Assembly: GCA_004431415.1 (NCBI GenBank)
Contig: QPMI01000036.1
Span: 372,001 to 436,000 of the forward strand
DNA from: Cyanophora paradoxa CCMP329
Lineage: Eukaryota; Plantae; Glaucophyta
Reading direction: 5' to 3'
Length of the DNA stretch: 64,000 nt
The notes under the pieces are model-generated. The model saw nothing but the letters and a program-made list of their open reading frames with translations, was not told the origin of the DNA and did not search any database. This document shows, one piece after another, positions 1 to 64,000 of this stretch. Made by a program: the position numbers and the translations under genes. Position 1 is the first letter of the stretch. Each line of letters opens with the position of its first letter.

Positions 1-3000
1 CACGCCGCGGCGACGGCCTCGGCCGCCCAGTCGCCGGCGGGGGCGGCGAGGGCGGGGGCGGCGAGGAGGGCGGCGGCGCGGGCGGCGGGGCCGCCGCAGC
101 GGCGGGCGAGGGCAAGGGCGGCGGCGAGGGCGTCGCGGGCGTACGCGTCGCTGGCCGCCGCGCGCTCCTCCCACGCGGCCGCGAGCGCCGGCGGCCAGAA
201 GGCCGCCCCGGGGGAACCGAAGCCTCGGCGTCGCCGGGGTCGAGCGGGGAGAGGGCGGCGGGGTCCTCGGGCGGGGCGGCGGCGGGCGGGGCGCGGGCGC
301 CCGCGGCGCACTCGGCGGCGGCGAGCTCGGCGGGGAGCCAGGGGCGGCCCTCGAGGAGGCCCCCAGGGCCGGCGAGGGGCGCCAGCGCCGCCGCGTACCG
401 CGCGGCGCGGGCGTGCGGGGCGGAGCCGGGGCCGCCCTCCGCGCGCGCCGCCTCGAACTCGGCGTGGGAGGGGAGGAGGGCGTCGAGGGCGGGGCCCGGG
501 GCGGGGCTGCAGCAGCCGAGCAGCTCGCCGGCCATCCCGCGCAGGCCTCCGGGGAGAGGGGCGACGCGGCGTCCAGCGCGGCGCCCCGTAGGCGAGCGGC
601 GGAGGGACCCCAGAGGGCCGCGGCGAGGGGCGCGTCGCGGGCCACGCGCGCCGCCGCGGCCGTCCACGCGCTCGCCCAGGGGCCCGCCGCCCCGCCCGCC
701 TCCCGCCCGAAGAAGAGCCGCTCTGCGGCGCGCCCGGTCGGCCGGGCGGCGGGGGCGGCGGGAGGGCGGGGCGGGGCGGGACGCACGGGCGATGTCGGCG
801 CGGGCGGCGGCGAGGGCGGCACCGGGCCCGGCGGCGGCAACGCAGGCGGGGCGAGCTCGAGGGCGGCGGCGCGGGGCCCTTCGGCCCCGTCGAGGGCAGC
901 GGCGACGGCGGCGAGGGCCCCGCACGCCGCCTCCTCCGATACCAGCGGCACCGCTGCGCCGGGAGGGGTCAGAGGCAGGGCGGGGCGGGGCGGGGCGGGC
1001 GGGGCGGACGGGGGTCGCCGAGGCCGGCGAGGCAGGCGGCGAGGGCGCGGCGGGGGCGGGGCCGGCGGCGGGGTCGAGGGCGGCGGGGAGGAGGCGGGCG
1101 GGGGCGGCCTCGAGGGCCGGGTGGCGCCAGTCGGCCCCGCGGGGAGGCGCTGGGCGGCGGCGAGGGCCCCGAGGAGGGCGGCGAGGGCCTCGGGCCGGGG
1201 CGCGGCGGCGGCGAGGGCGTCGCCCCACGCCGCCGGGTCCCGCCCCGCCAGCGCCAGCAGCAGCTCGCGGGCGAGCGGCGCGGCGGCGGCCGCCTCGGGC
1301 CCCGCGAGGGCGGGGAGCACGGCGGAGCGGAGGAGCTCGCCCGGCTCGCAGGCGCGGGCGGGGCCCACGGCCGCCAGCAGGTCCGCCGCGAGCGGCAGCA
1401 GCGCGGCGCCCCGGCACCGCGCCACCACCCGCCGCGCCAGCGCCGCCGGGGGTACGCCGCCGGGTCGCCATCGCCGGCCGCCGCCGCGGCCGCCGCGTCG
1501 CGCTTCTTGCAGCTCCGCTCCAGCGCCGCCAGGAACCGCGCCAGCCGCTTGCCTGCCGAGGGCGTCGGGCGCGAGGGGCGGGGGTGCGGGGTCGGTCGGG
1601 CTCGCGGGGGCACGCACGGAACTGCTCGGGCGGCGGGATGCGGCCGGTGTCGAGGCCGGCGGAGAGGGCCGGCAGCGCGGCCGCCCGCCGCTCCCGCCGC
1701 TTCGGCGCCGGAGCCGGAGCCGCCCCGTCCGCGCCGCCCGCCTGGGCGACGGGGGCCTCCGCCGCCGTCTCGGCCTCCTCCTCCTCCTCCGCCGCCGCCG
1801 CGGGCTTTGCCTCGGCCTCGGGCTCGGGCTGGGGCTCCGGGCGGGCCCGGGGCGCCGACGCAGCGCTCGAGGTAGGCGGCGAGGGCGGCGAGGGGCGGGG
1901 CGAGGGCGGCGCGGAGGGCGGGGGCGGGGCGGAGCGGGCCCAGGCGGCGGCGAGGGCGTCGGCGAGGCCCTCCGAGAGGGGCCCCTCGGGCAGCGCCGTC
2001 GCGGGGGCCTGCAGCAGGTGCCCGGCGAGAGGCAGGAGCACGCCCCGCAGCGCGCCTCCGAGCAGCTCGGGGTCCGGCCGGGCCGCCTCGCAGGCGCGCG
2101 TGAGGAGGAGGGTGAGGCACTCGAGGAGGGCGGCGAGGAGGGCGGGGCGCTGGGCGGGCCCGAGGTGCTCGCTGGCGGCCCCCGCCCAGAGCGCGTCGAA
2201 GAGCTCGGCGTGGAGGGGCGTGAAGCCCGGCCCCCCCACGACCTCCCCCGGCAGCGCCGCCACGAACGGCAGCAGCGAGGGGTACGTCGCCGCCGCCGAG
2301 CCGTAGCCGGCGGCGCGGAGGAGGGCGAGGAGGCGGGGGAGGACGGCCTTGCGGGGGGCGACGTGGCGCCAGGCGCCGGGGCAGCGGGCGCAGAGGGTGA
2401 GGACCGCCTCCCAGAGGGCCCCGTGGCACGACGCCTCGCGCTCGCCGAACGCGCCGAGCAGCGCCTGCGCCACGGGCGGCAGGTGCTCCCCCAGCCCCTC
2501 CTCCCCGAAGGCCCGCACGTAGGCCGCCAGGCACCCGTAGAGCGCCCGCCGCACCCCGGCCGCCTTGCTCTTCTCGTGCCGCCGCACCGGCCCCGCCCCG
2601 CCGGCGTCCGCCTCGAGCAGGCCCAGCAGCCGCGGGGCGGCCCGGGCGCGGGCGGGGGCGGGGAGCTGGTCGATGAGGGCGGCGAGGGCGGCGAGGGCGG
2701 CGGCGAGGACGCGCTCGTAGCGCTCCTCGGCCTCCTCCGCCGGCGTCGTCTTCATGTCGCTCATCGTCTGCGCGCTCGCCCGCAGCTGCTCCTCCGCGTA
2801 CGCCACCGCCTCCTCCGCGCAGAACGCCAGCGCCTCGTCGCGCTTGGGGCCCGGGAAGGCGGCCTGGAGGGCGGCGGCGGCGGCGGCGGCGACCTCGCGG
2901 GCGGGGTCGTGGTGCAGCATCCACCAGGGGCCGAAGAGGGCCTTCAGGTGCGGCGCCAGCTCCCGCCCCGCCACCTTCGCCAGCTGCCCCCCAGCGCGCT

Positions 3001-3547
3001 CGGACGCGCGCCGGGGCGGTGCGGGGCCGGGGCCGGGGGCGGGGCGGACCTCGCCGAGGAAGACGCAGGCCTGCTCGCGCACGTGGCGCGAGTTGTCCAT
3101 CGCCACCCGCGCGAACGCCGTCCGCTGCCCCGCCGCTCGAACGCGGGGGAGGAGCGGGCGGGAGGCGCAGGGGCGGGCGGACCCAGTGGGGCAGCATGGA
3201 GACGATGGTCTCGCGGGGCTTGGAGGAGAGCATGCTGCGTAGCTCCGACAGCGCCTTCGTCTTCGTCGTCGCGTCCCGCTTGGAGAGCTTCTTGAGCGCC
3301 AGCTGCACGTCCGCGTCCAGCGACTGCGCGCCCCGCTTAGCGCTCGAATGCACGCGGCAAGCAGGCCGCGCGATCGGCCGCGTCGCCGAGCGGCACGCAC
3401 CGCGTCGTCGACATCGTCGCCCGCTGGCGACGCCGGCTGGGCCTGAGCGAGGGGCCGCAGGAACCCGAAAGCCGGAAGAGCAGCGCCGGATTGGGCGAGC
3501 AGCTCGGCGGCGCGCGCGCTGCTCGCCGCCGTCCCCTTCTTCTTCAT
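1..3547 (-). CDS. LTN1: E3 ubiquitin ligase listerin, 5' portion; multi-exon, continues beyond the left edge
   Basis: ATG at 3547 gives MKKKGTAASSARAAELLAQSGAALPAFGF; a following exon reads SLDADVQLALKKLSKRDATTKTKALSELRSML...LPHW, the conserved LTN1/Rkr1 N-terminal motif; Ala/Leu-rich helical-repeat-like exons follow. Confidence 0.88.
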   Translation of the reverse strand, partial: MKKKGTAASSARAAELLAQSGAALPAFGFLRPLAQAQPASPAGDDVDDAVRAARRRGRSRGLLAACIRALSGARSRWTRTCSWRSRSSPSGTRRRRRRRCRSYAACSPPSPARPSSPCCPTGSARPCASRPLLPRVRAAGQRTAFARVAMDNSRHVREQACVFLGEVRPAPGPGPAPPRRASERAGGQLAKVAGRELAPHLKALFGPWWMLHHDPAREVAAAAAAALQAAFPGPKRDEALAFCAEEAVAYAEEQLRASAQTMSDMKTTPAEEAEERYERVLAAALAALAALIDQLPAPARARAAPRLLGLLEADAGGAGPVRRHEKSKAAGVRRALYGCLAAYVRAFGEEGLGEHLPPVAQALLGAFGEREASCHGALWEAVLTLCARCPGAWRHVAPRKAVLPRLLALLRAAGYGSAAATYPSLLPFVAALPGEVVGGPGFTPLHAELFDALWAGAASEHLGPAQRPALLAALLECLTLLLTRACEAARPDPELLGGALRGVLLPLAGHLLQAPATALPEGPLSEGLADALAAAWARSAPPPPSAPPSPRPSPPSPPTSSAASAPRARPEPQPEPEAEAKPAAAAEEEEEAETAAEAPVAQAGGADGAAPAPAPKRRERRAAALPALSAGLDTGRIPPPEQFRACPREPDRPRTPAPRARRPRQASGWRGSWRRWSGAARSATRRPRRRPAMATRRRTPGGAGAAGGGAVPGRRAAAARGGPAGGRGPRPRLRAGRAPPLRRAPRPRGARGGRRRAARPRAAAGAGGAGPGGVGRRPRRRRAPARGPRRPPRGPRRRPAPPRGADWRHPALEAAPARLLPAALDPAAGPAPAAPSPPASPASATPVRPARPAPPRPASDPSRRSGAAGIGGGGVRGPRRRRRCPRRGRRAPRRRPRARPACVAAAGPGAALAAARADIARASRPAPPSRRPRRPADRARRRAALLRAGGGRGGGPLGERVDGRGGARGPRRAPRRGPLGSLRRSPTGRRAGRRVAPLPGGLRGMAGELLGCCSPAPGPALDALLPSHAEFEAARAEGGPGSAPHARAARYAAALAPLAGPGGLLEGRPWLPAELAAAECAAGARAPPAAAPPEDPAALSPLDPGDAEASVPPGRPSGRRRSRPRGRSARRPATRTPATPSPPPLPSPAAAAAPPPAPPPSSPPPPSPPPPATGRPRPSPRR

Positions 3548-3689
3548 GTTGCTGGCTGACCGGCGCTAATAGCGCTCGCGCTGTGCTATCTGCGTGCAAC
3601 TAGTGTGCCGAGCGCGGTCGGAAGTCGAAGAGCGTGGCCTGCTCGCCGCTAGTTCGCCAAAGTTCGGACGGGGGGGATACAGTGCACGA

Positions 3690-4992
3690 ATGGGCTTCGT
3701 CGCTGGCGTCCCGTGCGTCGCGCCCAGGGCCCAGCTCGCCACGACCGCTTCTCTCTGCAGCAAGCAGTGCGCGGAGAGCGGTCGCGCCGCCCAGCGAAGG
3801 AGCGAGTTCGTGCCAGCGACCCCGATCGGCCGCCGGATCAGCGCGGCGGTTCGCTTCGAACAGTCGGCGTCGCGTGGTGTTGTTTTCGACGCGCGGGGCA
3901 TCACGATGGCGGCGCGCGCCTCTAGCTCGACCGACGGCAAGAAGAAGGTGCGCACGCGCGTCAGCGAACTTCTCGCGCCGCCGCCGCCGACTCCGACGCG
4001 CAGATCCTGTTCGGTACTCGCTCCTATGCGCTCTGCAGCGGTTTCCCACGCTGAGCGGATTGCAGTCTGCCTGGGCAACATCTGCCGCTCGCCGGCTGCG
4101 GAGGCGGTCTTCACGCACATGGTCAAGGAGCGCGGCCTCGAAGAAAAGTACGAGATTGATTCGTGCGGCACGGGCTCCTGGCACATCGGCAAGCCGCCCG
4201 ACACCCGCATGCTCGCCGGTGCGCCGCCGCGCGCTCTGGCTTTCATGTGCACGTCTAGAACTGCAGCCTCAGCGGAGAGCGCGCAGAGCTGAAGAAGGCG
4301 GGGATCCCGGCGGAGCACCTGCGGGCGCGGCAGTTCAGCGGGCGGGACTTCGAGCGCTTCGACCTGATCCTGGTGGCGGACGACAGCAACCGGCGCGCCG
4401 TCCTCAACCAGGACCGCGACGGCCGCCACGCCGCCAAGGCGCGCCCGGCCCCGCTTCGTCTTTGCCCCGCACCGCCCCACCCCACCCCGGCCCCGCCTCT
4501 CCGCCGCGTCCCGCCCCGACCCCCGCCCTCGCCGGGCGCCGACTCTTTCCCTCTCCGCCACCCCCGCCGCCCCCTCTCCGCCCCCGCCCCCGCCTTCCCG
4601 CCCCGCCCCGCCCCGCCCCGCCCCGCCCCGCCCCGCCCCGCCCGCCCCGCCCCGCCCCGCCCCGCCCCGCCCCGCCCTGCCCTGCCTCTCCGCCGCCCTG
4701 CCCCGCCTCACCACTGCCTCTCCACCCCGCCCCTGCGAGCATCTCCGCCGCTGACGGGCGCTGCAGGTGAAGATGATGTGCGACTACGTGCGGCGGCACA
4801 AGGACAAGGAGGTCCCCGACCCCTACGTGCGGCCCCCGGCCCCGCCCCCGCCCCCGCCCCCGCCCCCCCCCGCCCCCGCCCTGTCTCTCGGTGACCCCCC
4901 TCGCCGGGCAGTACGAGGGGGGCTTCGACTACGTGCTGGACCTGATGCGGGACATGTCCGAGGGGCTCCTCTCCGACCTCGAGCGCTCCTAG
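3690..4992 (+). CDS. Low-molecular-weight phosphotyrosine protein phosphatase with probable plastid transit peptide; multi-exon
   Basis: P-loop VCLGNICRSPAAEAVF, IDSCGTGSWHIGKPPDTRM, ARQF..DFERFDLIL, EVPDPY|YEGGFDYVLDLMRDMSEGLLSDLERS*; N-terminal extension MGFVAGVPCVAPRAQLATT. Confidence 0.92.
4601..4676. repeat. (CCCCG)n microsatellite inside a long intron of the phosphatase gene
   Basis: About 15 tandem CCCCG units; G-quadruplex-prone on the minus strand. Confidence 0.85.
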
Positions 4993-5392
4993 CCGCCCCC
5001 AGGCCCCCGCCCTCCCGAGGCCTCGGATTCGGCACTGAACCTCACCATGGCCAGCTACAGCTGCAGGGGGCACAGGGCCAGGGCCGGCGCCAGGCCGGGC
5101 GGGGCTGTACGTGTACATGTACATGTACGTATGATCATGATTCCAGGCAGGCCTATAGTTATAGCTGGCTCTAGGCCTGGGGGCTGGGGACCTGATATTA
5201 ATGGGGTCGCGCGAGCCTTGCCGCGCGCGCGGTCAGTGCCAGCGCCGGCGGCGCGCGCGGTGAAGTGCCGGCCCGACGGGTACAGCGCAGAACTATTTCT
5301 CGCATTCATTGAGCCGCATCTGGAAGCAGGCTGCCCCGTGCAGCGCCCAGCAACCAGCAGACGGTGAGGGCCGCGACGCCGCTTTCGAAGCG

Positions 5393-8300
5393 ATGCTCTC
5401 CGAATCGTGGCATCGCGACCGCGGCCGCGGACACCTGCCGAAGGAACCGATGACGCGAAGCCCTGATGCGAAGGCCGGCTCTTCGAAACGCGTGTTGTTC
5501 GAAGCTTCCAGGTTCGCCATCTGCATTTGGAGCGCGCAGATGCATGGGCACGCCCCTCCCCCCGGCCGCGGCCGATTCACCACCTCGCCGCGGCCGCGGC
5601 CGAGCCCCACCTCGCGCGCCTGATCCGCGACTGCGCAGCCGTCGGTCTCTCGATCGTCGGACGGACGACTTGTGGGACAGCGATGACCCGCCAGATTCCG
5701 AGCGGGCGCCCCCCAGCTCCTTCAGCAGGCGCCGGCCTAGCCAGCGCCGGGGCGCCGGCGCCGGGGCGCCGGCGACGGCTTGGGCCCCGCCGGAACCCGA
5801 GGAGCTGCTGGCGATGGACCGGCGCGCCCGCCTCCTCCGGGAGCGCCTCGGCGGCCTCCGTGGGACCGTCCCGCAGCCGGCGCAATTGCAAGCCAGCCCC
5901 GCTAGCGCTCCGCACTCGCCGCTTTCGTGCGCCCGCCCGCCCACCCTCCCGCCCGGCCCGCCCCGACACGTCGGGCTGGCGGGCAGGCGCGTTTCTTTCG
6001 GCGCAGCGCTGGACTTCGAGCCGCCGCTGGAGGCCGCGCCCCGCGCCCCGCGCTCCTCTCTCGAGGTCCGCGCGTATCCTGCCACCCCGCCCTCCGACCC
6101 GTGCGCCGCCCTCCCCTCCGCGGCCGCCGCCTTGCCCCCGCCGGCCGCCGATGCTCCCGCAGGCTGCTGGACGCGGTCTTGCCGCGCTCCTCGGCTCGGC
6201 CCCGCACCGCCCCGGCCCTGTCGCCGGACGGGTGCGCGATGGAGCGGGCGGGGCCGCTGGCGGAGGGGCTGCGGGCCGTCGGGGGCGGCTTCGACGCCCC
6301 CTCGGAGCTCTACGGCGAGCTCGAGCGCGCCTGGCTCCGCCGCCACCGCGGCTACCACGACTGCGCGCCCGCCCCGCCCGCCCCTCTCCGCCCTCCCGAC
6401 GCGTCTTCTGCTTTCTCACGCGGGGGGACGGGCAGGGCTGCGGCTGGTGCGGACGCCCGGGGCGGAGGCGGCGGTGGCGGACGTCCGCGCCATCCTCCGC
6501 TTCTTCGTCGCCCACTGGCGCAAGATCGCCGAGGGCCCGCCCGCCCTCCCGCCCTCCCTTCCACCCTTCCTCGCGCTGAGGCGGCGCAGGGCTGCGGCAC
6601 GGGCCGGCGCCGCGGGGGCGGGGCGGGCGGGGAGGGGACGGGTGCGCGCGGCGGCGGCGGGTGGAGGAGCTGGAGGACCGCGCCGCCAAGGCCGCCGCCT
6701 GCCTGGAGGCCGCCCGAGCCCTCCCGGAGTCCGACCGCCTCGGGCGCCCTCTCCCGTTCGCCGACGCCGCGCCCCCGGAGGCCCGCCCCCCGCTCCAATC
6801 CCACGCCCCCGCCCTCACGCGCGGCGCGCAGCTCGTGGCGGCAGTCGACGAGCTCCTCCGGCGCCGCCGGCCCGCGCGCCCTGCACCGGACGGTGCGGGC
6901 TCGCGCGCGCCTCGCGCCTGTGCCGCCCTCACGCGGGGCGGCGCCGGGCGGACCGCAGAGTGGCGGCGGCTGCTGCCGGCGTGGGAGCGCTTCGAGGCGG
7001 CGCGGGGCGACGCGCGGCTCGCGCTCACGGCGGGAGAGGTGACGGCGGCGCTGGGGGCGGCGTGCGCGCTCTGGCGGGCGGCGGGGCACGACGAGGAGGG
7101 GACGCCGGAGGCGGCGGCCGCCCGGCGGGGCACGCGCGTCCACGAGGCGGCCTTCCTCTACGCCCGCCGCCGCGCCCGCATCGCCGACGCCTCCGACGCC
7201 GTGCCGCCCCGCCCCGCCCCTTTCCCCTCGGGGCCCTGAGCCGGGCAGCAGGCGCACGCGGCGTGGGCGCGGGCGCGGCTCCTCGACCCCGCGGAGCCCC
7301 TTCCCGAGGCCGAGTTCCAGCGCGTCCTCCCCGTGGCGCGCCCGGCCCCCGCCCCTCCGCGGGCCCCGGCCCCGCCCCGGGCGCTCACGCGGAGGCCCCG
7401 CATCGCAGCTGGCAGCGGCGGACCGGCGGCGGCTGCAGCTGGCGCGGCCCGAGGCGGAGGAGAGCCTCGACGGGGACGCCCCGGGGGCCCCGGCCGGCGG
7501 CGAGGCGCCCGAGGAGGCCGGCCACGAGGCGGCGGAGGCGGCCTTCGAGGACGGCGTCGTCAACGTCGCCTTCGACCGCGCCGAGGCCATCCGCCCCGAC
7601 GAGTACGCCAGCGCCCTCGAGCTCTGCGCCGCCCACTGGCGCGCCGCCGCCGCCGCCGCCGCGTCCGCTGCCGCGGGGCCGGCCGCCGAGGCCCGCCTCG
7701 CCACCGCCCGGCGCGCCCTCGAGGCGGTGCGCCCCCGGCCCGCCCCGCCCCGCCCGCCGTGTTCCACCAAACCCTGGCTCTGCGGCAGGCGGAGGCGGCG
7801 CTGCCGGGCGTCGAAGCGATCGCGGGGCGGCCGGGGCGGGGTGGCGCCGTCGACGAGAAGGCGCGGCTCGGCGCCCTGCGCCCCGCCGACGACGTGGTGG
7901 CGGAGGCGGCGGCGGACCTGGCGGCCGCCCCCGAGCCGGCGCTGCTGCCGCCGGAGGGCGCGGCCGGCGGCCAGCTCGGGCCGGCGGCGCAGCGGGCGCG
8001 GCGGGCGCTGGCGCGCTTCGTGGCACTGTGGCGGGCCCCGTGGACGCGGCTGCGGCCCGAGGTGCTCGAGGCCGCCCTCCGCTTCGCCCCCGCCTACTGG
8101 CGCCGCCGCCTCCGCGGTCCGCCCCGCCCGCCCCGGCCCGCAGCTGCGCCGCCCGACCGCAGGACGCAGTGCTGCAGCGGGCGCCGGAGGGGGCCGCCCG
8201 GAGGCGGCGGCGGCGCGGGCGGCGGCGGTGGAGGAGGCGCGGGGGCTCGCGGAGGCGGCGGGGCGGCTGGCGGCGGGGCGGGGCGCCCCGCGGAGCGCCA

Positions 8301-9012
8301 GGAGGCCGCCCTCCGCCTCCTCGAAGCCAACCTCGAGCGGGCGCGCCGCGCCCCCGGCCCGCCCCGGGCTCTGAGATCGTCGCTGACTCAGCGGGGCGGC
8401 AGGAGTTCGGGGCGGTGGTGGCGCGCAACGTGCACAGGGAGGAGCGGGAGCTGCCCGAGGCGCAGCGGCCCGCCCGCGACCCCTCCGCGACCAGGTGCGG
8501 GCCCGCCCGAGGCGCCGCGCCCGCGCGCTCGGGCCCACGGGCGAGGCAGCGGGGCGGGGAGCTCTGGACGCGCTTCGAGGAGGCGGAGGGGGCCCTCGTC
8601 TGGGCCCGCTCCGTCCTCGCGGACCCCGCCCGCGCCCTCCGGCCCGCGCCCTCGCCCCCCGCTCGCCTTTCTCGCCGCCCACTGCCGCCGCTGCGCCCAA
8701 GGTCCCCCCCTCCCCCCGTCTCTTGCTTCGAGGCTCGGCACGCCTGACGCGCGCGCGGCCGCAGAAGCGCTGCACAACCCGGGGCCGCTGGGGGCCGCCC
8801 GCCCCGCGGAGCTGCGGGAGTTCTACGAGGAGCGGGCCGAGCGGGCGGCGTCCCTCGCGCGGGGGCTCGAGCGGCGGGCGGCGGAGGAGGCGCGGGTCGG
8901 GGGCCCGCCGCCCCTCTCGGGGCCGCCGGAGGAGGACGCGGAGCTGGCGGAGGCGGAGGCCCTCGCCGCCGCCCAGATCGCCCTGTTTCCCAGGCCCCGC
9001 CTCGCCTTCTAG
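5393..9012 (+). CDS. Multi-exon hypothetical helical protein (start uncertain)
   Basis: Protein-like exons (ELYGELERAWLRRHRGYHD; VADVRAILRFFVAHWRKIAE; ARFVALWRAPWTRLRPEVLEAALRFAPAYWRRRL; ...AQIALFPRPRLAF*) separated by typical C/G-rich introns; no family recognised. Confidence 0.55.
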
Positions 9013-9972
9013 GCCCGCCCCGCATGCGCCCTAGTTTTTCCCCGGCTTCCGAGTTCAGTCTTCAGGCTCGAAATCATGATGAATTTAAGCCAATATTTCC
9101 GAATTCAATGATTCTAAGTTCATTTGGTTTAATTTGATATCAAACGCGACCACGTGCACGGTATTTTGACTGAATTTTTGGTGATCATGATCATGAATCA
9201 TTGAATTACCGGCCACATGTACAGTCTCTAGAAACCAGCACTGAAGCTCGCGCTCTATTTCAAAGTTTCGAATTCGTTCATATATTTATTTATCTCTGTA
9301 CTACTACGGTATGTAAACTCGGACGAGAACGGCGAGCACTTGGACGTCTAGCCAGGCCAAGCCTACTTGTTTGGGTACAGCAGACGGGAAGCCGCCGGAC
9401 TAGCCGACTAGAAAGCCGCCGAGATTTGGGTACGGCACTCTTCCCGCATCAATAGAGCAAGTCGGCGACTTTTCAAAATTTTCGACCAATCGCTGCACAT
9501 CGTCCGCGCGATCGCGCCAAGATTTCTGTGGGAGCGCTAGCGCTAGCTACAGTGCCGGGGGCGACTTAAGCATGTAGGTTTGTCCCCTTACGTAAATGTC
9601 GCAGTGTTTTTTTCGAATCATGATCAAGATTGACGAACATGCCAAACATGCCAAACATGGTTTCAAGTTTACGAAGCACAAATTGAGAAGTGGAAAACGA
9701 AGGTTTTGCAGGCAAGAATATAACTTAGTAAACGTTTATCAGCAAGCCTGAAGGTCTACATACTATATATGAACGGAACAGGGACATTGCAGTTGCACCG
9801 CCCCTGTTGGAGGGGAAGGACCTCTAAAGGTTGAGCAGGAAAAGTCACCCCTGGTCATGATCAGGTTAGCTTTGAGCCGAGATAGTACGTGTGGACTCTG
9901 AATGCAGCTTGGTGCTTTTTTCAGAAGTGCGGGAGGACGAGATCTAGCTCAGCGGCTCTAGATCTTGAGAAG

Positions 9973-10220
9973 CGCCGCCGCCCGCCGCGCCTCCGCCCCG
10001 CCCGGCGAGCCGCGCCGCCCCCGAACGCGCCTCCGCCCTGCTCGTCCAGACGCGCCGCCGCCCGCCGTGCCTCCCGCCCCGCCCTGCGAGCCGCACCGCC
10101 GCCCGCCGCGCCTCCGCCCCGCCCGGCGAGCCGCGCCGCCGCCCGCCGCGCCTCCGCCCGCCCGGCGAGCCACGCCGCCGCCCGCCGCGCTTCCGCCCCG
10201 CCCGGCGAGCCGCCGCCGCC
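9973..10220. repeat. GC-rich minisatellite, ~40-bp unit x ~6
   Basis: Unit approx. GCCGCCGCCCGCCGCGCCTCCGCCCCGCCCGGCGAGCCGC repeated imperfectly. Confidence 0.8.
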
Positions 10221-11337
10221 CGGGAGGAGCCCGGCGGCCGCGTTGGCCGGCGATGGCGCTCAGCGCGGACGAGGATCGCAGCAAGGCGGACGGGTGCCAC
10301 GGTGCGGCCGCAGTCTTGGAGGTGATGTGATGCTTGCTAGCGGCTCGACCCGGTCGATTGCAATTGCATGCGCGCGGGTGCAAGACTGAGGGTGGCAATC
10401 ATGAGTCAGCATGCGCACCGATGGAACAGATGCGATGTTGATGCCCAGCTGCGACGCTCGCTGCTGCGTCTCGCGGGAAGTGAGAGGGCGGCGAGCCGGG
10501 GCGGTCGAAGCCTGCAGCTGGAGGTAGATGAGTTCGAACCTGGTGCGGCCGGAATCGGTGAGTTCGAACCTGGTGCAGTGCCGCGCGTGGCGAGCCACGC
10601 CGGTGGGTGCTTCGCCGAAGCGCTAGCCGGTGCCGGCCGCGACCGGATCAGAACCATCGGCGCCGGTGCAACCGAGGCCGGCGGCCGCGGCCGGGGCAGC
10701 TCTGTTGCACCGCGCTAGCCGCTAAGCGATGTCGCCGGTGGAAGCTTGATGCACTGCGGCAGCTGAGAACGAAGCTGATGTTTCTTGTACCCGGCAAAAA
10801 CTCAAACTCGCAGGAGCTTGACGCCAGCTCGAGTCTCGGACTGGGAAGTACAAAGGTACTTGAGGCGGCCTAGAGGGCCACCCTGTGCCCCTCCGGTCCG
10901 GTCTCGGCATGTATGACATGAATCGTCAGGCTCATCAAGCGCATTCAGGTGCATTTGGTCCGGCAGATATAACGCCACTTGGTGAGGCGCTAGATCGCAT
11001 TTTTGGAAAACGTGTTATTGCCCGTTCCAGGTCGACCCGACGGGACCCGGATCTCCCGGAACATGTCTCCAGACTTCTAGGGACATGCCTTGCTAGGATC
11101 CGGCGAGAAAACCCGGGTTTTGGGAGGTCGGGACATTTCATTTTGGCCTAGGGTGGGCACCCGAACACCCCCAAGTGGGGGAAGGGGAAGGGGGTCCTTC
11201 CCCAATGATACGTATATCTTACTGAAAATAAATAAAAGGTGCGTGGTGCGCGGCAAGCCCTTGAAGCTAAAGGACGTCGACCGTCCAACTCGACGAGCCT
11301 CGAAGGACCGGCGGCGACGAGGGCCACAGGCACTGAC

Positions 11338-12672
11338 TCAGTGAGGGCCGGCGCCTGCCACGAACGCCGGCGCCTGCCGCGAGCCACTGATCGGATCACT
11401 TCTTGGCCTTCCCCTTCGCCGCCGCCTTGGAGCTGGACGTCCCTGCGCTCCCCGGCCCGTGAGAAGCGGCGAACAAGAGTGGGCGACGGCGGCGGCGGTC
11501 CCACCGGGGGCCGAAGAGGCCAAAGCCGCGCGCTCGGCGGCCGCCGCAGCCTCCTCCGCCGCATCCGCCGCTGCCTTAGCTGCCGCCGCGGCCTCTGCCG
11601 CTGCCTTTGCCGCCGTCTTTGCCGCTGCTGCCGCCTGCGCCGCCGCTTCCTGCGCTGCAGCCGTACCGCCCCCGCTGCCACTGCCGCTGCCACGAGCCTT
11701 CTTCACCGGAGGCTCCTCCTCGTCCTCGTCCTCCTCGTCCTCGTCATCCTCCTCCTCCCCCTCCCCCTCTTCTTCGTCCTCCTCCTGCTGGACAGGTGCT
11801 TATCGTGTGGGGCGGGGCGGGGGCGGGGCGGGGTGGAGGGGGGGGGGTGTAGGATTTAGGGGGGTACGAGGGGGTACGCACGTCGGGTAGATCTAGAAGT
11901 ACCTTGGCGTGATCACTGCATACGTACTCCAGCCAGGCACGCTTCACGAGAAGCTCGCGGAGGCGGAAGCGGGCAAGGACGGCGCCGGGGATGTCGGCTG
12001 GCCTTTGGGGGATAGTAGAGATGGCCGCGCCCCCTACCCCAAACACGTCCTCCATGACGCGGACCGTGCTGACGCTCTCGAAAGGCCTCGCGCTGACCAA
12101 GGACACCTTGAGCTCCCATTCGTCCGTCTCCGTCGAAGCGGTGTTGACGCTCTTGACAGTGAATGATGGCGCCGGCGTCGCAGCAGACCGCGGGAACGCG
12201 GACGAAGGGCCGTTATACTTCTCGGAACCGCTCTCAAGCTCAAGAACCTGGAGTCCAACGCCAAGTGGTTCGACTCGGCCGTATCCACGCCTCCGAGGAT
12301 CGTGAAGCCCGAAGGGGAGTTCACCGTCAGCGAGGCCCACAGGAACGAACTTGAGCCGGCCATTCCCAGCCGGGCCAACGCAGCGGTAGTCGACCGCGAA
12401 CCCGTCCCTGCCGAGAAGAGGCATCGCGGGATCGGGGTCCTGGCCATGGTTGTACTCCAGCTTGGCGCTCATTTTCAAGAGGACCTGCAGCTTCCCAGCC
12501 TGCAGCTTCCGCTTAAAGGCTGCGCTAAGAATTAGAACGAACATCCGCGACATCGATGACGCGTGTGACGCGTGTGTGCACCCTTGCCCGGATTCTTGCC
12601 CGCCCCCTTGCCCGGATCCTTGCCCGCGCCCTTGACCGGATTCTTGGAGCCTTTGCTGACCTTCGGGGACAT
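11338..12672 (-). CDS. Hypothetical protein: Lys/Gly-repeat N-terminus, globular middle, acidic tract and Ala-rich tail; at least 2 introns
   Basis: MSPKVSKGSKNPVKGAGKDPGKGAGKNPGK, GT..AG intron, AFKRKLQAGKLQVLLK...LLDLPD, GT..AG intron, QEEDEEEGEG...PPVKKAR (NLS-like); 3' end uncertain. Confidence 0.55.
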
Positions 12673-12908
12673 CGCTAGCTGTGGCCGATCACTCTGCGAT
12701 GCGCCGCGCGCGGCGTGGCCTTTGCTAAGCCGATGATTTGGTTGGCTGAGCTGAGTCGAGCAGCTGAGCGTTGGCGTTACCGAAGGCAGACTGAGAGCTG
12801 GCTCGAGACGGTTGGATGTGCCGAGCTGATCGTGCCTGACTCGACTGATTTGATCCAGGACAGCTGGGTACAGGAAGCTCCGGCGCAAAATCTCGTTCGT
12901 CCAGCGCC

Positions 12909-15865
12909 ATGGAGCCCGCGTTCGTCTCGGGCATCGCCGTCATTCGCCAAGCATGCATCGCCCCAGTGCAGCCGGTCACCGCGAAGAATCGGGCGGAGCA
13001 GGGGCGCACGCAGCGCCGGCTGCGCGCCAAGTTCCTGGGCCAGCAGATCGCCCAGTCGTTCGATGTTAGGCCGGCAGTGCACTTCTCGGCCGGCCCCGCC
13101 GCCCCCCGCTGCGAGGCCGCCCCCGCTGTCGCTGCCGCTCCCGCCGCCGACGCCGAGGAGGAGGAGGAGGTGCAGATTGAGGTAACGAAGGACATGCAGA
13201 ACACGGAGGTTCAGCGCCGCCGGTGCGCGGCCGCCGTTAGCTAAGCGGCTTGAGCGCCAGCGCTCCCCGCCCCCAGAGGGGCGCTGCACTGCGCCGCTGA
13301 CCTGTCCTTCGCGCAGCAATTTTGCCATTATCTCTCATCCCGACTCGTGCGCAAGCGCCCGCAGCTCAGAGCGGGCGTGACCGCTGACCCTCTTTACGCT
13401 TCCTCCGCCCCGCAGCGGCAAGACGACGCTGACGGAGAAGCTGCTGCTCTATGGAGGCGCCATCCAGGAGGCCGGGGCCGTCAAGGCGAGCCCGGGCGCG
13501 ACGCGGGCGGCCGCCGCCGCGTGCGAGCGCGCCTGACCGGCGGCGCCGGCGCGCAGGCGCGGCGGAACGCGCGGTCGGCGACGTCGGACTGGATGGAGCT
13601 GGAGAAGCAGCGCGGCATCTCCATCACCTCCACCGTCCTCCAGTTCGAGTACACGGCGCGCCGGCCCTCCCCCGCGCCCCTCGCCCGCGCCCACGCGTCC
13701 CCGCCGCTGACGCGCGCGCCTCGCGGACGGCAGGGCGCGTGCGTGAACCTGCTGGACACGCCGGGGCACCAGGACTTCTCGGAGGACACGTACCGCACGC
13801 TGGCCGCCGCCGACAATGCGGTCATGCTCATCGACGCCGGCAAGGGCCTCGAGCCCCAGACCCGCAAGTGCGCCCGCGCGGACTCTGCGCGCCCCGCGCG
13901 CACCGCCTCACACCTCTTCCTTCCAGGCTGTTCGAAGTCTGCCGGATGCGGGAGTGCGCCCCTTGCCCCGGCCGGCGCCCCCCCCGCCCCGGCCTCCCTT
14001 AGCTCCCCTCCCGCAGGCTGCCGATCTTCACGTTCTTCAACAAGATGGACAGGCCCTCGCTGGCGCCGCTGGAGCTGATCGACGAGATCGAGCGGGAGCT
14101 GGGGATGGCGGTGTACCCCGTGGTGTGGCCCATCGGCTCGGGTGACCGCTTCAAGGGCGTCTACGACCGCGCCTCCCGCAAGGTCCACCTCTTCACGTGC
14201 GCCCCGCCGGCCCCGCTCTGCATCCTACACGAGGCTGTGAGCTCGTCGCGCCCTCCGCCCTGACCCGGCGCGCCCCGCAGGCGCACGGCGCACGGCTCGA
14301 AGGCGGCGCAGGCGAGGACCGTCGACATCGTCCGCCCCGCCCCGCCCCGCCCGCACTGCGCCCCACCGCCCGCCCCCTCCGACGCCCCTTGGCCCCGCAG
14401 GAGGACCCGGAGCTGGAGTCGCTGCTGGAGGGGGAGCTGTACATGCAGCTGCTGGAGGACATCGAGATCCTGGACATGGCCGGCTCGGAGCTCGACATCG
14501 AGGCCGTGCACGCCGGCCAGCTCACCGCCGCCTTCTTCGGCTCCGCCGCCAACAACTTCGGCGTCCAGGCGAGGCGCCTTACTGGCTCGGTCGGACTCGG
14601 AGGCCTGAGGCGGGGGGCGGGGCGGCAGATCTTCCTGGACAGCTTCCTGGAGCTGGCGCGGCGCCCGACGGCCTTCGACTCCTCCGTCGGCGAGGTCGCC
14701 CCCGTCCACGACGACTTCACCGGCTTCGTCTTCAAGCTCCAGGCCCGCCCCCGCGCGCCCCCGCCCCCGCCCCCGCCCGCCCGGCGCCCCGATCCAACCG
14801 CGGCGCGCGCGCAGGCGAACATGGACCCGAAGCACCGGGACCGTATGGCCTTCGTGCGCGTCTGCTCCGGCGTCTTCCGCAAGGGCATGACCGTCCAGAA
14901 CGCCGTGCGCCCCGCCGGACCCCCCGCCCCCCCAGCCGCCGCCCCTCTCGCGCTCCCGCCGAGCCGGGCGGGCCGGGGCGCAGCGGACGGGGAAGACGGT
15001 GCGGCTCAACCAGTCCCAGAAGCTCTTCGGCCAGGACCGCGAGTCCGTCGAGATCGCCTACCCCGGAGACATCGTGAGCCCCGCCCGCCCCGCCTCCCGC
15101 GCCCGGTGCCGACGCGCGCCTCCCGCCCTTCCCCGCGCAGGTCGGCCTGAACAACCCCGTGCGGCCCCGCCCGCCCCCGCCCCCGCCCCTGCCCCCGCCC
15201 GTGTGACCCGCGTACCCCCCCAGGGCGCGTTCGCGATCGGGGACACGGTGTTCAACGGGAAGCGCCTCGAGTTCCCGCCCATCCCCTCCTTCTCCCCCGA
15301 GATCTTCGCCAAGGCAGCGGCCCCCCGCCCACCCCTCCCGCCCCCTCGGACCTGACGCGCGGCCGGCCCCGCGCAGCTGATCAGCCCGAACCCGTCGAAG
15401 TACAAGAACTTCAACAAGGGCCTCACCCAGCTCCTCGAGGAGGGCGCCGTCCAGGCACGCCCCGCACCACGCAGCAAAGCCTTGTGATTCGGCTTCTGAC
15501 GTGCCCCCGTGCAGGTGCTGTACGCGAAGGAGGACACGGCGCAGCGGGAGCCGATCCTGGCCGCCGTCGGGCAGCTCCAGTTCGAGGTCGTCCAGAGCCG
15601 CCTCCAGCAGGAGTACGGCGTCGAGACGGAGACGCAGACGCTGCCCTACACCCTCGCCCGCTGGGTCCCCGGCGGCTGGGAGGCGCTGGAGGCCATCGGG
15701 CCCCTCTTCAGCTCGCAGTGCACGGCCTTCTGCGACCGCTGGAACCGGCCCGTGCTGCTCTTCCGCAACTCCTGGAACCTCGACAGCTTCGTCGAGGAGC
15801 ACGGCGCCAAGCTCGAGCTCGTCGCCACCGCCCTGCCCCCGAAGGCCGAGCCCGGGAAGAAGTGA
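12909..15865 (+). CDS. prfC: Peptide chain release factor 3 (bacterial-type translational GTPase) with probable plastid transit peptide; 15 introns
   Basis: [124 protein letters not shown]; N-terminus MEPAFVSG. Confidence 0.96.
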
Positions 15866-16275
15866 TACAAAGCCCGAGGCCCGCTTAGCTTTCTTAGCTT
15901 TCTTCTTCTTCTTCGCTTCCTTTCTGCTTGCGCGCCCGTTCTAGCTCCCCGACCCTCTGTCGCCCTTCGTTGTTCACGAGTTGCATGCATCGAGACTGAA
16001 GACGAGATGACTGGCAGTGTGGCGAGGCCGGGCGGCCGGCGACGAAGACGAATGAAAGCGCATGGTTAACAGTAGCAGGTACAACGAGGGTGGCACACTG
16101 TATACGTAGTCTTCGTACGGAAGGCGGGGAGGACGATCACGGGGCGGAGGGAGAGAGAGAAAGAACCTCGGGAGGCGTAAAAAAGGAACGGATGGATGTG
16201 CCGGGCGGGAGACTCGAAGATCGCGGACGGTTTCGACGGGGGAAGGCAGAACAGGAGGGACGCGGGGCTCGGCCC

Positions 16276-17337
16276 TCACTTGGGCGTGCCGGGCTCATTC
16301 GAATCCCTGCGCAGCCCCAGCGTGAGCACGACTCACATTCAGATGCCACTAGAAGAGGAGCGTACCAGAACTGGATCGTCATCTTTGTGTCGAGGTCCGT
16401 GCTCTCGATGATCTGCGCGGGAACGTAAGCGTTGCAGGGGGTCGCCCGGAGGGAAAACGCCGTACCGACTTGAACTCCTCGAACGAAAGCATGCCATCAC
16501 GGTCCTTGTCCGCCTCGATGATCGTCTTGTCGACGATCTGCTGCAGCTGCACGTCTGCGGCACCCGGGCTTAGCTAGACAGCGGACTCGCCGCAGGCGCA
16601 TAGCGAGTCGATCGCACGCACCGTTCAGGTTGTTGCCAACCATGAGCTTGAGCACAGTGAAGAGCTCCCCGTTGGAAATGAAACCGTCCTCGTCAACATC
16701 GTACACCTTGAACGCGACTGCGCGAGCGGGGCGCGTCATCAGGCTGCGCCTCAAACGCGGCGAAACTACGAGAGGCATGCGGGGGCGCACAGCGAAGCTT
16801 CTCCTCCTTGTCGCCCTTGACGGAGAAGATGGAGAGAGCCGAGATGAACTCCTTGAAGTTCACAGTGTTGTCGTGATCCGTATCGAAGATTGATATAACA
16901 CGCAGCACGAGCGGGTTGGACGCGAGCTCTGCGCGTCCCCGGTGAGCAACCGCGGCAAGCACACGGAGGTAGGGTTTGGGCTGACCAGGTATGGAAAGGA
17001 ACTCATCGACCGAAATGTCGCCCGAGTTGTCTTTGTCCAGGCGCTTGAATCTCCTGTGTAGCCGCCTGATCTCTTTCTGGCTAACTGTTTTCGGCGCGGG
17101 TGCGTCAGCGGTGGCAGGCCCGGGCTCTCGGATAACCGGCGCTATCCCTCCAGCAGTGATCCTAACATGCATGTGCTCTGCCTCGTTCGCTAGAAGGGCC
17201 GGGGGGGGCGACGCACAGTGCGAGGCCTTCTCGATGGCCTCAATCTCGTGAGGCTTCAAGGCTGCTCCCGCGTTACCCTGAGGAGCACGTCAAAGCGCAC
17301 GGGCGAAGCCTGGGCGCGACGCGCTTTCGCGCACCAT
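16276..17337 (-). CDS. CNB1: Calcineurin regulatory subunit B (four EF hands); first coding exon is the ATG alone
   Basis: M|[17 protein letters not shown] (myristoylation-type Gly2), [94 protein letters not shown]. Confidence 0.95.
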
Positions 17338-17624
17338 GGGTACGATGAACTATAATGGGGGGAGAAGAAAGGGGGGGATGACCCTTTGATCCCTAGCGGT
17401 TCAGCCGGTTCTTCAGCCGGTTCTTCAGCAGCCGGTTAGACGGGGTCCAAGACGGCGGGGCGGGCCATAGGTCGGGACGGCCTGCAGCCTGCAGCGCTGG
17501 CCCGGGCAAGCCATCTGAGCATTCCCCTGGCCGCTCGCAGCTGTAAGCTGTGCTGCAGCGTCCCGCAGAGCGCCGAGAGAGATTTTGAAGCACCTGTAGA
17601 GCGCCGCGCGAAGCGCGCGCGACC

Positions 17625-20600
17625 ATGTTTCCTGCGCGTGTGATGGCGCCGGCGCCGGCCGCAGCATATGCATGCGCAGCGCCATCGCCCTGGCCTTGGA
17701 GCGCGCGAGCGCATCTTGGCTGGAGCCAGCCAGCGAGGGCGAATTCGAATGGGCATCATTCTGCGCCGGTGCCGACGCCAGCTGCAGCTGTCAGTGAGCA
17801 GGACGCGCTTGCCCTCTACGGCATCCGTATGGAGGGGCATGCGGACTTCGGGAGCGTCGACGTGGACGACCGGCAGGTCCACATCCGGCAGATCATCATC
17901 TCCATCCGCGGGCGTCCGTGGATGCCGCTGCGCATCGACCTGCACCCGGCCTCCTCCGACTTCAGGGTCCTCGTTGGCGGCAGCGCCCACCACAAGGCCG
18001 CGAGGATACCCGACGGCGGCCTCCAGACGACGGTCGTCGCGAAAACGCCTCTCCGGCTGCAGATTATGTTCAGACACGCGGGCCAGCTGGGCGTCTCCCG
18101 CCAGGCGATCGTGCTGCAGTTCGGGGTGGCGCCCCCGGACGTTCTCGCTGTCACGCGCAAGTGCTTCGCGGCCGTCGTGCGAGTCGCGGACCAGGCAGCC
18201 CTCAACGCGGAGGCCCCGCCCTTCTACCCGCAGCACCTGCGGCGGCTCTTCGACGGGGCGGCGCCCCCCGCCCTCCTCCACGTCGCGAGCGCGCCACCGC
18301 TGCCCTCCTACGCCTCCCGCGAATCCTATCCTGGCCTCTACCCCGTCCCTGACGCGCTCCTCGCCCCTCCCGACGAGCTCGCGGTGCGGGGCCCGCCCCG
18401 CGCCCCGCCGCCCGCCGCCTGACGCACTCGCAGAAGCTGCCGCCGCTGGCGGCCGATGCAGGCCCGCTTGGGTACCTGGAGCACTTCCACAAGGCGCTGT
18501 TCATCGAGGAGGTGCAGATGCTCCACGACATCAAGGTCCCCCGGCCCCCCCCACTCCCCGTTAAGCTTCCGCCTCGACGCGCGCGACGGGCCGGGCGGCA
18601 GGCCTACGACCTCTTCCACGTCGCCCTGGCGCCGGCGGGCCGCGACTCGCCGCCGACTCTCCGCCGCCTCCGCGTCCCTGGCCTCCCCGAGAAGCGGCCC
18701 GACCTCCAGTGTGAGTATCTCCCGCCGAGCCCGTGTGAGGCGTGACGGGGAGCAGACGGGGACCTGCTGCGCGTGCGGGTGGCGGATAGCGACCAGGTCG
18801 AGTACCGCTGCTTCGTGCAGGCGGTCCTCGCGGCGCAGGCGCAGGTCCTCGCGGTCGTGCCGCAGGCCTTCGCGCTCCGCTGGCCCCCGCAGGGCCCGGC
18901 GCCCCGCTGTCACGTGCGCTTCACCTTCTGTCGCATGGGCCTCCGCCGCATGCACCAGGTCTCCGCGGGAAGAGTTCGCTCGGAGCGAGGGGAAGCCCTC
19001 ACTCCGACCGCAGGCCCTCGACGACGTCGTCGCGGCGGGGGCGGTGCCCCTCTTCCCCGCCGTGCCCCGCTCCGTCCTCGTCCTCGGCCCGCCCCGGCCT
19101 CGCGACCTCGACGCCGCCGAGGCCGACGCGGGGGCCGGGCTCGACGGCGAGCTCGAGGCCGGCGAGGCGTTCGGGGACCAGCTCGACGGGGAGGCGGAGG
19201 CGGGGGCGGAGGTGGCGGAGGACGAGGCCGCGGCGGCCCTCCACGGCCGCGGTGCACCGCCTGCACCCCCCGCGCCTCCCCGCCGCTCACGCCGCGGCAG
19301 ACGCGCTGGGTGTTCCGTACGACGCAGGGCACGGCGGGCCGTGCTTCCCCGTCATACGCGCGGCCTTCCCCTACGGGCCCGACGCCGGGCGCGAGGAGGG
19401 GCACAGCCGGCGGCGCCACCCGCGGCTGCAGCCGTCTCGCGAACTGAACCCCGAACAGCTCGAGGCCGTCGCCCGCGCCGTCGTCCGCCCGGGCCCCCAC
19501 CCCGCCCACCCCCGCCCCGCCGACCGCCGCGCAGCTGCACCCGCCCACCGGCGCGCCCTTCCTCGTCTGGGGCCCCGTCGGCACCGGGTGCGCTTCCTGC
19601 GCCTGTGCTCGGGCCGCCCGCTGAGCGGGGGCGCAGGAAGACGATGACGGCGGTGGAGGTGGTCGTGCAGGCGGCCCGCCGCTCGCCCGCAGCCCGCGTC
19701 CTCGTCGTCGCCCCCTCCAACTCGGCCGCCGACACCATCTGCTCCCGCCTCGCCCCGTCCGCGCCCTCGCCCCTCCCGCCCGCGGCGGGCCTCACGACCT
19801 GCGCAGGCACTTTCCGAAGGGCGCCATGTTCCGACTGTGCGCTGCCCCGCCCAGCACCCGGCGCGCTCTGATCTGGGGCGAACGGCAGGAACGGCTTCCA
19901 GCGGCCGCCCGCGTCCGTCTTCGCGGCCGTCCTGCCCTACTGCGTCACCGACGCCGCGACGGGCATCTTCGGCGCGTCTCGCGCCGCGCCGCGCCACGCC
20001 CGCCGGCCGCGAGCCGCCCGCAGACGTGCCGCCCCTCGAGGAGCTCGCCGCCTTCCGCGTCGTCCTCGCCGTGCGCCCCTCCCGGCCCGCGTTTAGAAGC
20101 ATTTCTTCGAAGCATCTTATAAGAGCTATAAGAAGCTGTTAGAAGCCTGTTAGAAGCCTGTTAGAAGGTCCTCGGCGCCCTCGCCGTGCGCCCGAATTTG
20201 TTTAGAAGCTAGAAGTTCACGAATAGAAGCTTAAGAGGCTATTAGAGCATGCTAGAAGCCTGTTAGAAGCCTGTTAGAAGGTCCTCGGCGCCCTCGCCGT
20301 GCGCCCCGCCCCGCCCCGGCCCGCCGCCCGCCGCCCGCCGACGGGCCGCAGACCTGCGCGGGCTCCGGCATCCTCCGCTCCCTCGGCCTCCCCGCCGGCC
20401 ACTTCCACTGGATCGTGTACGACGGCGCGCCCGCCGGCCCGCCCCCGCCGCGCCCGCGCCTCACCGCCGCGCAGAGGCGGGGCAGGCACTGGAGCCGGAG
20501 GCCCTCATCCCGCTGCAGAACGCCTCCGCCTCCACGCGGGTCGTCATCGCGGGGGACCCCCGCCAGCTGGGGCCCCTCGTCCGCTCGCCCCTCGCCGGCC

Positions 20601-21886
20601 GGCTCGGCCTCCACGTCTCGCTGCAGGCCCGCCCCCCGCCCCGCCCCGCCCCGCCGCCCGCCCGACGCACCGCAGGAGCGGCTGCTGGGGCAGGGGCCCT
20701 ACGCGAGGCGGGACCCGCGCTACCTCACGACGCTCCGCCGCAACTACCGCTCGCAGGCCGCCCTCCTCGAGGCCCGCCCCCCGCCCTCTCGCCGAGTCGC
20801 CCCCGCCGCGCGGCTCATGATCACGGCCGGCAGGTGCCGGGGCGGCTCTTCTACGAGGGGCGCCTCGTCGCGGCCGCGGAGCGGGACGAGGCGCTGCTCG
20901 GGTGGGGCGAGCTGGCGGCCCCCGTGCCCCTCCTCTTTTTCTCCGTCGAGGGCCAGGACGTGCGCGACGTCGACTCGCCCTCGCTGCACAATCCCATCGA
21001 GGCGAGCGCCGTCTGCGAGCTCGTCCTCAAGCTCCTCGCCTTCGGCTCCTCCGCCGCCGCCTCCAGGCTCACCACCGACTCCATCGGAGTCATCGCCCCG
21101 TACCGCAAGCAGGCGCCCCCCGCGGCCCCGTCCCCACCGGGCCGCCCTCACGCCGCGCCCGGCCCCCTCCGCAGGTTAGGTCCCTGCGCACGCTGCTCCG
21201 CTCCCGAGGCCTTGGCGCCATTCGAGGTGCTGCGCCGCCCAGCGCCCCGCCTGCCGGCCGACGGAGCCAGCGCCGCAGTGGGCACGGAATCCGACTATCA
21301 AGGCCAGGAAGAGAGGGTCAGGCGTCTTGCTTCTTCCCCCCTTCCGCCAGTCATTCCCCGCCCCGGCCCGCGCAGGTGATCATCGTGTCGACCACGGTGG
21401 CGCGGAAGGGCCGCCTCGCGCAAGCGCGGGAGCAGCGGCTCGGCTTCCTCAGGGACCCGAGGTCCTTCAACGTCGCCGTGACGCGCGCCAAGGCGCTGCT
21501 CATCGTCGTCGGCCACGCTGCCGTCCTCTCCGACGACCCCTGCTGGCGCGCCCTCATCCAGCACGCCGCCAAGCTCGGCGCCTACAAGGTGCTGCCCCGC
21601 GGCCGCCCCCGGCCCCGCCCGCCGAGGCTGACGGCCGCGGCCGCAGGGGGCGCCGTGCGAGGCGGCGGCGGCGGCGGCGGGCGGGGCGGAGGCGTCTGTG
21701 GAGGAGGTGGCGCGGGCGGCGGCGGAGCGGCTGCTGCTCGGGGCGGAGGAGGACGCGTTCCCCCCGCTCGACAACCTGGGGCACTTCTACGCCGACGCCG
21801 ACGACCTCGAGGTCCGCCCCGCGCCCGCCGCCGCCGCCGCCGCTGCCGCCGCCCCTCACCCGTCGCAGTTCCGCGTCGTCCTCTGA
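17625..21886 (+). CDS. MOV10: MOV10/SDE3/Armitage-like superfamily 1B RNA helicase; multi-exon
   Basis: PFLVWGPVGTG|KT, VLVVAPSNSAAD, HWIVYD|EAGQALEPEALIPL, VIAGDPRQLGP, TLRRNYRS, IGVIAPYRKQ, YQGQEERVIIVST, LGFLRDPRSFNVAVTRAKALLIVVG..DPCWRAL. Confidence 0.88.
20065..20306. repeat. Intronic ~115-bp tandem duplication built from TTAGAAGCCTG subrepeats
   Basis: TAGAAGCCTGTTAGAAGCCTGTTAGAAGGTCCTCGGCGCCCTCGCCGTGCGCCC occurs twice; the exon-donor junction CTCGCC|GTGCGCCC occurs three times. Confidence 0.85.
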
Positions 21887-22318
21887 ATCCCCTCCCCCCC
21901 CTCCCCCCCCTCCTCCCCCCCCCCTTTCTTCGAGCCTTCTCGTGCCCGAAGGTCCTTTCTCCGCTTCCGAGCATGGAATGCCGTCGTTGGAATGGAGCGA
22001 GCATGCCTCGTTTTGGCCCGTGTTCGTGACAACGGCGCATTTCGTGAGTGCTCCGCCGGGCCGACGCGGACCTAGGATGCGTGGACGAGCGAGGTCGAAC
22101 GTCCACTTGGGCCGCCTCCGAGCCAGGCCGCATAACTCCGGACGCTGAACACGACTGCTGCTCAGCGGCTGACGTCGACATCTCCCTTCCCGGAGTCCGA
22201 CGGTCCCATCGCACAGGCCCAGTTGGAGCTCGGAGTATCAATCGAATGCTTGAATTACGTGAAATCAGCGTGACTACGAGCGCATTGGCGGGAACCGGGC
22301 TGGCCGCATGGGCCAAGG

Positions 22319-25300
22319 CTACGCTGCGTCGGCGCCGTCGCTCTCGGCGAGGGAGCGGGCGCCGCTGAGGGTGGCGCCGCCTGCGCTGCTCGGGGGCCGC
22401 GGCCGCCCCGCCGACGCCGGGCTGTCCCGGGCCACCAGCGCCCTGTACATCTGCGGGGGTGGTTGAGGCGGGGCGGGGCGGGGCGGGGCGGGGCGGGGCG
22501 GGGGCGGGGCCCAGCGGGCGCGGGCGCGCCTCCTTGAGGGCGTCGATGTTGCGGCGGATGTCGCGCACGCCGGGCGGGTCCCCCGGTCCGTCGAGGCCCC
22601 GCTCGGCGCGTCCTGCCGCCGGCGTGTCGGCCGGGCGGGGGAGGGGAGGGGAGCGCGGGCGCACGGGGGGCGCTGAGACGCCGCTGAGGCCCGGCGACGG
22701 CTGCGCGGGCGCCGTCGACGGAGCGAAGCTGCGGGGCGACGAGCTGCGGCCGCGTGAGGCAGGGGGGGCGGGCGCGGCTCCAGGAGGGCGTACCCGGGGG
22801 AGCGGTTGTGGGGGGCCCTCCGAGGGAGGCGGCGGTGGCGCGCAGGGCCTCAGAGGGAGGACGAGGGCCGGGGCGCGGGTCTGCGGCCCGCGTCAGGGGT
22901 GCAAAGCGGCCGGCCGCCGGGGCGTGCTCACCGGCGACGGGGGCTCCGAGACGCGCGGCGCAGAGCCCTGCGCGGTCCCGTGAGGGGCCGGCTCGGCGCG
23001 GCGCGGGGGCGGGGCGCGTGCCTCGGAGCGGAGGGACGGGGCGGGGGCGACGAGGGGGCCCGCCCCGAGCGCAGGAGGGAGCGGCGGGCGGAGGGCGCCG
23101 GCTGCGGCGGCTGCGGGTGCGGCTCGGGGGCCCCTGGACGTTCTGGCCCTGCCCCGAGAGGTGCGGCGGCGAGCGCTGCGGCGAGCGCTGCGCGGGCACG
23201 TCGGACGCGCGAGGCCGGCCAAGGGAAACGGAGCGGCGCGCCTGGGCCTGGGAGGAGGCGGCGGAGTCGAAGCGGTGCTTGAGGGCATCCGCCTCGCGGG
23301 CGAGGGCGAGCAGGTCGACGCCGTACCCCCCGACCCCGGCCCCGGCCCCCTGCGGCCGCCGCGCCCGGGGCGGCTCCTCTTCCGACTCGGAGTCCTCCGC
23401 CTGCGCGGCTGCGTGAGGCGGGGTGCCGCGCGGGAGGCGGGCCGACCGGAACCGCACCGGCGGGGAGATCCGGGCGGGGGGCGCCGGCGGGGGCGGCGCG
23501 AGGCGCGCGGCTCGGGGCGGCCCAGGCCGGCGGGGGCGCGACCGGGGCCGGGGCGGGGGCGGGGGCGGGGAGGGCGGGGGCCGGGGCGCGGGCGCGCTCG
23601 GCGTGGAGTAGGTCGATCTGGCGGGCGAGGCCCTCCTGGGCGCCCAGGCGCTGCTCCAGGGCCCGGCACGCCCCCGCGAGCTCCTGCACGGCCCGCTCCA
23701 GGTCCCGCATCCGTCCCTCCACCGCCCGCTGCGCCGACGCCGCCCGCTCCGCCAGCAGCGCCTCCCGCATCTGCCCCGGAGATCAGATTCGAAAGAGGGT
23801 GCGGGCGGGGGCCGGGGCGCGCCTCCTCGGCCTCCTTCTCGCGCTCGTCGCGCTCGCGCTCGGCTTCCATGCGGTGCTGCCGGAGCCGCTCCCGCACCGA
23901 CTTCTCCACCTCGGCGCGCAGGCCGCTCAGCGCCTCCTCCACGTAGCCGCGCACGTCGGCGTGCACGTTCTCCGCCGCCCGCACCGCCGCCCGCTGCTCC
24001 GCGTTCCCCTCCAGCTCCCGGATCTGGCCCTCCAGCGCCTTCAGGTACCTGTGGCCCCGCCCCTCCTCTCAGCTCGCGCGGGGCGCCGGGCTGCGGGGCG
24101 GTCCGCGGACCGGTGCGTGCGGAGGGTGACGCGCTCCTCGAGGGCCCCCTCGGCCTCGCGCATGCAGGCCTCGACCTCCTCCCGCAGCGCCGCGCGCGCC
24201 GCCTCCGCCGCCTCGCGGCAGATCGCCGCCGACGTTGCCCCCGTCTCCGCCGCCACCTGCAGGCCCCGTCAAGCCAGCGGGGGCCCGGGGCCTCGAGGCG
24301 GGGCGCGAGCGGGCGGGCCTCGTCGACGAGCTGCTGGCGGGCGACGTCCTCGGCGACTCCGAGGCGCGACTCCGCCGCCGCCGCCATCCCCCGCAACTGC
24401 CGCCCCGACCGATCAGAGTGCTGGATAAGAAGGGGAGGACGGGCGCGCCTGCTCCTCGAGCTGCTTGGCGATGGCGTCGCGGTGGACGTCGATCTTGAGG
24501 GCGATCTCCTTCCCCAGGCTAAAGTCCAGCGCGTCATGCGTCTCCCGCGCCTGCCCCCCCCGCCCTCTCAGGCCGAGCAGGGGCGGAGGGCGGGGCGGGG
24601 CGCCGGCGCACGGCGCGCTCGATGGCCGCGGTGGCGCGCGCCTCGATCTGCGCCTCGATCCCGTCCACCTGCAAGGCGGGGCGGGGCGCGCGTCGACGAA
24701 GAGGCGGGGGCAGCCGGGCGGGCGGGCGGGCGGGCGGACCTTGGCGAGGACGTCCGCGAGGACGCGGCGGGCGGCGTCGGCGCACTCGCTCTCCGCGTAC
24801 ATGGCGGCGTACTGCTTCGCCGCCACCTGCGCGTCCTCCTTCGCCTCCGCCCGCAGCCTGCCCGCCGCGAGCGCTCAGCCGGCCGCGGCGCGGAGAGTCG
24901 GGGGGGAATCAGGGCGGCGCGCTTCTCCTCGAGCTCGCGGTGGGCGCGGTCCACCTCCTCCTGCAGCCGCCCCCGCAGCGTCTCCTCCACCGCCGCCACC
25001 GTCCCTGCCCGCCGCCTCAGGGATCGAGCTGGGGCCTCGGGAGGGGCGGGGCGGACCGGCGACGTCCTCCGCGAGCTCGGCGCCGAGCCCGCGCCGCAGT
25101 GACGAGTGGATCTCCTCGTGCGCCTGCGCCGCCGCCTGCTCCGCGCGCTCCTCCTGCAGAGACCCGTCAGCGAGGCGCGCGGGGCGCGCGTGGGGAGGAG
25201 GTCGGCTCGCCCGCTCGCGCGCGGCCGCGACGAGGCGCTCCTCGATGCTGGCGATCGCCCTGCGGCGAGGACTGTCAGGGCCGGCGTGCGGGCCGCGCGG

Positions 25301-27023
25301 GTGGGCAGTGGCTCGCTTGGCGACGTGCGCGTCGGCGGCGGATCGGATCTGCTCGAGCGCCGCCTGCACCTCCTTGTGCGCGCGCTGCGGGTCCCCGCCG
25401 TGTTAAGAGGAGCGGTCCAAGCTCCGGCGGCCGAGGGGCGGGCCGGCGCGCCTTGCGGTCCTTCTCGACGCTGCTCTGGATCTCGCTCATCGCCCGGGTC
25501 GTCTCCTCCGTCGCCTGCCGCCCGGCTCAGGGCCCGCGCGAAGGCCCCGCGCCGCGATCCCGGCGGACCCGCTCGCGCTGGCGGAGGCTCTCGGCGGTGC
25601 TGCTCGCCTGCTGCTCCACCTGCTGCTTCAGCGCGTCCATCTGCCCCGCGCCCGCCCCGCGTCGGTCCCGGGCCCGCCCCGGGCCTCGCGCGCCGCGCAC
25701 CCGGGCCTCGATGCGGGGCAGGGCCTCCGTGCGGGCATCCCGCCACTCCGCCCGGTCCCGCTGCACCTGCTCTCGCGCCGCCTGCGCTAAAGTGAGCCGG
25801 CGCCGCCCCGGCGGCAGTGTTTAAAGCCTCGGGACGGACCTCGGCATCCCGCACGAGGTCCGCAAGGCGCCGCTCGAGGGCCTCGGCGGCCGCGAGCTGC
25901 TGCCGCTGCTGCTCCACCCCCGCCGCCAGCCGTGCCTGCGAGACGCCCGGCTCAGTCCACCCCGAAGCAAGGCGCGGGCTCGATGGGAGTGTGGGCTAGC
26001 CTCCAGGGTGCGCTGCTTCGCATGGAGCTCGTCGTCCTGCGACTGCATCCACTGCGCCGGCGCGTGAGGCGCGAGGCGCTGGCCAGACGGCCGGCGGGGA
26101 GGCGACCCGCGCGCACGTTCATGACCTTGGCCTCGAGAAGCGACTGCTGCTTCTGCCACTCGGCGGCCTGCGCGTGCATCCAGCGCTCGAGCGCCTCCTC
26201 AATGCTGCCGCGCTTCGCGTCGAGCTCCTCCAGCCGCCGCTGCGTCTTCTTCTCCTCGTTCTGGCTCCAGATGTCCATGTTCCGCTCCAGCGAGACCTGC
26301 CGCGACGCCATGTCCGCCTCCTGGCCCTCCAGCACCCGCACCCGGCTCTCGATGGACCCGTGCAGCCGCTCCTGCCGGCCGCCGTCGGCGCGCGAGCGCC
26401 CCGCACGGGACGGCGCTAGCGCACCAGCTCCGCCTTCTGCTCGTAGAGCTCCTCCAGCTTCGTCTCCGTCCGCTTCAGGATGGCCTTCTGGCCGGCAGCC
26501 GTCTGGTTGAACTGATCCTCGATGCTCTCCGCTGCAAAAGCGCTTGAGCACGGTGCCCGGCACCGCGGCGCCGCGAGCACCCGCGCACCGTAATCTTGGT
26601 TCAGCTTGATGGCGGAGGAGAGCTGCTGCATCTTCTGCTCGTACAGCGAGTGGTAGCTTTCAACCTGCGAGGGCCATGGGCTCAGGCAGGCGGCGCCGCG
26701 AGCGGAGATCGCCCCGTGCCGCGTTCTTAGGCGAGCAGAGCTATCATGTGCTCGGGCGAACGCATTCGAGGCGCGGCGCGGGCGCACCTGCTGCATCCTA
26801 TCGCCGAACGACTGCACGACGAGGCATGCTGAAGTAACCCGCTCCAACTGAGTCTCCAGGTGGGTTATATATACGTTCCTGTCCGCGATTGACGCTGGGC
26901 CCTGCGCGACGCGGTTGGCGCGGTGCGGGCGCGCCGGCAGAGATAGGGCGGCGCGGATTCAACCTTTGCGGCCTGCTTCTTCGCATGTTCTGAGCTGTAG
27001 CTCAGAACCTGCGTCGGCAGCAT
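22319..27023 (-). CDS. Long multi-exon coiled-coil protein of unknown function (start uncertain)
   Basis: Exons NVYITHLETQLERVTSACLVVQSFGDRMQQ|VESYHSLYEQKMQQLSSAIKLNQDY, ERLHGSIESRVRVLEGQE..., many E/R/A/Q heptad exons, ending VRDIRRNIDALKE|MYRALVAR...DGADAA*. Confidence 0.65.
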
Positions 27024-27182
27024 CGCTCCAGCGACCCGGTTCGAATTTAGGGGATACGTGATTTCAGGGGGTTGGCGTGCAGGCAACCGTCCAGCAGCCA
27101 TCCCAAGCGTTTCGAGAGCACGAACACTACTCCTTCATCCGGCCTCAGCCTCATTTCGCGTTCCGGCTTAGCCCGTCGCTCG

Positions 27183-29062
27183 ATGGAGCGCAGCAGGGCG
27201 TTCGCGTGCTGGATCGGCGGCGGCTGGCCTCCCGGCGCCGTCCGGGAGTCGCCGCTTGATCTGATACCTCGTTTCCTGTCGGCGAACTTGCGCGCCGTGC
27301 GCCTCGGCGCGCACAGCGATGTCGATCGGCTTGCAGCTGCGCGTACGTGTACGCATCGATCGGCCGGCTTCGCGATCCGCGGCGCGCACGAGCACCGTGA
27401 GGCCAACGAGCCCCAGCGCGCGATGTCGGACCACCCAGCAAGCGCGAGCTCGAGCGCGAAGCCTCGCGGCGCTGCGGAGCGTCTGACCTTCACGGTCGAC
27501 GAGAGCGTTGCCGGCAAGCATCTCGATCGAGCGCTCTCCCTCCGGTTCTCGGCGTCAAGCAAGAACTACCTGAAAAACCTCATCCGCTTGGGCTTCGTGC
27601 GCGTGAACGACGAGCGGGCGGCGAGCAGCGGGCAGCTCCTCAATCCCGGCGATGTCGTCTCCGTGGAGTTCTCCGAGCCGCCCGACACGCGCCCCGACGC
27701 GGCCGCGGGGCCCGCTGCGCAGGCCCCGCCCCTCGAGGTTCTCTACGAGGACGAGGAGATCATCGGTGCTCCCCACGCGCTGAAAGCTTAAACCCGACGC
27801 TCGCCCCGTCCCAATCTGATGCCGCCCGGCGCCAGTGGTTTCGAAGCCGGCCGGCCAGGTCGTCCACCCCGCACCTGGTGCGAGGCTTTCATCAATTTCT
27901 GATCCCAGCTCAACGCGGTTTCGGAGGCGGGATCCGATCTGACCGCGGGGCGCGCGCAGGGGCGTGGAGCGGGACCCTGGTGGACGCCCTCTGCGCCCAC
28001 TTCGAGGCACACAGGGGCAAGCGGGCCGCCAAGGCGCGCGGGCCCCGCCGAGCCCCGCACGCCGGCGCGCCCCGCGACGCCGGCGCGCCCCGCAGAAGCA
28101 GGACGTGGCGGCGGGGATCGTGCACCGGCTGGACCGGGAGACCAGCGGCGTGGTCATCGCCGGCAAGGTGCGACGGCCGATGACTTTGGATCGTCGTGGT
28201 GTGAAGAACGGCTGCGAACGCTCACCCCCGCGGGCAGACGGCCGCCATGCGGGGGGCCCTCACGGCGCAGCTGCGGACGCGCCGGGTGCGGGCCTGCGCC
28301 GCTCATGATCATCTCTGACTGGTCGCCCTGAGGCCGGTCTCTCCCAGGTCGAGAAGACGTACGTGGCGGTCGTGGAGGGGGTCCCGCGGGCGGCCGGCCT
28401 CAGCGAGGTCCTCGTCTCCCGTCCCCTGAAGCAGGGCCGCCGGGTCCGCCTTCCGACCCTGCCCCCAACTTGGCAAGGAACGCCCAACGACGCCCTGCGC
28501 TCGTTTGCTTGCGCAGGTGCGGGTCTGCGGGGAGGACGAGGAAGGCGCCATGCCCGCCGTCACCGCCTACCGGGTGCTCGCATCCAAGTGAGCGCACCCT
28601 GATCATGAGATCTGCACGCGGTCGGGCAGCTGACGCCCTCGGGCCGCAGTGCCGAGCAGAACAGGAGCGTGCTGCTGGTGCGCGGCTCCCCGGCCTCGCC
28701 GCCTCGACACCGGCCGGCCCCGGCCGGTGCTGACCTCGGGCTCGGCGGGGGCGCAGGTGCGGCTGGAGACGGGGCGGACGCACCAGATCCGCGTCCACCT
28801 CGCCAGCGAGGGCCTCCCCATCGTCGGCGACCGCCTCTACGGCCCCAGCGCCGCCGGTCGCGATCGCGGGGGAGAGGGCGAGGGCGGAGGGCGGCACGCG
28901 CTGCACGCGTGGCGGGTCGCGCTGCGGCACCCGTTCCGGGGGCACGAGGTCAGCGCCGAGGCGCCGCTGCCCGAGGAGCTCGCCCGCCTCTGCGCCTCTG
29001 TCGACCCGGCCTGCCTCGCCCGCCTGCAGCCGCAGCCGCCGGGGCCCGCCCCCGCACCCTGA
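27183..29062 (+). CDS. RluA/RluD-family pseudouridine synthase with S4 domain and probable organellar presequence
   Basis: S4-like GKHLDRAL...LIRLGFVRVND, LEVLYEDEEII|VVSKPAGQVVHPAP, catalytic GIVHRLDRETSG, VEKTYVAVVEG, LETGRTHQIRVHLASEGLPIVGDRLYG, HALHAWRVALRHP. Confidence 0.93.
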
Positions 29063-29397
29063 GCTGAAGCCCGCCCGCCCGCCCGCCCGCCCGCCCGCCG
29101 CGCAGCACGACCACTAGTGTGACTACTATTATACTAGCCTTAACAACATCAGCACACATGTTCTTGAAAGAGCCGACCGATGCCGGGGGGAGCTCTCAGG
29201 CGGGAAAAAGCTACGGATTGCGAATACGGACACTGTCTGATGATCGAGGGCACCCGAGGCGTCGATCAATCACTGCCTGGCACAAGGGGCAGGGAAGGAA
29301 GGACGGGAATGGATACCAAGAGCGGCGCGCGCTTACTGAGGCGATACGACTGAAGAGATCCTAGGCGCTGATAGGAAAAAGCCAATGTGACTAATCG

Positions 29398-30681
29398 TCA
29401 GGACGGGAGAGGGATCGACCTCAAAATGTCTTTATTGCAGATCTGAGCGCGACGGCGACGTCAGCCGCTGAAACTTTCCGGCCGCTGCGCGCGGCAACGC
29501 ACCGGGCAGATCGTCGCCCGGGCCGCGCAGGGAGTGCAGGCCACCGAGTGGTTGCCTGGGGAGCTTTCAGCGGCGAGTCGCGGGAATAGGGCGGCACGGC
29601 GCGGCGGGGGCGCACAGTCCAGGAACGCCGTGGTGACCTTGGCGAAGCGGCAGATCGAGCACTTCGCCTCCGGGGGCGGCGGCACGCCGGACACGGCCAG
29701 GCCGAGCTCGGCGAGCTGCTTCGCGACCGCCGCGGCGTCGACGGGCGCCGCGGGGGCCGCGGCGGGGGCCGCGGCCGCGAGCGGGTCGGACACGGGCACG
29801 GGCTCGGGGACTGCGGCCGGGGGCGCCGCGGGCGAGATCTGGAGGGCGGCCGAGAAGGAGGCGGGCGCGGGCGCAGCGGCGAGCGCCGCCGCGTCCGGGG
29901 AAGCCGCCGGCGCGGGGGAGGGGTCGGGGCTGATGGCGACAATCTGGCCCGCGGGGGCGTCGGCCGGGAGGCGGATCATCAGCCGGCCGCTCAGCGTCCT
30001 CGCCGGCGCTGATCTGAACGGGCACTGGCTGGCAAGGTCCTCCTCCGCCGCGGAGAGGAGCTCCGTAGGCGGCTCAAAGGAGACCGGCGTGCGCGCCCCG
30101 GCGCTCGTAGGCGTGTTCGGCGCGTCCGAGCGCGGCGTCGCGATCCCGGGGCCCACGACGGCCGCCTGCATGATCTGAAGGCGGGTCAGCGCGTCGGAGC
30201 CGGAGCGAGAGCGCGGGCTGGGAGCGGACCTCGAGCCAGCTGTCGTTGCGGATGCGCGAGCGCGGCGGGTCGCCCTCGAGGCTGATGGAAGGGGCCGCCG
30301 ACGTGGAGGTGGGGGTGCTCGGGAGGGTTGGCGACGGGCTGCGTGTCCCCGGGTAGCGGCTGGCACGGGGGACAGGGAGGAGGCGCGCGGGCTCGGGGCT
30401 GGTGCGACTAGCGTTGGAGGACGCGATAGAGACTGGCGGGGCGAGGCCAGAGGAGCCGGAGGAGGCGCTGGTGGAGGAGGAGCCGCTGGAGTTGGTCGCA
30501 ATCGAGTACGACGATGTCGAAGAGCCGTCGTTCAGGTCCGGCTGCACAAAGCACTTGCTGGCAACGTGCCCCGGATCGCCTATGCGCGACGCGCGTCAAC
30601 AAGCGCCGTAGGGCCCAAGGGGAAATCGAATCGCGGGGCACCGCAGCGGTAGCAGTAGCGGCCGGAATAGCCGACAGGCAT
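29398..30681 (-). CDS. Protein with N-terminal CCHC zinc knuckle, Ser/Pro-rich linker and C-terminal C3HC4-type RING finger
   Basis: Spliced MPVGYSGRYCYRCG|DPGHVASKC (CX2CX4HX4C); C-terminus CSICRFAKVTTAFLDC...HSVACTPCAARATICP|ICNKDILRSIPLPS*. Confidence 0.8.
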
Positions 30682-31788
30682 GCGGCACGCATCAAGAACA
30701 TGCATCCGAGACCCGCAGCGATCGCACAGGGTGCCGGCGTGGTCGTCCTCGTGGTGCGACTGGCACGCATCAACCCGCGGTCAGAGCCAACCGCGGGTAG
30801 GAGAGACCGCTGGCGCGCACCGGCATCCCACAAATGCCGCAGTTGGCACCAAGGAAGATGACTGGGCACTTGTTGGCGAGGTGCTCGGGCGAGCCGCAAC
30901 TGCGGAACAGCACTCAGCGCGCACAGGGTTGGGGAGCGGGTCGCGAGCGGCGAAGAGGCGTCGGAAAGTAATAATCAGGCTCACCGATAGCAGTAGGCGC
31001 CTGAAGATCGCCCCGGAAAATGAGTCAGGCGTGACTCGCGGAGAGTGGTGAGTAGGGAGAGGGCGCGAACCCGGATACCGCGCGGGAGCGACCTCGCACT
31101 CATCCGTGCGATGAAGGTGTGATCCGCAGCGAACTGAGAGTCGGCGTCATCACAGGCAGACAGGTGCGAAAGTTCGAACCCGCACCGCAGGCCGGGCGCC
31201 GCCGCGACGAAACCGGGGCTACAAATGAGGCCGACGGAGGATATGGGATCATCGGAGAAGGTGGAAGGTACACTAGCGCGACGCCATCCGGACTTGGCGA
31301 CGCGGGAGTGCCGCCGAAGTACAAAGCACAACCGCACGCGCCAGAGGGGCCGCCGCAGGTCGCACAGCCGTTTGCTCCGTGCTGCTGGTATCGTGGCGAA
31401 GGCTTATCTCGCCACGCCCTCGACTTCATTGCCACAAAGACGGGCAACTCGTCTCAACGGACGCTGCGAAACCCTCCCAAATCCTTCTCGTTGTTGATGC
31501 TGAGGTGCACCGCGACGAAACCGCGCTCGCGTGTTTCCCCTCGTCGTTGGCAGAGCGACCTATTAGATTGTACCCCCAAAAATCAACGTCGGCTTGTTCG
31601 GCGGCGGGGCCGGGAACCGACGCGCGCAGCTATTAAGAGCTTTCCTACAAGATTGTAAGGCCGCCTGCCTGCGCGGCGTGCGCGCTGCAAGCTTGCAGCG
31701 CACTTGTCGACTGCGTTGCGAATTGGCCCTCATCCCCCCGTCTGAAACGTTGCGGGCCTTGCCGCCCCTGCGGCTGTCACCGGCGACG

Positions 31789-34264
31789 ATGGCCCTGGTG
31801 CGGTTCGTTCTGTACAGCGAGCCCGAGGAGGGCCAGACGTGCGTGATCTGCGGCAACTCTTCGGAAACCGGCGACTGGCGACCCGAGAGAGCGCTGAAGC
31901 TGCACAAGAACGGGAATCAAAGGGTTGGCGAATACCTTTCGTCGGGTGGAAAACTTGAGTGCGCTGCGCCGACCCCCCCGCTCGATTTCCCCGGGCTGAC
32001 CTTCGGACCCTCGCCCCGCGCCGCAGGTTCAAGTGCTGCCGCGTATACAACGATGGGCGCATTTTATGGGAGTCAGGAAACAATCGCGTGCTAGATGTGG
32101 TCGCCGGGCGCGGCTTCCAGGTAAGATTAGCCGGCGGGCGACTCGGAGGCGGACCGCGCGCAGCCATCAACGATAGCCGGTGGCGCCCTGACAGTCATTT
32201 CAGGTCAATTTCACATGGATGCAGCGTCCGGAAGGGCTGCAGGTGCTGGAACCGCCTCGCCCGTCGGTCCCGATCATCGCGGTGTCAAGCCCGGTGAGGC
32301 AAGCGGCCCCGGCTCCAGCAGCAGCGAGGTGAGCGCTGGGCAGTCATTGGTATGAGCGCGTTTCTAACGCCGCGTCTGGGCGCAGCGCCTCGCCGCCGGG
32401 GCCGCCCGACGTGCGGGCCATCCTGGAGGAGCGCCTGCGGGCCATGCAGCAGAAGTTCCAAGAGGCGCTGGTCCGCCCCCGGCGCACTCTGTGGGCGCTC
32501 GCGCCGCTTTGAGAGCCGGCGCGGCAGGTCGCGCAGTCGAGGGCGGAGCAGCAGAGGGACCGGGCCCGGGCCGAGGCGGCGGAGATCGAGGCGAGCTTCA
32601 GGCGGGCGCAGGCCGAGCTCGCGCAGGGCGGCCCGGGTCCGCTGCTCGCCCCTCGCCCCGCCGCCGCCGCTCCAAGCCGCTGACCTTCTCTCAGACCGGG
32701 CGGCGGCGCGGCGGCTGGAGCGGGAGAACGCCGAGCTGCGTGCGGAGGCGGACCGGGCGCGGGGCGCCGCCCAGGAGGCCCAGCGGCAGCGTGCGCCCGC
32801 CCGCCCCCGCGCCCGCCGCGCCGCGTGGCTTGATTGGGGCGCCGCGGCAGTGGAGGCGCTGCGCGGGGAGCGGGACGCGGCGGAGCGGGGCCGGGCCGCC
32901 CTGGCCGCCGAGCTCGCCGCCGCCCGCGCCGCCCGGGTCCGCCCTCACCCTCGCGCCCCGGCCCGGGCCCGGCGCGCCCCGGCTGAGCGCGCCTGGCCTG
33001 CCGGGCAGGCGGAGGCGGAGGCGGAGGCGCGGGAGGCGCAGGCGCGGGGGGCGGCGGACCTGCAGGCGGCGCGGGCCCGCGTGCAGGAGCTCGAGCGCGA
33101 GGTCGCCGCCCGCGGCCCGTGCGCGCCACCCCGCCCCGCCCCGCCCCCGCGCCGCGCTGGCGCGCGGGGCCCAAAGAAAGTGCGCAGGCGCGCGCAGGAG
33201 GAGGCGCAGCGGGAGCGCGAGGCCCGCGCCGCCGCCGAGGAGGCCCTCCGGTCCGCTGCAGCTCCCTCCCCCGCCCGCTTGGCCGAGCGAGCGAGCGGGC
33301 GGGCAGGGGCCGGGCGGAGCTGGCGGAGCGGGAGGCGGAGCGGGTGCGGCTGGAGTGCGAGCAGCTGCGGGCGCGGGGCGGCGGCGGCGGCGGGGGCGGC
33401 GAGGGCGACGAGGACCTCCGGGATGCCCTCCAGCGCGTCTCCGGCGAGAAGGCGCGGCAGCGCCCCGCGGAGCCCGCCGCCGTACTCTGACTCGCGCCCC
33501 AGATCGCGGCGCTGATGTCGCTGGAGGGGGCCCAGCGGGAAGCGGAGGCGCTGCGGCGCGACAACGAGCGCCTCACGTCGTACCTCTCCTCCTTCGGCCT
33601 CCTCGGCCGCCTCGGCGGCTCCGCGTCGCGCCCCAGCACCTCCCCGACCCCCTCCGTGCGCCCCCGCCCCACCACCCCGCCCCGCCCGAAGCGGGGCTGA
33701 TGCATACGGCGCGGGGCAGGAGAAGTGGGCGTCGATGAGCCGGGCGAGCTCGCGGGGCTGGTCCCGCCCCTCCTCCGTCAACGGCGGCTCCCGGCGAGCC
33801 TCCCCCGCCTCCTCCCGCGGCGTCTCGCCCTGCGCCAGCCCCTCCAAATTCGTGCGCCCTCCCTTTGAGCAAACCGCCGCGGGGCTCTGAGGCTCGGCGG
33901 GGCGGCGGCAGGGGGAGGAGGTGCCGAGCTCGGAGCGGGCGCGCGGGGCGCTGGAGCGGGAGCGGCAGCGGGAGCTTGCGGGGCGCCTGCTGGCCGAGAG
34001 CCTCGAGCTCCAGAAGGAGCGCGACGAGGCGCTCCGGCAGGAGATGGCCCAGCTCCGCAAGCTCGTCCAGCGCATCGCCGGCAGGAAGCCCGCCCGTGCG
34101 CCCCACCCTCCGACCCCCGCCCTCGGATCCGGCGCCGCTCTCTCACGCGGGCTCGCGGCGCAGAGACGGTGCGGGCGACGCCGCGCAGCAACTCGTCCTC
34201 GGCGCTGCGGACGAGCTCGAGCGAGGAGGCCGCCGCCCCGTCCACGGCCCAGTTCGTCGATTAG
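31789..34264 (+). CDS. CBM20 starch-binding domain plus long coiled-coil protein; multi-exon
   Basis: MALVRFVLYSEPEEGQTCVICGNSSETGDWRPERALKL...LE|FKCCRVYNDGRILWESGNNRVL matches the CBM20 pattern (G....LG.W...A..L; EYK; WE.G.NR); E/A/R heptad exons follow, ending STAQFVD*. Confidence 0.75.
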
Positions 34265-34629
34265 GGCCCGCGGCCGCGGCTCGCAAGGGGTAGCAGGGTA
34301 TGTACGTTGGGCTCGGGACCTTCGAGAGAGTAAATATTGTCAAGTGGGTAGATGGTAGCTGTATTCGTAGGTTTTCTGGCATCATCCTTCGAGGCCCGGA
34401 TAGAAGATGATTTAAGCAATTCCGGCGGCCGCCGGGCCGCGGCGGCCCGACTCGGGCCGAAGGTCTGTCAAGACTGAGCCTCCGGGGGCTGATCATGAAG
34501 GCCTTTACTAGGTTGCCAGGCGTCGTAGTTTAATTTTCAAGGCTTTGATTTATAGGTGTTTCTTTCGTGAGGTATAATTGAAACTGCACGTGCACAGATA
34601 TATATATGAGGGCCATCAATGGGCCAAAC

Positions 34630-34655
34630 GCGAAAAGTCAACTCCGAGAGCTCGA
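34630..34655 (+). repeat. Left terminal direct repeat, overlapping a stem-loop (34637-34669)
   Basis: GCGAAAAGTCAACTCCGAGAGCTCGA; 21/26 identical to 52933-52958, last 11 nt identical; stem TCCGAG/CTCGGA closes the 9-nt loop AGCTCGAGA. Confidence 0.6.
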
Positions 34656-34710
34656 GACTCGGAAGTGACGCTTGGATTGCGGAGGTTCTTATAACCGCCG
34701 CAACAGCTGT

Positions 34711-34887
34711 GGGGGTACCCCCTCCGAGGCTGGCGATCGCGGCGATCACGACCCTGGCGATCGCGATTTTCTCCCGATCGCGACCCTTTTCGATCGCGAT
34801 TTCGAGATCGGGGACATTAATGCGATCGCGAGAAAGGAAAAATCGGAAAAGGCCGAAAAGTGCCGTTTTCACGCGTGAAATCGATCG
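34711..34887. promoter_or_regulatory. Palindrome cluster at the left end of the element (candidate origin or protein-binding array)
   Basis: GGGGGTACCCCC (34711-34722), six CGATCG sites including three GCGATCGC, and TTTCACGCGTGAAA, all within ~180 bp. Confidence 0.5.
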
Positions 34888-34962
34888 AAAACGAGGGTTC
34901 GAATCCCGGGCCCGGATTTGGACTTGGTCAGAATCTCGAGTCAAAATGGGAGAAAAATGTGA

Positions 34963-35040
34963 CCTGGGACTTGGGACTTGGGACTTGGGACTTGGGACTT
35001 GGGACTTGGGACTTGGGAAGAGTTAGAATCAGAGTCTGGA
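34963..35040 (+). repeat. Telomere-like module 1: CCT(GGGACTT)7GGGAAGAGTT...
   Basis: Seven perfect GGGACTT units at 34966-35014 followed by GGGAAGAGTTAGAATCAGAGTCTGG. Confidence 0.95.
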
Positions 35041-35075
35041 CTCAAAAGCGGGGAAATTTTCGGACGGGGAGAAAA

Positions 35076-35546
35076 ATGTCAGGCAATCTCTATTACGATT
35101 TCCCCTTTGAGTTGAATATGGCATTCGAGAGGCTGCGCGAGTTCTGGCGTTGGCACCTCACAGGACATGACATTCCCGACATAACACCAGAGCCCAACAC
35201 ACAGGGCGTGCTTGAAGTCATCCGTCAATATCCGCGTCGATTCAATGAATGGATCGAGTTCCACGAAACGAACCGTTTCCAGAGTCTCCCCGAGGCCATA
35301 CGCGAAAATTTCGTGAGGCTGGTGGGACCAGGCTACGACAACCCTAACAATCATAGACCACGCCCAGCTGGCGTGACGCGCGAAGCTCGAGAAGACCGTA
35401 GACTTTTCCGCAGGGAATTGAGAGAGGATAGACGGAGGCTTTCAATGGGGCTCCCGCAGATTGTGAGGGGGTACAGCCCGGATTACGAGACTTACCAAGA
35501 ATTGTACGGCTTCGAAAATCCCCTTGAGAGGGTACTACCAGGGTGA
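35076..35546 (+). CDS. Element ORF, 156-aa hypothetical protein
   Basis: Uninterrupted ORF MSGNLYYDFPFELNMAFERLREFWRWHL...; preceded by the element motif TTTTCGGAC...AAAAATG. Confidence 0.7.
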   Translation: MSGNLYYDFPFELNMAFERLREFWRWHLTGHDIPDITPEPNTQGVLEVIRQYPRRFNEWIEFHETNRFQSLPEAIRENFVRLVGPGYDNPNNHRPRPAGVTREAREDRRLFRRELREDRRRLSMGLPQIVRGYSPDYETYQELYGFENPLERVLPG

Positions 35547-35884
35547 GGGGCCAGGGGGCCCCCTGAGGGTGTACCCCCCATCCGAGACTCGACCTTCGGC
35601 GGACGCACTCTGGCAATTTCCGTCAGGCCGGCTCCTTTTTCTGCCTTCGGCCCAACGCTAAATTTGGCTTTTTTCAGGCCAGTTCGCAACGTTTTCCGTT
35701 GCGAACTAGACCGCGAAAAAAATCGCCCACAAAACCGCGGTCCGCCGCCATTTTGGCTCACTCTTGAAACGGGTTCGCCGCCTTCTCTCAGCCCAAGGAA
35801 TCCCCGCCTCTCCGAATTTTCACAAGTCCGCTCTCTCAGTCACCTCACGTTTTGCCTTTGCTGATCTCTCTTCCCTTTGCGCAG

Positions 35885-36940
35885 ATGTCGATTCCCTCTG
35901 AGCTTGTCGAGGACCTTGCCAAGGCCCGTGAGATGTGGGCTAAGTCCCGCGATTGGCCTACCCGTGAAATGGAGAAGCGTGCCCGCAAGCTGGGGTACCT
36001 CTACCAAGCTCACAGCGGAGAAGGCTTCCATACCATCAACCTCAACTTTGTATCCTCCCTTCTGCCCAAGTCCAAGCAACCCAAGCCCGAGCCCAAGCCC
36101 GAGCCCGTCGACGTGCCCCCCGTCCCCGGCTGGGTCAAGACTCCCACTGGCTGGGGCGACCCCAAGCTTTTCGCCGAGTCTGCCGCCGAGACGCTCGCCT
36201 GGGCCTATCCCCCTCAAGTCTTCACGAATTTCCCCCCTCCGTCATCGTCGTCATCTGCCCCTCAGCCCGTCGCCGAGCCCGCTCCCGAGCCAGTCGATGA
36301 CGCCGAGTCCGAGGCCTCTGACGCCGAGTCTGACATCAACGACTTTATCGACTTTGACGTGCCGATTCAATACGACTCTGAGTCCTCTTCCGACTCTGAA
36401 GGCGACAACGAAAACCCGACTCGCAAGCGCCGCATTATCAAGACCAAGTCAATCGTCAAGAAGAAGTTCATGGAGACCACGTCATTCACCGACAACTCCG
36501 AGCGAGTCAAGAATCCCGCCAAGGAACACGAAAAAGACTTGAAGATCGGCGCTGGCATTGCCCGTTCTCGCGTGACGTCACACTACACCGAGCGCCTGAC
36601 TCAGCACGTCAAGACCATTGAGAAGCGCATCATCGCCAAGCGCGAAATGGCCGAACTCCGGCGCAAGTTGCGTCACGAGCGCCTTCTTCGTCGCGAGATG
36701 ACGTTGGCCAAGATTGCCGAGCGCAAGAAGAAGGAGGCAGCGGAACTTAGGGCGCGCGTCGAGGCTCAGCAGCGGCGCGAGGCAGAGGCGGCAGCGGCCT
36801 TGGCGGCGCAGCGCGAGCAGGAGCGGCAGGACTTAGTGCAGGCAGCGCAGGCCCTTCCCCGCATTCCCCTTAAGTCGGCGCCCGAGGCCCCGATTGACTT
36901 GGTTTCCGATGACGATGACTCTGACTTTGAGATGCTGTAA
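35885..36940 (+). CDS. Element ORF, 351-aa putative nuclear protein (acidic tract, NLS-like RKRR, coiled coil, C-terminal SIM-like IDLVSDDDD)
   Basis: Uninterrupted ORF from MSIPSELVEDL; ATG immediately preceded by a polypyrimidine tract and GCAG (putative 5'UTR intron 35826-35884). Confidence 0.8.
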   Translation: MSIPSELVEDLAKAREMWAKSRDWPTREMEKRARKLGYLYQAHSGEGFHTINLNFVSSLLPKSKQPKPEPKPEPVDVPPVPGWVKTPTGWGDPKLFAESAAETLAWAYPPQVFTNFPPPSSSSSAPQPVAEPAPEPVDDAESEASDAESDINDFIDFDVPIQYDSESSSDSEGDNENPTRKRRIIKTKSIVKKKFMETTSFTDNSERVKNPAKEHEKDLKIGAGIARSRVTSHYTERLTQHVKTIEKRIIAKREMAELRRKLRHERLLRREMTLAKIAERKKKEAAELRARVEAQQRREAEAAAALAAQREQERQDLVQAAQALPRIPLKSAPEAPIDLVSDDDDSDFEML

Positions 36941-37011
36941 ATAGTATTGCGTCATTCCATTGTACATACTTGTAAAAATTGGCCGACTATTCAGTTATGA
37001 CTTGGCGCGAT

Positions 37012-37125
37012 CCTGGGACTTGGGACTTGGGACTTGGGACTTGGGACTTGGGACTTGGGACTTGGGACTTGGGAAGAGTTAGACTCAGGGTCTGGGCCCA
37101 GACTTTCTCTGGATCTGAGAGTTTG
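37012..37125 (+). repeat. Telomere-like module 2: CCT(GGGACTT)8 plus ~55-bp conserved tail
   Basis: Eight perfect units at 37015-37070, then GGGAAGAGTTAGACTCAGGGTCTGGGCCCAGACTTTCTCTGGATCTGAGAGTTTG. Confidence 0.95.
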
Positions 37126-37448
37126 CTGCACCAAGTCCCTAACCACCGGGCAGACTTAGAAAGGGGTACGGAATTCTGGATACGACGTTTCTGGTGACAT
37201 TCCAGGTGAGATTTCAAGCGAGGTAGAGTCTGAACTGGTGTACGACTTGTAGCATGATACTGGACATGAAAGCTCACGAGAGTATGCAACCGAAAACGGA
37301 TGTGAAGAGGGGTAGGAGTTTTCGTGTGAGATGTCGAGAGAAGGAGGGTACGAGATGGGATACGAGTAAAAAAGACTACGAGTAAAAAAGAGTACGAGGG
37401 GTGGTAGGAGTAAAAAAGTCGGTAGAAAAACTCACCTGACTTGTCTGA

Positions 37449-37555
37449 CAAATTTCTGATCCTGGAGAAAGTCTGGGTCGGGACCTGGGTTTCAACTCTT
37501 CCCAAGTCCCAAGTCCCAAGTCCCAAGTCCCAAGTCCCAAGTCCCAAGTCCCAGG
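37449..37555 (-). repeat. Telomere-like module 3, inverted relative to module 2
   Basis: Seven AAGTCCC units at 37504-37552; the reverse complement continues GGGAAGAGTTGAAACCCAGGTCCCGACCCAGACTTTCTCCAGGATCAGAAATTTG. Confidence 0.95.
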
Positions 37556-37576
37556 TTTTTCTGAACCTAGGGCAAA

Positions 37577-37942
37577 ATGGCCCTGCTCCGGTGCACCGAC
37601 TCGCAAGACGTCGCCTACAACGTCCTGGTCAACTCGGACGTACCCCCGAGTGCCTTGGAGTTTCCCTGGAGAGTGGACAGGGACAGGGTGAGCAAGACGT
37701 TTGGAGGGCGCAAGCACTACCTCTCCCAGCTGATCCTCGGGAAGTCGCCACGTGGACGCTACGTGGAACACATCAACGGCAACCCGCTGGACTACAGGAG
37801 GGAGAACCTGCGCTGGGCATCAATGTCGGAGATTCGCAAGAAGAGGAGGGGGTACGCCAATTTACAGGAGAAGAGCGAGGAGATTCGGGAGATGATGGAG
37901 GCGGCACAGGCGCTAATGCAGCTTAGCCAGTCTAGACGCTAG
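37577..37942 (+). CDS. HNH endonuclease-like protein (HNH_3 type), probably catalytically degenerate
   Basis: YLSQLILG..RYVEHINGNPLDYRRENLRWASMSEI versus the typical MHRLI...VDHINGN.LDNR..NLR..T..QN. Confidence 0.75.
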   Translation: MALLRCTDSQDVAYNVLVNSDVPPSALEFPWRVDRDRVSKTFGGRKHYLSQLILGKSPRGRYVEHINGNPLDYRRENLRWASMSEIRKKRRGYANLQEKSEEIREMMEAAQALMQLSQSRR

Positions 37943-38744
37943 TGGTGTGAATCTTGGTGTCGTACTCGCGACCGACCGTTTCCCAGGCCACGTAAACTTC
38001 GGCTCCGGCGCCTGGCGCTGTCGAGTTGGTAGTCGCAGTCGTGTAGTCCGCCTCTGCCTCAATTAGTTCGGCCATGAGGGTAGAGCCCACGACCATTCCA
38101 GAGGTAGGCATTCCGGCGATGTTGTTGTACAATTTGAAAGTGAATTTCGTGAAGAGGAGCCGGGGCCAGACCTGGGTACGGGGATTCGAGGCGCCGTATG
38201 AATAATCGGTACCCGAGGCGCCGCCCGTGGTGGCATTCGTCATCATCTCCTTTGCGGTCATCTTCCAGAGGTTGTACATCTCAAAGGGAACGGCCTGCGT
38301 GGTCTTGTGTGTGGCATCGATGAGGGCGCCATCTAAATGCGTTTTGATGTTCGGATTCGCACCATTCCCAAATTTGCGAGTGAGGGCGGTGTTAGCGGTG
38401 AACTTGAGTTCGAGCACGCGAATGGCGGGCCGATCAGGCACAGAGGGCTCTATCTTTTTCAGGAGGCCCGAGAGCCAGAGCGCCTCCGCCTCATCCGCGC
38501 TCACGCCCGAGTCGATGTCAAAGTACACGTACACGGAGCAGGAGGCGGGATTCTCGAAATCGTTGGAGGTGACGCGCAACATGACGGGATTCTGGACCCT
38601 CACGGTGAGCGGGGTGGCGTAGTTTCCGTCCCACTCCACCTTGTCCGTCCCTGCGTTGGCCACGTTCCCAGCGTTGCCGTAGAAATCGGGGACGATCGAG
38701 CCGGCAGACACGGTCTTCACGATGGTGGCCGAGGTGGTCGGCAT
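37932..38744 (-). CDS. Element beta-rich protein A (270 aa), paralogue of the adjacent ORF; candidate capsid/structural protein
   Basis: Uninterrupted ORF; shares QNPV, SGL(L/V)KK, R.LE(L/V)KF, NPR....PR..FT.F.F and G..L.AEL.E....Y blocks with 38768-39448. Confidence 0.75.
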   Translation of the reverse strand: MPTTSATIVKTVSAGSIVPDFYGNAGNVANAGTDKVEWDGNYATPLTVRVQNPVMLRVTSNDFENPASCSVYVYFDIDSGVSADEAEALWLSGLLKKIEPSVPDRPAIRVLELKFTANTALTRKFGNGANPNIKTHLDGALIDATHKTTQAVPFEMYNLWKMTAKEMMTNATTGGASGTDYSYGASNPRTQVWPRLLFTKFTFKLYNNIAGMPTSGMVVGSTLMAELIEAEADYTTATTNSTAPGAGAEVYVAWETVGREYDTKIHTTSV

Positions 38745-38767
38745 TTTGCGACCTCAAATGAGAAAGA

Positions 38768-39448
38768 TTATCCGTGAAAGAGGGTGATGTCGCCACCGAT
38801 GTTCATGACGCGGACCCCAGGCACAGAGTCCGCGTCGGTGCCGTACGCGTAGGAAATCGAGCACTCGCGCAGCTCCGCGCAGAGGCTGGCGCCCGTGCTG
38901 AAGTGGGGCTGGTCGGTGGCGTAGGAGAGGGGGAAGACCTGGAACCTGAAAAAGGTGAAGGGGAAGCGGGGTAGAGTCGAGCCGCGTGGGTTGCCGCCCG
39001 TGTAGAGGGCCCCCAGGGTCGCGGGACTTGGATTGAATTTCGTGAAGAGCACGTCGCCCTTGAGCGTACCCCTCATCTGGTAAGTTCCCGTACCCGGAAG
39101 ATTCGAAGAACTGGGGCACCGGTTCACGGTGGGGCCGTACCCCGTCTCCCTGAACTTGACCTCGAGACAGCGCAAGACGTTGGCAGTGGCCGTGGCAGGT
39201 GCCACCTTTTTCACGAGTCCTGATTCGTGCAGCAGCTCGATTACCTCTGCGCTGAGGCTCAGAGGGTCGAAGAAGAGCTGATAGGAGTAAATCTTGGGCG
39301 TGGCATAGGCGTTCTGAACGGCCTGAATCACGACGGGATTCTGCAGGAAGACGTCCACGTAGCTGCCAGAGGAGATGCGTGCGAAATCCTTGGCGTTGGT
39401 ACCAACATCCAGATCACCTTTGAGGGTCTGGTACCAGTTGGAAGTCAT
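38768..39448 (-). CDS. Element beta-rich protein B (226 aa), paralogue of the adjacent ORF; candidate capsid/structural protein
   Basis: Same conserved blocks in the same order as 37932-38744. Confidence 0.75.
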   Translation of the reverse strand: MTSNWYQTLKGDLDVGTNAKDFARISSGSYVDVFLQNPVVIQAVQNAYATPKIYSYQLFFDPLSLSAEVIELLHESGLVKKVAPATATANVLRCLEVKFRETGYGPTVNRCPSSSNLPGTGTYQMRGTLKGDVLFTKFNPSPATLGALYTGGNPRGSTLPRFPFTFFRFQVFPLSYATDQPHFSTGASLCAELRECSISYAYGTDADSVPGVRVMNIGGDITLFHG

Positions 39449-39485
39449 TTACACCGGGGCAGATATTTTTTCGGACTTGGGGGAA

Positions 39486-41264
39486 ATGAGGAGGGTGAAG
39501 CGCATTGTGTTGATGAGGCGGAGAGGGCCACGTCCCCTTGGACCCCCACAGAACGTGTCGGTTACGCGCGTGCCTGGTCAGTTTGCGGCTTTGATTGTGT
39601 GGTCCCCTGCCGCTGAAGCGGAAGGCTATGGTGTGAGTCGCACGGTTGGAAGTATAACGGGCACCCCTATCATTTTCAGTAATGTCACTTCACCATTCAC
39701 GAACTCCAACCTACTCCCTGGTCGCCTCTACCTCTACACGGTCTTCTCCTACCGGGATCTGACCGACTCGGGGGGGGCATATGAAGATCGCGGTGCCCCC
39801 ATTGTCAGTATCATGATGCCCACGTCGCTCACATCCTCCACCTCCCAAACCTACGGCGATTTCATAACGGGCGGGGGCCCCACGTCGCAGTCCGTACCCC
39901 TCCCCACCGTGGTTGTCACCATCAACTGGGAGGCCTTCGTGGACCCCGTCGACGAGATTCGCATTTACAGGGATGGTGCATTCAACGGCATCGCAAACAA
40001 CGCGCTATCGACCTCGTACACGGACGACAGCAACTCCCTCGTGCGCGGCACGCAGTATTCCTACCAGGTGGCACCCGTCGTGGGCGGCGTCGAGTACGAA
40101 AAGTCCGACCCGATATTGGCCTGGACGGTACCGAACGCGCCCACGAACGTGATTGCGAGCGCGCCCAACGACCAGCAGCAGCCTGTGAGCCTCACCTGGA
40201 CGGCGTCCATGGGAGCGACGGGGTACAAGATCTACAGGGGCGGGGCCTACCTCGCAACCTCCGCGACCAACTCTTACAGCGATGCGACCACGATCTGGGG
40301 TACAGGGTACGAGTTCCAGATCTCCGCGACGAACTCAGGAGGCGAGGGGCCGAAGGGCATTACGGTCTACGTCACCACGGACCCGGGGGCGCCGGCTTCT
40401 ATCTCAGCGTCACAGCCTTCATCCGCATCCGCCGACGTCACCGTCACCTGGACGGGGCCCGCTACGGGCGCGGCCACCTCCTACAACGTTTACAGAGGGG
40501 GCGTGGAGGTTGGTCACAATGTTACGAGTCCCTTTACCGACAACAATACGCTCTTCATTACCGCCTACAGCTACACGGTCAAAGCCGTCAACATCGTGGG
40601 CGAGGAGGGCCCTGCCTCTTCGTCTTCGGCAGTTACGTGCTATGCTCAGAACGCCACACAGTTGAAGGCGAAGAACACTGCCCTTGGCGATGGGACGTAC
40701 ACGTTCCGTCTTGCTGATGGCACCCTCACCGACATCTACTGCAACATGACCATTGGCGAGGGAGGCTGGATGTCGTTCGCGTCTGCCCCGTCAACAGGCA
40801 GCTGGGGTACAATGAACACCAGTTCTTCCTGGGCGGGGCTCAGCCTCACCCACGGCGCGTACAACACAACGGGCGCTATTGGAAACTACTGGCGCAATTA
40901 CCAAGCCGTTGCGGGACCCGCACCCACTCACCTGCTCTTCATGTCGGGTAATAAGACCTACTATGCTGCTCTTCCGATCACCACTTTCGGATACCCGCGG
41001 GAAGATTTAAATGCCGCGGTGACTCTGACCTACACCTCCGGCAATTTCAACAACCTTGTCCCCGGAATAGATTCGACCAAGGGTGTCGTAGTGTTCCGCG
41101 CAGCGTACGCGGGGCAGCAGGATCCCACGTTCAACATCGGCACTGTACATAGCAGTACAACGCTGGCTACATGCATGTGGGAGGATGGAGGAGATCCGGG
41201 GTGGGTGAATCTGAAGAACGGACAGGGTGGTATTCTCGTGTTCGTGAGGCATCCGGCTGCTTAA
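39486..41264 (+). CDS. Fibronectin type III repeat protein with C-terminal fibrinogen-like domain (putative virion adhesin/decoration)
   Basis: About four FN3-like units (PPQNVSVT..W..Y.V; PNAPTNVIAS..LTW..GYKIYR; PGAPASISAS..VTW..SYNVYR..YSYTVKAVN..GEG), then DGTYTF....DIYCNMTIGEGGWM; start taken at the ATG after the TTTTCGGAC motif. Confidence 0.85.
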   Translation: MRRVKRIVLMRRRGPRPLGPPQNVSVTRVPGQFAALIVWSPAAEAEGYGVSRTVGSITGTPIIFSNVTSPFTNSNLLPGRLYLYTVFSYRDLTDSGGAYEDRGAPIVSIMMPTSLTSSTSQTYGDFITGGGPTSQSVPLPTVVVTINWEAFVDPVDEIRIYRDGAFNGIANNALSTSYTDDSNSLVRGTQYSYQVAPVVGGVEYEKSDPILAWTVPNAPTNVIASAPNDQQQPVSLTWTASMGATGYKIYRGGAYLATSATNSYSDATTIWGTGYEFQISATNSGGEGPKGITVYVTTDPGAPASISASQPSSASADVTVTWTGPATGAATSYNVYRGGVEVGHNVTSPFTDNNTLFITAYSYTVKAVNIVGEEGPASSSSAVTCYAQNATQLKAKNTALGDGTYTFRLADGTLTDIYCNMTIGEGGWMSFASAPSTGSWGTMNTSSSWAGLSLTHGAYNTTGAIGNYWRNYQAVAGPAPTHLLFMSGNKTYYAALPITTFGYPREDLNAAVTLTYTSGNFNNLVPGIDSTKGVVVFRAAYAGQQDPTFNIGTVHSSTTLATCMWEDGGDPGWVNLKNGQGGILVFVRHPAA

Positions 41265-42502
41265 GGTGAGAGGATTGCGACCTGTGCCTCCAGAGCCTCC
41301 ACCTTCTCCTGCAATTTCTGGACGGCCCCGTACATCATCTTTAGGATCTGATCGTAGTTCAGACCGTGGAAATCTTCGATGCCGTGTCGAGAATCGACCT
41401 CGACCGCCTTGGGCATGCAGGCCTTCACATCCTGTGCCACCCAGCCCACCATGTGCCGATCTTTGATCATTGACATGGTTTCCGACCACTCCCATCGCTT
41501 CAGCGGTAGATTCTTCACGAAATTGTAGCAAGTCTGCAGGTTGGCGGGCTCCACATTTATCTTGACACGGGCGTCGCATGAATCCGTCCAGGTGCCGCCC
41601 CCGGGTTTGTAGGCTGTGCCGTTTACTGTGAAATTGCCATTGGACATGTAAGCGACATTTGTTGTCCCACAGTACCATTTGAAATAATGGTCCGTGTTAG
41701 GCACTGAATGCCACATTGCAAGGCTCTCGGTGCCCATTGCATAGTCTACCGTACTGTTTGAAATGCTGGGATAAATGACAATCCTCGTCCCCGTCGACCG
41801 CGTCCCGAAGGAGGGGGGGGCCTGGGTGCACGTCTGCATATTGAGGAGTCCACCGGGGCTGGTGTTCAGGTAATTCGCCAAAAACGACCCACCGCCGGTG
41901 AGGTATGCAATCTCGGTATCTTTGGCGTACCACTTGAACAAATGCGAGGAATCGGGTATTCCTTGCCAGAACGCACTAGGTGAAGTGCCAATTGCATAGT
42001 CGGTGGTTGTCGGGCTAAGGGTTGGATACAGCACCAGGCGGACTCCGGAGGAGCGCGTTGAGGTAGTGGGCGTCCCTTGAGTATGTGTACCCAGGTTGAT
42101 TGTCGACCCGGCCGCAGTGTCAATGTTCCCGTTGACCCTCAACCCCCCCACAATGTCCGCCCCTCCCCCCTGCACGTAAAGCGCCGCATTCCCCTCCCCG
42201 TCGGCAGCCCCGTTGAAGGTTAGTGCGTTTGCGGTGTGACCGCTCCCATCCCATGAGCCATTCGTGACGGTGAGCCTCTGCGTCTTCACGCGCCCCGGCA
42301 CGGCCGACCCGCCCTCCCGCGTGCGCATCTTATCGCAGCGCAGCTCGCCGACGCGGATAAGGTCGGCCTCGGTGAAGGGGACGGCCGTGGCGTTGTAGGG
42401 GGTCTCGGTGGCCTGGTTTCCGAGGGTGGTCTCCTTAATCGTGTGATCGCCCTTGTGATTCACGCTTGCAGCGTAGGTGAATAGAGGGACGGCGACAGAC
42501 AT
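41261..42502 (-). CDS. Fibre/spike protein with two ~85-aa internal repeats and a C-terminal peptidase S74 intramolecular chaperone
   Basis: Repeats TRSSGVRLVLYP...DYAIG...FKWYA and TRSTGTRIVIYP...DYAMG...FKWYC; C-terminus SCDARVK.N....GWVAQDV...P.AV...LNYDQI...AVQKLQEKVEALE. Confidence 0.9.
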   Translation of the reverse strand: MSVAVPLFTYAASVNHKGDHTIKETTLGNQATETPYNATAVPFTEADLIRVGELRCDKMRTREGGSAVPGRVKTQRLTVTNGSWDGSGHTANALTFNGAADGEGNAALYVQGGGADIVGGLRVNGNIDTAAGSTINLGTHTQGTPTTSTRSSGVRLVLYPTLSPTTTDYAIGTSPSAFWQGIPDSSHLFKWYAKDTEIAYLTGGGSFLANYLNTSPGGLLNMQTCTQAPPSFGTRSTGTRIVIYPSISNSTVDYAMGTESLAMWHSVPNTDHYFKWYCGTTNVAYMSNGNFTVNGTAYKPGGGTWTDSCDARVKINVEPANLQTCYNFVKNLPLKRWEWSETMSMIKDRHMVGWVAQDVKACMPKAVEVDSRHGIEDFHGLNYDQILKMMYGAVQKLQEKVEALEAQVAILSP

Positions 42503-42526
42503 TTTTGGATTGCATCAGAAAATCGA

Positions 42527-45500
42527 TTACATAAGCAGCTTGCCGATCGCGGTCCAATGAATAAAAAGCTGGACAATTTGGGTGGGCATGACCGTCATTC
42601 TGGGTTGGAATCTCACTTTAACTGTAAAGCCAGTGTGACTCACCGCCGTGACGTTGGCCCCGTAGAAATCGACATCCGTGCTGCCGCCGGGATTGATGTC
42701 GAACGAGGGGGTTACGTTAATAACCGGCGTTGGGTTTGCTGGGGTCCCCAGTCCGCCTCCAGTGTCGTACGCCTGTCCGAATGTAATGTTGAACGTCACC
42801 GTGTATGTTGAATTGATGTTAAACTCCGTGTACGCAGCGTAGGAGTGGAAGGACGTGCCGTGCGTTATGTACGCATCCATGTTCACGTTTCTGTGCCCGT
42901 GGCCGGTGAGCGAGTACTCTGTGTGACTGTGTGTAGAGGGGGGGAAGGTGAGAGGCTTCCCCGTAACTTGAGTTTCCCAGTCCACGTTGTGACTGTGAGT
43001 CGAGGGGGGGAAGGTGGCTGGCCTTCCCGTAACTTGAGTTTCCCAGTCCACGGTGATGTTCGACAAGTCGGGGGCCGTCCAGTCGCTGATTTCTGAGATG
43101 GTGTGCTGGTGATCTGCGTGGGGGTACGTGCTCGGCTTCCCCGTGATGTTACCCCACGCCCAAGTTGCTGGAATTGTCGGTATCGTCGGCCTCCCTTTTA
43201 GATCTTGGTACTCTCCTGTATGCGCCACGGCCGCCAGCTGCGGTACGGCGACGCCCACGGTGCTGACGGCCTGGCTCGCCCCCGGCGCCATGTGCCACTC
43301 GTAGTTCTGCGATGCAAAGACGGGCTGGCCTGGCTCGGGCGCCCAGTACTCGATGCCTTTGGCGATCTTCTTGGTGTAAGGGGCTGCAGGCCTGTCAACC
43401 AATTTATCGACGTAGGCCTTGGGTACCAGCCAGTTTGCCTTGGGGCTCTGCGAATTGATCCCGTTGTCTATGAAGGCCCCGTAATTCCTGAAGGCCTCGG
43501 CCTCCCACCAATCCTGCATGCGGAAGGTACCGGGAATTTCGAGGCGCGAGTTGGCGTCGGCCAGGCGGGCCACCTGCGCCCCTCCGTTCGACGAGACGCC
43601 CGAGTGCCGGATGGCCGAGCCGAATTCGCGCCTTAGGGCTTCGATGTGATTGATTCTGTTGAGGCCCTCCTGGTAGACGGCAATTAATACGCGCTTCCGC
43701 CCCTTGGTCTCCTCCTTCACCATCTGCTTGAGGTCGCGCATCAGCCGACTCAGGGCGAGCGAAGTCGACCCGAATCCCTCTTGCATTTTAACGGTGAGCT
43801 GAGAGAGGAAGAGCACGGTCGCTCTGTCAATTTCGAGCAAAGTCTTCTGGTCCTTGGGGGTACGGTAATCGTTGATGCTATTGTCCAGCGCGCGAATGAA
43901 AGCCTGCAGCTCCTTCGGCTCCTTAATTTCGTTTAACCGCAGCTCCTGGGCCAAGAGCGAGGCCATTTCGCGCGCCTCCGAGGGGTCGTACACGCCCACA
44001 AATCCGGAGCCCAGCTCGCCCTCTAACCTATTAATTCGGTTGCGCAGTTGGCTCGCCTCGTCGCCCCACGTCTCGACACCCCAGTCGTAGATCTGCTGCG
44101 AGAGCTGCGCGATGAACTGTATGGTGTCGGCGGCCCAGTCGACGGGGTACTTGAAGAAGTTCTTCACGATTTCTTCCGCGCTGCGCCCGTTGATGATATC
44201 CACGATCACCTGCGCGATGGCGCCCGCGAGGATGGACAGGCCAAGTCCGCCCACCGTGCCGATCCTCATTTTCGTGAGGGCGCTTAGGGCGGACGACATG
44301 CCCGTCTGAAGGCCAAAAGAGCCGACCGTCATGATCATCTGATCGCGGAACGTATCGAAGAACTCCGCCTCCCCTATCTTGCCCTGCGAGAGCGCCTGGT
44401 AGGCCGAGAGCAGGCCGCCGGCCGTCGCCAGCCCAAGGCCCGCCGCCGCCGCGCCCGCCCGCCGCATGGCCCGCGAGCCCGTACCCCCGAGCCCGGCGCC
44501 CACCAAGTCGATGCCCGCCCCTGAAATAAATCGGCTGCCCCGAAAGACATGCCGTCGTTGTTCGCCGTACCCGCCGCCGAGAAGAGCGTCTCGGCGCTGA
44601 GGGCCTCCTTGGCCACCCGGGCCGCCTTGCCCTCGGGCGCCCCAGGTAGGCGTCGCGCTGCTCTTTGGTGGTGAATCGCTCGAGGTCGAAATCCGCAAGG
44701 GCGTCGGCGGTGGCGCGGTTCCAGTCGCCGTAGGGCATCAGGGCGTTGCGCAAAATAACGTCCGAGTCGCCCATCACGCGCCTGTCGAGCGTCTGAAACA
44801 CGCCCTCGGAGGGCAGGCGGGCGGTGCCCGGGCGCATCTCCTCCACGGAAACGTCGTCCCTCTCCGCGAGTGTGATGTCGTCTGGGCTGGCCAAGCCGAC
44901 GCCCGCGCCCTCATCGGCGTACGCCCTTCCCCTTCGTTTTAATATTTGATTGGCCTCCCGCTTCAAGGCTTGGTACTCTGTTTCTACCTTTGTTTTTCTC
45001 GCCTCCTCCTCTGCCGCCTTGCGCTCTGCGATCTTCCTCCTCTGCTCTTCTATCTCGGCGTTGCGTCTCGCCGCGTTCTCCTTCGCCTGCTGCTTCCGCT
45101 CTTCAATCACCCTGTTTGCGTACTCCTTGTCCGCTTGGGCCTTTCTGTAGCGCTCCTCGATCTGACTCTTGGCCTCGTCTCCTCTCTTCCTTAGTTCGCC
45201 TATGAACGCCGTTGTATCTATGTAAAGCTTGTATTTGGCGGGTGGATGCTCACGTTTAAAGGCCTCCAGATCGCGCACCATGGCGTCGTACTGTGCAAGC
45301 CCCTCCGCTGGAATGACGGCTCTTCGCTTTTCCCAAAACTTGCTCAGCTTCTCCACGTAATTGATCATGCCGACGTACGCGCTCTGTGCGCCGCTCACCG
45401 TTTTCGGATTGGCTCGCAGCTCTGCCAGAAACTCCCGCTTGTACATCCCGTACATTGACCATTCGAGGCCGCCCCGCCACAGGCTCGCTTCGGTCCGCAG

Positions 45501-47738
45501 TTCGCGGTGCATCTCCTCCGCGTCGCCGTATGCTATCCAGATGGCATCGCTGATGTACCTTTGCACGTACGCGCGCTCAAAGTTTTTCCACTTCTCATCG
45601 GCCATCTTTCTCCTCAGCTCTTCCGCGTCTTTCTGGCCCCTGCCCGTCAGCTGGTTCATCACATATGTGAAGTCGCGAATGTCAACCCCGAGAGCTCGTA
45701 TTTTCTCGCCGTTGCGCGATTCGTTTCTCTTCAGCTCTCGCATCTTTGCCCCCATGGCATCGAGGGTGTTGTTTTTGAAGGCCTCGAGGGCCCTCTTCCG
45801 TCCCGCAACCTTTGGCTCTTCGAGACGTGCGAATTCCTCGTCCGATGCAGTTTGCATTGCCTTCAGTCGTTCCTCTTCTGTCTTGGCGACCGCCTCCTCG
45901 TCCGCCCTGCGCCGCTGCTCTAACGCATCGAAGAGGGCCCTCTGGTCCTCGAGCGTGAGGCCGATGAGCTCTTCCACCTGGTCGCTCCTACCCAGTCGCG
46001 CAAAGGGTAGCCTCTCTGCCGCCGGCCTTGGATCGGGCCTCGGCGTCGTCTGCGTCTCGGCCGTCCCCATGGGCGAGCGTGCCTCTGCGGTGGCCGCGTA
46101 CTTGAGCAGCCTCTGCGCCAGCTCGTCCGCGTTGGCCTTGAATTTTTTCGACTGCTCGTCTGCTCGCTCGGCCGCCTCCTTTAAATTTTTGATCTCCTCC
46201 CGGAGCCTGTTCGCCTCCTGCACCGCCCCCGTTTGCAGCTCTCCCGCCTTTCTCCTCGTTTCCTCTTCCTCTTCCAGCAGCTGCCTCCTTGCCTCTGCCT
46301 CCTTTTCCAATTTCTTCTTCCTATCCTCGATCTCTTTCCTCTGCGCCTCGAGCAGCTCTGTGCCCGCGGTAAGCGCCTCAATTTCCTGGAGCTTTTTCGC
46401 CTTGGCGGCTTCCCTTTGCTCGTTTATCCTCTTCAGCTCCTCCTCGGCTTCGAGTATCATTTTCGTGCGCTCTTCCGCGACCTGGCGCTCTGCCGACCTT
46501 AGCGCGGTGAGGGCGCTCTCTTCCTGCCTTTGCGCGTCTGTCATCAGCTTGTTCGCTTCCGCCTTCTTCTCCGCGACCTCTGTCATTTCCTTGTCTTTCA
46601 GCTCGCTCCATTGCTGCTTTTCGTTCTCGAGTTTGTAGTACTCGCGCTGCGCGTCCTCGGTATCGAATTTAATGGGGGGTCTCGCGTTCAGCTCGTCGAT
46701 TTGCCTCACGAACCCCTTCCGATCCTTGTAGTATTTGATGCCGCCTACGATGAGGGCGCCCCCGAAGATGGCCGTTGAAGTTGCAAGGCCCGCTACCTTA
46801 TCCATGCCCTCCCCGCCTGAGCCGCCGCCACCCGAGCCGCTGCTGCCCCCGCCCCCTCCCACGGGCGTGCCGCCTGTGTCCCCTCCGCCCCCCGTGCCTG
46901 TACCCCCACCCCCGGTGCCTGTACCCCCACCCCCGGTTCCTGTACCCCCACCTCCCGTGCTTCCACCACCCGTACCCCCACCAGGAATCGCACCCGGCAC
47001 CTTGGGCCCGCCGATGATGTCGTCGTACGGGTGGCGGTGCGCCCAGTCCGTGATGTCGGCCTTCACGTGCGGGTGCTTGACGAGGGCGTACCTCTCGTCG
47101 TGGAAGTGGTCCTTCAGCGCCCAGTTCTGCGTCTTCGCCCAGTCCGAGCGATCGGGGAGCACGTCGGGCGCCGTTGGGATGCGGCCCCCGCCCGTCGTCT
47201 CCGGCGTCTCGCCCGTCCTGTCGGCGCTCAGGGCGCGGATGTTCACCTTGAAGTGGTCGAACCACGCGAAAAACTCCTCCCTGTCGCGCCTGTACTGCTC
47301 GGGCTCCATGCTCGGCAGCGCCTGGCGGCTCCAGTAGATGTGGCGCAGGGGGCCCGCGATGCGCTCTAGCGCGTTGTACCCGGGCCTCACGTCTCCCTCT
47401 GCGCCCTTGAGGGTCAGCTTCACGAGGTTGAGGGTGGCATCTTTCGCCGTGACGGCGTTCGCGATTTTCACGTCGGCCGCCCTCTTAATAATGTTCCAGT
47501 CCACGCCCGTCTCGGTCGTCACGCCCCAGAGCCCCTTGATAATTGCGGTGAGGTCCCCGTAGTCCGCCAGCGAGCCTATGGTCGTCAGGAAATCGTTGTA
47601 CGTGGATCCCTGCCGCAGCCTAATCTCGTCCGCGTAAATTCCCCTCACGCTCAGGCTCCCGTCTATCGCGAAGGCGCCGTTCAGCACCTCGTCGGGATTC
47701 GGGATGGCCATGCGCCAGGGGTCTGCAAGCATCGACAT
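42527..47738 (-). CDS. Giant (~1737 aa) chimeric fibre/coiled-coil protein, split in this sequence by two apparent 1-nt homopolymer deletions (~44640 and ~44540)
   Basis: Joins track ORFs 44031-48068 and 42527-44698 via the intermediate frame APEGKAARVAKEALSAETLF; HxH tail-fibre repeats near both ends, Gly linker, hydrophobic helices, long coiled coil, C-terminal ...TGFTVKVRF...IHWTAIG (gp53/H-lectin-like). Confidence 0.75.
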
Positions 47739-47764
47739 TTCTATTCGCGAGAGAGAAAAATTAA

Positions 47765-48240
47765 CTAGCGCTCCGCCTCCCAGGTCCACTTCAGCTTGCC
47801 GCTCACCTCGCCCGTCGTCCAGCGGCCCGCCGGCACCTGCCAGAAAACGTCGGCGAAGGGGTAATCGGGCCTGACAACGATCTGCTCGTCGCGCAGCCAG
47901 CGGTAGGCCTCGGAGGCGTCGCGTATTTTTGGCTCCCAGTATTCCCCGCCCGTGCCGTTCGGCAGCGAGTACCCCTCCCTCGCTACCCGTACCCTGTAGA
48001 AGTGCTCGCCCGTGAGCGTGTCTACCCCCCTGTACTCGAATTCTACGATTAAGGCCAGGTCCTGCCATGCGCTCTCGCCGAGACGGATGTGACTGAGGCT
48101 GTGCAGCAGCCCGTATTTAATTGGACCAGAGGCGGTTACAAGATCGACTCTGTAAGTGAGGGGCGAGGGTAGCCTGGCACGCCCGCAAAGGTGCGCGTCT
48201 TGACGCCCGAGCCCTTCCGCGGAAATATGATCAGGCGCAT
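47765..48240 (-). CDS. Element ORF, ~158-aa hypothetical protein (one apparent 1-nt deletion at 48160-48163)
   Basis: ATG at 48240 after the element motif gives MRLIIFPRKGSGVKTRTFAGVPGYPRP; one extra C joins it to LTYRVDLVTASG...KLKWTWEAER*. Confidence 0.6.
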
Positions 48241-48260
48241 TTAAGGGGGCCTGCGAAAAT

Positions 48261-48710
48261 CTATTTCGCAAAGGCCCAGAGGCCGAAGTTCTTGACGATG
48301 AAGGCGTTGTTCTTCTTGGTGGCGCCCGTGATGTCGGTGAAGCGCACGCGCAGCTCCTGGAACTTGTCGTACGCGACGTAGTTCGGGCGCACGGCCATGG
48401 GCACCTCGAACCAGTAGAGGATGGTGTTTTCCAGGCCGTCGTGGCCCCACGTCGGGATCACGACCTTGTTGATGCACGAGTTCACGTTCGAGATGGTCGT
48501 GACGTTCAAGTCGGGCACGTCCATCAGCAGAACGTTGACGGTTTTCGCGGTGGTGGGGTCCGGAATCGCGGTCGTATCCAGCTCCAGGTAGACTCCCTTG
48601 ATCTGCAGCGTGTCGATGTCGGAGGGGATCTGGTTCAGCCTGAGGCGCCAGAAGCCCTCGGAATCCTGCGTCTCTCCGTTCGACTGGACGTAGAGGTTGA
48701 CGCAGGACAT
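48261..48710 (-). CDS. Putative single-jelly-roll minor capsid (penton-like) protein, 149 aa
   Basis: Alternating beta-strand pattern VNLYVQS..FWRLRL..IDTLQIKGVYL..VLLMDVPDL..VVIP..ELRVRFTDITG, reminiscent of small penton-like proteins of PLVs/NCLDVs; recognised by pattern only. Confidence 0.5.
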   Translation of the reverse strand: MSCVNLYVQSNGETQDSEGFWRLRLNQIPSDIDTLQIKGVYLELDTTAIPDPTTAKTVNVLLMDVPDLNVTTISNVNSCINKVVIPTWGHDGLENTILYWFEVPMAVRPNYVAYDKFQELRVRFTDITGATKKNNAFIVKNFGLWAFAK

Positions 48711-48733
48711 TATTTAGGAAGGGGCCTGAGAAA

Positions 48734-48922
48734 TTATGCCTTCCTCAGGCCGTTGAGGAGGTAGGGCCCCACGAAGTAGTAGCCCGCGAACTGCGCGGCG
48801 AGGATCCGCACGAGGTAGTAGCGCGCGGGCGACATGTAGGCGACCGCGCCGAGGGTCAGCAGGCTGCCCAGGTAGCGGGAATCGCTGGTGATATCATCGA
48901 GGCTCGGGAGCATGGACGACAT
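48734..48922 (-). CDS. Small 62-aa hydrophobic (1-2 TM) protein
   Basis: YLGSLLTLGAVAYM and YYLVRILAAQFAGYYFVGPYLL; sits in the regular gene array with the upstream motif. Confidence 0.65.
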   Translation of the reverse strand: MSSMLPSLDDITSDSRYLGSLLTLGAVAYMSPARYYLVRILAAQFAGYYFVGPYLLNGLRKA

Positions 48923-48944
48923 TGTTAAGGGCCCATTCAGAAAT

Positions 48945-49316
48945 TTACTTGGGCATGAAGAAATTCCTGATGCGCTCTCCCTCCTCGTGCAGCGCCCACT
49001 GCAGCCGGTCGATGACGGCGGCCATCACGGGCGGGCTCGCGGCGGGGTTTTTCGCGTACGCCCTGGCGTCCTCTGCCATCTGGGGGTGGTACTGCTCGAC
49101 CCGCTTGGCGTAGCTCGCGATGGCGCGGCGGGTGCACCGATCCAGGTCAGCCGCCATTTCGGCCGGGGCCTTCGGCTGCTGCTGCTTCTTTCGCGCGTAA
49201 GTCCTAAGAAGCCAAGGGAACGCTGTGCTGGTGCTGGTGCTCGTACTGTTGCTGCTGCTGCCGGGGCAGGACGACGGAGCCTCTGCGCTGGGGGCTGTTG
49301 TCGCGGGAGTCTCCAT
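48945..49316 (-). CDS. Element ORF, 123-aa hypothetical protein
   Basis: Uninterrupted ORF with upstream TTTTCT...GAAATG motif; Ser/Thr-rich N-terminus, helical C-terminus. Confidence 0.6.
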   Translation of the reverse strand: METPATTAPSAEAPSSCPGSSSNSTSTSTSTAFPWLLRTYARKKQQQPKAPAEMAADLDRCTRRAIASYAKRVEQYHPQMAEDARAYAKNPAASPPVMAAVIDRLQWALHEEGERIRNFFMPK

Positions 49317-49596
49317 TTCCCATGTTCTCTAGAAAAAAACGCGTACCGGTCTGCGTCATCTGAATGTCGACGTGGTGCGGGCCGATCGCCTGCACGCTCT
49401 CGCGCCTCTGCTGCTCGGGCGGGGGCTCGGGCTCGGGCTCGCCGCGGCGCACGACCCTCAGGGCCGCCGCCTTCAGGGCGCCCAGCACGGTGTTGGGGCG
49501 CACGCGCTCCGTGCCGCCCAGGAGCTCGGAAACCAGGAAGAGCGCGCCGCAGATTACGGTGATGACGTCCGAGTGGGTGCATGCCCCCTCGAACAT
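49204..49596 (-). CDS. Small membrane protein (holin-like LF.vSE.L...N.v motif); true 3' end possibly near 49330
   Basis: VITVICGALFLVSELLGGTERVRPNTVLGAL; upstream TAATTGTTCT...AAGATG motif. Confidence 0.55.
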   Translation of the reverse strand: MFEGACTHSDVITVICGALFLVSELLGGTERVRPNTVLGALKAAALRVVRRGEPEPEPPPEQQRRESVQAIGPHHVDIQMTQTGTRFFLENMGNGDSRDNSPQRRGSVVLPRQQQQQYEHQHQHSVPLAS

Positions 49597-49617
49597 CTTG
49601 CGGGCGCATCAGAACAA

Positions 49618-51212
49618 TTACCCGCTACCCCTGCCCCTTCCGCGCCCCTTGCCCTTTCCGCGCCCTCGGCCCCTGGCCCTCAGGTCGCCGATTTCCGCGG
49701 CCTGCGGCGCAAAGCGGGGTCGTCCGCCTGGCCGGCGTCCGCCTGGAAAATCGTGAAGAGGTACCCGTCCGTGTTGTTGTCGGTGTTGTTCGTGTTTCGC
49801 GCGTGCGACCACTCTTTCAGTAAATCGCGCCTCTGCTTGTCGGGCAGCGTCTTCGAGAGGTACTCCTGCAGCTTGCTCGCGTAATTTTCCTCCGGAATCA
49901 GCGACGCAAGGACGGTGGGCGGATCTTTCCCCATGCCTATCTTCTCTTCCGTCAGCATGCGCTCGAGCTCTGCAATTTCCACCATCGTATCGATGCTCGG
50001 CTGAGGTCCTGCCTCTGCCCTCTTCTGGTCTACGAGGCGCTGCCCGGCCGCCGTGAATTTCGCGGACAGAATTTGGTGCAGCCGCTCGTACACCGTCGTG
50101 GTGCCCGGCTCCTTCTCCTTGAGCAGCACCACCCAGTCGTAATTCGCCCACAGCACCTGCAGGTTCGATATGTGATCGATCGTCACCAGCACGTGGGCGT
50201 GCAGCGCCCCGTCCGTCGGCCCCACCTCCACGCCCCCTTGCACGCGAATTCCGATGATTGCGTTGGCGTACGTGTCGTCCTTGTACTTGCCGTTCTCCTC
50301 CTTCAAATTGAAGCGGATGAACTTGTAGAATTCTGCGTCCGAGAGCACCTCTGCGAGGCTGTCGCGCAGCGCCGCCGCCTCGAATTCTCGCGCCTCTCCC
50401 AGGCGCTTGTGTGTGTTGAAGAGCACCCAGTAGCGCGACTGGCGCGCCTGTCGTATGTCGTACCGCGTGCTTCCGTCGGGATTCTTTTTGTTGAGGATGA
50501 AGACCGACCGCCCCGTCTCGCTGATTTCCGTGATCACCTTCTCGAGCGCCTCCAGCCCGTTTGCCTGCGCCGCCTGCAGTCCCGTTTTCGCCTTCTCTAT
50601 GTTCTGCTTCACCTCTTGCGCGTCCATTCGATCGCTGTAGGGCTCGGGCGGCGTACCCTCCTTGACGTGCATCCAAAATAGATGTAAGCACTTCCTCATG
50701 AGCTCGATGTACCTCTCGTCGCGCCTGACGTACCACGTTTGCACGCGCAGAGGAGTGAAGCAAAAAAGTTCGGCCCACTCGCGGCCCGTTATGTCCAGAA
50801 GTCCTTGTAACTGCGGCATGTAATAAGTAGGAACTCTATCATAAAGTTCGCCCTTGTACGGGCATTTCACCTCTAAAATTCTATCATTTCCTATAAGTCC
50901 GTCGGGACTACCGGCGAGGAACGGCATTTCTTTATGTTCGTGCAGTCCAGTATGTTTAATGTCAACGTTATCGTTCAGTGCCTTGTAGATAGAGACCGCG
51001 AGGGGCTCATAGTCATGCCCGTAGGTTAGGGCAGGGTTGTCAAAGTTGTTTTCCTCCGCTATACCGCTTAGCTCCGCCCAGAGGCGGGCCCTGGATTTCC
51101 AGGGATTTATGCCGCACGCAGCCGCAAAGTTCGAGGCAGTTAGCTTTTCGCGGCGCGCCGCGTGCCACGCCGCGCTCCCCTGTTGCAAGTTCTCGCAAGT
51201 CTCGCAGTCCAT
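49618..51212 (-). CDS. YqaJ/lambda-exonuclease-family nuclease fused to an HUH (Y1) rolling-circle endonuclease; stops at 49680 as written, or at 49618 with an RG tail if one C is restored
   Basis: QQGSAAWHAARREKLTAS, YGHDYEPLA, LAGSPDG...LEVKCPY, YYMPQLQ (YqaJ); then SRYWVLFNTHK, GVEVGPTDGALHAHVLVTIDH, LQEYLSK (RCR motifs I-III). Confidence 0.85.
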
Positions 51213-51264
51213 AGCTCCTAGCTTCGCAGTAGCGTTTAGAATTTCTTGATGTGTGCAATTGCAA

Positions 51265-51966
51265 ATGTCGGCTGCAGAGGAAGCGCCCAAGGACGTGATC
51301 GCGGAGTTCATAGATCAGGTCAAGGACCTTAGACGCTGGGTGGTTGAGCAGGCCTCGCGACCGAGTCGACCGCGCGTCCCGTGGGCGGTGCTAAGGCTGG
51401 CTAACGAAGGGTGGCTGGACGGCCATTACAACGCTGGCGGGGCCCACTACCTTCGAAGCCACGACGAGGGCAGGATTATCGATGAGTTCAAGCGCATTTG
51501 GTTCGCCCTGGGCTCCAAGCTCAGCTTTCTCTCGACCCTCCCGGACCACATTCGAATGCAAATCCTCCAGTGGTACGCGAAGGCAAGGGACTCGGAACGG
51601 GACGACGTAAATAGGCGCGACCTCTCGCGCCTGCGCTCGGCCGTGACGAAGTACGTCACGAGCTATGACTATTATAACGCCAGAGATCCCAACTACGACG
51701 TCGAGCCGATTCCAGCACATCTGGTACCCCTGGGATGGGACAGATACCCCGAGTACTCGTGGGACAGGGGCCTCAACCCCCCGCCCCCGGCCCTGCCAGC
51801 CCCGCCCGCCCCACCGATAAACGCCCCCGCCCCACGTGACGTCAGACGGGACATACGCGAATGGGAGGAGTGGAGCAACGACCCGAAGAACTGGCTACCC
51901 GGGGAGGCGGAGCTGCGCAAGCGCGCGAGGCTGATGCCCGGCGACAGGTACCCCGACCGCGAGTAG
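51265..51966 (+). CDS. Element ORF, 233-aa hypothetical protein with Pro-rich tail
   Basis: Uninterrupted ORF divergent from YqaJ-HUH; upstream ATTTCT...CAAATG motif; internal FLSTLPDHIRMQIL weakly F-box-like. Confidence 0.75.
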   Translation: MSAAEEAPKDVIAEFIDQVKDLRRWVVEQASRPSRPRVPWAVLRLANEGWLDGHYNAGGAHYLRSHDEGRIIDEFKRIWFALGSKLSFLSTLPDHIRMQILQWYAKARDSERDDVNRRDLSRLRSAVTKYVTSYDYYNARDPNYDVEPIPAHLVPLGWDRYPEYSWDRGLNPPPPALPAPPAPPINAPAPRDVRRDIREWEEWSNDPKNWLPGEAELRKRARLMPGDRYPDRE

Positions 51967-52003
51967 GGGGTACAGGTATAAATTCTCAGCGAGCCGCGAG
52001 CAA

Positions 52004-52735
52004 ATGTCGTACACCTACGGTGATCAGGAAGCGTGGTTTAAGCTACACCGCCTCTTTCCTGATAAATTCGGGGATACGCGCCTCCCCCTCAATCTAAAAA
52101 CACTCGTCAACCGACGGACCAGGGAGTTCAAAATCGAAGTGCTGCCGCCCCCTTCCAAGAAAGCCCGCTCAGCGGACAATGACGCTATGGCATGGGTGTA
52201 CGGCTCCGTCAAGCCTCAGGTCGGCAATAAGCCAGCCACCGTCGAAATAGAAAGCTACTACAACGATTACGGGCCGCAGGGGGAGTACGGGACACCAGAG
52301 CAGAGGAATTCGATGCGGGGGGTGGGCAAAATCGTGCTGCGGGCGGCTGTAGACGCACTGCAGCGCTCCGGGCTCATTAGCTCGTCGGACCCGGGCGAGC
52401 ACGCGGTGGAGCTCAAAGCCCTCCCAAGCGCAGTGGATTACTACGAAAGGGAATTGAGTCTGCGCAAGAAAGACCTCACCTTTCTCACCTACACACCGTC
52501 CCTAACACCCATAGAGGGTACGGTGCAGAACATCATCGACAACACGTACAACGTGGCCGTTCGTTGGCGCGAAGCGGCAGCGGATCTCGTAAAGGGCAAC
52601 TATAAGGACCTCGCAGACGAAGACAACCCCGTGGGGGAGTACATGGAGCTGGCAAGCGGGAGCATCGTACCCCGCCCAAGGCCCCCATGGCCCCACCCCG
52701 ACCTCGACTGGGGACCGTCGCACTTCGGCCAGTGA
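52004..52735 (+). CDS. GNAT-like acetyltransferase, 243 aa
   Basis: SMRGVGKIVLRAAVDAL (acetyl-CoA motif A-like) and VELKALPSAVDYYERELSL (motif B-like). Confidence 0.6.
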   Translation: MSYTYGDQEAWFKLHRLFPDKFGDTRLPLNLKTLVNRRTREFKIEVLPPPSKKARSADNDAMAWVYGSVKPQVGNKPATVEIESYYNDYGPQGEYGTPEQRNSMRGVGKIVLRAAVDALQRSGLISSSDPGEHAVELKALPSAVDYYERELSLRKKDLTFLTYTPSLTPIEGTVQNIIDNTYNVAVRWREAAADLVKGNYKDLADEDNPVGEYMELASGSIVPRPRPPWPHPDLDWGPSHFGQ

Positions 52736-52932
52736 GGGGGTACAGCATTCAGTTAGAGCCTGAGCGTAGGCAGAGGCCGGGAGGCCCCCCGGGGGGTACG
52801 TCGGCTGTTACTCCCCGCGTCGGTTAGTGCTAGCCCCCCTGTTAGTGCAGCGTGTACCTGATCGCAATATAACACCCAAACCTCCGTGACGCGTGACTCA
52901 TCGAACCTCCGAGGGTTAACAATGCATTGACA

Positions 52933-52958
52933 GCGAAAGGGCAAGCTCGAGAGCTCGA
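52933..52958 (+). repeat. Right terminal direct repeat, within an imperfect hairpin
   Basis: GCGAAAGGGCAAGCTCGAGAGCTCGA; arms AAAGG..AGCT and AGCT..CCTTT pair around CGAG. Confidence 0.6.
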
Positions 52959-53805
52959 CCTTTGGCAAGAGCCCACCTATATATCGAAATCATATGTGAT
53001 GTACATGTACGTGTTTTCCGACTCGGCGAAGTTCCTTGAATCATTGAATGATGGACACCTCTCTGCCCCCCAGCCTGACAGGCCGCCGGGCCCCGGGGCC
53101 CGGTCGGCCACCGTGAGCACTAGTACTGGTCCGACGGTCAAGTTGCAAGTGACTCAGTGATATCATGATATCATGATCATCATGGCATGATCATGATCGG
53201 CGGCTTTGAAATTCGAGGGCTTCCGAAAGTTCGAATTCATGATCATGATCCGATGATCATGATCATTGACAGCCCTGCAGCTGCAGATCATCGGATGTCA
53301 GGCTGACCGTCGGACAGCCCTGACAGCCCGGCGGCCCTGTCCGACGGTCAAGCTGGCTCAGCGGCCCGGCGGCCGCCGGGCCGATCGCGACGTCGACCGC
53401 GGCCGCGCGCGCGCGCGCGCGCCGCGGCGCGCCGATGCCAGGCTGTGCTCGTGCGACCGTCGGACTCGGCGAGCTGCACTGCGACGCTCGATTCAAGATT
53501 CGCAATTATAAGTGCACCGCAGCGTCGACATGGGCTGAAGTCAATCGCGCGCCGGCGTCGGGCTCCCCAGCAGAATTTGATCTGCCCTGGGGGGTTTACA
53601 CAGATTTCAATCGCAAAGCTTGGAGCCAAGCTCACTGTTAACTAGCCAGTTTCGCAGTTCAAGACGCGATGGTGCTCACGTGCGATAAGGCCCGCCACGG
53701 GCACCCCGGCATCACAGCGTGCTGCCCGCGCCACGCGCCGCTCCCGCGCACCGCGTACGAGACGACCAACCAGGACACGTGCGTCACATCTGCTGCTCGA
53801 TCTGA

Positions 53806-54724
53806 ATGTTCGGTCCCTTAAAACGGCACAGGTACCGCTGGATCCAACCGAGAAAGCCCGTCCAGCCGGCGGACCCGGTGCGGCTCTCGACGACGCGGCC
53901 GCACAGCCACCACCACCGGGATCGGGCCGCGGTGGCGGACGTGGCCGAGAACCTCCGCCGCCTCGGCGAGAAGACGTCCGCGCGGCCGACGCGCCGAGCC
54001 TCGCCGGCGCCCTCGTCGCTCGCCCGCCCGGCCGCGGCGCCGCGGCCGGCCTCGGCTCCCCGCGCAAGCTCCGCCGGCCCGGCAACCAGGCGCTCCGTCT
54101 CTCGAACAGTCGCCGTGCAGTACGAGCCGGCGGCGGCGACGGTGGCGCCGGAGCCGATGGCGTCGCAGCCCGCAGTGGAGCTCGCTGCCGCCGACGAGGG
54201 CCCAGCGCCGGCGCCGCCCGTCGAGCCGGCTGCGAGTAGCGGCGAGTGCTCGCACGCGTTCGCCGAGCGCTGGCCGCGCCCCGCCCAGTACGGCTACTAC
54301 GCCCCCGTCTTCGCTTCTGAGTACCGCTCCTCGTTCACGCCGCGGCCGGCGTCTGCGTCGCTCTCCGCGACGCGAATCCGAAGCGAGGTCGACTCGCGAT
54401 ACAGGCACGCGCCCCGCGCCCCCCCGCCCCTCTCCTGGCCTGACGCTGGCGCCCGGACCGTTCCGCAGCCACCTGCGGGGCAGCGGCGTCCTCGTCCGGG
54501 CGGACGCCGAGTGCTCCAACCTCCTCGGTGCGCCCGCGGCGCCCCGAAAGGCCGCCTCTGTTTCACTGCCTTGTTTCACTCCCGCCCCAGCGGGCCCGCC
54601 GCCGTCCAGGGCCGCGGATCGCCCCGGCGCCGTCTCGCGCTCGAGCTCGGGGGACCCCCTGGCGACGCTGCGGCGCGAGCTGATGGCCACGGGCTGGCGG
54701 CCCGGCGCCTCCCGCCGCTGGTGA
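53806..54724 (+). CDS. Hypothetical Pro/Ala/Ser-rich protein, ~2 introns
   Basis: MFGPLKRHRYRWIQPRKP...FASEYRSSFTPRP...RSEVDSRY, then spliced exons ending LATLRRELMATGWRPGASRRW*. Confidence 0.5.
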
Positions 54725-54939
54725 TCATGATCCCTGCCTCGGCGCCTCTGAGGTCCCGATGTGCCGGGCGCCCGCCCCCCTCCTCTGTGGCGCACTGGGC
54801 GATCGCTTGGAACGGAGAGGACCCGTCGGCTGCGGCGAGGTCGGGGGCCCGGGGCAGGGGGCAGTGGTTCACGACCCCACGACTTGCGCAATCCATTTCA
54901 AGGGGCAGCCACGGAGTCGCGAAGTACCGACCGGCCGGG

Positions 54940-57454
54940 CTAGCGCTGCGGTGGGAGCGGGGGCAGGAGGCAGACGGGGGGCCGGCCGCGGGAGCCCGGG
55001 GCGGCGTCGGCGCCCTCCTCCACGGCGCGGTCGATGCCGGCCACCAGGTCGGCCACGCTCCGCGGCTCCACGCACCACGAGACCCGCTTCCCGCTCGCCC
55101 CGTACAGCTCCTCCCCCGCCTTCGCCGCCTCCTCCGCGCTGCGGCCGCCGCGCGGGTCGGATCAGAGCCGGGCTCGAGCGGCGGGGCCGGGACGCGGCGG
55201 GGGGAGGGCCCGGCCGGCACCTGTTCCAGAGGAGGGCGGCGGAGCTCCCGTCCTCGAACTTGGCTGCGGGGCGCGGGGCGCCGTCATCTCAGCAGCCCCG
55301 CCGGCGCGCCCCCCGCTTCGACGCACCGAGCATGGGGCGGCTCTCGCTGCCGTTGCGGACGCCGTGCAGGGGCCGCGCCAGGGCCGACGCCTCGCCCTCG
55401 GGGCCGGCCGGCAGGAGCCCCCACGCCACCAGCGCCGCCGCCCGCTCCTCGGGGGTCCCGAGGGGCGCCACCGCCTCCTCGCCCTCGCCGCACGCCGCCT
55501 CGGCCCCGCACGCCGCCTCCGCCGCGCGGCGCCAGAGGCGCGCGCGCACGGCACCCGCCGCCGCCTCGAGGCGCGTCGCGGCCGCCTCCTGCGTGGCGGC
55601 CCACCACTCGCGGGCCGCGGGGGCCTCCTCGGGGCAGGCGTCGTCCGGGCCCTCGCCCGGCTGCGCCTCGGACGAGAGGAAGGGCGCCGGGTCGACGGGC
55701 GCCGGGTCGGCGGCGCGGGCCTGCATGCCGCGGAGGTGCGCCGCGCCGACGACGGCGACGACGCGCTCGAGGCCGGAGACGGCGGGGGCGTCCCGCGCGC
55801 TCCACAGGAGCACGGGGTCCCGCTCAGCGAGGTAGACCTCCCGCCACGCCTCCGGCTGGTTCTTCACGAAGAAGTCCACTGCGGGGGCCGGGGTACCGCT
55901 GACTCAGAGATCGCATGCAGGGGCGAGGGGCGCGCCCCCGCACCGTAGAAGGGGTCCGGCGCGTCGTTGTCGCTCACGTCCTGCGGGGGTACGGCGCTCT
56001 CGGAGGGCGATAGGGGGGTACGGGAAGGGGCGCGGGGTACCTCATAGACTGCCTCCTCGGCGGGATCCGAGGCTATCCATCGGAGCAGAAACGGGGCCCG
56101 CCGCCCGTACGCCCGCCAGAGGAGCCGGTGCAGGGGGAACGTGTGCTGGAAGCGCGTCACGTACCTGGGGGTACGGGATTTTTCAGTTCCGCGTGCGGAC
56201 CCGAGGGCAGCACCGGACGCACCCCACAAAGGCGTTGGCGGCGATGAAGAGGGCGGCGGCGAGGGCGGCGAGGGGCCGCCGGCGGAGGACGAGGAGGGGG
56301 ATGAAGACGGCGAAGGCGTAGGCGAGGGCCTTGCAGGCCGTCGGGAGGAAGAACTTGAGGAGGAGATCACGGGGCGAGGACGGGGGCGCCGGGGGCGGCG
56401 GCGAGGGCGGCGCGGCCGGCGCCGGGTCGCGCGCGAGGCGCGCCGCCTCGCGGCGCTTGGTGATCTCGTCCGGGCGGTCGCCTAGCACGAGGCGGGCCCC
56501 TGGCCATGGCGCGAATGTTAAGCAATGCTTCACGTCTTGTGCTTCAAATCTTTACGCGTACCGCAGCGGGCGGCCTCCTCGGCGGCGGCGCGGGCGTCGT
56601 CGCCCGGGGAAATTCCGCGGGCGTGCCAGGCCGCCTCCTCGTCCAGGCGGGCGCAGGCCGCCACGTCCGCCGGGCTGACCTGCCAGAGGGCGCGGGGCCC
56701 GAGGCGGCGGCGCCGCTCCTCGACGAAGGCGTCGACGGACGTGTCGAGGGAGGGCCGCTCGAGCAGCAGCTCCACGCGCGAGGGGCAGAGCTCGAGGACC
56801 ACCGCCTGCGGCCGCACGTGCTGGATCACCCGCCGCACCTCCCGCACGCTCTGCTTCGCTGCGCCGGCGTCGGACGGCGACGCGCGGCGGCGGGTGGTGG
56901 CGGCGGGCGGCTGGCGGCGGGGCGGGCGCACAGCAGTGTCCCGTGCCAAGGACGACGAGCTTCCTCCCGTCCCGTTCCACGGTGAACAGCCGACCCTGCG
57001 CCGCGATTCTCGCCAGCGGGTCCTCTCCGCCGATCCCCGGCTGGCCTGCGCACCCGCCGATCGATCAGCGCACGCGCCGCAGCAACCGCGCCGCAGACGC
57101 ACGGCGAGCCGCGCCCGACGGCGACGCCGGTGGAGTATGAGGCGCCTCTCCCGGCTGCGCGCCGCCAGCGGGCTCAACGCCGCCGGCGCCAGCAGTCGGC
57201 TCCGGGCTGCCGGGCGCCGCCGGGCCGCTGGGCGTCGGCTCAGCGCTGCACACCAGCAAGAGCGCACGCTGCGGGCGCCGGATTGCCTGCGCGACCGATG
57301 ATCAGGTGGCGCGCTCGTTTTAAGGCGGGGCCAGCCGGCAATGATCGGCGCGGACCGGCCGGCGTGCGCCCGCGAGAAAGTCGGCCGATCGCCTCGCTTT
57401 GAGCTCAAGACCGATCGGCGCCGGCGAGACGAACCACGCGAGCTTCGCTGGCAT
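54940..57454 (-). CDS. TraB/PrgY-family protein with probable plastid transit peptide; multi-exon
   Basis: KLVVLGTGH, SVREVRRVIQHVRPQAVVLELCPSR, LVLGDRPDEITKRR, YLAERDPVL, RVVAVVGAAHLRGM; N-terminus MPAKLAWFVSPAP. Confidence 0.85.
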
Positions 57455-57597
57455 CGCGGCCGGGGTCCAGTTCCACAGCGTCGTACCCCGCCCGGCTAGT
57501 TGCAACATCCAAAAACACCGCACCACAATCCGACAGCAGCAGAGCAGCAGAAGCGACAACAGAGCCCCGGGAGCGGCAGCAGAGCGCGGAACGCGCA

Positions 57598-59306
57598 ATG
57601 TCCAACACAGGGAAGTACAAGGACCGCATGCCGCATATGCGGTGAGCACCTCGGCCTTCCGGCTGCCCCGGGGCGGGGAGGAGCGTGCTGTGGTCGCGCT
57701 ATACATAGCAGACCACTCTGAGGCCCGGGGCGCCCTCCGCGATGCGCAGCACCGTCGGGAGCTAACTTCGAATCGCGCAGGCCTGCGGGTATCGTCACCG
57801 CCATAGCAGATGAGAACGCGGCGACTTGCATAAAGGAAGAAGCGCAAAACCGGCCTCCCACGCCCCCGGAGATCCGAAAGTACAGGCGGAGCGCAAACCT
57901 TGAGGTAGGCGCCCCCGCCCGGCACTCGCGGCGTGCCCTCGTGAACCCGGGCCACGCAGCCCGGCTCGCGCTACGTGCACTATGGCGTTGCGGGCGACCC
58001 GAAGCCGCTGCCGGACAATTTTAGCTATGGCGTGAAGACGTACAAGGGCGCGAGGGCGGGCGAGGTAGTCAGCGGCGTCCCGAAGAGCGAACTACAGGAG
58101 CTCGTGGAGGAGCGCGCGGAGCAGGTGTACGCCAGCACCAAGAAGGAGCCGCTCGGCCGGGGCTTCAGCCGGGACTACAAGTGCGCGGCGCCCTCCCGCG
58201 CGGGGCCTGCGTGCGCCTTACGCCTCTCTTCCCGCGCAGCCTTCCGGGGAAGGTGACCGCGCCGGACTTCAAGCACGGGCGGCCGACGAAGTTCGACGAG
58301 GTCGGCCCCTTTCCTTTCCTTTCCGGCACGGCCGCACGCTGACCGGACGGCCCTCCCGCAGTCCGTGAAGTACACGCTGTACCCGGAGGACCCCGACGAG
58401 GATCCCGAGGCCGCGCGCGAACTGTACATCAAGGTGCGCGTCCGCGGCGCCGCGGGCCCGCCGCGCGGCGCCAGCGGCCGGCTGACGGGGCTGGTGTGCG
58501 CAGAGCCACGGGGCGTACGAGCCGGGCGAGCAGCGGGACCGGAAGTACAGGTGGCCGGTGGACAAGAACACGCACAGGTTCGGGGGCAAGGACAAGGAGG
58601 ACTACCGGGAGGGCGTGCGCAAGGCTCTCAACCCGGAGCTGGACGACACGGTCCCGAGGCCCTCGACGATCGTGGCGGCCCCCGTGGCGGCGGCGAAGAT
58701 GCTGCAGCACGACGAGGTCGGGCGCTGCAAGACCCTCGGGCACGGCCGCAGCGTCCCCGAGGACCACATCTTCGGCGTCCCCTCCATCCGCGGCGAGCAG
58801 CCGTCCGCCAAGGAGTGCCTCACGGGGTACAGCCTCGCCGACCAGCAGCCGGACGCCGACCTGGGGCGGAGCCGCCGCTTCGGGTTCCGGAACGTGACGT
58901 CGGAGAATCGCCTCTTCGGCGTGCCCTCCATCCGCGGGGACATCCCCGCCCCGCGGGTGCGCTCGGTGGCGGACACGCAGAACTACGGCAACGAGCCCGA
59001 GGCCGTCGACCTGCTGTACCCCTCCAAGTACGCCCCCATCGGCATCCATGACACCGACATGCTCAAGGCGAGCGAGCCCGGCGCCCCCCTCCCCATCGGA
59101 GGTCCCGCGTCTGACGCGCGCGCGCGCCCCGCCCGCAGGTGCGGGCCAAGGAGGAGCTAAAGGACATCGTGGTGGCGGCGGGCATCGCCCACGCGGACGA
59201 GTTCGACCGCGTCTTCGAGAAGGCGCGCACCTACGACGAGGCGGGCGCCGGCGCCCGCGTCAACGTCGAGACCTTCCGCCGCGCCCTCCTCGAGCTCTCC
59301 GCATAG
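57598..59306 (+). CDS. EFHB: EF-hand domain family member B (CFAP21)-like axonemal protein; multi-exon
   Basis: EQVYASTKKEPLGRG, SHGAYEPGEQRDRKYRW, PDADLGRS, LFGVPSIRGDIPAPRVRSVADTQNYGNEPEAVDLLYPS. Confidence 0.85.
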
Positions 59307-59713
59307 CCCCGCCCCACCCCGCGCCCCCTCCGCGCCCGCCCCTCCATTCCCCACCGACCCGCCCCCGCTTCTGTCCCGCCGGCGCCCGCCCCTCTTTGAA
59401 GCCCCACCCGCCTGCCCTGTAAATCTCCCCTCCCCGGCCGCCCTCTCGCCTCGCCCCCAGTCCCCTCTTTGTCTCACGAATCGACCGTTTTCCCTTTCAG
59501 CCGCGGGGCATGCGCTGTGGCAGAGATAGGGCAGCGGGGGGGAGAGGCGCGGGCTTCATCTGATGCGCAATATATATAATGTAATAGGAACACTCAAAAA
59601 AGCGCGAGCGATTCGTTCTTAGCTGAAAGAGGCCCCCGATCGCGAGCTTGGGGGTCTGCAGCAGGCTAGTGCTATGGGAGGCGCGGGGGGGAGCCGAGCC
59701 CCGTCCCGGCGGC

Positions 59714-62140
59714 TCAGTCGGGGCACCAGAGGGCCCGCATGATGGGCTCCTCGTCCCACGCCGTCGGGGGCGGCGCCGGGAAGGCCTTGCGCCTCACCTT
59801 GCCGCCGGCCGCGAGCACGTAGGGGCCGCCGTTCTGCGGCCGGGGCCCCTCGCGGAGCGACTGCGTGGAGCGCGCGTGCGAGAGGGGCCGCTCGCGCGAG
59901 GGCGGCCGCAGGGGGCCGACGGGCCCCGAGGCGGCGCGCCGCATGCCGCGCTCTGGGCTCGTCGCGGGGCGCGCCAGCGTCGAGAGGCTCGCCGGCGACT
60001 GCACGGGGCTCGTCGCCGGCCGCGGCGCCGGCCCCGCCCCCGGCGACGTCGGGCTCTGCGGGCCCTCCGCCCCCAGCGCGCTCGCCTGCGGGCGGGCGGG
60101 CGGGCTCAGCGCCGGCGGGGACCGATCCGAGCGGGGAGGGCGCGCACGCGGCGGGAGAGGGAGAAGATGGGGTCGTGGGGCGTAGTGGGGCATGACGAAG
60201 AGGCCGATGCGGGGGATGACGGGCGGCGGCCGGTAGCTCGCCAGCCGCCCCGTCGAGAAGCCGCCCCGACGGGCGGCAGCGACGAGTCGGGCCGGCCCGA
60301 CGCCGCCGTCCGCTGCGTCGCCGCCGGCCCCGAGCGCGCCGTCGCCGCGTCCGCGGGGGCCAGCGCGAGCCGCTCGGAGGGCGGCGCCTGCCCCGCGGGG
60401 AAGCGCACGGGGCGGAGGCCCGCCGGGGCGCCCGAGCCCGTTCCCGGGCGGGAGCCGAAACGCGACGAGGCCGCCCCGAAGCTGACGGCGGAGCCCGGCG
60501 TGAAGGGCCGCCCGGCGCTCCCGCGCGTCGCGGGGCGCAGCAGCTGGGGGCCCACGACCTCCCAGTATTTCACGTTGGAGCGCCGCATGACGCGGGCGGC
60601 GAGGCGGCAGAGTCCCATGCGCAGGAAGGACTGGATGCAGACCGCCGCCGCCGCGTGCAGGAGGACGTCCCGCCTGCGGAACAGCCCGACGGCCTCCCGC
60701 CGCGCCCGGCCCCGCCTGAACACCGCCTGGATCGCCGCCGCCGCGTCCTGCAAGGCGGGAGGGGGGGCGTCGGCGGGGGCGCGGCTCGGCTCGGGGGACG
60801 GGCGGAGGCGGGCTCGCCTCGAGCTGGCGCCGGACGGCGTCCCTGCGGAGCCAGCGGAGGAAGCTGCGGGCGATGGCGCGCCGCCCCGCCGCCTGCAGGA
60901 TCGCCGCCGCCGACCACCGCTCCAGCTCCAGCTTCTGCAGCGCCAGCAGCCGCCGCTCGCACCGCGCCCGGTACACCCGCGCCGCCCCCACGATCTGAGG
61001 GTGGGGGGCGCGGAGGGTCGGCCGGCCGCTCGGGGGCACACGGCCCGGGCGGCAGCCCGCGGCGCACCTTGCAGGCCGCTGCCGCCATGCGGAGCACGCG
61101 GGCGGCGTGCGCGCGCTTCAGAGCCCGCCTCCGCCGCACGCACGCCTGCATCAGCACGGTCAGCGCCCGCGGGGGCCGGCCCCGGGGCGGGGGGAAGGAC
61201 CTGAAGGGCGATGGCCGATTGTTGCGCTCGCCGCAGGGCCTTCAGCTCGCGCCGCGCCGCGAAGGTCCTTTGGGGGAGGAATGAGGGCGGGGGCGGGGGC
61301 GAAAGGGGGGTACGGCCCGGCACCTGGCGGCGGCCTGTACCCTGGACGCGGAGGCCCCCCGCCGGGCCAGCTCCTCCTCCCTCGCCTCGAGCTCCCTCCT
61401 CCGCTCGGCCCTCGCCAGCCGCCGTCGCACCGCGCTCTGAACGAGCGTCGCCGCGTACCCCTGCAGGTACAGCTGCCGCAGCGGGCCCAGCTGCCTCGCC
61501 GCCAGCCGCCGCCTCACGGCCGCCTGGATCGCCCGCGCCGCGACCAGCCGCATCTCTCTGTCCATGCGCAGCTCCGCCCTCCTCCTCCGGCCCGCGTACC
61601 CCCGCCAGGCGCTCTGCAGCAGGATCGACGCGTACTTGTCCACGCGGCCCCAGTAGTAAAAGCGCTGCGCGAGGCGGCGCCGGTAGGTCGCCTGGATGAT
61701 CTCCGCGCCCCGCTGCCGCGCCTGCGCGACCAGCAGGAACGCCTTCCGCGCGAAGTGCTGCAGCGTTGCCGCCTGGATCCGCGTCGCCGCTGCGGAGGGC
61801 CGCGGCGGTCGGGGCCGCAGCGCGTGAGCAAAGGCCGCCCGAGCGAGAGATATCGCGCTTTGCGCACCATCCTCGCGCAGACCCTCCTCCACGGCGAGGG
61901 AGACCTCCTCGATGAGAGCGACAATGCCATACAGATGAGACTCCTCCGCCACATTCGAGGCCTGGCGCGCAGACACGTAAGTGGCACGATGTGAGTGCGG
62001 GGGACCGCAAGGGAGCTCTCGGCCCTCGCCGGGCGAGCGGGGCGGCGGCGAGGGACCAGGTTACCGACGCGCACCTCGTCAAGGGCGGCCTCTGCCAGCT
62101 CCTCCGCCGTGCGCTGAATGCGCGCTGAGCTATTCTCCAT
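59714..62140 (-). CDS. IQ calmodulin-binding repeat protein; multi-exon
   Basis: Repeated IQ motifs: AATRIQAA, AEIIQATYRRRLA, SILLQSAWRGYAGR, ARAIQAAVRRRLA, AAAIQAVFRRGRAR, VCIQSFLRMGLCR. Confidence 0.8.
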
Positions 62141-62462
62141 GTCTTCTCAACAGAAGAGGCTTGACGGAGCGCCCCGCTCCCGCATCACGCGGCTGCAACG
62201 CCACCAACGCCGGGACGCGGCGCGGCTGCAGTTCGAAGCCCAGGAAGCCAACAGAAGGATACTTTAGATTCCCGGCTCGCTCGCGGCAGTTAGCTATGCC
62301 GAGGTTGCGAAGAGACCGGTGCCCGGCCAAATTCGTCGGGGAGATCCAGGGGTGCAAGCAGCTTTTAGCGTTGATCTTCTGCTCAATAAACTTGGACTCG
62401 CTTGGTCATGCGGCCGCTGGAAACGAAAGCCGCTTTTCTGGGGTACAGCTGTTCGTCCCGTG

Positions 62463-64000
62463 ATGCTGGCGCTGGCGTTCTCAAAGCGGCCGAGCGCACG
62501 CGCGCTCGCGGCCCTTGTGCCAAGGCGGTACGCCTCGGTGGACTGGAAGGTGCCCGCCGCCGACCTTCTTATGCCGCCGAGCCCCGAGCGGTCTTCCTGC
62601 AGACCGCCGGCAACCGGCCGCTCCGCGAGGTCGATCCCGATGTGTTCGACATCATAGAAAAGGAGAAGAACCGCCAGTGGAAGGGCCTTGAGCTGATCGC
62701 TTCTGAGGTCCGAGGGCTCGCAAGGCCCGCGCGCGCCGCCGCGGGCTGAATCGCTGCAGAACTTCACCTCCCGTGCGGTGCTCGAGGCTCTGGGGTCATG
62801 CATGACGAACAAGTACTCTGAGGGCCTGCCCGGCGCCAGGCACGCAATGCCAATCAAGCGGCCCGCCGCGCGCAATGACGCGAGGCGGCCGCAGGTACTA
62901 CGGCGGCAACGAGTTCATCGACCAGAACGAGCGGCTGTGCCAGAAGCGCGCTCTGGAGGCCTTCCGCCTCGACCCCGAGCTCTGGGGCGTGAACGTGCAG
63001 ACCCTCTCGGGTGCGCCGCGCCGCCGCCCGCGCCCGCCCGCTCCGACGCCGGCACCCGGGCAGGCACGCCGGCGAACTTCGCCGTGTACACTGGCGTCCT
63101 CAAGCCGCACGACCGCATCATGGCGCTCGACCTCCCCCACGGCGGGCAGTGCGCCCCGCCCCCGCCCCCGCCCCGCCCCGCCCGCCCGCCGACGACAACG
63201 GACCGCAGCCTCTCGCACGGGTACATGACGGACAAGAAGCGCGTCTCGGCCACCTCCATCTTCTTCGAGTCGATGCCGTACCGCCTGAACCCCGTGCGCG
63301 CCGTACCCCCGGCGCCCTCGCCCCCCACGGCCCGCCGACGGGGCGCGTCAGGCGACGGGCATCATCGACTACGACCGCCTGGAGGAGAACGCGGCGCTCT
63401 TCCGGCCCAAGCTCATCGTCGCCGGCGCCTCGGCCTACCCCCGCAACTACGACTACCCCCGCATGCGCAAGGTCGCGGACAACAGCGGGGCGTACCTCAT
63501 GGCCGACATGGCCCACATCAGCGGCCTCGTGCGCCCCTCCGCCCCGCCCCGCCGCGCGGGCCGCCGCCGACGCGGGCGGGCGGGCGGGGCGGCAGGTGGC
63601 GGCTGGCCTGGTGCCCTCGCCGTTCGACCACTCGGACATCGTCACGACGACGACGCACAAGACGCTGCGGGGCCCCCGCGGCGGCATGATCTTCTTCCGC
63701 AAGGGCACTCGCTCCAAGGACGCCAAGGGCAACGGTCCGCGCGCCGCCCGCCCGCCCCGCCGGCGCGCCGGAACGCGGACCGAAGCGCGTGCGTGCGGTG
63801 GCAGTGACGATGTACGACCTGGAGGATAAGATCAACTCGGCGGTCTTCCCGGGGCTGCAGGGCGGCCCGCACAACCACACCATCGCGGCCCTCTCCGTCG
63901 CGCTCCTCGAGGCCAACTCGGAGCCCTTCCGGGCCTACCAGAGGCAGGTCAAGGCCAACGCGCAGCGCATGGCCGCGGCTCTCATGTCCAAGGGGTACAC
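62463..64000 (+). CDS. SHMT: Serine hydroxymethyltransferase, probably mitochondrial; continues beyond the right edge
   Basis: GLELIASE|[12 protein letters not shown]|[58 protein letters not shown]; Arg-rich presequence [25 protein letters not shown]. Confidence 0.97.

What the first reader, a model, noticed from the sequence alone, without database searches (positions are those of the whole stretch)
34630..52958. An ~18-kb endogenous virus-like element without integrase, polymerase or packaging ATPase, apparently mobilised by an HUH endonuclease
Seen: a sharply bounded island of ~15 compact uninterrupted ORFs between two intron-rich host genes, with its own upstream motif, terminal direct repeats and telomere-like arrays. 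About two-thirds of it encodes structural-looking proteins (paralogous beta-rich pair, penton-like protein, three fibres/adhesins, small TM proteins). Known: Polintons, PLVs and virophages of this size normally carry a double-jelly-roll MCP and an FtsK/A32 ATPase, usually with pPolB or a primase-helicase and an rve integrase or tyrosine recombinase; I find none of these. Eukaryotic HUH transposons (Helitrons, Replitrons) carry no virion genes; mriyaviruses/Yaravirus encode an HUH protein but also an ATPase and have larger genomes. Inference: a distinct, possibly undescribed class of HUH-integrating endogenous virus or helper-dependent satellite in an algal genome.
Basis: partly seen in the sequence, partly recalled or inferred. 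Interest (0 to 1): 0.95.

Follow-up and report, generated by a model that had tools for sequence, protein, structure and literature searches.

The report
Deleted copy of algal mriyavirus-like provirus
This 18-kb island is an internally deleted copy of a virus-like element found on dozens of contigs of the alga Cyanophora paradoxa, so its missing capsid and packaging genes were likely lost in that deletion rather than marking a new class; the family is likely a branch of the mriyaviruses and may paste itself into TA runs with its DNA-nicking enzyme.

Summary
The island is real: 18.4 kb (34607-52977) between two TA runs, with fibres, a gene-start motif and an HUH nickase; no capsid, ATPase, polymerase or integrase was found. 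A deletion explains much of that absence. At 50625 a YqaJ nuclease gene is fused in frame to the C-terminal half of a long HUH gene. Sister copies have the two as separate genes, and short-read contigs leave the window at that base on both sides. On one sister contig about 25 more gene models lie there, implying about 45 kb full length. One ORF has homologs on 36 other Cyanophora paradoxa contigs. The HUH is of the mriyavirus family, and a sister copy shows the second, short HUH typical of gamadviruses. The 'capsid-like' pair is more likely ssDNA-binding protein (weak folds). I could not see capsid or ATPase genes in sister copies myself; a preprint reports Mriyaviricetes regions in a glaucophyte assembly. 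This scan noted the family earlier on other pieces of this genome. Verdict: defective copy of a mriyavirus-like provirus, not a new class. How the family integrates remains open; HUH-driven insertion is plausible but untested.

The parts
34599..34606 (.). TA run at the left junction (likely target site)
34607..52977 (.). Whole element, 18,371 bp, internally deleted provirus copy
   Evidence: GC 0.594; right end fits the depth drop within about 2-8 nt of 52974
34630..34655 (+). Left subterminal repeat inside a predicted hairpin
   Evidence: 27 nt, 85% to right copy; DNA fold z -2.3, 6 of 200 shuffles as good
34961..35018 (+). (GGGACTT)8 array 1 with conserved tail
35076..35546 (+). ORF A, 156 aa, unknown
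   Evidence: gene-start motif present
35885..36940 (+). ORF B, 351 aa, acidic/coiled-coil, N-terminus variable between copies
   Evidence: cluster of 7 members, 6 on named sister contigs
37014..37556 (.). Inverted pair of (GGGACTT)n arrays around a 355-nt non-coding spacer; candidate origin (inference)
   Evidence: 92-nt arms, 89% complementary
37577..37942 (+). ORF C, HNH endonuclease
   Evidence: PF13392 E 1.9e-7
37932..38744 (-). ORF D, 270 aa, likely T7 gp2.5-type SSB (weak); homologs on 36 other host contigs
   Evidence: model pLDDT 36, top hits 4klk Z 4.4 and 1je5 Z 3.5, phage SSBs in BFVD
38768..39448 (-). ORF E, 226 aa, paralog of D
   Evidence: E 3e-11 vs D
39486..41264 (+). ORF F, FN3 repeats plus fibrinogen-like domain (adhesin-like)
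   Evidence: PF00041 E 1.4e-12, NF040941
41261..42502 (-). ORF G, fibre with S74 chaperone
   Evidence: PF13884 E 4.6e-10; tail-fibre PHROGs
42527..47738 (-). ORF H/I, one long coiled-coil plus tail-repeat protein broken by two frame breaks at G runs (about 44520 and 44640)
47765..48240 (-). ORF J, broken near 48168
   Evidence: loose ends at 48167-48169 in 2 of 4 runs
48261..48710 (-). ORF K, 149 aa, beta-rich, penton-like by recalled motif only (unproven)
   Evidence: cluster of 11 members; Atlas hits under 0.9
48734..49596 (-). ORFs L, M, N: small proteins, L and N hydrophobic
49680..50625 (-). C-terminal half of a long HUH endonuclease; H-x-H at 50193-50201, YxxK at about 49851-49862; frame break at 49715
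50625..50625 (.). Deletion junction (1-nt overlap, in frame)
   Evidence: loose ends on both sides; sister proteins P0015, P0084
50625..51212 (-). YqaJ/lambda-exonuclease gene lacking its last 21 or so residues, fused to the HUH half
   Evidence: PF09588 E 5e-28; intact 211-214 aa sisters
51265..51966 (+). ORF P, 233 aa, variable cassette skipped in some copies
   Evidence: joints 51269 to 51946/51961 in 3 of 4 runs
52004..52735 (+). ORF Q, 243 aa, unknown
52933..52958 (+). Right subterminal repeat, weak hairpin
   Evidence: fold z -0.7, not above chance
52978..52984 (.). TA run at the right junction

Best explanation
The island is an internally deleted copy of a multicopy virus-like element of Cyanophora paradoxa, likely a mriyavirus-related provirus of about 45 kb, and the deletion likely removed the capsid, packaging and replication genes. 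Shown: the YqaJ gene is fused in frame to the back half of a long HUH gene at 50625, sister copies keep both genes whole and apart, and both ends sit at TA runs. Inferred: the full element replicates by HUH-initiated rolling circle like other mriyaviruses, using the D/E pair as ssDNA-binding proteins. It most likely integrates when an HUH nickase cuts at the subterminal repeats and joins the strand into a TA run (about 45%; an integrase in the lost part about 25%; host repair about 30%). This copy could move or be packaged only with help from full-length siblings.
For: Junction: window reads ...EPYSDRM|DAQEVKQ, intact YqaJ continues ...EPYSDRM-KSENL..., intact HUH reads ...MATFA-DAQEVKQ. Short-read contigs leave the window at 50625 on the HUH side in 3 of 4 runs and on the YqaJ side in 1 of 4 among the 24 loose ends shown. 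The HUH N-terminus, YqaJ C-terminus and short HUH of sisters have no tblastn hit in the window. Size lost: on tig00021036 YqaJ is g17350 and K is g17380 (30 steps vs 5 here), while K to D is 5-7 steps on six sister contigs vs 6-7 here and D to B is 2 in both. Copy number: D homologs on 36 named contigs. Family: the HUH half hits 32 representatives; a profile of 12 of them finds 17 IMG/VR loci, 8 with short and long HUH side by side; 3 of 4 such records carry PF04451 MCP over cut-off, 58% identical to Pleurochrysis endemic virus 1a MCP. A sister gene model holds a second, short HUH motif (E 9e-8 vs the gamadvirus profile), the HUH + HUH_long pair described for gamadviruses (PMC11253617). A preprint reports Mriyaviricetes regions embedded in a Glaucocystophyceae assembly. 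SSB-like folds top two fold searches.
Against: I never saw the deleted DNA: no host genome is held, and the MCP search listed only the best 120 of 459 hits, none from this host. The 25-gene estimate rests on one sister contig with a named YqaJ, and gene-model numbers can span a neighbouring copy. No short-read contig bridging 50625 in the window's form appears among the 32 pieces shown (2341 not shown). Of 36 gamadvirus protein families only HUH matches a window ORF convincingly, and the HUH groups apart from both gamadvirus HUH clades. The SSB call rests on a pLDDT 36 model with Z at most 4.4 and Foldseek E at least 0.003. HUH integration is untested; the right-end hairpin is not above chance.
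Confidence: 0.72

Rival explanations
1. The deleted form is a working non-autonomous satellite. The in-frame YqaJ-HUH fusion keeps both active sites, the ends, SSBs and fibres, and the unit is amplified and packaged in trans by full-length siblings.
For: Fusion in frame with YqaJ and HUH motifs intact; both ends kept; other shortened copies suggested by gene numbers on tig00000443 and tig00000319.
Against: In-frame joins arise 1 time in 3 by chance. Those other short copies have different gaps, as decay would give. No second YqaJ-HUH fusion among the HUH representatives read, though the YqaJ search excluded proteins over 338 aa. Frame breaks in H/I, J and the HUH tail.
Confidence: 0.13
2. The junction at 50625 is an assembly misjoin between two parts of near-identical repeats, and the locus holds a full-length copy.
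For: Dozens of near-identical copies invite misjoins; homopolymer frame breaks suggest a noisy long-read consensus; no bridging short-read contig among those shown.
Against: The two sides share only 1 nt, not a repeat that would seed a misjoin. Window-specific variants near the junction (51315-51744, 0-1 differences) exist in 3 DNA-type runs.
Confidence: 0.08
3. One reading: the whole family lacks MCP, ATPase and integrase and is a new class of HUH-mobilised helper-dependent elements; the lost genes are accessory.
For: None of these genes in this copy; not seen by me in sisters; little gene sharing with gamadviruses.
Against: About 25 gene models lost; HUH pair of mriyavirus type; the preprint's MCP-based Mriyaviricetes tree has a Glaucocystophyceae branch (legend only); unchecked earlier notes report capsid genes in longer copies.
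Confidence: 0.07

Closest known systems
'Gamadviridae', class Mriyaviricetes (Pleurochrysis endemic viruses, Phaglo-G; PMC11253617)
   Same: HUH family with motifs I-III; short HUH plus long HUH (short one seen only as a fragment in a sister gene model); likely T7-type SSB; PD-(D/E)xK-type nuclease; no DNA polymerase seen; estimated full size about 45 kb; Phaglo-G also has short tandem repeats.
   Different: Long HUH relatives are 610-724 aa vs about 1,600-2,100 aa in gamadvirus loci, and form their own clade (96/92). The nuclease is YqaJ-type. Phage-like fibres and FN3 adhesin. Only 1 of 36 gamadvirus families matches. Glaucophyte host. This copy lacks MCP, ATPase, VLTF2/3, RuvC and helicase.
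Mriyaviricetes-related viral regions in a Glaucocystophyceae assembly (bioRxiv 10.1101/2025.04.19.649669)
   Same: Same virus class and host class, embedded in host DNA (section 10).
   Different: The text I saw names no species, contigs, termini, copy number or deletions; figures and supplements not seen, so identity with this family is likely but not checked.
Zoravirus VC102/VC218 and other mriyavirus-related PLV groups (bioRxiv 10.64898/2026.06.19.733378)
   Same: Small elements with HUH, related to mriyaviruses (passages).
   Different: Those carry MCP, A32 ATPase and often rve or YR integrase; none found in this copy.
HUH transposons: Helitrons, IS91, IS200/IS605 (recalled, not tested)
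   Same: Y1 HUH enzyme, subterminal hairpin-like repeats, AT-rich target, non-autonomous deleted copies.
   Different: No Rep-helicase fusion here; virion-type genes present; HUH is of the mriyavirus family by sequence.

Membership tests
Mriyaviricetes | HUH endonuclease of the mriyavirus family with motifs I-III | tested here: met
   E 2e-18 vs profile of gamadvirus-locus HUHs; H-x-H and YxxK conserved
Mriyaviricetes | NCLDV-like double-jelly-roll MCP in this copy | tested here: not met
   No Pfam/PHROG hit; no tblastn hit with gamadvirus MCPs. So this copy is filed as a defective derivative, not a member in its own right
Mriyaviricetes | MCP in full-length sister copies | tested here: inconclusive
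   Best 120 of 459 MCP hits listed, none from this host; preprint legend and unchecked notes point to one
Mriyaviricetes | A32 packaging ATPase, VLTF3, VLTF2, RuvC in this copy | tested here: not met
   No Walker A in a real ORF, no tblastn or profile hit; sisters not testable
Mriyaviricetes | Genome 35-45 kb | tested here: inconclusive
   This copy is 18.4 kb; about 45 kb inferred for the full element from about 25 extra gene models on one contig
Mriyaviricetes | No DNA polymerase | tested here: inconclusive
   None in this copy; deleted part unseen
Mriyaviricetes | Placement by MCP/ATPase/VLTF3 phylogeny | not testable with these tools
   Host genome not held
'Gamadviridae' | Duplicated HUH (short plus long) | tested here: inconclusive
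   Long HUH present; short HUH seen only as a motif-I fragment in one sister gene model P0023
'Gamadviridae' | Long HUH inside the gamadvirus HUH_long clade | tested here: inconclusive
   Separate clade with P0020-22 (96/92), fork with gamadvirus clades open, long branches, no yaravirus rows
'Gamadviridae' | T7-type SSB (PEV_26) | tested here: inconclusive
   Low-confidence model of D gives T7-type SSBs as top hits; profile of D found nothing in 4 gamadvirus records
Polintons / PLVs / virophages | MCP, A32 ATPase and rve or YR integrase, long terminal inverted repeats | tested here: not met
   None found; ends show only a short imperfect match
Helitron / Replitron | Transposon-type HUH Rep (with helicase in Helitrons), no virion genes (recalled definition) | tested here: not met
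   No Helitron Pfam hit; HUH is mriyavirus-type; fibre genes present

The most novel reading that the evidence does not exclude
A mriyavirus-related lineage with no integrase uses its HUH nickase as a transposase, cutting at subterminal hairpin repeats and inserting into TA runs. It has seeded dozens of copies, and deleted units such as this one, with a working YqaJ-HUH fusion, are moved and packaged in trans: a dsDNA virus that integrates like a rolling-circle transposon.
Probability: 0.3. Interest if true: 0.75.

Novelty: new member of a known kind. Interest (0 to 1): 0.36.

Why it matters
The claimed new class is explained by a deletion, which is the main result. What remains useful: this copy shows both ends and the target site of a multicopy mriyavirus-like provirus in a culturable alga. 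Mriyaviruses are reported to lack integration genes, so how they become endogenous is open. Defined ends, TA targets and an HUH with intact motifs make HUH-mediated integration directly testable.

Tried and rejected
D/E as capsid proteins: single-sequence fold failed (pLDDT 29); Atlas lead to Bbp16 at 0.84 not upheld; no capsid among the named hits of two fold searches, which a low-confidence model cannot exclude; PDB sequence searches gave nothing useful for D or HUH. ORF B vs a gamadvirus family (11.8 bits; 0 of 200 local shuffles reach it) rejected because the match lies in low-complexity tails, not the conserved domain. Telomere-type integration via the arrays: arrays are internal. A 19-nt inverted repeat at 34422/53361 outside the ends is a GC-rich near-palindrome, not pursued. 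Close relatives with context: none from D, P0020 or the long-HUH alignment (1 known gamadvirus locus); K gave 2 matches but no loci; 80 YqaJ loci were at most 35% identical and shared only HNH or fibre hits in 2 loci. MCP search could not show host hits. No RNA holder listed on record. Paper searches with no hit: Cyanophora paradoxa + endogenous viral + HUH, Cyanophora + mriyavirus (60), glaucophyte + Mriyaviricetes (91), HUH endonuclease + integrat + endogenous + Phaglo-G (112).
Full report
Observation. The island exists. Its GC is 0.594 against 0.734 and 0.737 in the flanks, it holds 16-17 compact ORFs, and an [AT]4+TC motif lies 12-22 nt before 13 of 16 starts against 12 of 394 other ATGs (I chose the pattern after seeing the starts). 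Family scans give an HNH nuclease (C), FN3 plus fibrinogen-like adhesin (F), a fibre with S74 chaperone (G), phage tail repeats in H and a YqaJ/lambda-exonuclease domain in O. No MCP, ATPase, polymerase or integrase was found by those scans, by tblastn with 647 ORFs from gamadvirus loci, or by a Walker-A scan. Several details need correction. Frames break at G runs near 44520, 44640, 48168 and 49715, likely long-read consensus errors or decay. The three (GGGACTT)n arrays are internal. The ends fall at TA runs, 34599-34606 and 52978-52984, 2 of 5 TATATA loci in the window. On the right, summed contig depth falls from thousands to hundreds within about 2-8 nt of 52974 in 3 DNA-type runs (depth is no copy number).

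Host and copies. ORF D has 14 hits, 12 of them eukaryotic gene models labelled Cyanophora paradoxa. D homologs are named on 36 distinct contigs besides the window's own; some may be haplotype duplicates.

The deletion. ORF O is a chimera. Intact YqaJ genes of sisters are 211-214 aa and end ...EPYSDRM-KSENL.... Sister HUH genes have a long acidic, Cys-rich N-terminus and read ...MATFA-DAQEVKQ. The window reads ...EPYSDRM|DAQEVKQ, joined in frame at 50625 with one shared base. Among the 24 loose ends shown (162 not shown), contigs leave the window at exactly 50625 into HUH upstream sequence in 3 of 4 runs and into the YqaJ tail in 1 of 4. The sisters' HUH N-terminus, YqaJ tail and short HUH have no hit in the window. 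Gene numbers size the loss. On tig00021036, YqaJ is g17350, K g17380, D g17387 and B g17389. K to D (5-7 steps on six contigs) and D to B (2) match the window, but YqaJ to K is 30 steps against 5. About 25 gene models, roughly 27 kb at the window's density, are missing, giving about 45 kb. This estimate is inference from one contig; a second 211-aa YqaJ has an accession 32 entries from D on tig00020734, but its contig is not shown. No contig bridging 50625 in the window's form appears among the 32 pieces listed (2341 not shown), so a misjoin is not excluded, though 1 nt of overlap argues against it.

Family. The HUH half hits 32 of 1.84 billion representatives: six host models, three 611-724 aa long proteins and many of about 250 aa, with H-x-H invariant and YxxK nearly so. 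A profile of 12 short ones retrieved 17 IMG/VR loci, 8 with a short HUH next to a very long HUH protein. Three of 4 records searched carry an NCLDV-type MCP over the Pfam cut-off, and a Pleurochrysis endemic virus 1a MCP is 58% identical to one. Two contigs have the lengths of gamadvirus rows in Table S1 of PMC11253617. These are therefore gamadviruses, for which that paper describes a duplicated HUH, a PDDEXK nuclease, a T7-type SSB and no polymerase (passages and section 6 parts 1-2 of 3). A sister gene model (P0023) holds a second, short HUH motif I (E 9e-8). In a 32-row tree the window's HUH groups with the three 611-724 aa proteins (96/92), apart from both gamadvirus clades on an open fork, with long branches and no yaravirus rows. 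Only 1 of 36 gamadvirus families matches a window ORF convincingly. So the element works like a mriyavirus and is likely a separate branch; membership cannot be settled without the capsid module.

The beta-rich pair. D and E are paralogs. A six-sequence model of D is poor (pLDDT 36), but its longest matches are T7 gp2.5-type SSBs (4klk Z 4.4, rmsd 4.5 over 123; 1je5 Z 3.5, rmsd 5.1 over 111), and named BFVD hits are mostly phage SSBs (best E 0.003). This is weak evidence. The SSB reading came first from an earlier unchecked note (e1-10416735). K as penton is unproven. The structural share is thus nearer half than two-thirds.

What I could not see. The MCP search listed the best 120 of 459 hits, none from this host, so a capsid in sister copies is not shown here. 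A preprint states that Mriyaviricetes-related viral regions are embedded in a Glaucocystophyceae assembly and colours that branch in an MCP tree (10.1101/2025.04.19.649669; passages and section 10; figures and supplements not seen, and they may bear on this). PMC12344493 reports methylated, clustered giant-virus-like genes in C. paradoxa (passages and section 9). Earlier AI notes on other pieces of this genome describe longer copies with capsid and an origin-binding helicase next to YqaJ; these are leads, not support. Four paper searches combining the host or integration terms with mriyavirus or HUH found nothing.

Mechanism. Shown: a multicopy element, ends at TA runs, an internal deletion fusing YqaJ to HUH, intact HUH motifs. 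From the literature: mriyavirus HUH is proposed to start rolling-circle replication, and integration genes are reported absent from mriyaviruses (10.64898/2026.06.19.733378, passages). Inferred: the full element replicates in the nucleus by HUH nicking with SSB help, and the inverted array pair at 37014-37556 may be the origin (Phaglo-G also has short tandem repeats, 10.1101/2022.07.28.501842, passages). For integration I favour HUH strand transfer from the subterminal repeats into TA runs, by analogy with IS200/IS605 and Helitrons (recalled), at about 45%, against an integrase in the lost part (25%) or host repair (30%). The left repeat folds modestly better than shuffles (z -2.3, 6 of 200), the right does not (z -0.7). 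The TA-target idea was prompted by note e1-10595297 and checked here on this copy only. This copy is probably dead or dependent on siblings; other shortened copies have different gaps, as decay would give.

Verdict. Interest 0.36. The most novel reading left, integration of a dsDNA virus by its HUH nickase with deleted satellites moved in trans, has probability about 0.3 and would deserve 0.75.

Noticed in passing
window 50684-50750 (+): One contig of a run guessed to be RNA skips 67 nt with GT..AG ends (window reads GTAAGC...CGCAG): a canonical intron on the strand antisense to the YqaJ gene.
   Followed up: partly
window 51265-51966: ORF P is skipped in some copies (joints 51269 to 51946/51961 in 3 of 4 runs), and a major variant differs at 56 of about 465 letters: a variable cassette.
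   Followed up: partly
window 35850-35884 (+): ORF B lacks the gene-start motif and is preceded by a pyrimidine tract ending in CAG, like a splice acceptor; its N-terminus differs in sister copies.
   Followed up: no
window 39449-39485 and 51213-51264: Head-to-head gene pairs (E/F, O/P) share very short intergenic stretches, likely two-way promoters.
   Followed up: no
window 49441 to 53082: A low-depth joint with only 22 letters on one side in 2 of 4 runs; likely a chance GC-rich match.
   Followed up: no
sister contigs tig00000443, tig00000319: Gene numbers put YqaJ 5 models from D and HUH 2 models from D: other, differently shortened copies.
   Followed up: partly
proteins P0008, P0012, P0077, P0020-P0022: Environmental or unnamed contigs hold 59-64% identical D and YqaJ and 611-724 aa long-HUH relatives with a Cys-rich N-terminus, so the lineage extends beyond this assembly.
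   Followed up: partly
window 13250-15900 (+) and 16400-17290 (-): Host genes read by eye as a peptide-chain release factor 3-like GTPase and a calcineurin-B-like EF-hand protein, with short GC-rich introns (names recalled, not searched).
   Followed up: no
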